Of a stretch of DNA of 64,000 nucleotides, positions 1 to 64,000 are shown one piece after another (position 1 is the first letter of the stretch; each line of letters starts with the position of its first letter). Origin of the DNA: Candidatus Brocadiia bacterium. GTDB taxonomy: Bacteria; Planctomycetota; MHYJ01; JACQXL01; JACQZI01. Both the position numbers and the translations under genes were made by a program. The stretch spans positions 8,170-72,169 of the forward strand of contig JAGVQN010000085.1 of NCBI GenBank assembly GCA_020051675.1, read 5' to 3'. A model generated the notes under the pieces. The model ran no database searches. It saw only the letters and a list, made by a program, of their open reading frames with translations, and was not told where the DNA came from.

Positions 1-112
1 GCTTCCTCCCCAGCCCGGCGACTGGCTGGCGACTTATCATGAAGGTGGGCAAACCTTTAAACAATATGTCAGTTCAAATCCGCTTTATCCCGATGAAACG
101 CGCAATAAAATA

Positions 113-814
113 GTGCTCCAGCCGATTGGGCAATTTACGGATAAGGAAAAAGAAATGCTCGGCAAGCTCAGGGAATATACGGAACTGTTTTTCCGGATGC
201 CGGTTATTCTGGCAGCGGAGGCTCCCTTGCCGCAAACCAAGATAGGCAAACGCACGCGCCGGCACGGCGGTAAAGACTTGATACAATACCAGACGGGCTT
301 CCTGATGGACGAGGTCGTATCGCCTAACCTGCCGGGGGATGCCTTTTGCTCTATGGGAATAACCATGACCGACCTTTATCCTGATGAGGACTGGAATTAT
401 GTTTTCGGGCAGGCGACCTTACGCAACAGAGTCGGTATTTATTCGCTGGTGCGTTATTTTCCTGAGTTCTGGGGAGACCCGGAAACCAAGGAAAGCGATA
501 CGCAGGCATTGCGCCGCGGATGCAGCACCCTGGCGCATGAGACCTGCCATATGCTGGGCATGGAACATTGTATCTTTTATGAATGCCTGGTTTGCGGGAG
601 CAATAGTTTGGAGGAATCAGACCGCCGACCACTCAGGCTTTGCCCGGTTTGCCTGAAAAAACTGCATTGGAATGTCAATCTTTTATCTCAAGCCGCCGCA
701 ATTAAACGCTACGAGGAACTGGAAAAATTCTATCGGGCAAATGGCTTAATGCCGGAGGCGAATTGGATTAAAAATAGGGTTTCTAGAATAAAAGCAATCA
801 GGAATAATCCATAA
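113..814 (+). CDS. Archaemetzincin-like zinc metallopeptidase. It may extend 5' beyond the window because the frame is open to nt 2.
   Basis: The motif HETCHMLGMEHC (HExxHxxGxxH) is followed by CxxC...CPVC cysteine pairs. The N-terminal LQPIG block is typical of the AmzA family. The start is GTG at 113. Confidence 0.75.
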   Translation: MLQPIGQFTDKEKEMLGKLREYTELFFRMPVILAAEAPLPQTKIGKRTRRHGGKDLIQYQTGFLMDEVVSPNLPGDAFCSMGITMTDLYPDEDWNYVFGQATLRNRVGIYSLVRYFPEFWGDPETKESDTQALRRGCSTLAHETCHMLGMEHCIFYECLVCGSNSLEESDRRPLRLCPVCLKKLHWNVNLLSQAAAIKRYEELEKFYRANGLMPEANWIKNRVSRIKAIRNNP

Positions 815-927
815 ATAAAACAAATCGAACTTGTTTGGGGACGACTCGCCAGATTACATTCAAATTGTCTTGATTTTCCCGCTGTTTTATAATATGATAA
901 TTTAATAAGGATGTTTGGAACGTAATC

Positions 928-2850
928 ATGAATAATAACCTTAACGTCTTGAATCAGATGAAGGCTAAATATCCTGATAAATTCGCATCGGAAGACGCCA
1001 TCTTCAAACACATCAATCCCGGCGACCGGATATTTATCGGGACTGCCTGCGGAGAGCCGCAATACCTCGTCAAGGCGCTCATCAATTACGTCGAGTCCAA
1101 CCCCAAGGCGTTCTTCGACGCGGAAGTGCTCCAGGTCTGGACGCTCGGCGTGGCTCCATACGCCGATGAGAAATTCAAGACCAATTTCCGCCACAACTCG
1201 TTTTTCATCGGGGAAAGCACCCGCTCCGCCGTGGGCAAAGGCAACGCGGATTATACCCCGGTATTTTTATCCGATGTCCCTAATCTCTTCCGCCGTCGCC
1301 TGCAGCCGATAGATATTTCGCTCATCCAGGTTTCCTCACCCGATGAGCACGGCTACGTCAGCTTAGGGGTGAGCGTGGATATTGTCAAGGCGGCGGTCGA
1401 GGCGAGCTCCTTGGTTATCGCCCAGATTAATTCGAATATGCCGCGCGTCCACGGAGAGACATTCATCAATATCAAAGACATTAATTTCTTTATTCCGCAT
1501 GACGAGCCTTTGCTGGAATATAATTCCGAAACGTCCAGGGAAATACAGTTAAAGATAGGCAATTATGTCTCGCGCATCATAGAGGATGGGGATACCATCC
1601 AGGTCGGTTACGGGAGCATCCCGAACGCGATATTATCCAGCCTCGCCAACAAGAAACACCTGGGCGTCCATACGGAATTGCTGAGCGAGGGACTGGTCGA
1701 GCTCATGAAATCCGGCGTCATAGATAATTCCAAAAAGAACCTGAACCACGGCAAGACCGTGGCGGCTTTTTGCATGGGCAAGAAAGAGACGTATGATTAT
1801 ATCAACGATAATCCGAGCATCGAATTCCGGGCGGTTGATTACACCAATAATCCTTTGGTCATATCAAGAATCAATAATATGGTCGCCATAAACAGCGCCC
1901 TGGAAATAGACCTGACCGGTGAATCCACGGCCGAGTCGCTGGGGAAAACTTTCTACAGCGGAATCGGCGGCCAGGCTGATTTTATGAGAGGCGCGATTCT
2001 TTCTCCCGGAGGAAAAACCATTTTGGCAATGGAATCAACCGCGGTGCACCACGAGGGTTCGCCGCAGACCGAGGGTGAAATAGTTTCCAGAATCGTCCCG
2101 TTTTTAAAGGAAGGCGCGGGCGTTACCCTGAACCGGGGCGATATCCATTACGTGGTGACCGAATACGGGATAGCATACTTACACGGCAAGAACATACGGG
2201 AACGCGCCATGGCGCTCATTGCCATCGCTCATCCGAAGTTTCGCCTCGAGCTTATCAAGGAAGCCAAAAAAGCCAACCTGATTTACCATGACCAGGCGTT
2301 CATCCCGGGGAAGAAAGGCGAATACCCGGAACACATGGAACTTTGCCGCACGACCAAAGAGGGTTTAACTTTATTCTTGAGGCCCGTTCGCATAAGCGAC
2401 GAGCCTTTGCTCAAGGATTTCTTTTATTCGCTTTCCGACCAGAGCATGTATCGCAGGTTTATTTCCACCCGGAAAGATATGAGCCATGAACGCTTGCAGG
2501 AATTTGTGGTCATTGATTATACCAGGGAGATAGTAATACTCGCTTCAATCCAGAAGGATGAGAAAGAGTTTATCGTCGGAGTGAGCCAATACGCCATAGA
2601 CGAAAACTCGCATACCGCCGAGGCGGCTTTTGTGATAAGGGACGATTACCAGAACAAGGGAATCGGGAAAGAACTGCTTTCCTACCTTACCTATCTTGCC
2701 AAGAAAAACGGGTTGCTTGGTTTTACCGCCGAGGTCCTGGTGGAAAACAAACTGATGCTCCATCTTTTTGAGAGCATGGGCTTTGACATAGAAAAAAGGC
2801 ATTCTTCAGGAGTTTGCGAGCTGAGGATGACCTTTAAAGATAAAGAATGA
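928..2850 (+). CDS. Fusion protein: acetyl-CoA hydrolase/transferase family domain (Cat1/4-hydroxybutyrate CoA-transferase-like) plus a C-terminal GNAT acetyltransferase domain.
   Basis: The N-terminal ~440 aa resemble CoA-transferase/acetyl-CoA hydrolase family proteins. The C-terminal ~190 aa carry a GNAT motif (RDDYQNKGIGKELL...). Its stop overlaps the next gene as ATGA. Confidence 0.7.
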   Translation: MNNNLNVLNQMKAKYPDKFASEDAIFKHINPGDRIFIGTACGEPQYLVKALINYVESNPKAFFDAEVLQVWTLGVAPYADEKFKTNFRHNSFFIGESTRSAVGKGNADYTPVFLSDVPNLFRRRLQPIDISLIQVSSPDEHGYVSLGVSVDIVKAAVEASSLVIAQINSNMPRVHGETFINIKDINFFIPHDEPLLEYNSETSREIQLKIGNYVSRIIEDGDTIQVGYGSIPNAILSSLANKKHLGVHTELLSEGLVELMKSGVIDNSKKNLNHGKTVAAFCMGKKETYDYINDNPSIEFRAVDYTNNPLVISRINNMVAINSALEIDLTGESTAESLGKTFYSGIGGQADFMRGAILSPGGKTILAMESTAVHHEGSPQTEGEIVSRIVPFLKEGAGVTLNRGDIHYVVTEYGIAYLHGKNIRERAMALIAIAHPKFRLELIKEAKKANLIYHDQAFIPGKKGEYPEHMELCRTTKEGLTLFLRPVRISDEPLLKDFFYSLSDQSMYRRFISTRKDMSHERLQEFVVIDYTREIVILASIQKDEKEFIVGVSQYAIDENSHTAEAAFVIRDDYQNKGIGKELLSYLTYLAKKNGLLGFTAEVLVENKLMLHLFESMGFDIEKRHSSGVCELRMTFKDKE

Positions 2851-4964
2851 TGAAAAGCACGGAAAGCAATATTAAAATACTTTTCGAGCCTAAATCCATC
2901 GCAATTATCGGGGCATCGCAGCATAAAGGGAAAATAGGCTATAAGATACTGGAAAATATTGTTGCCGGCGGATACAAAGGCAAAATCTATCCGATTAACC
3001 CGAAGGGCGGGGAGATACTAGGCATCAAGGCGTATAAGGCGATGGAAGATGTCCCGGGCGATGTAGACGTGGCGACGATAGTTGTGCCCGCGGAGTTTGT
3101 TTATCCGGCGCTTAAAGGATGCGCGGCCAAGAAGACAAAGTTCCTTTCTATCATTACTTCCGGTTTTTCGGAAATAGGCAATGTCGAGGAGGAAAAGAAA
3201 ATCGTTTCCTTTGCCCGAGAAAACGGTATGCGGATTTTGGGACCCAACATATTCGGGTTCTTTTCCGCGGGCGTTTCGCTTAACGCCACTTTCGGGCCGA
3301 AAGAAGTGAAGAAAGGCGGCGTGGCGATAATCACCCAGAGCGGTGCGCTGGGCGTGGCGATGATAGGGAAAACCGCCGTGGAAAACATCGGGCTTTCCGC
3401 GATAATCTCGGTCGGGAACAAGTCCGACCTTGACGAAACGGATTTGCTCAGGTACCTGATTAACCACGAAGAAACTAAAGTCATCATGATGTATATTGAA
3501 GGGATAAAAGATGGTGCACGCCTCGTCGGCATATTGAAAGAAGCGACTGCCAAAAAACCGGTTATCGTGGTGAAATCCGGCCGTTCCAAGCGGGGCGCCA
3601 TCGCGGCGGCATCGCATACCGGGTCTTTGGCCGGTTCGGATGAGATATTCGACGCCATCATGAAGCAATGCAATGTCCAGCGGGCGGAAAATATCAAGGA
3701 CGCGCTGGAATGGTGCAAGTTCCTTTCCAATTCACCCGTCCCCACTGCGGAAAACGCAATCATCATCACTAACGGCGGTGGCATCGGAGTCCTGGCGACG
3801 GACGCCTGCGAGAAATACGGGATAAAGCTTTATGACGATTATGAGGCGCTTAAGAAAACATTCGCGCCGGTGATGCCGTATTTCGGCTCGGCCAAGAACC
3901 CGATTGACCTGACCGGGCAGGCGGAATCTTCCCATTACAGCCTGGCATTTACGACCTCGCTTAAGAATAAGAATATTTCGTCTTTGATTTCGCTCTATTG
4001 CGAAACGGCAGTTTTTGATATCCAGAACTTCGAGCCGCTTATTGAGGAAACATACAAGAAATACAAGGCAGCCGGAAAGCCGATAGTCTTTTGCCTGGTG
4101 GGCGGTGAAAAGGTGGAGGAGTGCGTCAAGTCTTTGCGCCGCCGTGATGTGCCGGCTTTCAACGACCCTTATGAGGCCGTTTCCTGTTTGGGCGCGCTTT
4201 ATTCTTACGCGAATTATCATGGCGAAAGCTCTGAAACCATAGATAAGCCGAAACTAGATGTTAAATCCATAGAGGAGGTTATTAAAAAGGTCAGGGCGGA
4301 AAACCGCAGTTTCCTCCTTTCCAATGAAGGGCAGGCGGTTGTGAAAGCCGCCGGCATGCCTGTCCCGCAAAGCTATATCGCCCGCAATATCAAAGAAGCG
4401 GCTGATTACGCCCAAAAGATAGGTTATCCCTTGGTCATGAAAATAGTTTCCAAGGACATTCTCCATAAAAGCGATGTCGGCGGGGTGGCTCTGGATTTAC
4501 AGAATAAGAACGAGGTGATAGAAGCCTACGAAGCCATTATTAATAATTGCCGGACGCATAACCCGGCGGCCACAATTGACGGGGTGGAAGTCTCCGAAAT
4601 GGTTCCCCACGGGACGGAGCTTATAATCGGCGCTAGGCGGGATCCTTCCTTCGGGCCGATTGTCATGTTCGGGCTGGGCGGGATTTATGTCGAAGTGATG
4701 AAAGACGTCAGTTTCCGCGCCATTCCGGTCGGCCGGCGCGAGATACTTTCCATGATAAAACAAATTCGGTCTTATCCATTATTGCTCGGTGTCCGCGGCG
4801 AAGCGCAGAAGGATATCGAAAGCGTAATTGACAGCATCATAAAAGTGAGCGGGATAATTGAGTCTTGCCCCGCGATAACCGATATCGAAATAAATCCGCT
4901 GGTCGTATACGAAAAGGGCGTAAAAGCCGTGGATGCGCGGATTTTGATTTCCCATCTAAAATAA
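2847..4964 (+). CDS. ADP-forming acetyl-CoA synthetase (acetate--CoA ligase [ADP-forming]) with fused alpha and beta domains.
   Basis: An N-terminal CoA-binding domain (IAIIGAS...GKIGY) is followed by a succinyl-CoA-synthetase-like flavodoxin domain and a C-terminal ATP-grasp domain. The start overlaps the upstream stop by 4 nt. Confidence 0.8.
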   Translation: MMKSTESNIKILFEPKSIAIIGASQHKGKIGYKILENIVAGGYKGKIYPINPKGGEILGIKAYKAMEDVPGDVDVATIVVPAEFVYPALKGCAAKKTKFLSIITSGFSEIGNVEEEKKIVSFARENGMRILGPNIFGFFSAGVSLNATFGPKEVKKGGVAIITQSGALGVAMIGKTAVENIGLSAIISVGNKSDLDETDLLRYLINHEETKVIMMYIEGIKDGARLVGILKEATAKKPVIVVKSGRSKRGAIAAASHTGSLAGSDEIFDAIMKQCNVQRAENIKDALEWCKFLSNSPVPTAENAIIITNGGGIGVLATDACEKYGIKLYDDYEALKKTFAPVMPYFGSAKNPIDLTGQAESSHYSLAFTTSLKNKNISSLISLYCETAVFDIQNFEPLIEETYKKYKAAGKPIVFCLVGGEKVEECVKSLRRRDVPAFNDPYEAVSCLGALYSYANYHGESSETIDKPKLDVKSIEEVIKKVRAENRSFLLSNEGQAVVKAAGMPVPQSYIARNIKEAADYAQKIGYPLVMKIVSKDILHKSDVGGVALDLQNKNEVIEAYEAIINNCRTHNPAATIDGVEVSEMVPHGTELIIGARRDPSFGPIVMFGLGGIYVEVMKDVSFRAIPVGRREILSMIKQIRSYPLLLGVRGEAQKDIESVIDSIIKVSGIIESCPAITDIEINPLVVYEKGVKAVDARILISHLK

Positions 4965-4976
4965 AAGGAGGAGTGT

Positions 4977-6014
4977 ATGAATAAACTGGTTTTCGCATCA
5001 ATGAATAAGAATTCCGGAAAGACGAGTATCATCATCGGACTGGGCCGGGCATTGAAAATGAAGATAGGCTATATGAAACCTTTCGGCGAACGGCTGGTCT
5101 ACCATAAAAAGAGATTGTGGGATTACGATGCCGCCCTGATTGCGGGGCTGTTCGACATGAAGGAAAGCCCAGAGGAAATGACCCTCGGCTTTGAATATTC
5201 CAAGCTGCGCTATATGTATGACGAAAAACAGCTGGATAAAAAACTACATGAGATGGCCGAAAATATGGGCAAAGGGAAGGACGTCCTTTTTATCGAGGGC
5301 GGCAAGGATTTGAGATACGGTTCTGGGTTGTCTTTAGATGCGGTTTCCGTTTGTAGGCGGCTTAAAGGGGAGCTATTTATCGTATTGGACGGGGATGACG
5401 ATTCGATACTGGATGATGTCTTGTTTATCAGGAATAATATAAGCAAGGAGGGCGTAAAGCCGAAGGGCGTGATAATAAACAAGGTCAAAAACCCGGCAGA
5501 TTTCCGGGAGACGCATCTGGATATAATCAAACAGGCGGGTTTGAATGTGGCGGGAATAATCCCGTTTAAGCCGGAGCTGAATTACCTGACAGTCGGCTAT
5601 ATCGGTTATAAACTTTTTGCCAAGACACTTTCCGGGGAAAGCTCCGCCGCAGGCCGGAGCATCAAAAACATATTTATCGGGGCGACTTCGGCGGAAGCGG
5701 CGCTAAAAAGCCCGCTCTTTAAAAAGGAGGATAAGCTTATCATTACCAGCGGAGATCGGAGCGATATGATACTGGCATCCCTGGATAAAAACACCTCAGG
5801 GATACTGCTTACCAATAATATCTTGCCGCCTTCCAATATTATCGCTCGGGCTTCCGAACTTAATATCCCGCTGCTTTTGGTCAGCCAGGATACTTATCAG
5901 GCGGCAAGCCAGATAGACGATATGGAGTCGCTGCCGACCAAGGATGAAAGCGAAAAGATAAACTTAATGGAAAAGCTGGTTAAAGAAAACGTGGACCTTA
6001 AGAAGATAATCTAA
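4977..6014 (+). CDS. Stand-alone DRTGG-domain protein resembling the phosphotransacetylase N-terminal regulatory domain.
   Basis: A P-loop-like N-terminus (NKNSGKTSIIIGLG, FKP motif), GVIINKVKN, and DRSD...LTNN correspond to the E. coli Pta N-terminal domain. No catalytic Pta domain is present. Confidence 0.6.
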   Translation: MNKLVFASMNKNSGKTSIIIGLGRALKMKIGYMKPFGERLVYHKKRLWDYDAALIAGLFDMKESPEEMTLGFEYSKLRYMYDEKQLDKKLHEMAENMGKGKDVLFIEGGKDLRYGSGLSLDAVSVCRRLKGELFIVLDGDDDSILDDVLFIRNNISKEGVKPKGVIINKVKNPADFRETHLDIIKQAGLNVAGIIPFKPELNYLTVGYIGYKLFAKTLSGESSAAGRSIKNIFIGATSAEAALKSPLFKKEDKLIITSGDRSDMILASLDKNTSGILLTNNILPPSNIIARASELNIPLLLVSQDTYQAASQIDDMESLPTKDESEKINLMEKLVKENVDLKKII

Positions 6015-6017
6015 AGA

Positions 6018-6341
6018 TTATTCTTTAACGCTGATATTGGTCTGCGGGAATCCGCTTTCAACAAGCCGTTGTTTCAAATTCAGGTTGGGATGATAAAGGA
6101 TAAACCTTTCGTCAGACCGGGCGAAAACCCCGAAGATTTTCATGCAGGGTTGGCCGATATGCTCCGTGTCACGTAAATCCAGCACGATTTTTTCCCCGTT
6201 ATAGCGGTTAACGCAGTGGTTGATGACTGTTTTGATGATGCCCCTGGCCTTGCTTACCTCTTCTTCATGGCGTCCGTCCGCCGGATGATGGTCTATAAAA
6301 CGAGGGGCTTTCAGGTAAATATCATTTTCAGTAAAAGTCAT
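6018..6341 (-). CDS. Hypothetical protein.
   Basis: A 107-aa ORF with genome-typical composition and no recognisable motif. Confidence 0.35.
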   Translation of the reverse strand: MTFTENDIYLKAPRFIDHHPADGRHEEEVSKARGIIKTVINHCVNRYNGEKIVLDLRDTEHIGQPCMKIFGVFARSDERFILYHPNLNLKQRLVESGFPQTNISVKE

Positions 6342-6446
6342 AATTCAATCTCCTTTGCTGGGCAGTCAGATTGCTCTTAAATTAGTTTATCGGAAATCAG
6401 CGGAGGGATAAAGAGGTGCTTTTAGATATTTTCGGTAAATAGGATA

Positions 6447-6485
6447 TAAAAAAGCCCCCTCCCTGAAAGTATCCGGGGAGGGGGC
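6447..6485 (-). terminator. Rho-independent terminator downstream of the SPOR lipoprotein gene.
   Basis: The stem GCCCCCTCCC...GGGAGGGGGC is followed by a TTTTTT run on the minus strand. Confidence 0.6.
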
Positions 6486-6507
6486 AGGTTAAGTGATTCG
6501 TTAACGC

Positions 6508-7761
6508 CTATTTAAACTTTACCAAATCGCAATCCTTAAAGGCAGAGCGTTTTGATTGCAAACCGGGCATATCTTTTTCCGCCGCGTCTTTGGTGTCGTA
6601 GGGACCAGCATAAACGCTGACATTATCGACCCCGCCGATACGTTCATTGCGGGTGAAAACATTGGAAACTCCGTTCGCATTCAGCCAAGCCACCATGCGG
6701 CTTGCCAGGTGTTTGCCCATTTTATTGTTTTCGTAGTAAATCAGCCGGATTCCCCATTTACCGGGAGCAACTCCCGCTTCGGTGTCCGTTTTCGGGGTGA
6801 TATCCGGGGCCGGTGTTTCTTTTTCGGGTGTTACTTTGTCGGGCGGTGTTTTCTCTCCAGGTTTCTTGCCGGAGGGCTTTTGCTTCTCCAGTTCTTTCAC
6901 TTTTTCCGCCAGGCGCGGTTTGGTCTTCATTACGTTCAGGGTGATATCCTTTATATCTTTTGCCTGAACCCCTTCCGGGGGTGCGTAAACGAAAAGGCTG
7001 GGCGATACGTCCTTGTTCAACTTAACATCATTGAAAACCGCGGTAAATTCCGGCTTTTTGAGGTCTGAACCGGCTTCGTATTTCTTTATAAAATGGGTTT
7101 CTTTGTCAAAATAAAGCCTGGCCGAGGTGATGTTTAATCCTCTTGCCAGTGTCGGAGGGTTATCCTGTTTGTAGAGTTCTTCAAGCCCGGCTTCGCTTAA
7201 ATCGCCTTCGATTACCTCGCATTTTATTCCGTCGACCTTTTGCGCGGGAACCGATTTAAAACTATAAAGTTTGAGCATGGTCCTGACTGTTGCGGGCAAA
7301 TCATGCCCCACGAGCAATCCTGTCGGGTAGGGAGGGTAATAACCGTCAAACATATTATCCGGGGTGACAATGTCTTTCAAAGAGACTTTAAGGATGTTTT
7401 TCGGGGTGATAATGGCATCTCCTTGTTTATCGCTTAATTCAACCCACTGGTTTTCTCCGTCAAAGAGCATTTTATATTGTGCGCTGTAATTGGCTCCGCC
7501 TGAAACAGGCTGTGTCATTTCCGTATCGGTCAAGAGCTGGACAGGGCTCCGTCCGGCTATTTTACTGACAATTGACGCAGGGGAAGATTCCGCACCGGGC
7601 GAAAGGGAGCTCATGGTCATATTAATCGTCGCGCTGTAGCTTTCCAGGGAATCCAGCGCTTTATTGGCATCCCCTATCACTTCATTAGGCTGCCTCGGTT
7701 TTGAGCAACCGGCTCCCAATACCATAAGGGCTATAAGCCCCAGTATGACAAACCGTTTCAT
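6508..7761 (-). CDS. Lipoprotein with a proline/lysine-rich linker and a C-terminal SPOR (peptidoglycan-binding) domain.
   Basis: It has a signal peptide plus lipobox (LGAGCSK), a low-complexity KP/TP linker, and a C-terminal SPOR-like fold (GKWGIRLIYYEN...DTKDAAEK). Confidence 0.6.
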   Translation of the reverse strand: MKRFVILGLIALMVLGAGCSKPRQPNEVIGDANKALDSLESYSATINMTMSSLSPGAESSPASIVSKIAGRSPVQLLTDTEMTQPVSGGANYSAQYKMLFDGENQWVELSDKQGDAIITPKNILKVSLKDIVTPDNMFDGYYPPYPTGLLVGHDLPATVRTMLKLYSFKSVPAQKVDGIKCEVIEGDLSEAGLEELYKQDNPPTLARGLNITSARLYFDKETHFIKKYEAGSDLKKPEFTAVFNDVKLNKDVSPSLFVYAPPEGVQAKDIKDITLNVMKTKPRLAEKVKELEKQKPSGKKPGEKTPPDKVTPEKETPAPDITPKTDTEAGVAPGKWGIRLIYYENNKMGKHLASRMVAWLNANGVSNVFTRNERIGGVDNVSVYAGPYDTKDAAEKDMPGLQSKRSAFKDCDLVKFK

Positions 7762-7944
7762 ATATGCTCTCCTTTTCTAAAATAAATATAAAACTTCGGT
7801 CTACTATACTATTCATTTAGCCGAATGCAAGATAAAAATGATAATAAAGGAACGCAGCTTGTCCGCCCTGTTTTTACAGTAAAATGATTTAACTTGACCA
7901 AAGCGCGTGAAGCGGGTATAAAAGCTTCTGGAAACAGCTTAAAT

Positions 7945-8964
7945 ATGGATAAAAAACTATTTTATTGCGTTATATTAATCTTCTGCCTGGCGTCATTTCT
8001 CGTAAACGGTGAAGATGCGCCTAATTCAGGAAAAACCGAATCTTCCTTTAAAGACGGCATCGCCGCGCAGGTAAACGGGGAAATTATCACCAAAAGCGAG
8101 GTGGAAGTGGTGGCATACCAGATGAAGAGAGACAAAAAAGAGATTATTAAAGGATTGATTGAAGGCCGGTTGTTCTACCAGGCGGCGCTGGAAGAAAAGA
8201 TTGAAGTTACCGAAAAGGAGCTTGATAAGCGCATGGGAAAGCTTATGGAGCGTTACGGCGGGAGGCAGAAATTTATCGGGGATGTCCTTAAGGCGTATAA
8301 AATAACTTATGAGGATTACCGGGAAGAACTGCGCCGGGATATGCTGAAAAATAAATACGTGATAATTAAATCAAGCGGAGCTAATAAGCCGGATGAGCAA
8401 TATACAGAAATGGATATACTGGTGGATACATTTGTCAGCCCGAAGGAAATCCGCGATTATTTTGAGGCGCATAAATCCGATTATACGGGCAAAACCAAGA
8501 TCCTGGTTAAACAAATCGTTCTTAAATTTCAGGATGGAGTGTCCAAGAATGATAAAAAAGCCATCGGAGAGGCGTTATTGCCGGAATTGGCTAAAGGCAA
8601 GCCTATCGAAGAGCTGGCCGCCAAATATTCGGATGAGAAAGAGCATGAATCCGGCCCGGATAAATACATGACCGAAGATGATTTTCCGGAAAAAATCAGG
8701 GAAACGGTCTTGAAACTGGAAAAAGGGAAATACTCGCCTTTGCTTGAGACCGAAAGCGATTTCCGGATAATCCTGGTATACGATAAAATAAACACCTCCG
8801 AAGGAATAAATTCCCCGGAAATCCAGGAGCATATAAAGCAAATCATCCAGAACGCCAAAATCATGGAGGGCATGAAAAAGCTCAGGGCGCAGCTTGTTAA
8901 AAAAGCCGAGATATGGATTGATTCCTCATTCGAAATGACCGTTGAATCGCTTTCCGCTGAATAA
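7945..8964 (+). CDS. SurA/PpiD-like periplasmic chaperone with a degenerate parvulin PPIase domain.
   Basis: A signal peptide starts at MDKKLFYCV. A SurA N-terminal-like domain is present, followed by a parvulin-like segment. The ORF track starts at 7894, but ATG 7945 precedes the signal peptide. Confidence 0.6.
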   Translation: MDKKLFYCVILIFCLASFLVNGEDAPNSGKTESSFKDGIAAQVNGEIITKSEVEVVAYQMKRDKKEIIKGLIEGRLFYQAALEEKIEVTEKELDKRMGKLMERYGGRQKFIGDVLKAYKITYEDYREELRRDMLKNKYVIIKSSGANKPDEQYTEMDILVDTFVSPKEIRDYFEAHKSDYTGKTKILVKQIVLKFQDGVSKNDKKAIGEALLPELAKGKPIEELAAKYSDEKEHESGPDKYMTEDDFPEKIRETVLKLEKGKYSPLLETESDFRIILVYDKINTSEGINSPEIQEHIKQIIQNAKIMEGMKKLRAQLVKKAEIWIDSSFEMTVESLSAE

Positions 8965-8981
8965 TATGCCCAAAATATATG

Positions 8982-9010
8982 TTGACAGAAATCGGATTCT
9001 GTTTTAATAT
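8982..9010 (+). promoter_or_regulatory. Sigma70-type promoter upstream of thrS.
   Basis: TTGACA, then a 17-nt spacer, then TAATAT. Confidence 0.4.
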
Positions 9011-9054
9011 AATAACTGATATTTATAAACCGTGAGTTTTGTGGTTTTTATTAA

Positions 9055-10902
9055 GTGAACAAGGAAAAGAAATCAGAAGTCGTTGCCGTTCGCGTTAACG
9101 GGGTAATCTTAGACCTTCCCAAAGGAACCGAATCTAAGCCTGCCGGCGGTTCAGCCCAGGAGATTACGCTTCAGATGCCTGAAGGACTGGAAATACTGCG
9201 CCACAGCACCTCGCACGTCATGGCGGATGCGGTCAAGCGGCTTTTCCCGAACGCCAAGCTGGCCATCGGCCCGTCTATTGAAAACGGGTTTTACTATGAT
9301 TTTGACGTGGATACACCCTTCTCTCCGGAAGACCTTGTGAAGATAGAAAAGGAAATGGAATCCATCGTAAAATCCAAAACCCCGTTCACCCGCAAAGAGG
9401 TTTCCCGCGACGAGGCGTTGAAGCTTATGGATAACAAGGGCGAGTTTTATAAAACCGAACTTATCAACGAACTGGGCGACCAGAAAATCACGCTATACCA
9501 GCACGGCGATTTCACGGATTTATGCCGCGGCCCGCATATTCCGGATACCGGTTATGTCAGGGCGTTCAAACTCCTTTCCGCCACCGGTGCTTACTGGCGC
9601 GGCAATGAAAAGAATAAAATGCTCCAGCGCATTTACGGAACGGTTTTCCCTTCCAAAAAAGAGCTGGATGATTACCTGAAACACCTTGAGGAAGTAAAGA
9701 AACGCGACCACCGGCGGCTGGGCAAAGACCTGGACCTTTTCAGCATCCAGTATGATGATGCCGGCCCGGGCCTCGTCTTCTGGCATCCCAAAGGCGCCAT
9801 GATACGCAAACTCATAGAGGATTTCTGGCGGGATGAACATCTTAAACACGGCTATGAATTAATCTACGCGCCCCATATCGCCAAAATCGGATTATGGAAA
9901 ACCTCCGGGCACTGGGAGTTTTATAAGGAAAATATGTATTCACCCATGGATATCGACGGGCAGGAATATATCTTGAAGCCGATGAACTGCCCGGGGCATA
10001 TCCTGGTTTATAAAACAAAGATAAGGAGCTACCGCGATTTGCCTATCCGCTGGGCAGAACTGGGCACGGTTTACCGCTACGAGCGTTCGGGCGTGCTCCA
10101 GGGCTTATTCCGCGTGCGCGGGTTTACACAGGATGACGCCCACCTCTTTTGCCGGTTTGACCAGCTGGATGATGAAATAAAAGGAGTGATAAATTTAGGG
10201 TTGCACATTTTCCGCTCTTTCGGCTTTTCCGATTTCAAGATGGTTCTTTCTACTAGGCCTACGGAGAAATACGTCGGCACCATCGAGCATTGGGATAAAG
10301 CCACGGCCGCTTTGAAGAAATCCATTGAAGAAATCGGCCTGCCCTATACGGTTGCCGAAGGCGAAGCCGTTTTTTACGGGCCCAAGGCGGATATACATAT
10401 AAGTGATTCGCTCGGGCGCGATTGGCAATGCTTTACCGTCCAGGTGGATTTCAACCTGCCGGAACGTTTTGATATGGTCTACACCGCGCAGAGCGGGACT
10501 CAGGAACGGCCGGTCATGCTGCACCGCGCCTTAATGGGCTCGCTGGAAAGATTCTTCGCCATATTGATTGAACACTACGGCGGCGCGTTTCCCATGTGGC
10601 TGGCGCCAACGCAGGTAATTATTCTCCCTGTGGCCGAAGCACAGCATAATTACGCCAACGAGGTAAAAGCCGCCCTGGTGAAAGCGGGAGTGAGGGCGCA
10701 GGCGGATTTGAGGAACGAACGCCTGAGCCAGCGCATCCGCGAGGCAACCAACCAGAAAATATCTTATATGCTCGTGGTCGGCGACAAGGAAGAGGCGGAT
10801 AAAACCGTCGCCGTGCGCGAGCGCACCAAAGGCGATTTAGGACAACTTAAATTAGAGGATTTTATTAATCAGATAAAAGATGCGGTTAGTAAAAGATTGT
10901 AG
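9055..10902 (+). CDS. thrS: Threonyl-tRNA synthetase.
   Basis: It has a TGS domain, a class II aaRS core (HRRLGKDLDLFS) and an anticodon-binding domain. The start is GTG. Confidence 0.95.
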   Translation: MNKEKKSEVVAVRVNGVILDLPKGTESKPAGGSAQEITLQMPEGLEILRHSTSHVMADAVKRLFPNAKLAIGPSIENGFYYDFDVDTPFSPEDLVKIEKEMESIVKSKTPFTRKEVSRDEALKLMDNKGEFYKTELINELGDQKITLYQHGDFTDLCRGPHIPDTGYVRAFKLLSATGAYWRGNEKNKMLQRIYGTVFPSKKELDDYLKHLEEVKKRDHRRLGKDLDLFSIQYDDAGPGLVFWHPKGAMIRKLIEDFWRDEHLKHGYELIYAPHIAKIGLWKTSGHWEFYKENMYSPMDIDGQEYILKPMNCPGHILVYKTKIRSYRDLPIRWAELGTVYRYERSGVLQGLFRVRGFTQDDAHLFCRFDQLDDEIKGVINLGLHIFRSFGFSDFKMVLSTRPTEKYVGTIEHWDKATAALKKSIEEIGLPYTVAEGEAVFYGPKADIHISDSLGRDWQCFTVQVDFNLPERFDMVYTAQSGTQERPVMLHRALMGSLERFFAILIEHYGGAFPMWLAPTQVIILPVAEAQHNYANEVKAALVKAGVRAQADLRNERLSQRIREATNQKISYMLVVGDKEEADKTVAVRERTKGDLGQLKLEDFINQIKDAVSKRL

Positions 10903-10925
10903 ATTTTGGATGGTAGATTGTAGAG
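10893..10925 (+). repeat. Heptamer array (TAGATTG TAGATTT ... TAGATTG) overlapping the last codons of thrS. It is inverted relative to the array at 11341-11368.
   Basis: Direct reading of the sequence. Confidence 0.7.
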
Positions 10926-10937
10926 AGGGATAAGAAA

Positions 10938-11333
10938 ATGGACGAAGGATATAAGAAGCTAAAGATATATAAAATTGCGCATGATTTAGGCGTCAAAATA
11001 CACAAGATGTCATTAAGTTTACCTAAAATAGAAACCTTTGAAGAAGGCAGCCAGATACGAAGGTCGTCAAAATCGGTTTCCGCTAATATTGTGGAAGGGT
11101 ATGGTTTAAGAAAATACAAAAACGAATATATTCATTTTCTCTACCGTTCTTATGCCTCAAGCGTAGAAACCGTTGAACACCTGGAATATCTTTATGAAAC
11201 AAAATCATTGAATGATGAAAAGGTTTTTAAGGAGTTATTAAATAGCTATCAGGAATTAAACAGGATGCTTTTCGGGTTTATAAATGCCGTGGAAAAACAG
11301 CATAAAATGCCGGCATATATAGGCGATGAATAA
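10938..11333 (+). CDS. Four-helix-bundle protein (23S rRNA intervening-sequence protein / Avd-like family).
   Basis: A family-typical sequence is present (YKIAHDLGVKIHKM...SANIVEGYG...SVETVEHLEY). The gene has strikingly low GC relative to its flanks. Confidence 0.85.
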   Translation: MDEGYKKLKIYKIAHDLGVKIHKMSLSLPKIETFEEGSQIRRSSKSVSANIVEGYGLRKYKNEYIHFLYRSYASSVETVEHLEYLYETKSLNDEKVFKELLNSYQELNRMLFGFINAVEKQHKMPAYIGDE

Positions 11334-11340
11334 TTTACTG

Positions 11341-11368
11341 CAATCTAAAATCTATAATCTACAATCTA
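11341..11368 (+). repeat. Four tandem heptamers (CAATCTA AAATCTA TAATCTA CAATCTA). They are the reverse complement of the upstream TAGATTN array.
   Basis: Direct reading of the sequence. Confidence 0.7.
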
Positions 11369-11387
11369 ATCCCGCCAGGCGGGATTA
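11367..11387 (+). terminator. Hairpin TAATCCCGC-cag-GCGGGATTA after the four-helix-bundle gene.
   Basis: A perfect 9-bp stem. It has no strong T-run, so it could be a terminator or a processing site. Confidence 0.4.
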
Positions 11388-11409
11388 GGAAAGAAAGGAG
11401 GGATGAGCT

Positions 11410-11916
11410 ATTCCAGAATTAAGGATTAACGAAAGGATACGGATAAAAACCGTCCGGCTTATTGACGAAAACGGGGTTCAGTTAGGCGTTATTTCCACGG
11501 ACGACGCCCGCAAAATGGCGCGTGAAAGAGGGTATGATTTGGTGGAGGTTTCTCCCACAGCCGCCCCGCCGGTCTGCCGGATACTGGATTACGGAAAATA
11601 TAAATATGCCGAGCATAAAAAGCTTCAGCAGGCGAAAAAGAAACAGCATAGGATGCAGATAAAAGAAATCAGGCTCCATCCGAGAACCGAAGAGCATGAT
11701 TTTATGGTGAAGCTTAATCACACTAAGGAATTCCTTAAAAAAGGAGATAAGGTCATTGTTTGCATGGTGTTCCGAGGCAGGGAAATGGCGCACCGCGAGT
11801 TGGGCGATAAATTAATGGATCGGTTTATCAAAGAAACCGTTAATGTCGGCAAAATTGATACGCCGATAACCAGGCGCGGCTCCAGGTTTTCCATGATGTT
11901 GGCCCCGTTAAAGTAA
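11410..11916 (+). CDS. infC: Translation initiation factor IF-3 with a non-canonical AUU start.
   Basis: The in-frame N-terminus IPELRINERIRIKTVRLIDENGVQLGV matches IF-3 N-terminal domains. The frame opens after TGA 11404-11406 with no ATG before the conserved region. A Shine-Dalgarno AAGGAGG lies 8 nt upstream of ATT 11410. The ORF track started at the internal ATG 11515. Confidence 0.85.
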   Translation: MPELRINERIRIKTVRLIDENGVQLGVISTDDARKMARERGYDLVEVSPTAAPPVCRILDYGKYKYAEHKKLQQAKKKQHRMQIKEIRLHPRTEEHDFMVKLNHTKEFLKKGDKVIVCMVFRGREMAHRELGDKLMDRFIKETVNVGKIDTPITRRGSRFSMMLAPLK

Positions 11917-12084
11917 AGTGATATATTAGATGAATAAAGTCCCCCTTTCCCGCCGAAGCGGGATCCCGAGGGCAACTTCTTTGGGTTATCCATCGGGAAA
12001 CAAAGGGGAGTTGTTTTGGATGGCTAAATAATTACAAAATAAAAGTATTGTATCTGCCGAAAGGCAAGAAAGAGAAAAAGAATT

Positions 12085-12285
12085 ATGCCTAAAATGAAAT
12101 CATGCAAGTCCATTGCCAAGCGGGTCCGAGTGACCAAAAGCGGCAAGGTAAAGCGTTTCGGCATGGGCAAGCGCCATATGCTCTCCTCTAAAAACGGCAA
12201 CTGGCGGAGGAAGAAAAGATTGGGCACTTTTATTAATAAGGTGGATGAGAAGAAAATCCGCACCGCGCTGGCTAATTACAGGTAA
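12085..12285 (+). CDS. rpmI: 50S ribosomal protein L35.
   Basis: MPKMKSCKSIAKRVRVTKSGK... Confidence 0.95.
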   Translation: MPKMKSCKSIAKRVRVTKSGKVKRFGMGKRHMLSSKNGNWRRKKRLGTFINKVDEKKIRTALANYR

Positions 12286-12630
12286 AACAAAAGGGGATTG
12301 CCCCGCTGGCAAGGCGGCGTCGGGGTGGAGCTTCACTTGTCCTGTTAAACTCTTCTGTCTTTAGCGATTCTTACCGGGCCTATCCGGAATCAGGAATCCG
12401 GACCAGTAAATGTATTCTTCTTTGGGCAATCCTTGGTAGTCCTTGTGTTCAATAGCCAGTGCCGAATGCCCGTCCGGCGTGATGACCTTGCGATAGCGCA
12501 GGTTGGCAAACCACAATATATCAGGATGCAGTTTCCTTACGGAATAGAATTAGTGTAATTTCGGGACGAAGGATGGTTGGCTTAGGATAAATTCCGCTTA
12601 AGATACCCTACGCTCTTGGCGCAGGGAGCT

Positions 12631-14205
12631 TCATTGCAATGGCGGTTTTTCGATGCCCAGCTGTTTCATCTTGGCGGAAAGGTTGGGCCTGAGCATCTTC
12701 AGATACTCGGCGGCTTTGGTGATGTTCCAGCCGTTTTCCTCAAGCGCCCGGGTGATAATGTGCTTTTCTATTTCCTTCCTGCCTTCCTTCAGTATCTTGG
12801 ATTGGGTCAGGCTTTCCCCGGCCGCGCCGGCGATGGATATCTTTGTCGTGGTGTTGAGTATATGGGGCGAGATATCCTGCGCCTTCAACGTCTCATCGCA
12901 CAGGACGGTCATCCGCTTAATCTCGTTTTCCAGCTCGCGCACGTTGCCGGGCCAGTTATAGGAAATAAATATCTTCAGCGCCTCTTTATCGAGCTCTTTC
13001 CTTGCGGAATTAGTCTCCTTGGCAATCTTATCCAGGAAGTGGCTTGCCAATAGCGGGATATCATCTTTTCGCTCCTTTAAAGGAGGAAGGGTAATCGGTA
13101 TTACATTCAGCCGGTAGAAAAGGTCTTCGCGGAATTTCTTCTGCTGGACGAGTTCGCGGATATCCTTGTTGCTCGCGGTTACCAGGCGCACATCCACCTT
13201 GATAATATCTTTTCCGCCGATTGGCCTCAGTTCACCTTCCTGTATGACGCGCAGTAGTTTCTTCTGCATCTCCGGGCTCATATCGGCGATTTCATCCAGG
13301 AAAAGGGTTCCCTTATCAGCCAGCGCGAAAAGCCCTTTCCGGTCCTGGTTGGCGCCTGTAAAAGCGCCTTTGGCATATCCGAAAAGCTCGGCTTCCAGGA
13401 GCGATTCCGGAATCGCCGTGCAATTCTGCGAAAGGAATTTTTCCCCGGCGCGCGGCCCGTTAAAGTGTATCGCCCGGGCGATGAGCTCCTTCCCGGTGCC
13501 GCTTTCGCCCTGTATCAAAACCGCGAAAGAGGTGTCCTTGGCCTTTTCCAGCAGGCGGTAGATTTCCTGCATCTTCGGGCTCTGGCCGATGATATTGCCG
13601 TATTGATATTTTACCTGCAGTTCTTTTTCTATCGTTTCCAGCTTGTCACTCAGTTGTTTATTCAAGAGATGTATTTCAGCGCGCTGGGCGGCGTTTCTGA
13701 TGGCAATCGTCGCGTAAGAGGCAAACGCCTCGACGAGATTAACATCGTAATCCGAGAAGGTTTCGGATTTATTGGGCGCTTCTATTTTATTCAACACTTC
13801 AATCACGCCTATCAAATCGCCTTCCGGGGTGATAAGCGGGGTGGAAAGTATATTACGCGTCTTGTAGCCGGTCATCTTATCTATCAACTGCATAAAGTGC
13901 GGGTCGTTGTATGTATCCGGGCAGATTACGCTTTTCTTTTCCTGGGCGGTGTGCCCGACGATCCCCTTGCCCATCGGGACGGTTATCTTGATATCGGATT
14001 TCTGGGCAATCCGGCTTTCCATCTGGTTGGTTTCCGGGTTATACATAAATAAGGAACTGCGTTCGGCCTTCAGCACCTCGGTCGCCTTATCCAGGATAAA
14101 ATTAAGCAGTTTGTCCATATTGGGTTCTGCGACCATTGCCTTGGAAATATCAATGAGTGAAATCAGGTCTTCGGAGCGGAGCGTTGATTTAATGTCAGGA
14201 GGCAT
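12631..14205 (-). CDS. Sigma54-dependent transcriptional activator (bacterial enhancer-binding protein) with an N-terminal GAF domain.
   Basis: A GAF domain is followed by an AAA+ sigma54-interaction domain (GESGTGKE Walker A, GAFTGA motif) and a C-terminal Fis-type HTH. Confidence 0.9.
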   Translation of the reverse strand: MPPDIKSTLRSEDLISLIDISKAMVAEPNMDKLLNFILDKATEVLKAERSSLFMYNPETNQMESRIAQKSDIKITVPMGKGIVGHTAQEKKSVICPDTYNDPHFMQLIDKMTGYKTRNILSTPLITPEGDLIGVIEVLNKIEAPNKSETFSDYDVNLVEAFASYATIAIRNAAQRAEIHLLNKQLSDKLETIEKELQVKYQYGNIIGQSPKMQEIYRLLEKAKDTSFAVLIQGESGTGKELIARAIHFNGPRAGEKFLSQNCTAIPESLLEAELFGYAKGAFTGANQDRKGLFALADKGTLFLDEIADMSPEMQKKLLRVIQEGELRPIGGKDIIKVDVRLVTASNKDIRELVQQKKFREDLFYRLNVIPITLPPLKERKDDIPLLASHFLDKIAKETNSARKELDKEALKIFISYNWPGNVRELENEIKRMTVLCDETLKAQDISPHILNTTTKISIAGAAGESLTQSKILKEGRKEIEKHIITRALEENGWNITKAAEYLKMLRPNLSAKMKQLGIEKPPLQ

Positions 14206-14222
14206 ATATAATGTTGCTTAAA

Positions 14223-14246
14223 AGGTTACCCCGCTTTGCGGGGTTA
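14223..14246 (-). terminator. Palindromic element GGTTACCCCGCTTTGCGGGGTTAC. It acts as a terminator-like hairpin after the M16 gene and is a member of the GTTACC repeat family.
   Basis: It is the reverse complement of the element at 17297-17319, differing by 1 mismatch. A second related hairpin lies at 14263-14293. Confidence 0.55.
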
Positions 14247-14323
14247 CAAGAGGTTATAAGAAGTTACCGCCCTTGCCTGTTGGCGGGGTAACCTTCTGTA
14301 ACATCCTGCAACTCGTTTTCCCT

Positions 14324-15613
14324 CTACTTTGCCAAGAAGTACACCGTGTCCAGCTTTATCTTATCCGCCATGCGGATAACGTCTTTCTTGGTAACCGATC
14401 GTAACTTTTCCCTTAGTGTTTCCAGAGAATCCGTCCGCTGGTTGATAAGTTGTTCCAGCGTATACCCTATATAAGAAAACGGCATGTCGCGGATGGTTTT
14501 ATAACGGTCGTCAATGGACTTAATGGTTGCAGACATCTCATCGTCAGAGACGTTGCCTTTTTTGATCTCGTTAACCTGTTCCTTGATGATATTGACCGCC
14601 GGCTCGAATTTATCCGCCCCGATGCCCGCCTGGACGAACATCAAACCCTTATTGCGTTCCAGAGACGAAGAGGCGTAATAAGCCAGTCCCGCTTTCTCGC
14701 GGACATTCAGGAATAGTTTGGAATGGGGGAACGCACCGAGCACCCCGTTAAATATCATCATCGGGAAAACATCCTCGTCGCTCCAGGTGGTGTAGGTGCG
14801 GAAGCCCATGACCAGTTTGGCCTGCTCGGAATCTTCCGCCTTTTCCCGGACGATATTTTCCTTGTCAACCTTTTTATTGACGAATGTCGCCGGCACTTCG
14901 GCGATTGTTTTGTCGCGCTTTACGGAAAATATCCGCCGAACGGATTTTTCTATCTTATCCGGGCTGAACGTTCCGTGGATAAAAATATCTATCGGATATT
15001 TATAAATAACCGCTTGGAGCCGCTTCAATAGCGCCTCGCCGTTCAGACAATCGATATCCTCGATTCTTCCTTCATCATAGATGCGGTAAGGCTCGGAGTG
15101 GCACATTTCCTCCACGCAGCGTTGGTGGGCGTAGGCGATTTTGTTATCCTTCAGCCCGCTTATTTCATTCCGGAGGTTGCGCTTTTCCTGCGCCACGTAA
15201 TCCGCCGGAAGCCCTTTATTCTTTACCAGTGGCTCGGCAAGAAGCCTTTTTAAGAATGCCAACCCGTTTTCCAAGACATGCGCCTTTTCCGGCAGGAACC
15301 GGTCAGCCACGCCTTCAAAGTGGAATTCCAAAAGGTGGCGTTCTCCGATTTTACTGACATCGCTCCCGAAGCTTGCCCCGTAAAGCGAATCGAGATACGC
15401 CACGATTTTTCGCATGTTCGGATATTTCCTGCACCCGCGCAGAAGAACGCTGGTCAAGAGGGAATTAGCGGTAACGTTTTCATCCAGCGGGGTGTGGATA
15501 AAGAGCTTTAGGTAAACAGTTTTAAACTGGTCTGTCGGGCACAGGTACAGGTTAATCCCCGAACCAAGACTTACTTTGCTGAATGAGCGTATTTCTTTTT
15601 CCATGGTTTTCAT
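14324..15613 (-). CDS. M16 (pitrilysin/insulinase) family peptidase-like protein, possibly non-catalytic.
   Basis: The length and fold-typical N-terminus match the M16 family, but no canonical HxxEH was seen (HLLEF is present instead). The likely start is MKTMEKE. The ORF track extends to 15661. Confidence 0.55.
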   Translation of the reverse strand: MKTMEKEIRSFSKVSLGSGINLYLCPTDQFKTVYLKLFIHTPLDENVTANSLLTSVLLRGCRKYPNMRKIVAYLDSLYGASFGSDVSKIGERHLLEFHFEGVADRFLPEKAHVLENGLAFLKRLLAEPLVKNKGLPADYVAQEKRNLRNEISGLKDNKIAYAHQRCVEEMCHSEPYRIYDEGRIEDIDCLNGEALLKRLQAVIYKYPIDIFIHGTFSPDKIEKSVRRIFSVKRDKTIAEVPATFVNKKVDKENIVREKAEDSEQAKLVMGFRTYTTWSDEDVFPMMIFNGVLGAFPHSKLFLNVREKAGLAYYASSSLERNKGLMFVQAGIGADKFEPAVNIIKEQVNEIKKGNVSDDEMSATIKSIDDRYKTIRDMPFSYIGYTLEQLINQRTDSLETLREKLRSVTKKDVIRMADKIKLDTVYFLAK

Positions 15614-15690
15614 GCCATAACTATAACACCTGGCAATGGAAATGCAAGAAAATCCCGACATAGGGTGTCGGGATAACTTTTCGCAGTGGT

Positions 15691-15706
15691 TAGGGCTATA
15701 GCCCTA
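15691..15706. promoter_or_regulatory. Perfect 16-bp palindrome TAGGGCTATAGCCCTA in the divergent intergenic region.
   Basis: Direct reading. It is a candidate operator. Confidence 0.4.
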
Positions 15707-15865
15707 TACCATCAAAATAGTTATGATGTTTGGGAAAAGGCAACAGAACGTTAGGGTATCAGAATACCAGGTTGCCGGAGCATTAGATTTTTAATCACAT
15801 CTGATAATCTGATGAACTGATACACTGATATTCTTTGTCCGTCAGGACTATGTTGATTGTTTTTA

Positions 15866-15894
15866 TTGACAACCTGATATATGTAAATTAAAAT
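15866..15894 (+). promoter_or_regulatory. Sigma70-type promoter for the dehydratase operon.
   Basis: TTGACA, then a 17-nt spacer, then TAAAAT. Confidence 0.4.
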
Positions 15895-15930
15895 CATTGT
15901 CCTACATGTATTTTAGATTAGGAGCAAAAT

Positions 15931-17235
15931 ATGAACAAATATCCGACCGAGCAATTGAAATCATGGGATAAGGCAAAAGAAATCAGGACAAATTATTACA
16001 AGAATTACGCTAAAGCGCATGATAAAGGCGGCCTCAGGTGGGCAGGCGGCGCCTGGTCCTTCGGCGCGATTCCGGCGGGATTGGGAGATGATGTCTACCC
16101 GATAACCGGAGAGCCTTACGGCGCATCAATCGCCTGGAACAAGGATTTCGCCGTCCGTTGCCAGGAAGCCACGGAAAAATACGGGTTCGCCCGTGACCTT
16201 TGCTCCTACATGCGCAGTTATTGGGGCTCGATATTGTTGGATGAATACGCCTTCGGCGGAAAATTCCCCAAGCCCGATTTTATGTGGCAGGACCATATCT
16301 GCTGCAGCCATGCCAAATGGTACCAGGTGGCCAGCGACCTGGAAGGCGGCATCCCGACATTCTGCGTTGATGTTGCGGTCGGTCCGGAAAATGCCGTAAC
16401 GGAAAACAGGCTTAATTACGTGGTTAACCAGATGCATGAAGGCATCGCCTTCCTGGAAAAAACCACCAAGCGCAAATATAACGATGAAAAACTAATCGAT
16501 GCGGTTTATAACGAATGCCGGGCGACCTCCGCCTGGGCGGAAGTATGCGTCTTGAATAAAACCGTGCCGGCTCCGCTGGATGAAAAGACCATGTATTCAT
16601 TATATGTATTAGGCACATTGATGAAACACCACAAAATAGTGGCGGATTATTATGAAGAACTGCGGGACGAGGTAAAAGACCGCGTGAAACGGGGCATCGC
16701 CGCCGTTCCGAACGAGCGTTGCCGGGTGATGAGCGATACCCAGCCGCCTTGGGCGTTCCTCAAGGTATTCAGGTATCTGGAAAAGTTCGGCTGCGTCTCC
16801 ATCGGCTCGCTTTATACCTTCGGGCTTATCGGCCTCTGGGAAGAAAAACCGGACGGCACTTGGGGCGCCAAGACCACTCCCCAGCAAAAAGGCATCAAGA
16901 TAAAGACGCGTGACCAGGCTTTAAGGATTCTGGCTGAATGGAATCTTGCCAAGCCGGAATGGCAGCATTTCTATTCGCCGGCATTAAAGAGCGATATGAT
17001 GATACGCATCGCCAAGGAATGGAAGCTTAACGGCGTAATGTTACATTATAATAGGGGCTGTGAAGGCTTATCACTTGGTATTGCTGAAAATAGATTAGCC
17101 CTGCAAAAAGCCGGATTCCCGGTAATGACCTTTGAAGGCAACATGGGCGATGAAAGGGAATTCGACGAAGCGCGCACCATGACCAGAATCGATACATTCA
17201 TGGAAACATTGAACCTAAAGAAACTGGAGGACTGA
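15931..17235 (+). CDS. 2-hydroxyacyl-CoA dehydratase / benzoyl-CoA reductase (HgdB/BcrC/BadD) family subunit.
   Basis: The size and sequence pattern are family-typical, and the gene is paired with an activase gene downstream. Confidence 0.65.
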
Positions 17236-17296
17236 GGAGTTGCAGAAGATTACAAAGATGTTACATAATGTTACAGTAACCTTTTGTAACTTATAG

Positions 17297-17319
17297 TAAC
17301 CCCGCAAAGCGGGGTACCC
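17297..17319 (+). terminator. Palindromic element GTAACCCCGCAAAGCGGGGTACC. It acts as a terminator-like hairpin and belongs to the GTTACC repeat family.
   Basis: It is preceded by GTTAC-rich repeats at 17259-17296. Confidence 0.5.
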
Positions 17320-17356
17320 TTATTAGGTAACATTTTATTTCACGAAAGGAGCAAAC

Positions 17357-18145
17357 ATGATTACCGCCGGCGTTGATATGGGAGCCAAAACCATTAAGAT
17401 TGTCATCCTTAAAGATAAAAAGATTATCGGGAAATCCATGATTCTGGGCGGATTCGACCAGCGCGCCTCGGCCGAAAAGGCATTTGCCGAAGCGCTCTCC
17501 GCGGCAAAGGTAACCAGGAACGATATTGAAAGAATCACGGTTACCGGAATCGGCAAAAAGGAAGTCTATATGCATCCGCCTATTTCAGCCGACGCGGAAG
17601 TGACCGAAGTGACCGCCGATTCGCGCGGCGCGGTCACCCTTTACCCGACGGCCCGGACCGTGGTCGATGTCGGTGCCGAAGAAGGGCGTGGCATAAAGTG
17701 CGATGCCACCGGCAAGGTCATAGATTTCGCGGTGAATGAGAAATGCGCGGCAGGCGCCGGCTCATTTACCGAGGCCATGGCTCGCGCTTTGGAAGTGAAG
17801 ACAGAGGAAATCGGAAACCTTTCCATGCAGTCACAGCAGGCCGTGGCGATGAATGCCCAGTGTGCGGTCTTTGCCGAATCTGAAGTCGTCTCTCTGGTCC
17901 ACGCCAAAACCCCTAAGGCGGATATCGCCCGTGCGGTTCACGATGCCATTGCCAGCCGCATTACATCAATGGTGCGCCGTATCGGGATAGAAAAAGACGT
18001 CGTGCTTATCGGGGGCGTTTCCCGGAACAAAGGCTTTGTCGAATCTCTTAAGAAAAGTTTGGAAGTGGAAAACCTCCTCATTCCCGAAGAGCCCGAATAC
18101 GTCGGCGCGTTAGGCGCGGCGGTCATGGCCGCGGAAAAGAAATAA
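17357..18145 (+). CDS. Acyl-CoA dehydratase activase (BadF/BadG/BcrA/BcrD/HgdC ATPase family).
   Basis: It has an ASKHA-fold N-terminus (MITAGVDMGAKTIKIVI) and a conserved cysteine region (NEKCAAGAG). Confidence 0.8.
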   Translation: MITAGVDMGAKTIKIVILKDKKIIGKSMILGGFDQRASAEKAFAEALSAAKVTRNDIERITVTGIGKKEVYMHPPISADAEVTEVTADSRGAVTLYPTARTVVDVGAEEGRGIKCDATGKVIDFAVNEKCAAGAGSFTEAMARALEVKTEEIGNLSMQSQQAVAMNAQCAVFAESEVVSLVHAKTPKADIARAVHDAIASRITSMVRRIGIEKDVVLIGGVSRNKGFVESLKKSLEVENLLIPEEPEYVGALGAAVMAAEKK

Positions 18146-18179
18146 CGGGTAATTATTCACCGCAGAGGGCACAAGAGAA

Positions 18180-18887
18180 TTATTTCTCTTCCTCTATTCT
18201 CCTAAAGAATTTTAGATGGTGAGTGACTTTATTATCTTTGAGGGAATAGATAAAATAACAAGGTCCGCCTGAACAGCTATGAGTATGTCCCCAAGCTTTA
18301 ACCAGTACTTCTGAAGAATTCGGTGACCAGCCGATGGCATCCATGTAATAATGGTCATAGGGATACTTGTCGTTATATGTATTGTTTTTCCATATATCTT
18401 TCGTAATATCAAAAAACATGTCAGATATATGTCCGTAAAGTCCAGTTCCGATTTCCGAAATAGTCCCATCTGTTTCATTTATCATAAAAATGCTTGTCGT
18501 AGCTAAATCACTTCCCGCATGGTCATTTATAATTATTTTGCGACTATCCGGCGACCATAATACATAACATGATCTTTTGTATTCATAAACCAATTGATCT
18601 ATGTGGTTAGTTTTTATATCCATAAGCCAGATTTGAAAGTCATCGGGATATTCTTTTATCGGATTAGGGTTTTCTTTTTGATAAAGTGTATAATGAGCGT
18701 CAGGTGATGTTATGCGTTGTTTTTCCATTTCACCCTCGTCCCTGAGAAGGAGAATGGTTTTGTTTATTTTATACTCATTAATCCATTCTAAACCTTTGGG
18801 TATTTCTGTTTCTGATGTGCGGCCTATGAAAATTACTGTTACAATAAAAAGAGTGCAAAATATGCAAAGTGTTAATAACTTCTTCAT
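18180..18887 (-). CDS. Membrane-anchored protein with TolB/PD40-like beta-propeller repeats.
   Basis: An N-terminal TM helix is present, along with WSPDS/WSPNS repeat motifs. The gene is very AT-rich relative to its neighbours. Confidence 0.5.
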   Translation of the reverse strand: MKKLLTLCIFCTLFIVTVIFIGRTSETEIPKGLEWINEYKINKTILLLRDEGEMEKQRITSPDAHYTLYQKENPNPIKEYPDDFQIWLMDIKTNHIDQLVYEYKRSCYVLWSPDSRKIIINDHAGSDLATTSIFMINETDGTISEIGTGLYGHISDMFFDITKDIWKNNTYNDKYPYDHYYMDAIGWSPNSSEVLVKAWGHTHSCSGGPCYFIYSLKDNKVTHHLKFFRRIEEEK

Positions 18888-18920
18888 AATTCACGCCTTC
18901 CTGTTTTCTTACAGAAAGAA

Positions 18921-20219
18921 TCATTTCAATACCGGCACTAAATTAAATCCCTGCGGAATGATTACAACCGATGCTCTTGGTCGTAAGGATTCCAATATCT
19001 TGTCTAATGTCTCCTGCACATCTTTAACAAGATTTATTTCCATATCCTGAACCATCTTATCGCTCAGCGCGGTTTTCATGTAAATATTATAATCACGTGC
19101 CTTGATAAGGGTGCATAAAGCGGTGTGGCCGTTTATCGCGAAATTACGCCTTAATTTTTTCTCTAATTCAGCAAGATTCTTATACTTCAGCCACGGCAGG
19201 AATGTGTCCGAGCCGATTCCTTGGGCGCATTCGCCTAAAACCAGCATGCTCCCTTTCTTCTTTAATCCCTTGGAAGCGTGCTCGATGGTTTTATGGGTTT
19301 GGATAAAGGTGATGTCCGAAGGGAATCCGCCGGCAGAGGCGATAATGAAATCGGCCGGCCTGGCAAGATTCCTTGTATAGGTTCTTTTTACTAGGGTGCA
19401 GCCTTTTTCATGAGCTTTTCTTATATCGCCGCAGAAGAAGTGCGAAACCTCCCGCTCTGAATTCAAAACCATATCTATGGAGAAGATGGTCTTGCCCCTT
19501 TCTTTCAGGAGCTTTATGATTTCCATAAGGTCCTCGTGCACCGGGTTTTTGGAGAGTTTCCCAAGCTCGGCATGCGGGTTTTTCCCCGCCTTCGGTTTCT
19601 GATTGAACACCAGGCTATGGTTATGGAGAACGGTATTATAGTCCGCGCATCCGGGCGTAATCAGTTTCCGGCCGCCTGAAAATCCGGCAAAGTAATGGAA
19701 CTGTATCACCCCGCAGGTGATTATCTTATCCGCTTCGGTTATCGCGCGGTTTAAAGAGGCTTCGGTCCCGCGAGAAGTCCGGCCGACATATTCGAGCTGC
19801 CGAAGGTCGCGGCAGTCGTGGTCGACTATTTTAAATGTCTTGTAAATCTTTTCTCCCACCAGCGCTTTGAGTTCCGCTTTTGAATGGGAAGGATGTGTGC
19901 CGCGTGTGATGATGATGGTGATATCGGATGCTGGAATCCCGCACGCCTTAAGCCGTGTGGCGAGAATTTCCAGAACCGGCTGGGAATATCCCCTGCGGCT
20001 TTTATCCGGGATGGCGATTGTTACCTTATCGCCCTTCCTAAAATTGCGGTTGAAAGGCAATGCATTGATGGGTTTATCCAGCGCCTTGTTTAGGGATTGT
20101 TTGAAATTACTGACCGGCGGCGTTTTCTTTATATCCAGAACCTTGAATTTTATATGGCCGGGAATCTTGAGCCTGATTTGGCTTTTGCCGTAGGGAAGAG
20201 AGATAGTTTTATATTCCAT
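18921..20219 (-). CDS. LarA-family protein (nickel-pincer-cofactor-dependent 2-hydroxyacid racemase family).
   Basis: The motif HYFAGFSGGRKLITPG matches the LarA motif containing the cofactor-tethering Lys. The length is ~430 aa. Confidence 0.7.
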   Translation of the reverse strand: MEYKTISLPYGKSQIRLKIPGHIKFKVLDIKKTPPVSNFKQSLNKALDKPINALPFNRNFRKGDKVTIAIPDKSRRGYSQPVLEILATRLKACGIPASDITIIITRGTHPSHSKAELKALVGEKIYKTFKIVDHDCRDLRQLEYVGRTSRGTEASLNRAITEADKIITCGVIQFHYFAGFSGGRKLITPGCADYNTVLHNHSLVFNQKPKAGKNPHAELGKLSKNPVHEDLMEIIKLLKERGKTIFSIDMVLNSEREVSHFFCGDIRKAHEKGCTLVKRTYTRNLARPADFIIASAGGFPSDITFIQTHKTIEHASKGLKKKGSMLVLGECAQGIGSDTFLPWLKYKNLAELEKKLRRNFAINGHTALCTLIKARDYNIYMKTALSDKMVQDMEINLVKDVQETLDKILESLRPRASVVIIPQGFNLVPVLK

Positions 20220-20257
20220 AGAATCTTCTAATCTCTGTGACCTCTGTGGTCGTAATT

Positions 20258-21982
20258 CTATTTATCCTCAATCCGCGGGAACAGGGGTTTTGATTTGGCA
20301 ACCTTCCCCTTCACCTGTCCCCATTCAAGCGCCTTGGGCATCTTTAGATGTTCCGGTATATTAAAGCCCCGCTCCGCTACGCTCCGCGGGACGATAGGGA
20401 GTCCCCCGAAAATGTCGGGGGCGCCATCTGTTTTTCCATTACCGATGCCCAGTTGTAATAATATCGCATCCGCGGTTTGCGGCATAAAGGGCGAAATCCA
20501 GACCGCGATGATGCGGATAGTCTCGACCAGCGTATATAAAACCGGTTTCAGGCGTTCTGGGTCCTGCTTTGCCAGCGACCAGGGCTTGGCCTCTTCTATA
20601 AACTTATTGGCGCGTTTCACCACTTCCCAGATTCTTTCCAGCGCCGCGCTGAACTGGAGTTTGCCCAGTTCCTTATCCACGCTTACCTTCAAGTCCTCAA
20701 GCATTTCCTTAAGCTCTTTTGAATCCGCTGTATCAGGAAAGTACGGGATTTCTCCCTGGAAATATTTCTCTATCATGGTGAGCGTCCGCAAAAGGAGATT
20801 GCCCAAATCGTTCCCTAAATCGTTATTATAGCGTCCCATTAAAGCCGGGTATGAGAAATCTCCGTCCAGCCCAAACGGCACTTCGCGGAGGAGAAAATAT
20901 CTAACCCCATCAACTCCGAATTTATCGACCACATCCTGCGGGTAAACGACGTTGCCCTTGGATTTGGATATCTTTTCCGAGTTCATCGTCCACCAGCCGT
21001 GGGCAAAGACCTGTTTGGGCGGCTCGACCCCGGCGGAAAAGAGCATCGCTGGCCAGATGACCGTGTGGAACCAGAGGATATCCTTGGCGATAAGGTGAAT
21101 CTCCGCCGGCCAGAGTTTCCTGAATTGCTTCTCGTCAGCCGGATAGCCGATTGCCGAGATGTAGTTAATCAGCGCGTCAAACCAGACCCAGATGACCTGC
21201 GGAGCCGTCCCATTCGAGGACGCCCGATTATCGGGTGCCCCTGCCTTGCCGTCAGGCAGGCCCGAAACGGAGTGGAGCGGGGCAGCGACGTCCCGACCCT
21301 CCGGTCGGGAAGAAGGCAGCTCCGGCATGTTCACTCCCCAGTCGAATGCCGAGCGGCTGATTGAGATATCGTCGATTCCCGTTTCCAGCCGGTAAATTAT
21401 TTCATTATACCTGCTCTTGGGCAGGACGAAATCAGGATGCGCCTTGAAATATTCCAGGAGTTTCTGCTGGTATTTGGAAAGCCTGAAGAAATAGTTGGTT
21501 TCTTCGGTATGCTCGGCAGGGCGCTTGCAAATCGGGCATAAGGGCACGGCCAATCCGGCCTGTTCTTTCAGCTCATCCTTTAAAAGATAGCGTTCGCACG
21601 GGACGCAATACCAGCCGGCGTATTTGCCTTTGTAGATATCGCCGGAAGCGGAAATCTTCCTGAAGAGCGTTTGGACAGCCGCTTCATGCTTCGGGTCGGT
21701 TGTGCGGATAAATCCATCGTTGGTGATATTGAGTATCTTCCAGACCGCCTGGTATTTGGGCACGAGCGTATCCACGAGCTCCTTGGGGGTGATGCCTTTT
21801 TCCTTGGCAGCGCGGGCGATTTTCTGCCCGTGCTCGTCCGTCCCGGTCAGGTAGAAAACCTCGTCGCCCTTCATCCGGTGGTAGCGCGCCAGGACGTCTC
21901 CGGCAATGGTCGTGTATGCCGTGCCGATGTGCGGCTCCGCGTTTACATAATATATCGGGGTGGTGATATAAAATTTAGCCAT
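20258..21982 (-). CDS. metG: Methionyl-tRNA synthetase (core enzyme, no C-terminal tRNA-binding domain). It carries a GC-rich in-frame insertion.
   Basis: It has PIYYVNAEPHIGTAY (HIGH region), a KMSKS-like region (KISKSKGN) and zinc-knuckle cysteines. The start is placed at MAKFYITTP. The ORF track begins 25 codons further upstream. Confidence 0.9.
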   Translation of the reverse strand: MAKFYITTPIYYVNAEPHIGTAYTTIAGDVLARYHRMKGDEVFYLTGTDEHGQKIARAAKEKGITPKELVDTLVPKYQAVWKILNITNDGFIRTTDPKHEAAVQTLFRKISASGDIYKGKYAGWYCVPCERYLLKDELKEQAGLAVPLCPICKRPAEHTEETNYFFRLSKYQQKLLEYFKAHPDFVLPKSRYNEIIYRLETGIDDISISRSAFDWGVNMPELPSSRPEGRDVAAPLHSVSGLPDGKAGAPDNRASSNGTAPQVIWVWFDALINYISAIGYPADEKQFRKLWPAEIHLIAKDILWFHTVIWPAMLFSAGVEPPKQVFAHGWWTMNSEKISKSKGNVVYPQDVVDKFGVDGVRYFLLREVPFGLDGDFSYPALMGRYNNDLGNDLGNLLLRTLTMIEKYFQGEIPYFPDTADSKELKEMLEDLKVSVDKELGKLQFSAALERIWEVVKRANKFIEEAKPWSLAKQDPERLKPVLYTLVETIRIIAVWISPFMPQTADAILLQLGIGNGKTDGAPDIFGGLPIVPRSVAERGFNIPEHLKMPKALEWGQVKGKVAKSKPLFPRIEDK

Positions 21983-22300
21983 ATCGGGATAATTTATATC
22001 AGAATAGGCGTAATTGTAAAGTAAAAACGGAGTTGTCAAACAAGGAGATTTAAGCAACTACAGACGCACACCGATAAACTCGGATTTATTTATATCAGTG
22101 TCCATCTGCCCCTAAAGGGAAGCTTTGCACTGTGTATCGGTGGATACATATATGGTTTTCAGGCGACTTTTATTTGATTTCTAAAGTCAATTAAAGTAAG
22201 ATATGTCTCACTCCTCCCGTTGAAATGGGATTCGGGGACACCCGATTACAGGGAGTTCCTGTAGGGGGTGCTTTTTCGTCTTATAGAAAGAAAGGGAAAT

Positions 22301-23716
22301 ATGATGAAGATATATATGGGAATGCTCATGGGCTTGGTAATTGGGGCTGTTTTAGCGGCAGGATGCGCTTCTTCAGGCAGTATAAAAAAGGCGGACAATT
22401 ATTTCCAGGAAGGGTTGAAATGCCTTAATCAGCAAAACGCCGATATGGCGATTGATAATTTCAATAAGGCAATCGAACTTAATCCCAATCATGCGGACGC
22501 TTATTTAGAGCGGAGCATAGCGTATATGTTAAAAGGAAGTAAAACCGAAGATAAAAAGAAAGATGAAAAGAAAAAGTATCAGGAAGCGGCCTTTGCGGAT
22601 GCCAATAAGGCAACCCAGTTAGACCAGAAGTCGCCGAAATGCCATTACTATATGGGAGAAGCTTACAGCGAAATGAAGAAGGCGGATGAAGCGATCGTCG
22701 AATACAGTAAAGCCATTGAACTGGATTTGAATTATATAGATGCTTATTACCAGCGAGGGTATGTTTATCTTGCCGGAAAAGGCGAGGGGAAACCGGCTAT
22801 TGCGGATTTTACCAAAGTAATCGCGCTTAATCCAACGTATCCGGATGTTTATTTTTACCGCGGGATGTCTTACGAAAAAGACGGGGATAACCTTAAAGCG
22901 CTCGCCGATTATTCCGAGGATATAAAGATAAATCCGAAACACTTGGAAGCTTATATGAACCGCGGAATAATTTATGAAGTGCTGGGTGACTACGAAAAAG
23001 CGTTGGATGATTATGAATTAATAATTAAGCTTGACCCGGAAAATCCCAGGACTTACCTTAACCGCGGTATAGTTTACCAGAAAAATAACGATTACGTTAA
23101 CGCCATTGCGGATTTTACCAAAGCCATAGAAATGGAACCGTCTTTTGACAAAGCCTATGTCAACCGAGGATTTAATTATTACACGACAGGCGATTTAAAG
23201 AATGCCATGGCTGATTATAATCAGGCGATTAAGATTAATCCGGATTCCGCCATCGTTTATATGGGATTGGGGCTGGTTTATAAGGCGTCCGGCAATTTTG
23301 ATAAAGCCATCGAATGTTATGATAAAGCGTTGAAAATAAATCCCGATTATGCCGAGGTCTATAAATGCCGAGGTTCGGCTTTGCATATGAAAGGTGATTA
23401 CGACAAAGCGATTGAAAATTACACTAAAGCAATCGAATTAAAGTCAAATATGACAGATGCTTATTATAATCGGGGGCTTTCTTATGAAAACCTCCAGCAA
23501 TTTGATAAAGCCATTACCGATTATATCCAAGTCGTTAAGCTGAATCCCAAAGATACGGAGGCTTATTTCAGTATCGGTTTGTGCTATGTCCAAAAAAGAG
23601 ATGCCGTTAATGCCGAGGATAGTTTCAAGAAAGTCCTTGAAATTAACCCTAAGCATCAGGATGCCCAAGATGCCCTCAAAGAATTGGAAAGAATAAAAGA
23701 AGAATCTCAGCAATGA
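22301..23716 (+). CDS. TPR-repeat lipoprotein.
   Basis: It has a signal peptide with lipobox (LAAGCAS) and more than 10 tandem 34-aa TPR repeats. Confidence 0.7.
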   Translation: MMKIYMGMLMGLVIGAVLAAGCASSGSIKKADNYFQEGLKCLNQQNADMAIDNFNKAIELNPNHADAYLERSIAYMLKGSKTEDKKKDEKKKYQEAAFADANKATQLDQKSPKCHYYMGEAYSEMKKADEAIVEYSKAIELDLNYIDAYYQRGYVYLAGKGEGKPAIADFTKVIALNPTYPDVYFYRGMSYEKDGDNLKALADYSEDIKINPKHLEAYMNRGIIYEVLGDYEKALDDYELIIKLDPENPRTYLNRGIVYQKNNDYVNAIADFTKAIEMEPSFDKAYVNRGFNYYTTGDLKNAMADYNQAIKINPDSAIVYMGLGLVYKASGNFDKAIECYDKALKINPDYAEVYKCRGSALHMKGDYDKAIENYTKAIELKSNMTDAYYNRGLSYENLQQFDKAITDYIQVVKLNPKDTEAYFSIGLCYVQKRDAVNAEDSFKKVLEINPKHQDAQDALKELERIKEESQQ

Positions 23717-23739
23717 ATAGGCATACGACAGCTTGATTT

Positions 23740-24159
23740 ATGCGTATTTTAGGGATTGATTACGGGACGAAAAGAGTCGGGCTGGCTATTAGCACAGAGA
23801 AAGAAACCATGGCATTGCCTCATAGTGTCATAGAAACCGAAGACTCCGCCGAAAAGCTTTCCGCAATCAGCGATATCGCCCGGTCGGAAAATATCGGTAA
23901 AATCGTCATCGGCATCCCTTATAAATACGATGGGTCTTTGGGTGAGCGCGCCAAAGCGGTGCTAGAATTCGCCGAGGCCTTAAAGAAGGAACTGTCGCTT
24001 TCTGTGGAAACGTATGACGAAAGATTATCCACCGTGGAATCGACCGAGAGGCTTCGTGAATTAAATCTCAATCGTAAAGATAAGCGCAAACGGATTAACG
24101 CCGTTGCCGCGCAGATAATACTGCAGGGGTATCTGGACAGCCAAAAGCCTGTCGGATAA
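23740..24159 (+). CDS. ruvX: Holliday junction resolvase-like protein RuvX/YqgF.
   Basis: MRILGIDYGTKRVGLAIS... Confidence 0.85.
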   Translation: MRILGIDYGTKRVGLAISTEKETMALPHSVIETEDSAEKLSAISDIARSENIGKIVIGIPYKYDGSLGERAKAVLEFAEALKKELSLSVETYDERLSTVESTERLRELNLNRKDKRKRINAVAAQIILQGYLDSQKPVG

Positions 24160-24299
24160 ATATCAAATTATTTTGACCACGCCATAAATCGAAGTTATAG
24201 TTATTTATTCTGAATTTGTAGAAACATTGTGTATTCAATTAGTCCCGATAGTCATCGGGATCCCCCCGATGTAACGTCGGGAGAAAAGGAGAGATTGAT

Positions 24300-25502
24300 A
24301 TGGCAGGATTGGATTTCCTACAGCCCTACCTGGACGACCTCAAGGCAAAAGGCATTTATAATTACGTTAAAGTGGTGGAAAGCGCTCAGACGCCTACCTG
24401 TATAGTCAACGGCAAAAAGGTGGTGAACCTTTCCTCCAATAATTACCTCGGGTTGGCGACCCATCCCAAACTGAAGGAAGCCATGATAAAGGCGACGGAG
24501 AAATGGGGAGTCGGCGCCGGCGCGGTCAGGCCGATTATCGGCACCATGACCATCCATAAGGAACTGGATGAAAAACTCGCCAAATTCAAGAAAGTGGAAT
24601 CAGCCCTGACTTTCGTCGCGGGCATTGCCGCCAACCGCGGAAGCATCCAGGCGATTCTTACCAATCCATTGAATAAAGATGAAGAAGGCGAATATGTTGT
24701 TATCAGCGATGAATTGAACCACGCCAGTATTATTGATGGAGTCCGCTTGACAAAGGCAAAAAGGAAGATATTTAAGCATAAGGATATGGCTGATCTCAAA
24801 AAGGTGCTGGAAGAAAGCAAAGGCGCGCCGCGCATCATGATTATTACCGATGGCGTATTCAGCATGGACGGCGATATCGCCCCGCTGGATAAGATTTACG
24901 AACTCGCCAAGCAATACGGCGCGTTCACCATGGTTGATGACGCTCACGGAGAAGGTGTCCTCGGCAAAAACGGGCGCGGAACGGTTGATCACTTTGGACT
25001 CCACGGCAAGTGGGATATTGATATGGGCACTCTTTCCAAGGCATTGGGCTGTCTGGGCGGTTATATCGCCGGGACCAAGAACCTGACCGAATATCTGATT
25101 CACCAGGCGCGTCCGTTCCTGTTCTCCACAGGGCATCCTCCGGGAGTCGCTGCAGCCTGCATCGCGGCAATAGACGTGCTGGAAACAGAGCCGGAAATAC
25201 ATGCCAGGCTCTGGGAAAACGCTGATTTCTTTAAGAAGGGTTTAAGGCAGTTGGGATTGGATATCGGCGAAACCGTCACCCCGATTGCGCCGATTATCGT
25301 GGGCGAAGAAAGGAAAGCCATGGAACTCGCCAAGAAGCTCTTTGAAGAAGGCGTTTTGGGCGTGGGCATTGTCTTCCCGACCGTTGCAAGGGGAAAAGCC
25401 AGGGTAAGGACAATCGTTACGGCGACGCACACAAAAGAGGAACTGACCTTCGCGCTTGACAAAATCGGCAAGGTTTGCAAGTCGCTGGGGATAATTAAAT
25501 AA
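24300..25502 (+). CDS. PLP-dependent acyltransferase of the Kbl/BioF family (glycine C-acetyltransferase or 8-amino-7-oxononanoate synthase).
   Basis: It has the class-II aminotransferase fold and the PLP lysine region GTLSKALG. Confidence 0.8.
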   Translation: MAGLDFLQPYLDDLKAKGIYNYVKVVESAQTPTCIVNGKKVVNLSSNNYLGLATHPKLKEAMIKATEKWGVGAGAVRPIIGTMTIHKELDEKLAKFKKVESALTFVAGIAANRGSIQAILTNPLNKDEEGEYVVISDELNHASIIDGVRLTKAKRKIFKHKDMADLKKVLEESKGAPRIMIITDGVFSMDGDIAPLDKIYELAKQYGAFTMVDDAHGEGVLGKNGRGTVDHFGLHGKWDIDMGTLSKALGCLGGYIAGTKNLTEYLIHQARPFLFSTGHPPGVAAACIAAIDVLETEPEIHARLWENADFFKKGLRQLGLDIGETVTPIAPIIVGEERKAMELAKKLFEEGVLGVGIVFPTVARGKARVRTIVTATHTKEELTFALDKIGKVCKSLGIIK

Positions 25503-25520
25503 ACCGGTAAAAGAAGTAAT

Positions 25521-25547
25521 AATGGGGTGATTCCGAAATGAATCACC
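25521..25547 (+). terminator. Hairpin GGGGTGATTC-cgaaat-GAATCACCCC after the kbl/bioF-family gene.
   Basis: A perfect 10-bp stem. Confidence 0.5.
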
Positions 25548-25889
25548 CCATATCCAATCCATTTAAGCATAGGTTTAAAATGAATATAATGCGCTTTTAG
25601 GCAGGGGGTTATTTACACCTCCCTATAAAGAGATATCCCACCCAGTTAAATCAGTGTCCTTCCTGCTTACAAAATGTTATATTCGTCCTATACAAGCGTT
25701 ATAGGACTCCTATAAAAGAATAATATGCCCCCTTCCAGGGATTTCTTCCTCCTTTGATGTTTTTTCGGTTTTGCTACATCGGATGGTATCAGCGGTTGCG
25801 GTTATTATTTTATTGCATTCGGACGGCTATTTGATATACTCCTTCAATAACTTATAACCAGTAGCGTTTGCTTAAAAAGGACGCATGAT

Positions 25890-27200
25890 ATGAAAAAGGC
25901 GATAGATTTAATCAAGTCCAAAAAAGCCAAGGTCGGAATTATCGGGATGGGATATGTTGGGCTTCCCCTGGCGCGCCTGTTTGCCCGGAACGGATTCGCC
26001 GTTATCGGATTCGATATCGATACGGAAAAGATTAAAAACCTGAACGTGGGTAAGAGTTACATTAAACATATTACTTCGGATTCCGTAAAAGAAATGCTCC
26101 GGCAGGGTTTCCGGGCCAGCAATAATTTTAAGGAGCTTAAAACCACGGATGCCATTATTATCTGCGTGCCGACTCCGTTGACCAAGATGCGCGAGCCGGA
26201 CCTTTCTTATATCGTTAAGACCGCCGAGGTGATTTCGCAGAACCTGCGCAAGGGGCATCTGGTTGTTTTGGAAAGCACCACTTATCCGGGGACGACGGAC
26301 GAAGATGTCCTTCCGATACTGGAGAAATCGGGCCTCAAATTCGGGAAGGATTTCCTCTTGGCATTTTCGCCGGAGCGCGAAGACCCGGGGAATCCCGTTT
26401 ATTCCACGGAGAAGATACCGAAGATTGTCGGCGGGGTGAACCGGGAATCCGGAGAGCTTGCCGCGCTTTTATACGGGAGCGTAGTCAAAAACGTCGTGCC
26501 GGTCTCCAACGCGCGCGTTGCCGAATCGGCAAAACTTTTGGAAAATATTTACCGCTGTATCAATATCGCCATGGTCAACGAGCTTAAGATGCTCTTTGAC
26601 CGAATGGGCATAGATATCTGGGAAGTGATAAGGGCCGCATCCACGAAACCCTTCGGGTTCCATCCGTTTTATCCGGGTCCGGGGCTGGGCGGTCATTGCA
26701 TCCCGATAGACCCGTTTTACCTTACCTGGAAGGCGCGACAGTATGAAATGCCGACCCGGTTTATCGAACTGGCCGGAGAGATTAATACCAATATGCCTTA
26801 TTACGTGGTCACCAGGACAATCGATGCCTTAAACGAGCGAGGCAAATCCATTAAGGGCGCCAGGATACTTATTCTCGGCGCGGCTTATAAAAAGGATGTG
26901 GATGACATGCGCGAATCGCCGTCCATCCGCCTGATAGAAATACTGGGAGAAAAAGGCGCCAAGGTTTCTTACAACGACCCATATATCCCGAAGTTCCCAC
27001 ACTTGCGACAGCATAAAATTACGCTTAAGTCGCAGGAGCTGACTGCGGAACTTCTTAAGAGACAGGATGCGGTGGTGATCGCCACGGACCATTCGATTTA
27101 TGATTATCAGTGGATTGTGAAGAACTCTGCGCTTGTTGTAGATAGCCGTAACGCCACGGCGAAGGTGACGGCAGGGAGAGAGAAGATAGTTAAGGCGTAG
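25890..27200 (+). CDS. Nucleotide-sugar dehydrogenase (UDP-N-acetyl-D-glucosamine/mannosamine dehydrogenase, WbpA/WecC-like).
   Basis: It has an N-terminal Rossmann motif (GIIGMGYVGLPLA) and a UDP-glucose/GDP-mannose dehydrogenase family core. Confidence 0.85.
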   Translation: MKKAIDLIKSKKAKVGIIGMGYVGLPLARLFARNGFAVIGFDIDTEKIKNLNVGKSYIKHITSDSVKEMLRQGFRASNNFKELKTTDAIIICVPTPLTKMREPDLSYIVKTAEVISQNLRKGHLVVLESTTYPGTTDEDVLPILEKSGLKFGKDFLLAFSPEREDPGNPVYSTEKIPKIVGGVNRESGELAALLYGSVVKNVVPVSNARVAESAKLLENIYRCINIAMVNELKMLFDRMGIDIWEVIRAASTKPFGFHPFYPGPGLGGHCIPIDPFYLTWKARQYEMPTRFIELAGEINTNMPYYVVTRTIDALNERGKSIKGARILILGAAYKKDVDDMRESPSIRLIEILGEKGAKVSYNDPYIPKFPHLRQHKITLKSQELTAELLKRQDAVVIATDHSIYDYQWIVKNSALVVDSRNATAKVTAGREKIVKA

Positions 27201-27209
27201 AGTTTTGTC

Positions 27210-27270
27210 ATTCCTGCGTAAGCAGGAATCCAGTGTGCAAAGATTCGGGATTCCGTGTCAGGCACGGAAT
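27210..27270 (+). terminator. Two tandem 8-bp-stem hairpins: ATTCCTGC-gtaa-GCAGGAAT and ATTCCGTG-tcagg-CACGGAAT.
   Basis: Direct reading. They lie between the dehydrogenase and phosphomutase genes. Confidence 0.4.
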
Positions 27271-27286
27271 GACGGAGAGAAAAGCT

Positions 27287-28681
27287 ATGGGAATTTTTAA
27301 AGCATACGATATCCGCGGAAAATATCCTTCAGAACTCGACGAGTCTAAGGCATATATCATCGGCCGGGCGATCGCCAGATATTTCAGAGTAAAGCAGGTT
27401 GCTGTTGGGTGCGATGTCCGCTTGTCATCTGATTCTATACGGGACGCCTTGGTCAAGGGGTTAGCGGATGAAAACATCGCGGTGACGGATATCGGAGTTG
27501 CGACCACGCCCATGTCCTATTTTGCCAGCGCCGTTTACGAATTTCCGGCAACGGTCATGGTGACCGCCTCACACAATCCACCTGAATACAACGGATTCAA
27601 AATCTGCCGCGAGAACGCCATTGCCTTATCAGAGAAAACGGGATTGCTGGATATAAAGAAAATAGCGGATGAAATTACGGGGAAATATAAATACGAACCG
27701 GCCCAAGTTAAAACTGTTTCTCTTGATATCAGGGCTGATTATAAAAAGCTTATTCTGAATTTGGTCAAGATATCCAAGCCGACAAAGATTGTGGTTGATA
27801 CAGCCAATGGCGCGGTCGGGACGGTATTTGAAGATATATTTCCTAATAAACAATTTTACGCCGGAGGCGGATCCGCCTTTGGCGGAACCTATACGCCGTT
27901 ATGTTTTAAGCCGGACGGAAGATTCCCGAATCACGAGCCTAATCCGATGAATGACGAGAACCTGGCAGATATCAAGAAAGCGATATTAAAGGAAAAAGCA
28001 GATTTCGGGATAGCCTTTGACGGGGACGGCGACCGGTGCATGTTCCTGGATGAAAAGGCCGAGCGGATTCCGAGCGACATGGTTTCCGCCCTGATTGCGC
28101 GGGAGATGATTGCCGCGGAGCCCGGTGCGGCGATTGTTTATGATCTGCGTTCAAGCTGGGCGGTCAAAGAGGAAATCGCCAAAGCCGGAGGCAAACCAAT
28201 CAGGGATCGGGTAGGTCACGCATTTATCAAGGAGACTATGAGGAAGAACAATTCGCCTTTTGCCGGGGAGCTGTCAGGCCATTATTATTTCCGCCAGAGT
28301 TATACTAGCCCTAAGAGCGCGGAAACGGTTCGCTGGTTCGCGGATTCCGGGATTGTCGCCTTTGTCAATTTTATAAACGCCGTGACGCGCATAGGTAAGC
28401 CTGTTTCGGAGATTATCAAGCCTTTCAGGCGCTATTTTGCCTCGGGCGAGCAGAATTTTAAGGTGAAGGACAAGGATGCCGCTATGGAAAATATTTCCCG
28501 CGAGTTTAAAGACGGCAGGCAGGATACGCTGGACGGTGTGACCATAGAATATCCGGATTGGTGGCTGAACTTAAGGCCTTCCAATACCGAACCGCTTTTA
28601 AGGCTTAACTTGGAAGCCAAGACTAAGGAAAAGCTGGATAAAATAACGGACCGGTTGGTAAAGATAATTAAGGGAAATTAA
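27287..28681 (+). CDS. Phosphomannomutase/phosphoglucomutase (alpha-D-phosphohexomutase family).
   Basis: It has the TASHNP active-site serine loop and the GFDGDGDR metal-binding loop. The start is MGIFKAYDIRG, with GGAGAG as a Shine-Dalgarno. Confidence 0.85.
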   Translation: MGIFKAYDIRGKYPSELDESKAYIIGRAIARYFRVKQVAVGCDVRLSSDSIRDALVKGLADENIAVTDIGVATTPMSYFASAVYEFPATVMVTASHNPPEYNGFKICRENAIALSEKTGLLDIKKIADEITGKYKYEPAQVKTVSLDIRADYKKLILNLVKISKPTKIVVDTANGAVGTVFEDIFPNKQFYAGGGSAFGGTYTPLCFKPDGRFPNHEPNPMNDENLADIKKAILKEKADFGIAFDGDGDRCMFLDEKAERIPSDMVSALIAREMIAAEPGAAIVYDLRSSWAVKEEIAKAGGKPIRDRVGHAFIKETMRKNNSPFAGELSGHYYFRQSYTSPKSAETVRWFADSGIVAFVNFINAVTRIGKPVSEIIKPFRRYFASGEQNFKVKDKDAAMENISREFKDGRQDTLDGVTIEYPDWWLNLRPSNTEPLLRLNLEAKTKEKLDKITDRLVKIIKGN

Positions 28682-28705
28682 CCTCGGGCTATATGTTTGG
28701 GGTAA

Positions 28706-30112
28706 TTGTTGGTTATGACAAGAGAAATAACCGCGGCGGACCGCCGTAAGGGATTAAATATATCCATCTGGGACGGGGTCTTCGCCACCATACACGGGAC
28801 GCTGGTGGGTGGCATGTTTGTTACCGGTTATGTTAATACTCTTGGAGCAACCAATATTCACTTTGCGCTTTTGACCGCTTTGCCTTCTTTGGCGTTAGTC
28901 ATACAAATTTTCATTGCATATTGGCTGCAATCATTATCTTCACGCAAGCCGCTTTCCGTAATCACCGCGGGCGTATCCAGATTCAGTTGGTTTCTTATGC
29001 TATTTCTTCCTTTTCTTTTTATTAAGAGCAAGGCGCTAACTATTTTCTTTATCCTGTATATTTTAGCCGCGCTTACCGGCGCCATGGCCGGGAATCCCTG
29101 GACTTCGTGGATGTCCGACCTGGTTCCGAAGCAATTGCGGGGCAGGTATTTCAGCAGGCGCAATATGATTTGCACAATAGTCGGCGCGGTTATCGTAATA
29201 CCCGCCGGATATTTTATAGATTATAGAAAACCGATCGGTGAATATATAAGCCGGTTTTTACCGGCATTCGATTGCCTGACCAGAGAAGAAACCTTCATGT
29301 TTATTGGTTTTGGTGTTCTTTCGATAGTTGGCGTACTTGCGGCAGTTTTATCAACGATATATTTGATTCGCCAGCCCGAACCGCCTTTTACCACGCCGGA
29401 AAATCCGCGTAAACCATTAATGTTATTACAATACATTAAAATTACCTTAGCAGATAAGAAATTTAAGACTTTTATCATATTAATTTGCATCTGGAATGTT
29501 ATTAACAGCCTTGCGTCGCCGTTTTGGATGCCATACCTCATGAATAATATAAAATGGGATTATTCCGCGATAGGATATTATACGTTTGTTAACAATAGTT
29601 CCCGAATTCTCGGATTACTAATTTGGGGAAAACTGATTGATCGTTATGGTTGCAAGCCGATAATCATGGTAGCAATATTTTTCGGGTCATTCCATCCCTT
29701 ATACTGGATTGTTTCAGACTCTAACTTTAGCCTTATGATTTATCTGGACGGCATTTCCAGCGGTTTTATGTGGTCAGGCATGGAAATCGCCCTATTTAAG
29801 ATGCTGTTAGGATATGCGCCCCAAAACCATAAAGAGATGTATTATGCCGTATATACAATAGTTACGAGTTTGGTTGCCGCGCTTCCGCAGTTCCTGATTG
29901 GGTATATTGCGGATTTAATCCCGCCGGGCTTCGTTTTCCTTTCCCTGGATTTTGTAAAATGGATATTCTGGTTTACAGCAATCGGAAGATTTATATTCCT
30001 GATACCTTTTGCAAAGATGATAAGCGAGCCGGAAAGCAAGCCAGTTCTGTATTTTATTGATAATATTATGGGCAGAGTGAAAGGGTGGTTCGGTTTTTCA
30101 GGAACACCTTAA
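28706..30112 (+). CDS. MFS transporter.
   Basis: About 12 predicted TM helices and a size typical of the major facilitator superfamily. Confidence 0.7.
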   Translation: MLVMTREITAADRRKGLNISIWDGVFATIHGTLVGGMFVTGYVNTLGATNIHFALLTALPSLALVIQIFIAYWLQSLSSRKPLSVITAGVSRFSWFLMLFLPFLFIKSKALTIFFILYILAALTGAMAGNPWTSWMSDLVPKQLRGRYFSRRNMICTIVGAVIVIPAGYFIDYRKPIGEYISRFLPAFDCLTREETFMFIGFGVLSIVGVLAAVLSTIYLIRQPEPPFTTPENPRKPLMLLQYIKITLADKKFKTFIILICIWNVINSLASPFWMPYLMNNIKWDYSAIGYYTFVNNSSRILGLLIWGKLIDRYGCKPIIMVAIFFGSFHPLYWIVSDSNFSLMIYLDGISSGFMWSGMEIALFKMLLGYAPQNHKEMYYAVYTIVTSLVAALPQFLIGYIADLIPPGFVFLSLDFVKWIFWFTAIGRFIFLIPFAKMISEPESKPVLYFIDNIMGRVKGWFGFSGTP

Positions 30113-30121
30113 ATGGCTTGC

Positions 30122-30508
30122 CTACTTAAGTTTATTGACCATTTCCTCATCCAGCCGTTTCAGTTTCTGTTTGGTATCAACCATGACGATGGTGGTTTCC
30201 CCTTCCACTACCAGTCGGCCTGATCCTTTCTCGGTTATTTTATACTGGAAGATAAAGCTGGCGCCGCCGAATTTGGATATCCAGGTATCAACCACAATCG
30301 TTTCGCCGTAGTGGGAAGGCGAGCGGTAATCAACGCGTGCTGAAGCGACCATAAAGAAAACCCCTTTGTCGTGGTAGGCTTTCAGGTCCACCCCGCGCCT
30401 GTTCATGTAATCGGTTCGGGCGCGCTCGAAGAACTTGAGGTAGTTTGCGTAATAAACCACATTGCCGCAATCGGTATCTTCATAATATATTTTTATTTCC
30501 ATTGCCAA
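30122..30508 (-). CDS. YbgC/4HBT-family acyl-CoA thioesterase (hotdog fold).
   Basis: MAMEIKIYYEDTDCGNVVYYANYLKFFERAR... Confidence 0.8.
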   Translation of the reverse strand: MAMEIKIYYEDTDCGNVVYYANYLKFFERARTDYMNRRGVDLKAYHDKGVFFMVASARVDYRSPSHYGETIVVDTWISKFGGASFIFQYKITEKGSGRLVVEGETTIVMVDTKQKLKRLDEEMVNKLK

Positions 30509-30603
30509 GCTCCTTAATCGTATATCTTGACTTGTTCCCGCCTATAATATAAAATTTCTGAATTGAAGTAAAACTTTATCGAATTAAAAGCGAGGCATGC
30601 GAT

Positions 30604-31248
30604 ATGAAAATATTTTTGGATACGGCAAACCTGAAAGATATCAAGCAGGCGCAGGATATGGGAATTCTGGACGGAGTGACCACGAACCCGACCTTGATTT
30701 CCAAGGAACAGAAATCCTTTAAAGAACTGGTCAAAGAGATTTGCGCCATAGTCAAGGGCCCGGTAAGCGCGGAAGTGGTCGGAAAAACCGCTGGCGAAAT
30801 GGTTAAAGAGGCGGAGGGCCTCGTAAAAATCGCCAAGAATATCGTGGTGAAAATACCGATGACGGCCGAAGGCCTTAAAACGGCAAACAGCTTGTCTTCC
30901 CGGGGGATAAAGACCAATGTTACTTTGTGTTTCAGCGCGCTCCAGGCGATACTGGCTGCCAAAGCCGGAGCGACTTATATGAGCGTCTTTGTCGGGCGGC
31001 TGGATGATGCGGGGCACGTCGGAATGGATGTCGTCCGCCAGATTAAGCAGATTTATCTCAATTACAAATTTTCCACGGAGATAATCGTGGCAAGCATCCG
31101 GCATCCTTTGCACGTGGTGGAAACGGCGCTTTCAGGTGCGGATATTGCGACCATTCCTTACGCGGTATTTGAAAAGATGTTTAAGCATCCCCTGACCGAG
31201 GACGGAATAGAGATTTTCCTTAAAGATTGGGCAAAGGTAAAGGGGTAA
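30604..31248 (+). CDS. tal: Transaldolase / fructose-6-phosphate aldolase family.
   Basis: [13 protein letters not shown]...GVTTNPTLI, and it is ~215 aa long. Confidence 0.9.
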
Positions 31249-31254
31249 CCGCTT

Positions 31255-32064
31255 TTGGGCATATTTAAAATGTATCGCTATTTGGCAATAGTTTGTTTGT
31301 TGGGCATAGTCTTTACCGCTTCGGCCTGCCCGAGCCTGCCAAAACGGGGAGAGTATCCTTCGGATAATAATTTCTTAGAGGGGGATAAAAGTTTTTATGA
31401 AGGAGATTTTGAATCCGCGATAAGCTATTACCAAGTGTATTTAAATAACAATTCAGATTCGGCTTTTGCCGGCGAGGCATGGATGAGGGTGGGTTTAAGC
31501 CGCCTGGCATTGAGTGATTACGATAAAGCGCTGAACGATTTGCTTAAAGCGGAGGGTAAAACCAAGAGGTCTTTTTTAAAGGCGCAGGTTTTCGGGGCAA
31601 TCGGCAGGTGTTATCTTTTTAAAAGAGAATATGAGCATGCCGCGCGTTATTTTAAAAAAGCATTATCCGCGGACGAAAACGCCTTACCCAAAGACGAAAT
31701 TCTTTTTAACCTGGCAACGGCTTTGATGAGAAGCGGCCGATGGGATGAAGGAATCAATTATTTCAAGCGGTTGATACAATCCCATCCGGAAAGCCGCTAT
31801 GCCGAAGCGGCCAAGGAACGTCTTTATTTCCCGCCCAATAATTTCGTGGTCCAGCTTTCCAAATACCAGGATAAGGAAAACGCCGAAGAGGAAATAAAAG
31901 AGCTGAGCGAGAAAAAAGACATCAAAACTTCTTTGAAAATTATGTTGATAGGAGGCGAACAATATTATTTTATATGGGCGGGCAGTTTTTCTTCCTGGGA
32001 AGCGGCTTTTAAAAAGGCTGAGGAAATCCAGGCAAAAGGCGTGGAAGCGATAGTCGTCCCTTAG
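31255..32064 (+). CDS. TPR lipoprotein with a C-terminal SPOR domain (YbgF/CpoB-like).
   Basis: It has a lipobox (TASACPS) and TPR repeats, and its C-terminus is SPOR-like. The start is TTG at 31255, or alternatively ATG at 31270. Confidence 0.6.
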   Translation: MGIFKMYRYLAIVCLLGIVFTASACPSLPKRGEYPSDNNFLEGDKSFYEGDFESAISYYQVYLNNNSDSAFAGEAWMRVGLSRLALSDYDKALNDLLKAEGKTKRSFLKAQVFGAIGRCYLFKREYEHAARYFKKALSADENALPKDEILFNLATALMRSGRWDEGINYFKRLIQSHPESRYAEAAKERLYFPPNNFVVQLSKYQDKENAEEEIKELSEKKDIKTSLKIMLIGGEQYYFIWAGSFSSWEAAFKKAEEIQAKGVEAIVVP

Positions 32065-32090
32065 TTGTAAAAATTAGGAAAGGAGACGGT

Positions 32091-32867
32091 ATGGGATATC
32101 AGAACATAATGTACGAAATGAAAGAAGGATTGGCTTTTGTTACTATCAACCGCCCGCAGAAACTGAACGCGCTCAATGATGACGTCATAAACGAATTGTT
32201 CGAGGCTTTTTATGGCATAAAGAAAGACGATAGCGTCAAGGCGGTATTGATTACCGGCTCGGGCGACAAGGCGTTCGTCGCAGGGGCGGATATAAAAGAG
32301 CTTTTCGAGTTAAATCCCATTACCGGCAAGGCAAAGATGCTCAAAGGGCAGGCGCTTTTTAGCCTGATTGAAAATGCGGGAAAACCGGTGGTAGCCGCGA
32401 TTAACGGATTTGCCTTAGGCGGCGGGTGCGAACTTTCCTTGGCATGTACCGTGAGGTTTGCTTCGGAGGATGCCAAGTTCGGACAACCGGAAGTGAATCT
32501 GGGGATTATCCCCGGTTATGGCGGAACGCAAAGGCTTAGCCGCCTGGTCGGCAAAGGGCGGGCTTTGGAATTGATTCTTTCCGGAGATATTATAAATGCG
32601 GCAGAGGCTTACAGGATCGGATTGGTAAACAAGATTTATCCAAAGGATAAATTATTGGAAGAGGCGGAGAAATTCTGCCGTAACCTTATGTCCAAAGGAA
32701 CAAAAGCGCTTCAGTATGCCATGGAAGCGGTGAACAAAGGGCTAAACCAGACATTGGACGATGGATTGAACCTGGAGGCGAATTTATTCGGGTTGCTTTG
32801 CGCGACCGAAGACATGAAAGAGGGCTTGACGGCGTTTCTGGAAAAAAGGAAGCCGGAGTTTAAATAA
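32091..32867 (+). CDS. Enoyl-CoA hydratase/isomerase (crotonase family).
   Basis: It carries the crotonase signature, including ...GGGCELSLACT... Confidence 0.85.
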   Translation: MGYQNIMYEMKEGLAFVTINRPQKLNALNDDVINELFEAFYGIKKDDSVKAVLITGSGDKAFVAGADIKELFELNPITGKAKMLKGQALFSLIENAGKPVVAAINGFALGGGCELSLACTVRFASEDAKFGQPEVNLGIIPGYGGTQRLSRLVGKGRALELILSGDIINAAEAYRIGLVNKIYPKDKLLEEAEKFCRNLMSKGTKALQYAMEAVNKGLNQTLDDGLNLEANLFGLLCATEDMKEGLTAFLEKRKPEFK

Positions 32868-32870
32868 AAT

Positions 32871-32946
32871 GTTACAAGTTACAGGTTTTAAGTTATAAGT
32901 CGCTTGGTTAATAACATTGTAACCTGTAACTTTTAACTTGTAACTC
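32871..32946 (+). repeat. Long imperfect hairpin built from GTTAC/GTAAC motifs (GTTACAAGTTACAGGTT ... AACCTGTAACTTTTAACTTGTAAC).
   Basis: Direct reading. A related hairpin, CAAGTTA...TAACTTG, lies at 33746-33777 on the other side of the phosphoesterase gene. Confidence 0.55.
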
Positions 32947-32955
32947 TTATGCCGT

Positions 32956-33720
32956 ATGAAACGAGCGATAATATCGGACATACACGGGAATCTTGAAGCC
33001 CTGAAAGCTGTTCTGGATGATATCAAAGCCAAAGGCGTTTCGGATATCATATGCCTTGGCGATATTATCGGATACGGTCCCAACCCGCGCGAGTGCCTTA
33101 AACTGATTCAGGATTGCGGTTCGGTTTGTATCAAAGGAAACCACGAAGAGGCCGTCCTTTACATCGGGATAAACTTTAATGTCGAAGCGGGCCTGGCGGT
33201 TGATTGGACCAGGAACGAAATAAACTCAGTGAAGTATGACCCGGTAGAAACCGAAATGATGTGGAATTTTATCGGGGAACTGCCCCGTTTGCATGAGGAA
33301 GATGATTTTTTATATGTGCACGCCTCCCCGAAAGAGCCTGTCCGCGAGTATCTTAGGCCTTCAGATGTAACCAATGCTGAAAAAATGCAGGATAATTTTA
33401 ACCTTGTCAGGCATAAATGCTTTTGCGGGCATACGCACGAGCCGGGTGCCTTTGTCCAGTATACGGACGAATCGGTTTCTTTTTACCGTCCGGCTGATAT
33501 CAAGAGCGTTTATAATCTTGATGAGAATAAATGCATAATTAATGCGGGGTCGGTCGGCCAGCCGCGGGATAATGATAACCGGGCTTGTTATGTGATAATG
33601 GAAGATAATAAGGTTTCTTTCCACCGGCTGGCGTATAATTACAAAGAAACGATGAAGAAAATTCTGGATACAAAGGTGTTGCCCAAAATGCTGGCGGTAA
33701 GATTACATGCGGGGAAATGA
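32956..33720 (+). CDS. Calcineurin-like metallophosphoesterase.
   Basis: DIHGN...GDIIGYGP...GNHE motifs are present. Confidence 0.75.
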   Translation: MKRAIISDIHGNLEALKAVLDDIKAKGVSDIICLGDIIGYGPNPRECLKLIQDCGSVCIKGNHEEAVLYIGINFNVEAGLAVDWTRNEINSVKYDPVETEMMWNFIGELPRLHEEDDFLYVHASPKEPVREYLRPSDVTNAEKMQDNFNLVRHKCFCGHTHEPGAFVQYTDESVSFYRPADIKSVYNLDENKCIINAGSVGQPRDNDNRACYVIMEDNKVSFHRLAYNYKETMKKILDTKVLPKMLAVRLHAGK

Positions 33721-33786
33721 TATAATGTTTCAGGTTAAAAGTTTCAAGTTAGATGTTATGTGGTTGTTAACTTGTAACTTCCCAAT

Positions 33787-34668
33787 ATGAAAGTTGTTAA
33801 AACTTTTCCTCGTTTACCTAAACGCCAGCGCGAAAGCCATAAGGGCGATTACGGGCGTATTCTTATTGTTGCCGGTTCCCGCGGGATGAGCGGTGCCGCG
33901 CGGCTTGCCGCAGAAGGCGCGCTGCGTTCAGGCGCCGGGTTGGTTACGGTTGCCACGCCGAAAAGCCAGCAGCCGATTCTGGCAAGGAAAACTGCTTGCC
34001 CGATGACTTATCCGCTTCCGGAAACCAAAGAAGGGTCTCTTTCCCTTAAAGCCTTGCCCGAAATCCTTAAATTAATTAACAATTCGCAATTTAACGTAAT
34101 TGCCTTGGGGCCCGGTCTTTCCCAAAATCCGCAAACGGTAAAATTAGTCTTATCGTTAGTGCCTATTATAAAAGTTCCTACAGTAATTGATGCTGACGGG
34201 TTGAACGCTTTAAGCAAGGATGTAAATATTCTAAAGAAAGTCAAGGTGCCGGTTATTCTGACTCCGCATCCGGGGGAAATGAATAGATTGATAGGTTCAA
34301 AGGTTCAATCGTTCAAGAGCTCAAGAGTTAAGATTGCTGTAGATTTTGCAAAGCGATACAAAGTTATTATTGCATTGAAAGGATACCAGACGGTTGTTAC
34401 GGATGGAAATAAAGTCTATATTAATAAAACCGGCAATCCGGGAATGGCCACCGGCGGAAGCGGGGATGTTTTGACCGGTGTCATTGCAGGACTACTGGCT
34501 CAAAGGGTTAAATCCGAAATTCTCACTCCGTTCCAAGCCGCCCAGCTCGGCGTTTATATCCACGGCCTGGCCGGCGATTTAGCCGCCAAAGACAAGGGTG
34601 AGATTTCGCTTATCGCGACGGATATTTTGGAATACCTGCCTGTTGCCTTAAAAAGAGTATCAGGATAG
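33787..34668 (+). CDS. nnrD: ADP-dependent NAD(P)H-hydrate dehydratase (YjeF C-terminal / carbohydrate kinase family).
   Basis: HKGDYGRILIVAGSRGMSGAA and GDVLTGVIAGL motifs are present. Confidence 0.85.
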   Translation: MKVVKTFPRLPKRQRESHKGDYGRILIVAGSRGMSGAARLAAEGALRSGAGLVTVATPKSQQPILARKTACPMTYPLPETKEGSLSLKALPEILKLINNSQFNVIALGPGLSQNPQTVKLVLSLVPIIKVPTVIDADGLNALSKDVNILKKVKVPVILTPHPGEMNRLIGSKVQSFKSSRVKIAVDFAKRYKVIIALKGYQTVVTDGNKVYINKTGNPGMATGGSGDVLTGVIAGLLAQRVKSEILTPFQAAQLGVYIHGLAGDLAAKDKGEISLIATDILEYLPVALKRVSG

Positions 34669-34800
34669 CAGAGTATCAGCCGCCAGAGGTGCCCGCTCCG
34701 CCGAGACGAGGCGAGAGCCTCGCCAGCAGCCGGGAGTAACAGAATATCAGATTTCTGCGTCTTTCCCGAAAGCCTCATTCTGCCCGTACAGGCTATTATC

Positions 34801-34825
34801 GAGCCTGTCCGCAGGCTCTTTTTTT
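34801..34825 (+). terminator. Canonical Rho-independent terminator: GAGCCTG-tccg-CAGGCTC followed by seven T residues.
   Basis: Direct reading. Confidence 0.75.
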
Positions 34826-34836
34826 GACCCCCGGAT

Positions 34837-35100
34837 GGTATGCAGATATTAGTAATAGGGTATGCAGATGTCAGTAATAGGGTATGCGGATGTTAGTAAT
34901 AGGGTATGCAGATATTAGTAATAGGGGATGCAGATATTAGTAATAGGGTATGTAGATGTTAGTAATAGGGTATGCAGATGTCAGTAATAGGGTATGCGGA
35001 TGTTAGTAATAGGGTATGCAGATATTAGTAATAGGGTATGTAGGTATTAGTAATAGGGTATGCAGATATTAGTAATAGGTAATGAGGATATTAGTAATAG
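34837..35100. repeat. Twelve tandem copies of a 22-bp unit with consensus GGTATGCAGATATTAGTAATAG. Each unit contains the palindrome TATTAgTAATA.
   Basis: Units begin at 34837, 34859, and so on up to 35079. Variants are confined to positions 7-14. Units 2-4 are identical to units 7-9, which is a higher-order repeat. Confidence 0.9.
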
Positions 35101-35112
35101 CCTATTTTCCAT

Positions 35113-35152
35113 GGGTGTGTAGGGGTCGGGGGGGTAGGGTATAGGGGGGCGG
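35113..35152 (+). other. G-rich tract with G-quadruplex potential (GGG..GGGG..GGGGGGG..GGG..GGGGGG).
   Basis: Direct reading. Confidence 0.5.
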
Positions 35153-35184
35153 CTTCTTTATGTTGTCAATATCCCTTTGTTTTG

Positions 35185-35198
35185 TTACCAAACGGTAA
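35185..35198. promoter_or_regulatory. Palindrome TTACC-aaac-GGTAA, a candidate upstream activator site.
   Basis: It lies ~200 bp upstream of the sigma54 -24 element. Confidence 0.4.
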
Positions 35199-35271
35199 TT
35201 TTGTTACATTTCAGTAATAATAAAATCTGTAAACATTAATATATTAATTATTGACAAAAACGTTTCCTTTT

Positions 35272-35287
35272 GGTAACATTCATTACC
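35272..35287. promoter_or_regulatory. Palindrome GGTAA-cattca-TTACC, a candidate upstream activator site.
   Basis: It lies ~110 bp upstream of the sigma54 -24 element. Confidence 0.4.
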
Positions 35288-35383
35288 GTTTAGTAACGTA
35301 TAGATTTGTGTCTAACGCCTTTGTTTATAATGAGTTAGATATGATTAACTAATTAACTTAATTAACTAATAAATTTACTTACT

Positions 35384-35399
35384 TGGCACGCTTTTTGCT
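35384..35399 (+). promoter_or_regulatory. Sigma54 (RpoN) promoter: TTGGCACG-cttt-TTGCT.
   Basis: It matches the consensus YTGGCACG-N4-TTGCW exactly and sits ~50 nt upstream of the giant gene ATG. Confidence 0.75.
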
Positions 35400-35447
35400 A
35401 TATCTTAAATTGATATATATGTATATTTATTTAGAAAGAGAACGATA

Positions 35448-38400
35448 ATGAAAAACAGCGCCCTATTATTAGCCTTTTTAGCCGTGATTATCCTCATTCC
35501 GTCAACCGTTTTTGCCTTTGAATCCGAGCCGCCCCCGATTGTCAAAAAGGCGCAGTTCGAATCGGTTAAAGACGGCGTTTGGAGCGACCAGAATACCTGG
35601 GATCCGATAGGCGTGCCCGATACCGGTGATACCGCGACCGTAAAGCATACCGTAACGATTAACGGCAATGTCAAATGCGGTAATGTTACGGTAAATGCAA
35701 CAAAAACCCTGACGATAATGGGTCCCGCTTCGCTTACTATTGATAGCGGTTCGCAGATTGTCAATAACGGGACGTTTGTGGTAAACGGCGCGGGCGGATT
35801 GGCAGAACTCACTTCAAACGGACTTGCAAGTTTTACGATAGCGGGTGCGAGCTGGAACGGCACCTGCGGATTTACTAATTTTTCCTATCCTTTTACCCTT
35901 AATACGACCCCTGCTACTTTCCAGGTCGGCAAATTCGGCAATCTTACTATCGGCGCTTTCACGGTTGGAAGTAACGTCAATCTTAGCGGTTATCTTATTT
36001 CAACCGGCCAGATTAACGTTATCTCCACTCTTAATATGGGCGGAAATTCTTTGACCGCCGGCGCCGGCATCTCGACCAGTTCCGGCAGCTGGATTACCGG
36101 CGGCGGTACCATCAACTGCAACGGCGGCATGTTTAATATTTCCGGGCGGGTGGATTTATCGCCCGGTTCGATTCTTAATATGCCCGGCGGCGCTTCGGCA
36201 AACGGGCAATACGGGATAAGCGTCTATGGAACCGGCTGCGTTTCTGCCACCGGCTCCGCGGGAAATTTTGTCTATATCAATAAATCAGGCACGTATTATC
36301 CGTATATTTATTTACAGGATGCCTCAAACTGCCTGTTTGATTATTGCTCTATCACCGGATTTGGCTCGTCTTCCGCCACTACAACCTCAGGTATATATGC
36401 GGCATCGGTAGATGGGAATGCCAGCCTTAGTATGGGCGCAGGGAATGAAGGATTAACCATTAAAAACTGCACCATCCGCGACGGAAATTATGGCGGTATC
36501 TGGCTCGCTACTTGTACCGGCAACATAATAAGCGCTAACACCATCTACAATTGCCCGGAATGGGGAATCAAGGTAGGAAACAGCCAGGCCGGTAGCAATA
36601 ATCATCAAATAGGTAATAATACTATTTATAATTCAACTTCAGGAACGAACGGATACGGGATAGGGTTGTACACTACAGCCGCCGATAATTGTTTTTCTTC
36701 TTTTCCGATTAGTAACACCACGATTTACAATTGCCGTTACGGGATTACCGCCACAGGTGTTAGCGGAACGGGCGCTAATACCGTGGAGCAGATTTTCAGG
36801 GATTGCAGCCTGGGAACGCTCGGGCAGAATTCTGTTGCCGATGTCGGCTTTGGAGTGAGTGTTACTAACTGCGGGCTTAGGCTGGAAAATTGCGTTCTGG
36901 CAAGCCCGACCGAAGTGGAAGCCACCAATATAGATTCTAACGACGACCGCATCGTTTCTTACAGGCACGATAATGTCCCGGGGTTGGTCAGGGTCTGGGG
37001 CGACTGGCGCCCGACCGACGCCGGACAGCTTATCCTGATAAGATACGATACGGCTTTGGTTGCCGGCGTGACCAACGATGCCAATATCCAGAAGATAGTT
37101 GAATTCGGGCCGTGCGCGGCGGCAATGGCGCCAGTCGGAGGCACTACGTATGGGACCAGGGGCGTCAGCCGTTTCAGGACCGGCACACTGCAAAACGGCG
37201 CCGGGATAGAATTCGTCGGCATCACCACGCCTAACTGGGCGCCGGTTTTAGTCCGTTCAGTCGGCGATAACACCTACTCTATTTTAATCGAAGGAAGCGG
37301 GCTAAAGGCCTGCAAGTTTTCCGCCTATGCCGCGGAATTCCAGAATATCAGCGGCACATTAATTTCTTCCACCGGATATCTTGCCCCTACTTCTGTTGGC
37401 GGTTATCTTTCACTGGATTACTGCACTTTTAAGAATACTTTTGCCGGCGCGACCCGGCACATTGCCCTGCAGGAAGGCGGTAATGTCATTACCCGCAGTT
37501 ACACGACATTTGATACCTCGGCGACGTATGATGTCCGGGTGGATAATAATACTAATATTACATTCACTAATTTTATCAATTCCCGTGCAAATACAGCGGA
37601 TGAAAACGAGCCAACTGGCGGGACAGTGGCATGGTCAAATCCGGGAAAGACCTATTACGCGGTTGCTACCTTTACGTGGGATAATCCGCTTACCTGGAGT
37701 TTAAGTCCCGGTGGCCCAAGCAATGTCGGACCGCCGACCATTAATGATAACGTGGTCATTACGGCGTATACCGTAACAATCTCTACCGCGCCCGGCACGG
37801 TTTCCTGCACGAACCTGACGGTCAGCGATGCCGGTGTGCTAAGATTCAACCCTACTGTTGCGGCCCGTTCATTGATAATAAAAAATGGCGGGATTATATC
37901 AAATACCGGCACGATTAATTTCCAGAGTAACGTGAATCCGGTGACCATTACGGCGCAAACCTTAACTAATCCAAGCATGGTGATATATAAAGGGAATGAT
38001 TTAACCTGGTTAGCCGGGTTAAACCTGGTTCTTGCGGGGATAGATTATCAGCGAGCGATGAATCCAAGCGCGGCCGTAGGTATTACTTTTAGCGGCAATA
38101 TGCAGACCCAGACCGTAACCGTCACGAATGACAGTAACCTGACGCTTGACGGCGGCGGGACTTCTATTTCCTGGACCGCGCTGGGCGATATATACGTCGG
38201 CACAGCCGCCACCGCCGGCACTTTGCAACTCAAGCCTGAAACCGGGCTCAAGATTCTATGCGGCTCTAACGGGCAATACGGCCTGATTGTGGATTCGCTG
38301 GGCACTTTGACCGCCACCGGAACAGCGGCCGGCGACCGCGACTGCCGGATTACCTCTGCGTCTTCTTTCCGCTCGTATATATATTGCATGGCAGGCTCGC

Positions 38401-41400
38401 TTTCCAAATTCCAGAACTGCGAGATTTATGAGTTGGGATATAACCAAGGGTCGCCTTATACAAAAGACGGATTATTCGTTGAAAATGTTAATAATGCCGT
38501 CGCAGGACAAGGACTTACGATTGACTCCTGCAACCTGCATCACTCTTACGCCGGGTTTATGAGTAATGCCATCACCAACGCATCTATTACCAACTGCAAT
38601 GTTTACAATAACAGTTGGGTTGGGGTATATTTGTGGGCTTCTTCTTTCGCGGGCAATACCTTCAATACCGTAACTAATAGTGAATTCTATAATAATGGAT
38701 GGGGGCTTTTGGTTGGCTATAGTAATAAGAATACCTTTACTAACAATACCGTGCATAATAACTATAGCGGCGGGTTATACGAGAATTGCTGTGGTGATAA
38801 CACGTGGACAGGCGGTTCATCTTACGGTAATACCATGTATGGTGTAACAATAATTAATACACAATATAACGGGGTCTATACACCAAGTACATTTACTAAT
38901 ATCCAGTTTGGTAACCCCACTGCCAATAGCATAGGTGATGTGAGGCTGTCTACAACCGCTTCTGATATTACTTATGCCGTCTTCCAGAATTGTCTTTTCA
39001 ATAGCACGAATGAAGTGGTTTGGCTAAACCCAACCGCTGTGAAAGCCGGTTCCTATCTCATCTCCTATAGGCACGACCAGGTAGCTGGAGCAATCCGTAT
39101 CTTTGGCGATTATGTCCGTTCAGCCGGTACAGAGGATTGGAATTTTACCGACCCTTATACAGGTACCGCATTAGACGCCAATACCGCCAAGACCATCACC
39201 TTTATGGCCGGCCCAAGCGGGCTTAACGGCGGGACATCACGTTTCAGATTGGAAACCGGCGCTACGCTGGACATGGCTTCCGGGAACACCACGCCCGTTA
39301 ACATCACCTCAGTCAAGGCGTCCGCTGGATTGTATTACAACATGATTCTTACCGGAACGGTTAACGCCAATTGCTATAAGTTTGAAAATGTCGGATACGA
39401 TGCCGCCAACTCCAATTACGGGCTGGAAATCCGCTCGCCCGCGGCAAATATTACCCTGACCAACGGCACTTATGCCAACTATAAATCAGACAGCCAGTTC
39501 CTCTATTTCAATAACACCGCCACCTTCGGCGACAACTTAACCATAAGCGGATGCTCCTTTGATAATTCCGCCTGGTATGATGTCTGGACCAATATCGGCG
39601 CGGCGCAGTATATTACCTTTACTAATTACAGCAACGATTACCCGAATACCAAGGACTATGAACAGCAGGGCTATGCGGACTGGCTTGTCACGGGCGCGTG
39701 GACGACCGCAAAAGACGGCAACTGGTGGGAACCGCAGACATGGAACAACGCCTCGGTCCCGCCCGACTGGACGGATGTAACCATTAACCACGCCGTAAAC
39801 GTAACCGGCACGGTCAAGACCGGAAACATTACAATTAACTCCGGCGGCTTGGGACTTAACGGCGCGGCGCAGAATACCACACTCCAGGTCTTGGCCGGAA
39901 TGACGATAACCAATAACGCTTCAATCAGCGTTACGAATGATACCAATACAGTAAAACTTACTTCGTCCGGAGTAGGCTTCCCTGATTATTTTATCTTTAC
40001 AGGCAACCCTATAAATTTAAACAGTAAGAGTATGACCATAGGATTATGCCAGTCTCAATCGGTTATTACCGTGCCAAACCTTTCCGTCCTGACCATAGAT
40101 AACGATTTACGGACGATTACTACGACTATTCAGGCAGGCGGTGAATTGAAGCACCAGACCTCCGGCAAGGAATGGAGCGCAAGCGGTAATATTTCCGTGT
40201 CAGGGATATTACGCCTGGGTAACAACACCCTGACCAGGATTAACTGCTTAAGCGTAGACGGGCAATATGGGATAGAAGTAAATGCAGGTGGTTATTTTGA
40301 AGCATTGGGTACTTCAGCTGATGCCCGTGATTGCCAGATTTCAAACGGTGGTCCCAGCACCTATAAGCCTTACATATATCTAAAAGACCTGTCCGGGACA
40401 TTATTAAGATATGTAACGGTTTCCTATGTTGGGACCAGCACGGCAACAAGCAAGTTCGGTATATATGCGCAAGCGGTGGATGGGCAGAACCCGGCACAGG
40501 GTGTGGAAGGCTTGCTGATAGAAGCCTGTAATATTTATAATTGTTATACAGGTATTGTTTTGGACGGCTGTTCCGGCAACAGGATAGCCCGCGACGGGGC
40601 AGGCAACGCCTCCTGGGTCCACGACAACTACGACGGCATCAGGATTATGGGCGGAACGAACCTGACCACGATAGAAAAAACCTATGTCTATTCGCAGACC
40701 AACATCGCGCTTATCCTGGACGGAGGGACAATCACCCAGACCCTGAGCGATATGTGGATAAGCAAAAATAAATACGGCTTGGGGCTTTACCAATCAGGGA
40801 CGGATGTGCCCAGGGATATGGTAATAAACTCTGTGATTACCTCGTCAACCACAGCGGATATTTATTGCCAGCCGGGCACGGCTCACGAATTAATTTTGCG
40901 CAATACGGCATTAAGCTCGACCAATGAAATAGACCCGGCGGCGTTGCCTTCCGTTGTAGGCGCATGGATAATCTCCCAGATGCACGACCAGATTCCCGGC
41001 CGGACCGTTATTTGGGGCGACTTTTCGTCTTCAGCCCTTGGCAATCCCCTAAAGTTTAACTATGCGGATGCCAGTTACCCCGGCGCCGGCGACGCCAATA
41101 CCCGGAAGTCTCTCTTGTTTGGCCCGTGCAGTATTGTCGCCAGGGATAACGAATCTCTGATTAATATTGATTCCAATTCGGTTTTACAACTTAAGGGTGG
41201 GATGGGTTTGGCGCAGGCTACGCAGGTGACGACATATACCGGCGCCACGCGGTTTCGATCAATAGAAGTATACGGCACGATAGATGCTAATAACGTTATT
41301 ATCTCCGGCCATGACAGCGCCGGGGTGCGGGTTAATGCAAGCGGAACAATAGCTGATTTTGCAAATATTACTTTTACGAATAGCGGGACCGGAGGCGCGC

Positions 41401-44400
41401 GCCATCTCCATATCGTTAACGGCCAGAGCAAAACCATCGATGGTTGTTCATTTGACGATTCTAATACGGTCGGCAAAGATATCGACGTGTCCGACAACGG
41501 GGTCAACCCGACGATTATTACCTTTACTAACTATACCAATACCGCGCCCGGTTCAAAGGATGCGGAAAGCGGTAGCAGCCGGGCAATCTGGAAAAGCACC
41601 ATCGCCCTTTTTAACCCAGAAACAATAATGCCGGGGACGATCTATCAGGGCGATGCCAATGTCGGAATGTTAAAATTCAATGTCGCGCCTTCTTTGCCTG
41701 CCGGTGCCGTCTGCAGTGAAACCCTGCTCACTTATGTCGCCGTGACGCTGACCGGCGGAGGCGCTTTCAGCGATTCAGATATCAGCGCCGTCAAGATATA
41801 CCGGGATACCGATGCAAGCAATAGTTTTGACCCGACCAAAGACACATTAATTTCTACCCCAGTCTCATTCACCGGTTGGTATGTAAATATCCCCTTGGTC
41901 CCGGCGCAGGACGTTCTCACCGGCACCAATATGTTTTTTGTCGCGTATGACATATCAAGGACGGCCGGTCCGGTGACAATCGGCGCACGTTTAGTGGATA
42001 ATAATTATTTTACGGTGAGCGCTCCTCATGATAAAGCGGTTCTATCGCAGTTTACCGCAGGTCCCGTGGGGATTACGCCGGTAGACTGGAAATCCGACCT
42101 GCAATTAAGGAAAGATCCGGCCGACGGATGGACAGGTAACGATATTTATACCTTGGACGGGCAGAACGAAAATATCATTAGCAATACAGTCAACACCCTG
42201 GTCGCCTCATATTATATCAGGATAGAAAATGACGGCGGCTTGCTTGGTAACTTTTCTGTTACCGGCGATGCCGGCTCGGCAGGATGGTTCGTGACTTATT
42301 ACAGCGCTATCAGCGGCGATATAACTTCCGGTATAACAGGTCCGGGTATTTTATTGAATCTTGCTAATGCTGCAACGTGGGATTTTACCGTTGGTTTGGA
42401 ACCGCAGGGGCAGGTAACCGGCGCATCAAAGGCGCTGAAAATCTGGTCCAGGCCTAAAGATGAAGCGGCAACAACATTACAAGACTTGGTTAAATGCACT
42501 ACTTATATTTATTCCAATCGTTCTGACTTGGCGGTAAAAGCGCAAGGTGGCAGTTACTCGACGGACGACACCTTTGACCCGCCTACCGAACAGAAACTTT
42601 CCGCGACTATAAACAAGAATACCATGGTTACTTATTATGTCCGGATACAAAATGACGGTACGGCGAACGACCAAATCACCGTCACCGGCACATCAGCCGC
42701 TTCGCTCGGGACAGGCTGGACGGTAAGATACTACGACTCCGGCAATACGGATATCACCACCAACATGACTAATGGATTAGGGTGGCTTAGTCCTGTATTA
42801 ACTTCAACCGGCACGACGGAAATCCGTGTTGAAGCGACCGCGACCGATACCGCGGTTGCCGGCACATACACCATCATCGTATATGGGCAATGCAACGGGG
42901 CGCCATCCAGGCAAGACCAGGTTAAAATTGCTTTGACTGTCAATTCTGTTTATAAAGCTGATGCAATGGTCAAAAAAGGAACGGAAGACGATTCTCAATA
43001 CTTAACCGACAACATAGACGAAACCATCCCCGCCGCGCAGGTTAAAAACACCTCTATTAGTGTCGGCGGAATTGCTTCATATTATATTAAACTGCAAAAT
43101 GACGGCAACGTAACGGATAACTTCACCATAACCGGCACGAATGCCTCACAGGGCGTTACCGGGGGTACATGGTGGGTAACGTATTATTATGGAACGGTTG
43201 ATATAACCTCGGATGTAATCGCTAATAAATGGCTTTCCCCTCCGGTAGCCGTTGGCAGCAATATTGTTTTAACCGCGTATATATATAACCAAATCGGCGC
43301 CACCGGCAACGTTAAGGACGATTATCTTACCGTCATATCATATAACAATTCTGCCCAAAAAGACGCGGTAAAGATGATAACATCTTGCGGACAGCTCCAG
43401 CAGCCCGATGCGATGGTAAGCAATAATGCGGGGCAGGACGGAAATACGAATGAAACTTACGATACGACGCTTACCCCGACCGCGACCTCTCAGGTAATAA
43501 CGCAAACTGTTCCTTCTTATGTCGTTGTTCCCGGGTCAGAAGTAACCTATTATATTACACTGCAGAACGACGCTATTAATAACGACACCTTTTCCATCAC
43601 CGCGGCGTCCCCGACCGGCGCGGGAACAGGTTCAGGATGGCTCATAACGTATTACACGTATTCCACAATGACGGATATTACGGCAAATGTGCTCAATTAT
43701 GCCGGAGGGGGATACGGCACGCCGTCTATTATCGCTAACGGAGGCGCCATTACCATAACCGCCGTAGTTAGCTATAATTCTGCCCTGGTTGGGACGAACG
43801 TTACCAAAGAGATATATATATATGTAAACAGCGGCGCTAATGCAAGCAAGCGGGACGTGGTTAAATGCGTCGCCAAAACGGCCAATTACCAGCCCGACCT
43901 TTATTCTTCGGCATCAACAGGGGGTACATGGGTGACGGATAACACCTATAGCGCTACTCCGGAGACCCAGATGCAAACAAAGGTTTTTGATAACGGACAA
44001 ACTGTTACGTATTATTACAGGATACAAAATGACGGAACTTATGCCACCGGCGGCGCAAGCTATTCGATTACCGGAACCGATGGTGATGTCGGTTCGTGGA
44101 CAATTACTTATTACTATGACGGTGCGGTTGTTGCCAATGATATGCCTGATCCGTGGGAAGAAATAGATATTACAAACGGTTGGTTACCGGGAAACTTTAA
44201 CGTCGGCGAAACCAAGCAACTGATCGTTCTGATAACGGCGAAGAGTGCAGCCAGAGGAGCCACCGCTAATTTTGACATATACGCTACGCGTATAGAAACG
44301 GGTGAAACAGATACGGCAAGAATTAGAGCACAGGCGCCATCGCCTGATTTATGGATTAACAAAGATAATGGCGCGGTTTGGACAGGTAAGGATAGCTATG

Positions 44401-47400
44401 CGCCTACAGCGCAAATAACCAGCACGCTTACCGCCGGTTCCACGGTGGTTACTTATTATTTTACCTTGGAAAACGAGACCTCGCTTGCGGATACATTCTC
44501 CATGACTGCGAGTGGAACAAGTGGCGCAGGATGGTTCATTACTTATTACGACCAGTCGGCCGCCCCGGGAAACGATATTACCGCGCAGATAACCACTCCG
44601 AATACAGGCTGGCTCGCCGGTAATGTCAATGCCGCCTCCACCAAGGGTATAAGAGCGGAAGTAGAATACAATGCCTACGTCGCTTCCGTAAACCAGACCA
44701 AATCCATTACTATCTATGCTTTTTCCACCTGCCTGCCGGCAGGCACGCCGGGATTCTATGATGCCGTTGCCGGGCAGGTAACGAGCGCTTCTTATAAACC
44801 GGATATGCTTGCCAAAAAGGCGAGTGATGCATACAGCTTCGATAATATTTGGAATTCTGATTCAACCGTCCAAAACCTGTCGGCGACAGTCAGCAATAAC
44901 CAGACAGTAACTTATTACTACAAGCTCGAAAACGAAGGCACATATACCGCCACAAGCTATTCCATCACCGGCCACTCGGGAAATATTGGTAACTGGTGGA
45001 TAACGTATTATACCGACCCGGATGGCGATGGCGGGCAGATAGACGAAAATCCGATTTCTATAACTATGCCGGGATACGCTACGGTGTCGCTTACTCCCAC
45101 GGGCGTGGCGTATTTAAGGGTTAATATATATGTAACCGCGCTTGAAGCGCCCGGGCAAAGCCGCGTCTTTAAGATATACGCCACCAAAACGGATACCAAT
45201 GAGGCGGATTCAGCCCAGATTACCGCGCAGGTGCCGGGCACGGACGCCCTGATTACGTTTAATTATGATCCTGATGTGACATCCTCCACATGGAAGACAA
45301 ATAATGTTTATGAAACCGCTATCCCAAACAGCACGCAGATTGTCAGCCGGACGACCGAGGCAAACACGGCGGTTTCTTATTACATAATGATACAAAACGA
45401 CGGCGGGGCGCTTGATACTATTTCCATTACCGGAATATCATCAGCACAGCTTGGCGCCGGTTGGTGGATTACCTATTACGATTCGTTCGACAGCGTTAAC
45501 GATATTACTGGGCAGGTCATCGGCGGTGGTTATCCGATAATTAACCTGGGCGCAACCCTGACCGCTACCATGCGGTGCGAAGTTTGCTATGACAACGCGG
45601 CCTATATCGGGCAAACCAAGGATGTTTATATCGTGGTAAACTCAACCACAATCGCCGGCTCAAGCGACGTCATAAACGCGCAGATTGTTACCGCGAATTA
45701 TAAGCCTGATTTATTATCTAAACCTGCTGGTGGTGGATATACTGGCAGTGATGGTTATTCATCCGATTCGGCTAACCTAAACCAGGCAACAAATATTAAT
45801 AACTATCAGCTTTTAACTTATTACTATCAAATCCAGAATGATGGTAACTATAATTCGCCTGGTTATACTATAACCGGGGGCGGCAATGCGGCGAAATGGT
45901 GGATAACTTATTATGATGACGGCGCGCTTTTGGAAAACATAAGCGACGATACCCCCGTTACCGGGACAAACGGAGCCGGGCTTGTTACCGGGGCCGGTTA
46001 TTACACCGGTGCGATAACACAAGGGCAATCTAAATATTTGCGCGTTAATGTTTATGTGGAAAATGATTCTGCCGCGGCGAGCCAGACATTTAGGATATGG
46101 GCGACCAAAACAGATACAGGCGAAACCGACGCCGGACAGATAGTAGCTACGGTAACAAATTCTTATACGGTTGATGCGATGTACCAGAAAGCCACCGGCG
46201 GGAGCTACGCTAACACAGACAACGTATACGAAACCCCCGCGCCGACCGGCGATGCCACGCAGAATCAGATAGTAACCAGGGCTTATCCATCAGCGGGGAA
46301 TCCGGTTACTTATTTTGTCAGGCTGGAAAACGAAGGTAATACGGATACTACCTATACCGTAACCGGTGCGGTAACGACATATTCTCTGACAGGTTCGTGG
46401 ACAATCAGTTGTTATAACTCTACCACCGTGTTTAACGGTTCAACCGATATTACAACGGATATCGCCGGAGCAGGCTGGGTCTCGCCCGCAATAGACCGTT
46501 CACCGACATACGGCGGAGTAACCAACTACAAAGACATCACGGTTGTCTTTATTCCGTCGATTGATTTAACCGGAGCATTCAGCTGCACCACCGTAGCGCG
46601 TGCCCGTTCAAACCTGGGAACGGCGCCGGCCGATTCTGTGATTGTCACCACGCTTATGTCAACGGAATATAAGCCCGATGCCGAGATAAATAACGGCGGC
46701 GGATATACGGGAAATAATGTATGGAATACCGACGGGAGCGGCGCGAATAACCAGACCAAAACTACCGACCGCAATGTTGCCGCGACATATAAAGTGCAAC
46801 TCGGCAACGACGGCAATATCAATGAAACCTTCACCATGACCGGCACTTCATCCGCCCAGCTGGGCACCGGCTGGACGGTATCCTATTACAGCGATGCCGG
46901 ATATCTTACCGAAGTAACGAATGATGTTGTGATTACCGGATATGCCACGGTCGCCGTAGGCCTCGGCGCGACGAGCGAAGTCTTATGGATTAAAGTAACG
47001 CCGGATAACACAGTCGCCGGGAACTCAACCGTTACCGCGACCGTTACGGCAATATCTTCCAACGATAATTCCAAGAAAGATGCGGTATCCATGGCGACCA
47101 CGGTTAACAATGCCTATCAGGTGGATGCGCAGATTAACCAGAGCGGCTGGACCGGGGATAACCAATACTATCCTCCGACCGACCAGATAGCCAGCGCCGG
47201 ATTTAACAATAAGCAAACGCTTACATATTATATAAAGATACAAAACGAAGGTAACACCAACGAAACCATTAAATTAACCGGCGAGGGCACCCCGGCCGGC
47301 GACAAATGGATAGTCAGTTATTACGATAACAGCGGTGCCGGCAGGACAGATATTTCGCAGAATGTCATTACGACATTGAATTATACCGTAGCGCTTACCC

Positions 47401-50400
47401 GCTATAACCAGGCCGGATACCAGACAACCGATACGCAAATATGGGCGGAAATAACGGCTTTGACATATACCGCGGGCGCTGAAACATTTGATACCTCGGT
47501 CTGGGCGATAGTCCAGGGCGGGACAGGCAATGAAAAATCGGATAAAGTAATTGCCCGCGCCACCGTAAACAATATTTACCAGGCGGACAGCATGGTGAAA
47601 TTAGGTACGGAAGACGACGGCTCATATTATTACGACGGAGATTATGCCTGGGATCTTACAGGCTCGCCGTATTATGAAACTATGCCGCCGACGAACCAGG
47701 CGAAAAGCGCCAATACGGATAATGTTACCCCGGCTTCTTATTATATCAAGATACAAAACGACGGTAACACCACGGAAAATATAACCGTTACCGGAACGGG
47801 CACTTGGACTGCTGGGACTTACGGTGCGCTCGGTGGTTGGGGCACGGTGACATATTATGATGATACTCCGGCGGTGCCTTCGCTCGCCGGCGGCGGAGCG
47901 GATGTAACCAACTCCGTCCTTAACGGAACTTATACCAAGAGCCTCTTAAGATTCGCCGGTGAATCGACTCCCGACTATAGATTAATTCGTGTCTTGGTAC
48001 ATCCGTATAATACCGCGGCGAGTGATTCGACTTACGATGTCTATGCGATTGCCAATTCAACAGCCGGCGGGGCAACTAAACTGGATGCAATTAAGACGCT
48101 TTCACAGGTAAAAAGCAACTACCGCCCTGATTTGATAGTTAAGCGCGGCGGTTATGGTGATCCGGATTATTTAAGAGACGGCCCTTTGTATTATCCTGAT
48201 GCGGTAGGCGACCAGGTTAAATCGCAAACGCTGACCAACCGCCCGAGCGCGGCAACGGTTACATATTATGTAAAGGTCCAGCAGGATGGCATTCTTAACG
48301 ATGATACTATTTCCATTGTCGGAAACGCCAGCGCCGGCGGATGGTGGGTTTCTTATTATGAAATCGCCAACGAGGCGGAGATTCCCGGAAGCGCGATTAC
48401 AAACGAGGTGACTGTTGACGGCAAGGCGTATGCCCTGACAAGCGGGACGAGCCAGCTGGTCAGGATAATCGTTACCGCGGATATTAATGTAGCGGGCGGC
48501 AATGTCTTCACGGCGACCTTAACGGCGACGTCAAACAAACAACCCGCTAAACAGGACAGGATACTTGCGGTTACGACAAATAATACTTATTATATGACAG
48601 ATGCCTGGATATCTGCTACCGATTCGTCATCGTATACCGGTGATGGGGTTAATGACTACACTCCGCCTCCGGCATTAGCGGCGCACAAAAAGGCATTATC
48701 GGTTTTCGATTTCGCGCCAACCACGTATTACATCAAGGTGGAAAACGACGGAAACGTCGCAGATACGATAACTGTCCAGGGGAATACCGGCAACGCGGAT
48801 TGGGTGGTGTCGTATTATGAAGATACCAACGGTATTTATAACGCCGCTGACCCGGATATAACCGCCTTGGTAATCGGGACAGGCTGGGCGCAGTCCATTA
48901 CCGCCAAAAATACAAAACAAGTCAGGATGTGGATTACCCCGCAACCGACGGCCTTGAGCGGGACGATCTATACTTCGGTTGTTTCTTTGGCGTCAACGGG
49001 AAACCCGGCGGCCGGAGCCAAAGACCATGTCCAGGGGACAACCACAGTGTATGTTACTTCTTACCGCAGCGATATCATGGTCAAGCAGGCGGATACGAGT
49101 TATGCTTCGACTTCCGCATATGAAACAACTCCATCCTCTCAGGTAAGGAGCCAGTTCGTCGGGCGCGGCCAGTACATCACGTATTACCTGAAAATACAGA
49201 ATGACGGAAATGCCGGCGATACGCTTTCCCTGACCGGTACAGGAGCGGATGGCCAGGGGTGGTTCATCAGTTATTACGAGGATAACGGAGTGTTGGAAAC
49301 GTACGAAAACGGCGTTGATATTGATATTTCCTCCAGCGTTTCCGGAAGCGGATATTCTTGGGCTTTGGCGAATGCGGAAACTAAAAATATTATCATTCGC
49401 ATGTTACCGCTTTGGGGCGTGGCTTCCAGCACCTCAAAGACGGTTTACGTTGGCGTTACTTCCTGGGCGAATGCCGGGCAGGATATCTGCCAGATTACCT
49501 CAACCGCCCAGGCGGGATATCAGCCGGATAATTCGATACGCACTTCTGCCGAGGTTTCGTTTACCGGAGATGGCCAATATGCTGTTCCATACTATGGAGT
49601 TGGTAATAGCGGCTGGTTTGGCATAGAGCAATTAAAATCACAAACCATTACCGAAACGGGCAGGACAGTTACATATTATGTTACGGTACAGAATGATAGC
49701 AATACCAATGATTCATTGACCGTGACAGGGACGGCCGGAGACGGCACTGATTGGTTTGTGACTTATTATAATGAAACCGGCGGCGCTAATATCACCGCAA
49801 ATGTGATTAACGGGACATGGACTGCGGGACCTTTGGCCCAAAACGAAGCGGATTCCCGGATTATCCGTGTTGAAATGACCGCGCGGACAGGGCTGGCCGG
49901 GACGAGTTCAAAAACACTGGACATTAAGACATATTCTGTCCAGGACGGAACCAAATATGATACGGTCCGTGCGCAGGCGACGGTCCAGAGCTTCTCCAAG
50001 CCTAATACCCTGGTCAAGGAAGATGCGGATGGCGCATACCTGGGCTCAGGCGATTACAATGCTACGGCCATAAACCAGACCAGGGGCCCGATCAGCGTGG
50101 CGAATTCAGCTGTCGTGACGTATTATACGCAGATAGCCAATGACGGAAACATCGTTGAAGGCTATTCCGTGACCGCGGTAAAGACGGCCGGCTGGTTTGT
50201 CACATTCTACCAGGCGCCGGACGGCGATGATAATGATTCATCGGACGATACGATAATCAATTATGCCTCATCGACCTTTACCTGGAGCACGGGAAACCTT
50301 GCCATCGGAGGCGTCAAATATTTAAGGATTAACGCGGAGCCTTCCAACCAATACGGAAGCGTGCCCCAATATCTATATATAACGGCCTCTTCGACCTCAA

Positions 50401-53400
50401 GCGCAAAGGATGTGGTGATGTGCTCTTCGGTTGTTTCGCACAGCAACAAGCCCGATGCCCTCTTGACAAAAGAAGGATACGGGGATACATCGGTTAAAGG
50501 AACGTATCAGTATAACGACGCGTATTATCCGCCGACCGGCCAGATTACATCAACGGCGATAGCCAATAACCAGGCTCTTACATATTATATCTGGATAGAA
50601 AACGACGGAAACACCAATGAAACATATCTTATTACCGGTTCTTCGCCGTCTTCCGGATGGTGGGTGACATATTATGAGGATGCTTCGGGCGTAACCGATA
50701 TTTCCGCGAATGTAAAAGCCGGCACATATCAGGCCGTTACTACCGGAGTGATAATGGAGCCATATTCCATCACAGGGTTAAAACGGGTGATAAGGATGGT
50801 GGTCACGGCTGATAATACCCTTAACGGGACAAACGCCGCGACCTTTGTGGTAAAAGCGACTGATTCAAGCTTAGCAACCGATACGGTCGGGGTGACATTT
50901 ACCGTTAATACGACTTACCAGGTTAATGCATCCATCGGGAGTGTTACCGGCGGTCCGTATACGGGAGAATCTGTTTATACCCCGTCGACAGCATTAGATC
51001 CGAACCAGGCGGTTTCCCGGACGGCTAATACCAATAAAATAGTTACTTATTATGTGAAAGTGGTTAATGAAGCGAACGTGACCGATACGATTACTTTAGC
51101 CGTCGCAGGTTCAGGGGCCGGATGGTGGATTACTTATTATGATCCGGCCAGCGCGAACATTACCGCTAATATGATAAGTTCCGGCTGGGCAACTTCGTTT
51201 ACCCGTAACCAGTCAAAGGAAATCAGGATTGAGATTACTCCTGACGGCTCGGTGATAGGCACGGCGATGCTGCCGGTAACCGTTACCGCGACTGCCTCAG
51301 GCGGCGTGGTTGATTCTGTCCTGGCGAAAACCACGGCGCAAAGGCCCGATGTGTTGATTAAGGGCAACGGTTACGGCGATGCGTCAGTCAAAGGGACGTA
51401 TACTTATAATGATATATACTCGCCGACGAGCCAGATTACATCAACAGTCATTACCAATAACCAGGTGCTTACATATTATATATGGATAGAGAATGACGGA
51501 AACGCCAATGAAACAGCATATGCCGTTACAGGCACTTCATCCTACGGCGGATGGATTGTCTCTTATTATGATGGCGCCAGCGGAGAGGATGACAGTATTA
51601 CGGCAACTGTAGGACTTGGCACATATAATCCCGGCAATGCCGGAACAATGGAGCCGTATTCGGTAACAGGATGGAAACGCGTCATCCGTATGCGCGTAAC
51701 GGCCACAAACAACCTGGCGGGCAGCGCAGCTGGGTCGTTTATCGCGCGCGTATCTGACGCAAGCGGAAATACGGATACCGTCGGCGTGAATACTACGGTG
51801 GTTACGGATTATAAGGTCAATACGTCTGTCAAGACCGAATCCGGCTCTTATACGGGAGACGTTAAGTATACGCCTCCGGATGCTTTGGACCCTGACCAGA
51901 CCGTGACCAATACTGTTGCCAGCGGTTCTGTTCTGACATATTATGCCAAAGTAGTTAACGAAGGGAACGTTACGGACACCCTCTCGGTAACAGGAACCGG
52001 CAGCTCGGCCGGGTGGTGGGTGAGTTATTACACGGTGCCGGGCGGCGCGGATATTACCGCTAATATCACAAATCCGGCAGTTGGATGGTCAACTTCATTT
52101 ATCCGTAACGAGATAAAAGAAGTCAAGATTCTTGTCCAAGCGGATACCAACGGGCCGGACGGCGGAAACAGCAAGGCAATCAGCATTACTGCCTGGTCTA
52201 CGCTTTCCACAACCAAGTATGATTCGGGCTTGATTAAGACAACCGTCGTGACAACACGTAAACCCGATCTCTTAATCAGCCTGGATAATGTTGTTTTCAG
52301 CGGCGACGGAGATTACGAAGACGAAATCGCGCCGATTTCCGCCAACCAGACCAAAACCGGCTCCGGCGAGAATAACGAGGTGATAACTTATTACGTCAAG
52401 CTGCAGAACGAAGGCAACCTGGGAGAAACATATACTGTTTCAATGACCTTGCCCGGAAGCGGCTGGGTAATAACATTCTATGATAATACGGATACGATAC
52501 GCTCGCTCCCATGGGTAAGCGGAACTATTACCAAAACCGATTCCATCACGGTTAAAATACTGGTGATGCCGGTCGGCAAAAATAACGGCGACAGCGGCGA
52601 TTTGATTATCTATGCCAAATCAACCGATGATATTACCAAGGTTGATGCGGTTGATGCCAAGACAACGGTAAGCGCGGCGAATATCCTTTATCCGCAGGAT
52701 TATAAACAGGTCGGGACGACCCCGGTATTCATGGGCCAGGCGGCTCCGGGGGTTACGGTCGAACTGTGGGATATTACCGGCGGATTACCCGGGACGCAGG
52801 TAGTTACTAGCACTGCCGACGTAAATGGTTATTGGAGAATGAAAGTGACCGGCGCTTTAAGCGTAGGCGGTCATACCTTTAAAACGATTGCCGGCGGAGT
52901 AGAGGGCCAGCCCAGGCCGATTACTGTCGAGGCGGTCGCTCCGGCAACTGTGCCGGTAATAAATTCTCCTGGAGAGAATGATTATATTAAGGATACGAAT
53001 AAACCTTTGATAACAGGAAATGCCGGCGTGGCAAATGCCGGACAGGTTATAACCGCTACGGTTAATATCAATACGACCGCAACCGAGTTATATGACATGA
53101 ATATCGGCACCGCCACGGTACTGGGCGACGGTTCGTATACGATAAATCTTACAAGACCGTTACCCAGGGGGACGCGCCAGATTGCCCTGATTTGTAACGG
53201 AGTATTGAGCGATTTAAGGACGGTCATTCTGGTTGACCCGATCGGCGTACTCTATGATGATGTAACCAACCAGCCGATTGACGGAATGGAGGTAAGCCTG
53301 TGGAGATCGACGACCGACGGGGCGTTTACCTGGACTTTGTGCCCGGTGGGCGGACTGGCCGGCGAAATCGGCGGTCCGGTCGGCGTCACTAACCCGCAAA

Positions 53401-56400
53401 CTTCAGGCTGGACCGGCGTGGCAGGCCAGTACCAGTTCCTCTTAGGACAGCCTGCGGTCGGTACGGCTTATAATTATAAAATAGTGGTTACGAATTCTTC
53501 CGGGTATTCTTTCCCGTCGAGCGTTGCTTCTTATCAGGCGATTACGTCTACGATAATCGGCTCGGCCGGAACGGCAAGCATCCCGGCGTTTATCGACCTC
53601 TTCCCGGGCGACCCGGTGACCAGGACTATTTATGTCGATGATACGACTTATTTAGGGGTAGCGCCGTCGGTGGCGAGAAACCTCTCGATCGGCGGCTATT
53701 TCGAAATGGATAATTCGGAACTTGATTTAATATACGCGGATATACCGCTCTCGCCGGCGGCGACTCTATTGCGGATTACCAAGGCGTCAAACAAGCCGGA
53801 GGTTTCTATCGGAGATATCCTGACCTATGAAATCAAGATTATTAACAGTAACGCCTCGCCGGTTAAGAATGTTTATATCAGGGATATCATGCCGGCCGGC
53901 TTTAAGTATATTGACGGCTCGACCATGATAGATAATACGACCAAGCTGGCTGATCCCACAGGCGGCCGGACAAGAATCTTTAACGTCGGCACGGTAGCGG
54001 CGCAATCCACAAAAATAATACGTTACCAGTTGGTGGTCGGAACAGCCGTGACCTTCGGCGAGTATAAGAATACCGCCCAGGCCGAGTATGCCGGCGGCGT
54101 GGTGATATCAAACAAGTCCCAGGTAAAGGTCAGGGTAATCCCGGACCCGGTGTTTGATTATGCCACGATAATCGGCAAGGTGTTTAACGATTATGACGGA
54201 AACGGAGTCCAGGGTGAAAACGAACCTGGTATTGACAGGGTAAAGATCATAACCGAAGACGGGATTATGGTAGAAACCGACCAGTACGGCAAATACCACA
54301 TCGCCGGATTAAAACCCAAGACCAAGCTTTTGAAGGTGGTCGAGAGCTCATTGCCGATAGGCGCGGAATTCACCACGCCCAATCCGGTCATGGTGCGCTT
54401 TACTTTAGGCGGCCATCTGGAAAAGGTTAATTTCGGATTGAAGCTCGCCCAGTCAGCCGATTCCATGGAAAGGCGCATTGTAAAGGTGAATATAAAGGTA
54501 GTCACCACGCCCGAAGGGAATCCCCAGGTATCGGTTGCCGGGGCTCCGGTCAGGATGATGTTCCCGCCGAAGAGGGAAGGCGCCACGGAGAAACGCGTCA
54601 GGGTGCAGATCGGGTACAGCATGTTAGCGCTTGACGAAAACGGCAATTACAACGGCGAATACGTACTGCTTCCGGGCGAGACGACCTTAAAGATCTGGGC
54701 GGAAAACAGGTGGGGATACGAGAAGGAAGAGCGCCATGCGGTTTCACTGCCTTCGCTGGAAGTAAAAATCTACCGCGAAGACGACCGTCCCGCATTGACG
54801 CCCGAACTGGGATTGGTCGTGGCACCTGAAATACTGAATATAAAAGCCGGCCGCCTGGCCGAGGCCGCCCGGTTTAAGATAATCACCAACTACGGGCAGT
54901 TTATCAATAAATGGAAACTGGTAATATACGAACCTGTCCGCGGCGGGGCATGGTTGCCGCAGGAAAAGCCTGATGGTTTGATGGCTTCCGCGGAAAGCAC
55001 AGAACGAACGGACGCTTTGATTGCCGAAGAATTCGCCGAAGCCGAAGGCAAAGCGCCGGCCGGGTACCAGGTATTCTACGAAAGGACCGGCACCGGCAAG
55101 GATATCGATAAAGATATCATCTGGGAAGGCCGTTCGACAGACCGGGGCAAGATGGTTGATATGGATAAAGCCTATAAATACAAATTATTTGTCGAAGGCA
55201 GAGACGGCAATGTCGATATGACCAGGGAAGGCCAGCTGATTGTGGTTTCCTTCTGGGCGGAGAAACTCAGGAAGGTATTCGGGATAGATGTTCCGCTGGT
55301 CGGAGGGGCAAAGCTTACACCGGCGATCGGGCCTATCCAGACAGCCTCCGGGACAAACATAAACACATCCGGCAAGGTCTATTCAATCAGCGGCAAGACC
55401 GACCCCAAAAATAAGATTGTTATTTCAACCCCGGGCTCCAAAGTCGCGGGCGTTGAGGTTGAGCCGTTTGAAGACGGCAGCTTCGAAACAGAAGTCTATG
55501 TTTCGGCGACCGAAGGCAGGATGTTGATAGAAGCGATTACGCCCGATAAACAGCGGCGCGTCCAGAGGTCGGAAAATATCAAGGCGCCCGAAAAGAGGGA
55601 AGAAGGCTACTTAGTCCTGAACGGGTTGATTGATACGCAGTTCGGCTCGAACAACGCTTCCGGCGCGCTTGATGCCACCAGGAACGATAAGACCATGCGC
55701 GACGGCTCTTACGGGACAGGCCGGGCAGCGCTATTCCTTAAGGCGCGGCTGGGCGAATACCAGCTGACTTCGTCCTTTGACAGCCAGCGCGAAGACAAAG
55801 AATTATTCAAGTTTATCGATCCGGATAAATTCTACCCGCTCTATGGAGACAGCTCGGTCCGGACCGATGTGGCGGATAATACCCAGGGAATGTTCTACGT
55901 CAAGGTGGAGCGCGAACAATCAAGCGCTATGTGGGGCAATTACTCAACCGGTTTCAGCGGGACGGAGCTTGCCCAGTATAACCGCGGCTTCTACGGGGCA
56001 AAGATACAATTGGCCAAGCCGTTTTTCTCGACTACCAATGCGACTTTATTCGTGGCGGAAGCCAAGCAATTGGCCAGCCATAACGAAATCAGGGCGACCG
56101 GCGGCTCATTGTATTACTTGAAAGACAGGTACTTAATGGAAGGCAGCGAAAAGATTGCAATTGAAGTGCGCGATAAAGTCAACGGCATGACCATCTCTTC
56201 CTCCGTGATGAGTGCCGGCGCGGATTATGAAATAGATTACAAGAACGGCCGTATCATATTCTATCAGCCGATCGCTTCGGTCGCGTCCAGCAACACGATA
56301 ATCTCTACGGAACTCCTGGACGGTAACCATGTTTATATCGTGGTGGATTACGAATACGATGCTTCAAGGCATTCGACAAAGAACGCCAGCGGCTTGAGGA

Positions 56401-58286
56401 TAACCCAGCCGGTCGGGAAGAGTATCGATTTAGGCCTGACTTATGTTACCGAAGAAAAACCATTATCGGATTACAGCCTGATGGGAACGGATTTCAAAGT
56501 CAGATTGCCCCGAAGCCTCGGGAATATCGGCTTTGAATATGCCTCAAGCGAATCGGAAAGCATCCCGGGGTTTATTTCCTACGACGGCGGTTTTGATTTC
56601 GCGACGCTGCCCACCTCCCAGAGCGCAGACGGGGCGGCTTATAAGCTGAACCTCAACTTTGACCTGGGGCTGGCGTTTACCAAAGTGGCTAACGAAGTCA
56701 TGTTTGCCGGATATTTCCAGAATATAGAAAAAGGATTTTCTTCGGGACAGAGCATATTCCAGCAGGGGACGACCAAATTCGGGTTTACGACCACGGCGAA
56801 GCTAACCCAGCGTGATAATTTACTGATCAGGTTTGACGGGCAGCAGCTGGATGCCTCCGGCGGCAACACCGCTTCGGCAACCCAAGTCGGGGCGGACTCC
56901 AGCCAGTCCTTGAATATTCAGGTAACGCATGACCAGGCGCCGTTAAGGCTGACCGGGTCGTATCAGTACCAGGCGACCGGCAAGCCGATATACAACTCGC
57001 TTATGCGCGATGAAGGCTCGCAGATATTGGCGGTGAGGGCGGATTATCAGGTCAACAAAGAATGGACGCTCTCTGTAGAACAGCAGGGGGTCCTGGCCGG
57101 GAAACCCAATAACCAGACGACCCTGGGCGGCGCTTTAAAGCTGACCGAAAAAGAGCGGCTTGACCTGTCGACCACCATGGGCACGCTCGGTAATGCGGTC
57201 CAGGCGGGGATAACCAGCCAGGTAAGCGATAAGCACGCGCTCTATACCAAGTATCAGGTGAGCGAAGACAAAGCCGGCAATAAAGCCTACTCGACGATAT
57301 TCGGGGAAAGGAAACAGGTTTCCAAAGATGTCGGCATATACCGTGAAGAAAGATTCAGCGGCAGAAATACTGCCGAGGATACCCAGTACAGCGGCTTAAT
57401 GGGATTGGATTATATCCTGAACCAGTATTGGTCGATGGGCGCTAATTACGAAAGAAGCCAGGTTGATAATATCCACGGCACGCTGACTTCAAGGGATGTC
57501 GCGTCGATCGGTCTTTCCTATAACTCGCATCCGAGGGAGAAAGACCCGAGCCAGGTAAAAGGATATATGCGGTTTAATACCCGTCTGGAGTATAGGCTAG
57601 ACAAAGGCGCGCCGGACAGGAATTCAATCCTGACCGCCAACAAGCTCTATTACCAGTTTAACGGAGACGCATCCAGTATCGTCAAGATGAATTACAGCAA
57701 GACAAATAACGATACCACCGGAGAGGTGGAAGCCGAATTTACGGAAGTGAGCGTTGGCATGGCGTATCGCCCGATAAACAACGACAAATACAACCTGTTA
57801 ACCAAGATTACTTACCAGACAGACCGCACTCCGCGGAATCTGGAGCCGATGGTCTCCAACCTGGAAAGCGCGATGATACTCTCCCTGGAAGGCGCGGTGG
57901 ATTTGAATCCAAAGATGCAGGCCCTGGGCAAGCTCGCGTATAAACAGGCGACCGAAGAGACCGGCAACCACGGCTCGCTGACCAGCAGCACTTACTTGAT
58001 TGCGCCGCGGTTTAACTATAAGATAGAATCCGCCAGCAAGATAATCAATAACTGGATAGTCGGCGTGGAATACCGGATGCTCGTGGCACAGCTCGCGGAA
58101 GACCAGAAGTCCGGATTTGTCCTGGAGTTTGAAAAAGAACTGACCAGGTACAATAGCCCGGTCGGCCCGATGGGCGTCAACCTGGGATTCGGCTATAACT
58201 TCACCGATTTCACGGATGACCTATCCGTCTATGACGATGATTACAGCGTAAAAGGATTCTTTATCCGCTTAAGCACGAAGTTCTAA
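35448..58286 (+). CDS. Giant (7,612-aa) cell-surface protein. It has a signal peptide, three paralogous right-handed beta-helix modules, about 23 tandem CARDB/DUF11-like Ig-fold repeats, a classical DUF11 conserved-repeat domain, SdrD-B/Cna-B-like domains, and a C-terminal outer-membrane beta-barrel (autotransporter-like).
   Basis: A single stop-free 22.8-kb ORF. The signal peptide is MKNSALLLAFLAVIILIPSTVFA. PbH1-type beta-helix repeats are present (NCTIRDGNYGGIWL...IYNCPEWGIKV). The recurring repeat motif is TYYxxIQNDGN...GWWxTYY. An SdrD-B-like segment reads GKVFNDYDGNGVQGENEPG. The last ~890 aa show amphipathic beta-strand periodicity and end in ...FFIRLSTKF. Confidence 0.9.
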   Translation: MKNSALLLAFLAVIILIPSTVFAFESEPPPIVKKAQFESVKDGVWSDQNTWDPIGVPDTGDTATVKHTVTINGNVKCGNVTVNATKTLTIMGPASLTIDSGSQIVNNGTFVVNGAGGLAELTSNGLASFTIAGASWNGTCGFTNFSYPFTLNTTPATFQVGKFGNLTIGAFTVGSNVNLSGYLISTGQINVISTLNMGGNSLTAGAGISTSSGSWITGGGTINCNGGMFNISGRVDLSPGSILNMPGGASANGQYGISVYGTGCVSATGSAGNFVYINKSGTYYPYIYLQDASNCLFDYCSITGFGSSSATTTSGIYAASVDGNASLSMGAGNEGLTIKNCTIRDGNYGGIWLATCTGNIISANTIYNCPEWGIKVGNSQAGSNNHQIGNNTIYNSTSGTNGYGIGLYTTAADNCFSSFPISNTTIYNCRYGITATGVSGTGANTVEQIFRDCSLGTLGQNSVADVGFGVSVTNCGLRLENCVLASPTEVEATNIDSNDDRIVSYRHDNVPGLVRVWGDWRPTDAGQLILIRYDTALVAGVTNDANIQKIVEFGPCAAAMAPVGGTTYGTRGVSRFRTGTLQNGAGIEFVGITTPNWAPVLVRSVGDNTYSILIEGSGLKACKFSAYAAEFQNISGTLISSTGYLAPTSVGGYLSLDYCTFKNTFAGATRHIALQEGGNVITRSYTTFDTSATYDVRVDNNTNITFTNFINSRANTADENEPTGGTVAWSNPGKTYYAVATFTWDNPLTWSLSPGGPSNVGPPTINDNVVITAYTVTISTAPGTVSCTNLTVSDAGVLRFNPTVAARSLIIKNGGIISNTGTINFQSNVNPVTITAQTLTNPSMVIYKGNDLTWLAGLNLVLAGIDYQRAMNPSAAVGITFSGNMQTQTVTVTNDSNLTLDGGGTSISWTALGDIYVGTAATAGTLQLKPETGLKILCGSNGQYGLIVDSLGTLTATGTAAGDRDCRITSASSFRSYIYCMAGSLSKFQNCEIYELGYNQGSPYTKDGLFVENVNNAVAGQGLTIDSCNLHHSYAGFMSNAITNASITNCNVYNNSWVGVYLWASSFAGNTFNTVTNSEFYNNGWGLLVGYSNKNTFTNNTVHNNYSGGLYENCCGDNTWTGGSSYGNTMYGVTIINTQYNGVYTPSTFTNIQFGNPTANSIGDVRLSTTASDITYAVFQNCLFNSTNEVVWLNPTAVKAGSYLISYRHDQVAGAIRIFGDYVRSAGTEDWNFTDPYTGTALDANTAKTITFMAGPSGLNGGTSRFRLETGATLDMASGNTTPVNITSVKASAGLYYNMILTGTVNANCYKFENVGYDAANSNYGLEIRSPAANITLTNGTYANYKSDSQFLYFNNTATFGDNLTISGCSFDNSAWYDVWTNIGAAQYITFTNYSNDYPNTKDYEQQGYADWLVTGAWTTAKDGNWWEPQTWNNASVPPDWTDVTINHAVNVTGTVKTGNITINSGGLGLNGAAQNTTLQVLAGMTITNNASISVTNDTNTVKLTSSGVGFPDYFIFTGNPINLNSKSMTIGLCQSQSVITVPNLSVLTIDNDLRTITTTIQAGGELKHQTSGKEWSASGNISVSGILRLGNNTLTRINCLSVDGQYGIEVNAGGYFEALGTSADARDCQISNGGPSTYKPYIYLKDLSGTLLRYVTVSYVGTSTATSKFGIYAQAVDGQNPAQGVEGLLIEACNIYNCYTGIVLDGCSGNRIARDGAGNASWVHDNYDGIRIMGGTNLTTIEKTYVYSQTNIALILDGGTITQTLSDMWISKNKYGLGLYQSGTDVPRDMVINSVITSSTTADIYCQPGTAHELILRNTALSSTNEIDPAALPSVVGAWIISQMHDQIPGRTVIWGDFSSSALGNPLKFNYADASYPGAGDANTRKSLLFGPCSIVARDNESLINIDSNSVLQLKGGMGLAQATQVTTYTGATRFRSIEVYGTIDANNVIISGHDSAGVRVNASGTIADFANITFTNSGTGGARHLHIVNGQSKTIDGCSFDDSNTVGKDIDVSDNGVNPTIITFTNYTNTAPGSKDAESGSSRAIWKSTIALFNPETIMPGTIYQGDANVGMLKFNVAPSLPAGAVCSETLLTYVAVTLTGGGAFSDSDISAVKIYRDTDASNSFDPTKDTLISTPVSFTGWYVNIPLVPAQDVLTGTNMFFVAYDISRTAGPVTIGARLVDNNYFTVSAPHDKAVLSQFTAGPVGITPVDWKSDLQLRKDPADGWTGNDIYTLDGQNENIISNTVNTLVASYYIRIENDGGLLGNFSVTGDAGSAGWFVTYYSAISGDITSGITGPGILLNLANAATWDFTVGLEPQGQVTGASKALKIWSRPKDEAATTLQDLVKCTTYIYSNRSDLAVKAQGGSYSTDDTFDPPTEQKLSATINKNTMVTYYVRIQNDGTANDQITVTGTSAASLGTGWTVRYYDSGNTDITTNMTNGLGWLSPVLTSTGTTEIRVEATATDTAVAGTYTIIVYGQCNGAPSRQDQVKIALTVNSVYKADAMVKKGTEDDSQYLTDNIDETIPAAQVKNTSISVGGIASYYIKLQNDGNVTDNFTITGTNASQGVTGGTWWVTYYYGTVDITSDVIANKWLSPPVAVGSNIVLTAYIYNQIGATGNVKDDYLTVISYNNSAQKDAVKMITSCGQLQQPDAMVSNNAGQDGNTNETYDTTLTPTATSQVITQTVPSYVVVPGSEVTYYITLQNDAINNDTFSITAASPTGAGTGSGWLITYYTYSTMTDITANVLNYAGGGYGTPSIIANGGAITITAVVSYNSALVGTNVTKEIYIYVNSGANASKRDVVKCVAKTANYQPDLYSSASTGGTWVTDNTYSATPETQMQTKVFDNGQTVTYYYRIQNDGTYATGGASYSITGTDGDVGSWTITYYYDGAVVANDMPDPWEEIDITNGWLPGNFNVGETKQLIVLITAKSAARGATANFDIYATRIETGETDTARIRAQAPSPDLWINKDNGAVWTGKDSYAPTAQITSTLTAGSTVVTYYFTLENETSLADTFSMTASGTSGAGWFITYYDQSAAPGNDITAQITTPNTGWLAGNVNAASTKGIRAEVEYNAYVASVNQTKSITIYAFSTCLPAGTPGFYDAVAGQVTSASYKPDMLAKKASDAYSFDNIWNSDSTVQNLSATVSNNQTVTYYYKLENEGTYTATSYSITGHSGNIGNWWITYYTDPDGDGGQIDENPISITMPGYATVSLTPTGVAYLRVNIYVTALEAPGQSRVFKIYATKTDTNEADSAQITAQVPGTDALITFNYDPDVTSSTWKTNNVYETAIPNSTQIVSRTTEANTAVSYYIMIQNDGGALDTISITGISSAQLGAGWWITYYDSFDSVNDITGQVIGGGYPIINLGATLTATMRCEVCYDNAAYIGQTKDVYIVVNSTTIAGSSDVINAQIVTANYKPDLLSKPAGGGYTGSDGYSSDSANLNQATNINNYQLLTYYYQIQNDGNYNSPGYTITGGGNAAKWWITYYDDGALLENISDDTPVTGTNGAGLVTGAGYYTGAITQGQSKYLRVNVYVENDSAAASQTFRIWATKTDTGETDAGQIVATVTNSYTVDAMYQKATGGSYANTDNVYETPAPTGDATQNQIVTRAYPSAGNPVTYFVRLENEGNTDTTYTVTGAVTTYSLTGSWTISCYNSTTVFNGSTDITTDIAGAGWVSPAIDRSPTYGGVTNYKDITVVFIPSIDLTGAFSCTTVARARSNLGTAPADSVIVTTLMSTEYKPDAEINNGGGYTGNNVWNTDGSGANNQTKTTDRNVAATYKVQLGNDGNINETFTMTGTSSAQLGTGWTVSYYSDAGYLTEVTNDVVITGYATVAVGLGATSEVLWIKVTPDNTVAGNSTVTATVTAISSNDNSKKDAVSMATTVNNAYQVDAQINQSGWTGDNQYYPPTDQIASAGFNNKQTLTYYIKIQNEGNTNETIKLTGEGTPAGDKWIVSYYDNSGAGRTDISQNVITTLNYTVALTRYNQAGYQTTDTQIWAEITALTYTAGAETFDTSVWAIVQGGTGNEKSDKVIARATVNNIYQADSMVKLGTEDDGSYYYDGDYAWDLTGSPYYETMPPTNQAKSANTDNVTPASYYIKIQNDGNTTENITVTGTGTWTAGTYGALGGWGTVTYYDDTPAVPSLAGGGADVTNSVLNGTYTKSLLRFAGESTPDYRLIRVLVHPYNTAASDSTYDVYAIANSTAGGATKLDAIKTLSQVKSNYRPDLIVKRGGYGDPDYLRDGPLYYPDAVGDQVKSQTLTNRPSAATVTYYVKVQQDGILNDDTISIVGNASAGGWWVSYYEIANEAEIPGSAITNEVTVDGKAYALTSGTSQLVRIIVTADINVAGGNVFTATLTATSNKQPAKQDRILAVTTNNTYYMTDAWISATDSSSYTGDGVNDYTPPPALAAHKKALSVFDFAPTTYYIKVENDGNVADTITVQGNTGNADWVVSYYEDTNGIYNAADPDITALVIGTGWAQSITAKNTKQVRMWITPQPTALSGTIYTSVVSLASTGNPAAGAKDHVQGTTTVYVTSYRSDIMVKQADTSYASTSAYETTPSSQVRSQFVGRGQYITYYLKIQNDGNAGDTLSLTGTGADGQGWFISYYEDNGVLETYENGVDIDISSSVSGSGYSWALANAETKNIIIRMLPLWGVASSTSKTVYVGVTSWANAGQDICQITSTAQAGYQPDNSIRTSAEVSFTGDGQYAVPYYGVGNSGWFGIEQLKSQTITETGRTVTYYVTVQNDSNTNDSLTVTGTAGDGTDWFVTYYNETGGANITANVINGTWTAGPLAQNEADSRIIRVEMTARTGLAGTSSKTLDIKTYSVQDGTKYDTVRAQATVQSFSKPNTLVKEDADGAYLGSGDYNATAINQTRGPISVANSAVVTYYTQIANDGNIVEGYSVTAVKTAGWFVTFYQAPDGDDNDSSDDTIINYASSTFTWSTGNLAIGGVKYLRINAEPSNQYGSVPQYLYITASSTSSAKDVVMCSSVVSHSNKPDALLTKEGYGDTSVKGTYQYNDAYYPPTGQITSTAIANNQALTYYIWIENDGNTNETYLITGSSPSSGWWVTYYEDASGVTDISANVKAGTYQAVTTGVIMEPYSITGLKRVIRMVVTADNTLNGTNAATFVVKATDSSLATDTVGVTFTVNTTYQVNASIGSVTGGPYTGESVYTPSTALDPNQAVSRTANTNKIVTYYVKVVNEANVTDTITLAVAGSGAGWWITYYDPASANITANMISSGWATSFTRNQSKEIRIEITPDGSVIGTAMLPVTVTATASGGVVDSVLAKTTAQRPDVLIKGNGYGDASVKGTYTYNDIYSPTSQITSTVITNNQVLTYYIWIENDGNANETAYAVTGTSSYGGWIVSYYDGASGEDDSITATVGLGTYNPGNAGTMEPYSVTGWKRVIRMRVTATNNLAGSAAGSFIARVSDASGNTDTVGVNTTVVTDYKVNTSVKTESGSYTGDVKYTPPDALDPDQTVTNTVASGSVLTYYAKVVNEGNVTDTLSVTGTGSSAGWWVSYYTVPGGADITANITNPAVGWSTSFIRNEIKEVKILVQADTNGPDGGNSKAISITAWSTLSTTKYDSGLIKTTVVTTRKPDLLISLDNVVFSGDGDYEDEIAPISANQTKTGSGENNEVITYYVKLQNEGNLGETYTVSMTLPGSGWVITFYDNTDTIRSLPWVSGTITKTDSITVKILVMPVGKNNGDSGDLIIYAKSTDDITKVDAVDAKTTVSAANILYPQDYKQVGTTPVFMGQAAPGVTVELWDITGGLPGTQVVTSTADVNGYWRMKVTGALSVGGHTFKTIAGGVEGQPRPITVEAVAPATVPVINSPGENDYIKDTNKPLITGNAGVANAGQVITATVNINTTATELYDMNIGTATVLGDGSYTINLTRPLPRGTRQIALICNGVLSDLRTVILVDPIGVLYDDVTNQPIDGMEVSLWRSTTDGAFTWTLCPVGGLAGEIGGPVGVTNPQTSGWTGVAGQYQFLLGQPAVGTAYNYKIVVTNSSGYSFPSSVASYQAITSTIIGSAGTASIPAFIDLFPGDPVTRTIYVDDTTYLGVAPSVARNLSIGGYFEMDNSELDLIYADIPLSPAATLLRITKASNKPEVSIGDILTYEIKIINSNASPVKNVYIRDIMPAGFKYIDGSTMIDNTTKLADPTGGRTRIFNVGTVAAQSTKIIRYQLVVGTAVTFGEYKNTAQAEYAGGVVISNKSQVKVRVIPDPVFDYATIIGKVFNDYDGNGVQGENEPGIDRVKIITEDGIMVETDQYGKYHIAGLKPKTKLLKVVESSLPIGAEFTTPNPVMVRFTLGGHLEKVNFGLKLAQSADSMERRIVKVNIKVVTTPEGNPQVSVAGAPVRMMFPPKREGATEKRVRVQIGYSMLALDENGNYNGEYVLLPGETTLKIWAENRWGYEKEERHAVSLPSLEVKIYREDDRPALTPELGLVVAPEILNIKAGRLAEAARFKIITNYGQFINKWKLVIYEPVRGGAWLPQEKPDGLMASAESTERTDALIAEEFAEAEGKAPAGYQVFYERTGTGKDIDKDIIWEGRSTDRGKMVDMDKAYKYKLFVEGRDGNVDMTREGQLIVVSFWAEKLRKVFGIDVPLVGGAKLTPAIGPIQTASGTNINTSGKVYSISGKTDPKNKIVISTPGSKVAGVEVEPFEDGSFETEVYVSATEGRMLIEAITPDKQRRVQRSENIKAPEKREEGYLVLNGLIDTQFGSNNASGALDATRNDKTMRDGSYGTGRAALFLKARLGEYQLTSSFDSQREDKELFKFIDPDKFYPLYGDSSVRTDVADNTQGMFYVKVEREQSSAMWGNYSTGFSGTELAQYNRGFYGAKIQLAKPFFSTTNATLFVAEAKQLASHNEIRATGGSLYYLKDRYLMEGSEKIAIEVRDKVNGMTISSSVMSAGADYEIDYKNGRIIFYQPIASVASSNTIISTELLDGNHVYIVVDYEYDASRHSTKNASGLRITQPVGKSIDLGLTYVTEEKPLSDYSLMGTDFKVRLPRSLGNIGFEYASSESESIPGFISYDGGFDFATLPTSQSADGAAYKLNLNFDLGLAFTKVANEVMFAGYFQNIEKGFSSGQSIFQQGTTKFGFTTTAKLTQRDNLLIRFDGQQLDASGGNTASATQVGADSSQSLNIQVTHDQAPLRLTGSYQYQATGKPIYNSLMRDEGSQILAVRADYQVNKEWTLSVEQQGVLAGKPNNQTTLGGALKLTEKERLDLSTTMGTLGNAVQAGITSQVSDKHALYTKYQVSEDKAGNKAYSTIFGERKQVSKDVGIYREERFSGRNTAEDTQYSGLMGLDYILNQYWSMGANYERSQVDNIHGTLTSRDVASIGLSYNSHPREKDPSQVKGYMRFNTRLEYRLDKGAPDRNSILTANKLYYQFNGDASSIVKMNYSKTNNDTTGEVEAEFTEVSVGMAYRPINNDKYNLLTKITYQTDRTPRNLEPMVSNLESAMILSLEGAVDLNPKMQALGKLAYKQATEETGNHGSLTSSTYLIAPRFNYKIESASKIINNWIVGVEYRMLVAQLAEDQKSGFVLEFEKELTRYNSPVGPMGVNLGFGYNFTDFTDDLSVYDDDYSVKGFFIRLSTKF
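50448..52260 (+). repeat. Recent in-frame tandem duplication (~894-906 nt, 2 copies) inside the giant gene. Each copy encodes a pair of DUF11-like repeats.
   Basis: The copy starting KPDALLTKEGYGDTSVKGTYQYND...YYIWIENDGNTNE matches the copy starting RPDVLIKGNGYGDASVKGTYTYND...YYIWIENDGNANE with high identity. Confidence 0.75.
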
Positions 58287-58624
58287 AATTAAAAAGAGGG
58301 GTCCTCCGACGCAAAGTTGGGGGGCAACCTTTCCGAATTTAGTGCGTAAGCTTTCCCGTTAGGACTACAAGTAAAAGACTGCACTCACGAAAAATACTAG
58401 TACGCATTAAACTAACCGTACTAATCTAGTTTGGGTGGGGAGACTAGAGATTCTTTCCCCCCGCAGAAAACTGAAAATATCACCTTCTTCCTACCTGCCC
58501 TTTCCTCTCCTCTCAGCACCCAATCCGGTGTCCCAAATTAATTTAAAGAGGGTGTTTCCGACGGAAAGTCAAAGTGAGAATAAGGATGAAACGAAAGCTT
58601 TAGAGCAGCTAAAATATGTGGTTA

Positions 58625-59881
58625 TCAAGCCCGGTAGATAATCCTGCCGTTGACCATGGTCAGGATAGCTTTTGGGGCGGTTTCTATCAGGTTTTGCCTG
58701 ACCCTTTCCGGAGGGGTGATATTGCGCCTTAAGGGGAAAACCGTCAGGTCGGCCAAAAAGCCCGGCTTTAATTCGCCCAGCTTTTTATCCGCCCCCAGGG
58801 TCTTTAGGCCGTTGGTTATCCCCATCCGGAACAACTGAGAAGTGTTCATGCCGGAGTAATTATCCTGGATGTATTTCATCTCGCTCAAGATACTCAAATC
58901 CGCGTTGCTCCCCAGCCCGTCCGTGCCGAGCGCGATGGTCACTTTCTTTTTGAGGAGCTTCCTGAACGGGTGGTTCCGGTGCCCGAAATAATTATGGCTG
59001 TTCGGGCAGAAAACGACATTTACTCCGGCTTTGGCAATCAGGTTGATATCCCGGTTGGAAAGATAATTGCAATGGACAAAAAACGCCGGCGCTTTTAAAA
59101 CACCCAGCTTCGCCATATACTGGACGGAGGTCGTGCCGGGGTGTCGCCAGTAATGGTTATCCCGGCCTATTTTTTTAAGGTATGCCCTGATTTTTCCGGT
59201 GCCCTTGGTCATGAGCTCGTTTTCGTCCTTAAGCTCGCTTAAATGGGTGGAAAAGGGCATCTTCTTTTTCTGCGCTAAATTGAAGAGCGATTTATACAGT
59301 TCCGCCGATACGGAATACGGCGCGTGAGGCGCCACTCCGATCCGGACTAAATCATTGTCGGTAATTTTTTTTATGCGTTTGGCTAATCCGGTAAAGCTCT
59401 GCGCTGCGGTCAGCGGATTAAGGTCGACGATTTCTTCAAAGACAACCCGCCTGATTTTCGCCGTTTTATGGGTGCTCCAGGTATGCGCCATGTGGGTATG
59501 GTCGCCGGCCATGGTTACCCCGTTTTGCGTCAGGATATCGTATCCGTTTAAAGTGGATTTTTTGTAATCTTCGGAATTCATGCGCAGGCGCATGCTGATG
59601 ACCTTTTCCGCCCAGTCGGTGAATGATTGGGGCGGCAGCAGGTGTTTTTCTCCGGAAGGCGGGGTTCCGCCGTAGGTCGCCGGTCCCTCTAGGTGGGTAT
59701 GGGGGTTTACCAGTCCCGGTATAATCATGGCGTCGCCCAGGTTGAGAATACCGTTGCTGGAAGGTTTGCTCGTAAGAGGGAACTTGCCGCTCTGGGTGAT
59801 TTTGTTCCCTTCCACCCTGACCGCGCCGTTTTCGATAAGCGTTTCCGGGTCTACCATTAAAAACTTTGCCCGCAGTATCAT
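58625..59881 (-). CDS. Amidohydrolase-family protein (MtaD/SsnA/chlorohydrolase-like deaminase).
   Basis: It has the N-terminal metal-binding HxH (GLVNPHTHLEG) and a size typical of the family. Confidence 0.75.
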   Translation of the reverse strand: MILRAKFLMVDPETLIENGAVRVEGNKITQSGKFPLTSKPSSNGILNLGDAMIIPGLVNPHTHLEGPATYGGTPPSGEKHLLPPQSFTDWAEKVISMRLRMNSEDYKKSTLNGYDILTQNGVTMAGDHTHMAHTWSTHKTAKIRRVVFEEIVDLNPLTAAQSFTGLAKRIKKITDNDLVRIGVAPHAPYSVSAELYKSLFNLAQKKKMPFSTHLSELKDENELMTKGTGKIRAYLKKIGRDNHYWRHPGTTSVQYMAKLGVLKAPAFFVHCNYLSNRDINLIAKAGVNVVFCPNSHNYFGHRNHPFRKLLKKKVTIALGTDGLGSNADLSILSEMKYIQDNYSGMNTSQLFRMGITNGLKTLGADKKLGELKPGFLADLTVFPLRRNITPPERVRQNLIETAPKAILTMVNGRIIYRA

Positions 59882-59899
59882 TTTTGTTTTAGCGCCCGA

Positions 59900-60652
59900 T
59901 TATAAGATATTTTTCAACTCGCCGATATTATTAAGCGTCATATCGGCTTCAAGTTTTTTATCCAGCCGGACGGATTTAAACTCGCCCTGTAAGACCCGGA
60001 TGGTAAATATCCCGGTTTCCCTGGCGCCGGCAAAATCATCATAAGGATTATCGCCGACGTAAACGGTTTCCCCGGGTTTCAAGCCCAGCTTTTCCACGGC
60101 CAGTTGGTAAACAAACGGGTTGGGTTTTAAGTATGGCTTTTCGTAATCCGCCGTATAGACGATTGCGTCGAACGGCTTACCCGCCTTCTCCCACCCCAGT
60201 GTTTTCAGCTTCAAGCGTTGCATCTGCGGATGGCCATCGGTTAACAGCCCTATTTTATAATATTTCTTCAAATATGCAAGAAGTAACGGCACATTTTTAT
60301 AGGGCTTAATCCTGGCGGTGCCGGAGTGGTAAATCCTTAAAACGTCATCCAATAGTTTTGCCCCGCCGGCGGCCTGGCTCGCGGAAGGCGGCGAATAAAC
60401 CCCGATAATTTCCAGGAAATCCTTGAACAGGAATTCATAGTGGCTGGTTTTGATTTTCCAGATGCGGTAAAGAAGCTCCAATGTCAGCTTTTTATCCAGG
60501 TATCTTTTTTTGTGGAGATAGTTCGCGACGTTTTTAAAGGAGGCATCCAGGTATTGCATCTTATCGTAAAGCGTATTGCCCAGGTCAAAGAGGACGCCCT
60601 TGGCCTCCGGGAGCGCCCTGCCTTTCATCCTGAGCTGGTTTGTTTTATTCAT
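59900..60652 (-). CDS. HAD-superfamily hydrolase.
   Basis: It has HAD motif I (VLFDLGNTLYD) and motif IV (VGDNPYDDFAGA). Confidence 0.7.
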   Translation of the reverse strand: MNKTNQLRMKGRALPEAKGVLFDLGNTLYDKMQYLDASFKNVANYLHKKRYLDKKLTLELLYRIWKIKTSHYEFLFKDFLEIIGVYSPPSASQAAGGAKLLDDVLRIYHSGTARIKPYKNVPLLLAYLKKYYKIGLLTDGHPQMQRLKLKTLGWEKAGKPFDAIVYTADYEKPYLKPNPFVYQLAVEKLGLKPGETVYVGDNPYDDFAGARETGIFTIRVLQGEFKSVRLDKKLEADMTLNNIGELKNIL

Positions 60653-60655
60653 TCG

Positions 60656-61201
60656 TTATAATCCTAATTCCGCGTTTATGGATTTCATCGCCTCCAGCGA
60701 GATATTGATGAATTTATCCAGGTCAAATGAAAGTTCGGAAGAAGCCAGGATGGCGTTGCGGTTGGCGCCGGCGGCGAAGCGCTTTTCCTTCATCCGGCTT
60801 TTGGCAAACTCCGCGGTTACCGCGGAAAGCTTTTTTTCCGGGCGGATTAAAGCGCAGGCGACCAGGAACCCGGTTATCGGGTCGGCGCAGTAGATGGCTT
60901 TTTCCATGGGCGTCTCGCGCGGCTTTTTATCCGCGTGCGCCTTGATGGTGTTGATTATCGCCTCGCTGATGCCTTTGCCGGCAAGCCATTCGGCGGTGAC
61001 CAGTCCGTGCCGCTCCGGAGAGTTTTTGGTTTCCTCGTAATCCAGGTCGTGTAGCAGGCCCGCCATGCCCCATTCTTCCTCATCGGCTTTTAATTCTCTG
61101 GCCAGGAATTTCATGACAGCTTCAACCGACAGGATATGCTTACGGAGGTTGATATTGGCAATGTGCGATTCCATTAATTTAAGCGCTTCATCTCGTGTCA
61201 T
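60656..61201 (-). CDS. HD-domain phosphohydrolase.
   Basis: The H...HD motif (LLHDLDY) lies within an HD-domain-sized protein. Confidence 0.75.
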   Translation of the reverse strand: MTRDEALKLMESHIANINLRKHILSVEAVMKFLARELKADEEEWGMAGLLHDLDYEETKNSPERHGLVTAEWLAGKGISEAIINTIKAHADKKPRETPMEKAIYCADPITGFLVACALIRPEKKLSAVTAEFAKSRMKEKRFAAGANRNAILASSELSFDLDKFINISLEAMKSINAELGL

Positions 61202-61202
61202 A

Positions 61203-62537
61203 TTATTGTTTCCCGTTTTCTTTTGGGATAGAGAAACTTCCGCCTTTAAGCTCTATTTTTCCCCAGGAACCGTTAGACATCAAGCCGCCCGCGCCCGTGT
61301 GAATGACCGCCTCGGTGCCGGTTCCCGCCATGTTTTTCGTCCATATCCTGACTTCGTTCCTGGACTTAATGGTAATAAGCTGGTCTTTGGGAATCCATAC
61401 CAGTATTTCGCAGCTCAAAACCGAATTTTCCTGGTTGGTAAGGATGACATTCCCTTCGGCGCGGACTTCCTTAATCCCGTTGGTTTCCTGGTTAAGGAAA
61501 AGGGTCATCATATCCGTTCTTAACACCCCTTTGGAAGTAACCGTGGGTGTAAGCGTTTCGCCGGCCGGTTCTTCGGTTGGCACGTTATTAATATCCAATT
61601 TCGCGGTTGACTGGATTGCCCGCACCTTATTTTTGAATACAATCTTCTGGTAATACGGATAGATAAAAGCATCGCCTTCGCAGGTAATCCAGAGCGAGGA
61701 TGTATTGCCGGGCTTATTGGCCGGGGCATTGGCGGCGTTGGGCGGCGAATCGGTTAACAAGACGCTTTTTTTTCCTTTCAAGGCGATGACGCTTTCATTT
61801 AATACCGGGTCGCACAGTTCCATGATATCAGCTTTTAACACAAGCGTTTTGTTGGTGTCGGTGGAAGCCTCGGCGGGCCCGCCCGACGGCGAGGCCGGCG
61901 CTATGCGGGCCAGGAGCGCCTTATTGAAAACCACTTTCCTGAATTCGGTCTTGGTTGTTTTGCTGGCGGCGTTAAAAGAGCTGTCGATAATAATGGCGTT
62001 AAAGCTGTTTGCCGTCAGGGTGATTCCGCCGCTTTGGGTAAGTGTTATCGGTTTAGTGGAATATACAAATATTTCTTTCGGGAATTTATCTTTACCGCTC
62101 AGTAATTTTATGCCGAGCTCGGTTGTCTTGATTTTCCAGGTGTCATTTAAGGAGGAATCCGGGTTGCCGGGCATTTCCAGGTAGACGCTGTTTTTGAATA
62201 TGGCGGTGTTGTTATCCTGGGAAATGACTCCCTCATCCGCCTGCAGGACCAGATACCGGTTTGTCGGGGTGTTCACCCCTTCTTCCAAACCCAGGTAATA
62301 AGTGACCACCAGCGTTTTTAGCTGGTATTCGTTTTTGCTTTTATTGATAATGGCTTTTTCGCCTTTAGCCTGCCAGATAAGGGTTTCTTTTTCATATTGT
62401 GAATAAGACCAGCCGCCTTCGATAACCTGCTGCTTTTCAACCGGGGCGCGGGACGGGTCTTCCGCCTGCGCTAAAAGGCGCACGGCAGGAATAATCCCGC
62501 AAATAATAAATAATAAACAGGAGATAAATTTTCCCAT
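61203..62537 (-). CDS. Secreted OstA-like protein, possibly an LptC/LptA-type LPS-transport periplasmic component.
   Basis: It has a signal peptide and repeated OstA-like beta-jellyroll signatures (AEGNVILTNQENSVLSCEILVW...). Its start overlaps the kdsD stop as TAATG. Confidence 0.45.
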   Translation of the reverse strand: MGKFISCLLFIICGIIPAVRLLAQAEDPSRAPVEKQQVIEGGWSYSQYEKETLIWQAKGEKAIINKSKNEYQLKTLVVTYYLGLEEGVNTPTNRYLVLQADEGVISQDNNTAIFKNSVYLEMPGNPDSSLNDTWKIKTTELGIKLLSGKDKFPKEIFVYSTKPITLTQSGGITLTANSFNAIIIDSSFNAASKTTKTEFRKVVFNKALLARIAPASPSGGPAEASTDTNKTLVLKADIMELCDPVLNESVIALKGKKSVLLTDSPPNAANAPANKPGNTSSLWITCEGDAFIYPYYQKIVFKNKVRAIQSTAKLDINNVPTEEPAGETLTPTVTSKGVLRTDMMTLFLNQETNGIKEVRAEGNVILTNQENSVLSCEILVWIPKDQLITIKSRNEVRIWTKNMAGTGTEAVIHTGAGGLMSNGSWGKIELKGGSFSIPKENGKQ

Positions 62538-63517
62538 TAAACCAATCCTACATCCAATAAATCCTGGACATCCAGCATTCCGACCGGGCGTTTTCTGCCG
62601 TCAACTACGGGTAGCTCGTCTATCTTCTTTTCTTTAAGGATGCGCAATGCTTCCACTGCCAATGAGTTAGCGGTGGTTGTTAATGGGTTTGCCGTCATGA
62701 TGGATTTGACGGGGCGTGTCAGTATGTCAGGGCTTTTCTCTATGTGGCGCCTGAGGTCGCCGTCCGTGAAGATGCCGACCAGCTTTCCGGATTTGTTTAT
62801 GATGTTTACCGCTCCGGCGCGCTTTTGGGTGATGATGACCAGCGCGTCTTTTAACGGGCGGTCTTCCCGGATGACCGGATGGAGCTTTCCGGAGCGCATG
62901 ATTTCTTTCACTTTAAGCAGTCGCCTGCCGAGCTCTCCGCCCGGATGGTATAAAGCGAACTGTTCCCTGGTGAATTTGCGGTGCTTGAAGACCGTCAAAG
63001 CCAGTGCGTCGCCTAATGCAAGCATTGCCGTGGTAGATGCCGTCGGGACGATATCCCAGGGGCAGGCTTCTTTTATCTTGCCGGTTTCCAGGACGACATC
63101 GCTCAATTTGCCGATGGTGGATTTAGCCGAGCCGGTCATGGCGATGACCACCGCGCCGATTTTCTTTACGGCGGGCAGGAGTTTTACGACCTCTTCGGTT
63201 TCCCCGCTATTGGATAACAAGAGAACGATATCGTTTTTGGCGAGCCGTCCCAGGTCACCGTGGTAGGCTTCAGCCGGATGGAGGAAAAGCGAGGGCGTGC
63301 CGGTTGAAGCCAGCGTTGCTGAAATCTTTTCGCCTATTATTCCGGTTTTACCCATTCCGGTCACGACTACCCGTCCTTTGCAGGAAAGGAGCATCCCGAC
63401 CGCTTTCTCAAAAGAGGCGTCTATCCGCCCGGAAAGGGATTGTATTGCCTTTATTTCAGACAACAAAACGGTCCTCGCGTATTTAATATCCATATAAGTT
63501 GAGCATTTTACCAGCAA
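62537..63517 (-). CDS. kdsD: Arabinose-5-phosphate isomerase KdsD/KpsF (SIS domain plus tandem CBS domains).
   Basis: It has a SIS domain (VVTGMGKTGIIGEKISATLASTGTPS) and C-terminal CBS pairs. Confidence 0.85.
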   Translation of the reverse strand: MLVKCSTYMDIKYARTVLLSEIKAIQSLSGRIDASFEKAVGMLLSCKGRVVVTGMGKTGIIGEKISATLASTGTPSLFLHPAEAYHGDLGRLAKNDIVLLLSNSGETEEVVKLLPAVKKIGAVVIAMTGSAKSTIGKLSDVVLETGKIKEACPWDIVPTASTTAMLALGDALALTVFKHRKFTREQFALYHPGGELGRRLLKVKEIMRSGKLHPVIREDRPLKDALVIITQKRAGAVNIINKSGKLVGIFTDGDLRRHIEKSPDILTRPVKSIMTANPLTTTANSLAVEALRILKEKKIDELPVVDGRKRPVGMLDVQDLLDVGLV

Positions 63518-63557
63518 TATTCCCGAAAAGCAAGTTAAATTATATTTGAAATAAGTG

Positions 63558-63586
63558 CGGCGTGTTTATATAATGAAATATTGCAG
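63558..63586 (+). promoter_or_regulatory. Sigma70-type promoter for the site-2 protease gene.
   Basis: TTGAAA, then a 17-nt spacer, then TATAAT. Confidence 0.45.
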
Positions 63587-63600
63587 AGGGGGTTTATTGA

Positions 63601-64000
63601 ATGGATATAATCTGGTTAATAATATCGTTTACAATATTGGGTTTTTCCGCGATTATCCACGAATGCGCCCATGGATGGGTTGCTTATAAGCTGGGAGATA
63701 ATACGGCTTATTATCAAGGACGGATAACGCTTAATCCGCTAAAACACATAGACCCTTTTATGACCATTATATTGCCATTGGTGCTTTTTTTCACCAGCGG
63801 GTTTGTTTTTGGGGGCGCAAAGCCGGTTCCGATAAACCCGTATAATTTCCGTGATTCGGAAAAAGGGATGATGCTAAGCAGTCTGGCCGGTCCTTTTTCC
63901 AATTTGCTTCTGGCGATAACAGGGTTTTGTTTCTTTCTGTTGTTTGCTTTTCTGGCGAATAAAACGACCTTTAATCCGCGTTTATTGGAATTTAATATAA
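63601..64000 (+). CDS. Site-2 protease family (M50) membrane metalloprotease. It is 3' partial and runs off the end of the window.
   Basis: HECAHG (HExxH) sits in the first TM helix. Hydrophobic TM segments follow. A Shine-Dalgarno GAGGGGG lies upstream. This gene is not in the ORF track because it has no stop in the window. Confidence 0.7.
   Translation, partial: MDIIWLIISFTILGFSAIIHECAHGWVAYKLGDNTAYYQGRITLNPLKHIDPFMTIILPLVLFFTSGFVFGGAKPVPINPYNFRDSEKGMMLSSLAGPFSNLLLAITGFCFFLLFAFLANKTTFNPRLLEFNI

Follow-up and report, generated by a model that had tools for sequence, protein, structure and literature searches.

The window, the whole 64,000-nt stretch of DNA that we analysed, carries one giant gene whose product joins a leader, adhesin-like modules and a long array of Ig-like repeats to a C-terminal domain predicted to be an outer-membrane beta-barrel. 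Features of the gene and its flanks are given in order along the window:

34837..35100 (+): tandem array of 12 copies of a 22-nt unit, GGTATGCAGATATTAGTAATAG, found with Tandem Repeats Finder
35184..35297 (+): pair of dyad elements, GTTACCAAACGGTAAT and ATTACCGTTTAGTAAC, forming inverted repeat I2 (16 nt, 94% complementary)
35384..35399 (+): match to the sigma-54 (RpoN) promoter consensus TGGCAC-N5-TTGCT, by pattern match (TGGCACNNNNNTTGCW)
35448..58286 (+): giant gene, 7,612 aa, by ORF scan and translation
35448..35516 (+): Sec-type signal peptide, aa 1-23, likely cleaved after VFA, read from the translation
35517..41582 (+): three paralogous modules with right-handed parallel beta-helix cores, aa 24-2045 (Pfam, TIGR03804, BLASTP)
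41583..42080 (+): domain of ~165 aa between heads and stalk, aa 2046-2211, with no Pfam hit
42081..52661 (+): 23 tandem Ig-like repeats of ~150 aa each, aa 2212-5738, by self-built HMM
52662..53768 (+): two Big-like Ig domains and a prealbumin/Cna-B-like domain, aa 5739-6107, weakly supported by sub-threshold Pfam matches
53769..54383 (+): DUF11/CLIPPER domain (aa 6108-6213) followed by an SdrD_B-like domain (aa 6244-6312), by Pfam and TIGR01451
54384..55607 (+): pre-barrel region of conserved beta-rich domains, aa 6313-6720, from family alignment A1
55608..58283 (+): predicted giant C-terminal outer-membrane beta-barrel domain, aa 6721-7612 (892 aa)
56094-56324 (+): conserved 77-aa mini-domain (GTGGSLYYL...DYEIDY..GRI), aa 6883-6959, inserted between predicted strands 8 and 9
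58284..58286 (+): stop codon; the next gene is convergent
58625-59881 (-): amidohydrolase, the convergent neighbour of the giant gene, by ORF scan of the window

The giant gene is a single ATG-to-stop ORF of 22.8 kb, and no other frame within it holds an ORF longer than 184 aa, in agreement with the preliminary description of one uninterrupted frame with every other frame riddled with stops. Given its metagenome origin and its long tandem-repeat region, an assembly chimera or a collapsed repeat array could have produced an ORF that is not real, and the sole orthologue contig begins mid-repeat. We regard this as very improbable. The repeats differ too much from one another (16-61% identical as protein), the gene is without long near-identical DNA repeats, its GC content is uniform, and there are zero frame breaks across 22.8 kb. 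An identical 7,612-aa product is already on record, on a 111,827-nt contig, and an independent metagenome contig encodes an orthologue (P0125; 4,183 aa) that is colinear with the last ~4,180 aa. Divergent repeats, identical product and colinear orthologue together make an assembly artefact unlikely, and other members of the barrel family that reach 4,000-7,400 aa are known. ThrS, a marker that the preliminary description had proposed, places the host in Planctomycetota. The lineage suggested there, Omnitrophota or the PVC superphylum, was therefore correct in that Planctomycetota lie within PVC, but the architecture is not confined to those lineages.

Upstream of the giant gene is a 780-nt intergenic region that holds the 22-nt array (period 22, 12.0 copies, 90% matches, score 409). 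The array may have a regulatory role; a metagenome scan with the repeat gave no match. The sigma-54 consensus match is perfect and lies 49 nt 5' of the start codon. It is the sole match in the 64 kb on both strands, where 0.02 would be expected by chance (2 of 100 shuffles matched). The dyad pair, ~90-200 nt 5' of this promoter, offers candidate sites for an enhancer-binding protein. Judging from the consensus match, transcription of the giant gene probably depends on sigma-54 and such a protein, and the window encodes an enhancer-binding protein at 12631-14205.

The anatomy proposed in the preliminary description (signal peptide, three beta-helix modules, about 23 Ig-like repeats of ~150 aa, one canonical DUF11 domain and an ~890-aa C-terminal beta domain ending in Phe) turned out to be almost entirely right. 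The N-terminus, MKNSALLLAFLAVIILIPSTVFA followed by FE, shows, when read by eye, the n/h/c organisation of a Sec leader. The three beta-helix modules (aa ~24-735, 736-1415 and 1416-2045; about 630-710 aa each) are paralogues that align over their full length at 27% identity (BLASTP E 4e-23 to 5e-36), and every one of them starts with a W..(T)W..P..D.V.I motif. Pfam Beta_helix matches this region at 63.9 bits in five stretches and NosD at 39.5 bits, and TIGR03804 is matched as well. These modules likely form a distal head region. A PDB sequence search with module 2 returned nothing significant, BLASTP against the beta-helix-like modules of P0165 was not significant, a metagenome scan with module 1 for further 5'-end orthologues gave no match, and the heads have no detectable relative in other members of the barrel family. 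Since the heads lack such relatives and the protein lacks OmpA, binding of carbohydrate or of a surface is a guess at their function. The domain that follows the heads is weakly similar (E 8e-6) to a repeated domain of the barrel-family protein P0128.

The stalk consists of exactly 23 contiguous repeats according to the self-built HMM (E 1e-24 to 1e-41), with the signature YxPD...TYYxxxQNDGN...GWxVTYY...DIT. Pairwise identity averages 28% and reaches 61% at most, and R19-R20 and R21-R22 represent a recent two-unit duplication. The AlphaFold2 model of one repeat (pLDDT 92.3) shows a beta-sandwich of 8 strands, and its PDB neighbours in Foldseek are Ig-like sandwiches (TM 0.4-0.5). Weak DUF11 matches occur in 6 of the 29 repeats scanned, and the stalk repeats are remote members of the DUF11/CARDB class. 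A word-indexed protein search with three stalk repeats found 3 proteins only, thus the repeat is either rare or too divergent for a word index. The orthologue P0125 has 15 copies, and its C-terminal parts occur in the same order as in the window protein.

Beyond the stalk, the segment aa 5739-6107 matches Big_6 (E 0.0017) and Big_13 (E 0.02), both short of their cut-offs, and the equivalent region of relatives matches CarboxypepD_reg and SpaA. The DUF11 domain is clear (PF01345 at 41-42 bits against a cut-off of 24.6; TIGR01451 at 48 bits). It contains a candidate isopeptide triad, K6112/D6146/N6208, whose spacing of 34/62 in the sequence compares with 33/58 in the solved CLIPPER domain 9IFR (PMC12617251). 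Two SdrD-B/Cna-B-like domains had been proposed. One was recovered at aa 6244-6312, the sole SdrD_B match, at 28-29 bits (29.2) against a cut-off of 29.7; the second, at aa ~5930-6100, is without model support. Likewise, the region described as a charged linker does contain an acidic insertion (aa ~6500-6545), but consists in part of conserved beta-rich domains and has an Ig-like end: its last domain aligns to Glucodextran_B of P0042 (residues 562-611, BLASTP E 0.001). The pre-barrel region has no Pfam match at E<=0.1. A Pfam scan of the window protein found no OmpA, SLH or other wall-binding domain, whereas many relatives have OmpA.

The AlphaFold2 model of the C-terminal domain is all-beta (pLDDT 85.4, pTM 0.83; residues 1-17 of low confidence) and contains ~42 long strands, as counted from the model's DSSP string only. 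On this basis we predict that the domain forms one closed transmembrane barrel with about 38-42 strands. Foldseek finds structural neighbours only among the largest known outer-membrane barrels, namely SlpA, PapC/FimD, MtrB, LptD and SprA, at TM values of about 0.2. The protein ends ...GFFIRLSTKF, and an aromatic C-terminal residue (here the Phe of ...STKF) is conserved in the family, as is a set of positions in the mini-domain, invariantly TGG..Y...S...DY..G in alignments A1 and A3 (ATGGSLYYL...ADYEIDYKNGRI in the window). Family-averaged hydrophobicity alternates along most strands. We applied mean-field DCA with a reduced alphabet to 307 family sequences (Neff 195), aiming at the pairing of strand 1 with strand 42; adjacent mid-domain strands, the positive control, did not rise above the non-adjacent background. 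The barrel domain has no match in Pfam or NCBIfam and no PDB sequence match in single-sequence or family-profile searches, a profile of the mini-domain retrieved only a spurious designed-propeller match from the PDB, and we found no published model or structure for the family.

The barrel belongs to a large family. A search with the ~890-aa domain gave 498 matches, the best 120 of which (E 4e-237 to 6e-85) mostly cover 90-99% of the query. The family comprises 2,592 representatives, 2,052 of them at E<=1e-10, or ~2,000 clusters at 50% identity. Very long proteins recur within it: 22 of the 150 best members exceed 3,000 aa and those of 4,000-7,400 aa are found repeatedly. In each of the five long members that were read (4,183, 4,913, 5,096, 5,136 and 7,402 aa) the barrel lies at or within ~130 aa of the C-terminus. 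Species-representative genomes contain at least 578 barrel loci, spread over Planctomycetota, Omnitrophota, Nitrospirota, Acidobacteriota, Alpha-, Beta-, Gamma- and Epsilonproteobacteria and two genera of Fusobacteria, Propionigenium and Psychrilyobacter; one Rhodothermales member was seen separately. The architecture can thus not be called rare or characteristic of poorly studied lineages, as had been suggested. Five fused relatives (P0004, P0016, P0028, P0125 and P0249) have the DUF11-SdrD_B junction before the barrel, and many relatives have an OmpA domain, which binds peptidoglycan, just N-terminal to the barrel, between SdrD_B and barrel. Other members have an N-terminal part of only about 100-300 aa.

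In Proteobacteria and Fusobacteria, the same set of components is distributed over two genes, the first encoding a DUF11/SdrD_B adhesin-like protein and the second an OmpA-plus-barrel protein that begins with OmpA. At about 27 of 80 loci there is an overlap of 1-4 nt between the barrel gene and a large gene, and the two genes of these split loci are translationally coupled. Cultured carriers of the split arrangement include Rivihabitans pingtungensis DSM 29661, Propionigenium maris DSM 9537, Leucothrix arctica IMCC9719 and Kangiella spp. Among the products inspected, most have a hydrophobic leader of their own. The upstream proteins are composed of DUF11, DUF7933 and SdrD_B repeats; five of eight end in DUF11-SdrD_B, the same junction as at aa 6108-6312 of the window protein, and one more shows SdrD_B and then OmpA. 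Three of the eight have a C-terminal OmpA domain. Across the 80 loci, no neighbour of the barrel gene is generally conserved except the adhesin-like upstream gene. Because the parts that occur elsewhere as two overlapping genes are found here in one, the window gene reads as a fusion of the two.

Looking across these results, we favour the view, with a probability of roughly 55%, that the gene encodes a very long, fibre-like adhesin of a Planctomycetota bacterium, exported by Sec, covalently fused to its own outer-membrane anchor and threaded through the lumen of that anchor. The C-terminal Phe and the exclusively barrel-type structural neighbours suggest that BAM would insert the C-terminal domain into the outer membrane. 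The first barrel strand would then start in the periplasm, so that the N-terminal part of ~6,700 aa would reach the surface through its own wide barrel lumen, probably domain by domain. The membrane-proximal domains would remain in the periplasm, where many relatives place the peptidoglycan-binding OmpA, and the 77-aa mini-domain, in a supposed periplasmic turn, may gate the pore by analogy with the plug of pilus ushers. Outside the cell, the Ig-like repeats would form a stalk of ~100 nm presenting the three beta-helix heads, whose probable target is carbohydrate or another surface.

Threading is not the default for such a protein. In a C-terminal barrel assembled by BAM, an N-terminal extension ordinarily stays in the periplasm. 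Together with the OmpA domains of relatives, this means that surface display requires passage of the chain through the barrel lumen. The preliminary description had not considered this default placement. It makes for a simpler idea, in which the barrel sits in the outer membrane, all N-terminal parts lie in an enlarged planctomycetal periplasm and the Ig-like array acts as a spacer in a scaffold or connector, comparable to connectors of the SlpA/OmpM type. The OmpA domain that precedes the barrel, or opens the barrel protein, in many relatives would fit such a role. We nevertheless consider a periplasmic scaffold unlikely. A stalk of twenty-three Ig-like plus three beta-helix modules would exceed the width of a periplasm several times over, domains of the beta-helix, DUF11/CLIPPER and SdrD_B kinds typically belong to extracellular adhesins (PMC12617251), and the window protein carries no domain with which to hold the wall. 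In addition, some upstream proteins of split loci have OmpA at the end of an otherwise adhesin-like chain, which suggests that only their C-terminal end is periplasmic.

Alternatively, the barrel may be an anchor only, with the N-terminal part exported by a separate machine (type II or another, encoded elsewhere) and the lumen transporting something else. In the window we identified no energy source, chaperone or export partner for moving 6,700 aa through the barrel; self-export is less obvious for members with N-terminal parts of ~100-300 aa, and relatives show weak matches to porin models. Counter to this, a chain joined to a barrel that starts in the periplasm must still cross the membrane once, and a separate secretin would trap the chain inside itself. 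The 80 loci, moreover, offer only the adhesin-like gene as a conserved neighbour. We find a separate exporter distinctly improbable.

Like the type Va autotransporters pertactin, AIDA-I and Ag43, the window protein has, on one polypeptide, a Sec leader (read from the sequence), a beta-helix passenger (here N-terminal, with the Beta_helix, NosD and TIGR03804 matches) and a C-terminal barrel with an aromatic end. These features could point to a classical type Va protein or to a type Vb two-partner passenger. The similarity ends there. The last 1,912 aa have no match to Pfam Autotransporter (PF03797) at E<=0.01, and the C-terminal domain has 892 aa and ~42 predicted strands as opposed to ~280 aa and 12 strands. 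In the DSSP string the first strand has no long linker helix before it, and conserved beta-rich domains make up the 400 aa ahead of the barrel. Folded domains (in relatives, OmpA too) lie between passenger and barrel, and the passenger is mostly Ig-like repeats. As for type Vb, neither the giant protein nor the window ORFs scanned contain a TpsB, POTRA, ShlB-type barrel or TPS domain. It is thus extremely improbable that the protein belongs to either type; export in autotransporter fashion, taken as membership, is not borne out, whereas the absence of a T1SS or TPS partner noted at the same time holds for the window ORFs scanned.

Membership of type Va, TPS, usher and SlpA systems was in each case rejected on defining features. 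Ushers such as FimD and PapC are 24-strand barrels that depend on a chaperone and on separate pilin subunits. The resemblance here is at the level of the fold only, as there is no match to Pfam Usher, PapC_N or PapC_C and the window scan found no chaperone gene. SlpA of Deinococcus radiodurans is a 30-strand barrel that connects outer membrane to peptidoglycan, and three barrels with 38 predicted strands are also described for that species (PMC9388160). The window protein differs from SlpA/OmpM in lacking a match to SLH, a coiled coil and sequence similarity, in the beta-rich region before its barrel and in an adhesin-like N-terminal part that is ~25 times longer; the wall-binding domain of its relatives is OmpA-type. 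SprA, the translocon of the type 9 system, has 36 strands and is called the largest known single-chain barrel (10.64898/2026.03.07.710327). Like it, the predicted barrel of the window protein would be a giant single-chain barrel, in principle wide enough for folded domains, and Foldseek relates the two at E 8e-8. The window barrel has no sequence relationship to SprA, no T9SS genes nearby and no logic of C-terminal-domain sorting signals, and its putative substrate is fused to the barrel or encoded beside it.

The adhesin portion has closer parallels. DUF11/CLIPPER is an isopeptide-bonded stalk domain of fibrillar adhesins, one of them Gram-negative with a C-terminal OmpA-like anchor (PMC12617251). 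As in such adhesins (Acinetobacter silvestris B9T28_05395; PMC12617251), there is a likely head, an Ig-like stalk that includes DUF11/CLIPPER with a candidate Lys-Asp-Asn triad, and a C-terminus predicted to be held in the envelope, and the upstream proteins of split loci share this layout, some with C-terminal OmpA. The CLIPPER study gives no route across the outer membrane (PMC12617251). Here, by contrast, the adhesin is fused to or lies beside a giant barrel, and the 23 stalk repeats are remote relatives of DUF11. Huge DUF11-containing proteins are a recognised group, and the giants of Omnitrophota and Planctomycetota are likewise very long, repeat-rich, envelope-targeted and PVC-related (10.1101/2023.11.21.568195; PMC11573180; 10.64898/2026.06.07.730766). 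These three surveys describe alpha-helical membrane anchors and dockerin-type or SecA-containing giants; one explicitly reports no giant outer-membrane barrels and none mentions the barrel family of the window. The export route is left open both for CLIPPER adhesins and in the surveys of giant proteins.

Going further, the family may constitute an outer-membrane device of a new class, for export and anchoring, in which a ~40-strand barrel threads pre-folded, possibly isopeptide-locked Ig-like fibres past an usher-like plug, in fused and split forms. We put this forward tentatively and at clearly less than even odds. To our knowledge, outer-membrane export of very long Ig-like fibrillar adhesins is known for few systems, namely type I, type V and chaperone-usher. 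If the barrel is a threading device, it would represent an undescribed secretion route across many phyla, with a barrel that equals or exceeds SprA in size. The fused form of the window would then be autotransporter-like, and the split form of Proteobacteria and Fusobacteria two-partner-like. The window locus and its split counterparts link fibrillar adhesins genetically to one large barrel family. This link provides a directly testable hypothesis in tractable organisms, and cultured carriers of the family include Kangiella, Leucothrix, Rivihabitans, Methylobacillus and Propionigenium.

The giant gene at window positions 35448-58286 (+) is one open reading frame of 7,612 codons with an ATG start and a single stop, exactly the coordinates and length of the preliminary description by ORF scan and translation. 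The claim of a single uninterrupted frame holds as well, as the longest ORF in the other frames within the gene is 184 aa, and GC content is even throughout (0.48-0.53). The exact protein is already recorded, on a contig of 111,827 nt, where its sole label is 'uncharacterized repeat protein (TIGR01451 family)'. Its overall anatomy proved real, and we conclude that it is a large member of a widespread, modular, giant-barrel family. The parts of the chain are:

N-terminus, MKNSALLLAFLAVIILIPSTVFA/FE, Sec-type leader, as the signal peptide had been described, read off the sequence alone
aa 24-2045, three paralogous beta-helix modules
aa 2046-2211, domain of about 165 aa with no model match
aa 2212-5738, exactly 23 contiguous Ig-like repeats, found by an HMM built from the protein itself
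aa 6108-6213, DUF11/CLIPPER domain, clear match
aa 6244-6312, SdrD_B-like domain, 0.5 bit under the Pfam cut-off
aa 6721-7612, C-terminal domain of about 890 aa that defines the barrel family

The C-terminal domain matched nothing by sequence in Pfam, NCBIfam or PDB, even by family profile. Its AlphaFold2 model, made from an alignment of 79 homologues, is entirely beta (pLDDT 85.4, pTM 0.83). The DSSP string contains 42 strands of 7-19 residues each, joined mostly by short turns, and places a 77-residue insertion of five short strands between strands 8 and 9. No part of the family is better conserved than this insertion (TGGSLYYL...GSE...RD...DYEIDY..GRI). Hydrophobicity, averaged across the family, alternates along most strands, and the C-terminal residue is the Phe of the original barrel claim, with Phe, Tyr or Trp in relatives. 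From the model we infer some 38-42 strands, closure of the barrel and the position of the insertion; a covariation analysis of closure failed its positive control. For scale, SprA, with 36 strands, is called the largest known barrel in a 2026 preprint (10.64898/2026.03.07.710327), and three predicted 38-strand barrels are mentioned briefly for Deinococcus (PMC9388160). A full-text literature search found no published description of the family, nor does it appear in the surveys of giant bacterial proteins.

Rarity, which had been claimed for such a megaprotein, does not apply to the barrel. When 1.84 billion representatives were scanned exhaustively with HMMER, 2,592 proteins passed E<=0.001, of which 2,052 also passed E<=1e-10, and species-representative genomes hold at least 578 barrel loci. 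These fall in Planctomycetota, Omnitrophota, Nitrospirota, Acidobacteriota, Alpha-, Beta-, Gamma- and Epsilonproteobacteria and the fusobacterial Propionigenium and Psychrilyobacter; among the carriers in culture are Kangiella, Leucothrix arctica, Rivihabitans pingtungensis, Methylobacillus methanolivorans and Propionigenium maris. For most of the matches listed, the alignment reaches within a few residues of the protein end, with some rows of the scan showing a partial best stretch only. Some ORFs, such as that of relative P0165, extend about 130 aa past the barrel match. The N-terminal parts range from under 100 aa to more than 6,500 aa; of the best 150 family proteins, 22 are longer than 3,000 aa. 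A cluster look-up also returned a 7,308-aa member from Rhodothermales. That protein (P0262) and its 7,402-aa counterpart from the same group (P0249) represent another megaprotein, similar in size to the window protein and ending in a barrel of the window type; P0249 consists for most of its length of a repeat of about 115 aa with acidic, D-rich motifs, and two putative OmpA-like stretches precede its barrel.

The proximal domains of fused members follow a common order, namely DUF11, SdrD_B, often OmpA, FlgD_ig-like, Ig-like and then the barrel. Elsewhere the adhesin-like and barrel parts are separate genes, and this gave the most informative comparison of all. Of the 80 loci retrieved, about 27, most of them from Proteobacteria and Fusobacteria, have a gene of 1,000-2,976 aa preceding a barrel gene of 1,170-1,400 aa on the same strand, and the pair usually overlaps by 1 or 4 nt. 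Examples are:

L065, 813-12682
L080, 2049-12715
L071, L073, L075, L076, L062, L048, L057 and others

Most of the split-operon products inspected have their own hydrophobic leader; two upstream ORFs, as called, are without one. The upstream protein is built from DUF11, DUF7933 and SdrD_B repeats and ends in DUF11-SdrD_B in five of eight cases and in SdrD_B followed by OmpA in one more (three of the eight carry a C-terminal OmpA domain). The barrel protein opens with a leader, then an OmpA peptidoglycan-binding domain. The two genes divide at the exact place where the window protein carries its DUF11-SdrD_B pair, and we accordingly read the window gene as an adhesin gene fused to its barrel gene. 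Across the 80 loci the barrel gene has no further conserved neighbour. Together, the fused and split arrangements tie the barrel to DUF11/SdrD_B fibrillar adhesins. At eight loci (L005, L006, L010, L033, L045, L053, L060 and L074; six Omnitrophota, one Planctomycetales and one Candidatus Elulimicrobium) a large ORF of up to about 2,200 aa lies directly downstream of the barrel gene and may encode a lineage-specific partner; the one that we read, from L005, has a highly charged, coiled-coil-like N-terminal part.

A BAM-assembled barrel has both ends in the periplasm. Given this and an even number of strands, the domains immediately ahead of the barrel would be periplasmic, in keeping with the OmpA domains that relatives carry at that position. 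With the beta-helix heads and the Ig-like stalk outside the cell, if that is where they lie, the chain would have to cross the membrane once, and the obvious route would be the barrel's own lumen. By the usual relation of strand number to radius, a barrel of about 40 strands would have a lumen several nanometres wide, through which folded Ig-like domains could pass. The domain types, with the CLIPPER adhesins described in PMC12617251, point to a surface location. The OmpA domains of relatives support the main rival reading, that the N-terminal part stays wholly periplasmic as a scaffold or as a wall connector like SlpA; its great length and adhesin-like parts argue against this. We file the protein as a self-anchoring surface adhesin, and give a probability of about 0.55 to the stalk and heads reaching the surface through the barrel lumen. 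Assignment to the classical autotransporter family fails on its defining features in both the domain scan and the barrel model; of the proposed export in autotransporter fashion, only the analogy for how the protein might work survives. The giant barrel carries a real but unproven chance of a new export route.

The putative heads, the beta-helix modules, are mutually 27% identical over their full length (E 4e-23 to 5e-36), in agreement with the three modules described. Their matches are to Pfam Beta_helix (63.9 bits, in five stretches), to NosD and to TIGR03804; a sequence search of PDB with the second module found no solved relative. The domain at aa 2046-2211, for which the model scan was negative, shows weak similarity to a domain that recurs in the family protein P0128.

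The preliminary count of about 23 Ig-like repeats was accurate: each scores E 1e-24 to 1e-41. One repeat, modelled by AlphaFold2 with the remaining repeats as alignment, forms an eight-strand sandwich (pLDDT 92.3). Its PDB neighbours, all at TM 0.4-0.5, are Ig-like domains: N-terminal domains of GH123 enzymes, PapD-like, FixG_C and complement MG domains, and staphylococcal FnBPA, SdrE and ClfB. With weak DUF11 matches in 6 of 29 repeats scanned and a few to CARDB and NEW3, the repeats are remote members of the DUF11/CARDB class. They are old and divergent (mean pairwise identity 28%), the sole recent event being duplication of a two-repeat unit, R19-R22 at window 50439-52238 (R19/R21 61% and R20/R22 46% identical). 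A collapsed or chimeric repeat assembly was considered and rejected as unlikely, since the DNA holds only short, degenerate recurring matches around the TYY..QNDGN motif. The repeat type seems uncommon: across 5.8 billion clusters, a word-indexed search yielded three proteins with it, and among the barrel-family proteins in hand only P0125 has it, in 15 copies. This closest relative stems from an ENA metagenome unrelated to the window; its barrel is 48% identical, and the two proteins are colinear from their repeats through the last residue. Its contig (ERZ928008; L081 1-130) is the sole one with an orthologue and opens in the middle of a repeat, immediately after stop codons. The 5' end of that contig is truncated or misassembled; it thus says nothing on the 5' end of the window gene and cannot confirm its N-terminal half.

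Between repeats and barrel, aa 5739-6107 gave only sub-threshold Big_6 and Big_13 matches. The DUF11 domain was correctly called, and its candidate triad (Lys6112, Asp6146, Asn6208) is spaced as in the solved CLIPPER domain (PMC12617251). Of two SdrD-B/Cna-B-like domains proposed, the one just below cut-off was found and no second matched. The supposed charged linker does contain an acidic insertion (about aa 6500-6545), but aa 6313-6720 as a whole is partly conserved among homologues, and its closing Ig-like domain can be aligned to Glucodextran_B of the relative P0042.

The host is an uncultured planctomycete, as the suggested check on ThrS indicates: the enzyme encoded at 9055-10899 shares 92%, 77% and 75% identity with ThrS from Planctomycetes/Planctomycetota MAGs, and 66% with ThrS from a Candidatus Brocadiia MAG. 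Among the ORFs scanned in the window, those flanking the giant gene are housekeeping genes. With a terminator-like hairpin after the gene upstream and a convergent gene downstream, the giant gene forms a transcription unit of its own. Candidate regulatory features are:

35384-35399 (+), perfect sigma-54 promoter consensus TGGCACGCTTTTTGCT, 49 nt before the ATG
34837-35100, intergenic tandem array upstream of the giant gene, twelve copies of a 22-nt unit GGTATGCAGATATTAGTAATAG, 90% matches
35184-35199 and 35282-35297, dyad elements GTTACCAAACGGTAAT / ATTACCGTTTAGTAAC, 16 nt each, 94% complementary
12631-14205 (-), sigma-54-dependent activator gene, NifA/NtrC-like, 524 aa

All four are sequence matches with a putative regulatory role. 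The sigma-54 consensus is the only one in the 64 kb, where 0.02 are expected by chance, and the dyad elements, about 90-200 nt upstream of it, are placed like activator binding sites. The activator gene lies 21 kb away from the giant gene, and no further regulator of this kind was seen in the window. A 23-nt stretch of the array had no exact match in scanned metagenome contigs. Pfam matched neither of the ORFs at 61203-62537 (-; 444 aa) and 18180-18887 (-; 235 aa), nor did NCBIfam match that at 6508-7761 (-; 417 aa). Genes of anaerobic acyl-CoA metabolism occupy 928-6011 and 15931-20219, among them those for a CoA-transferase with a fused GNAT domain, an ADP-forming acyl-CoA ligase, a LarA-like lactate racemase, and a BzdO-like reductase or dehydratase subunit together with its activator ATPase; at 14324-15661 there is a YfmF-like gene associated with EF-P modification.
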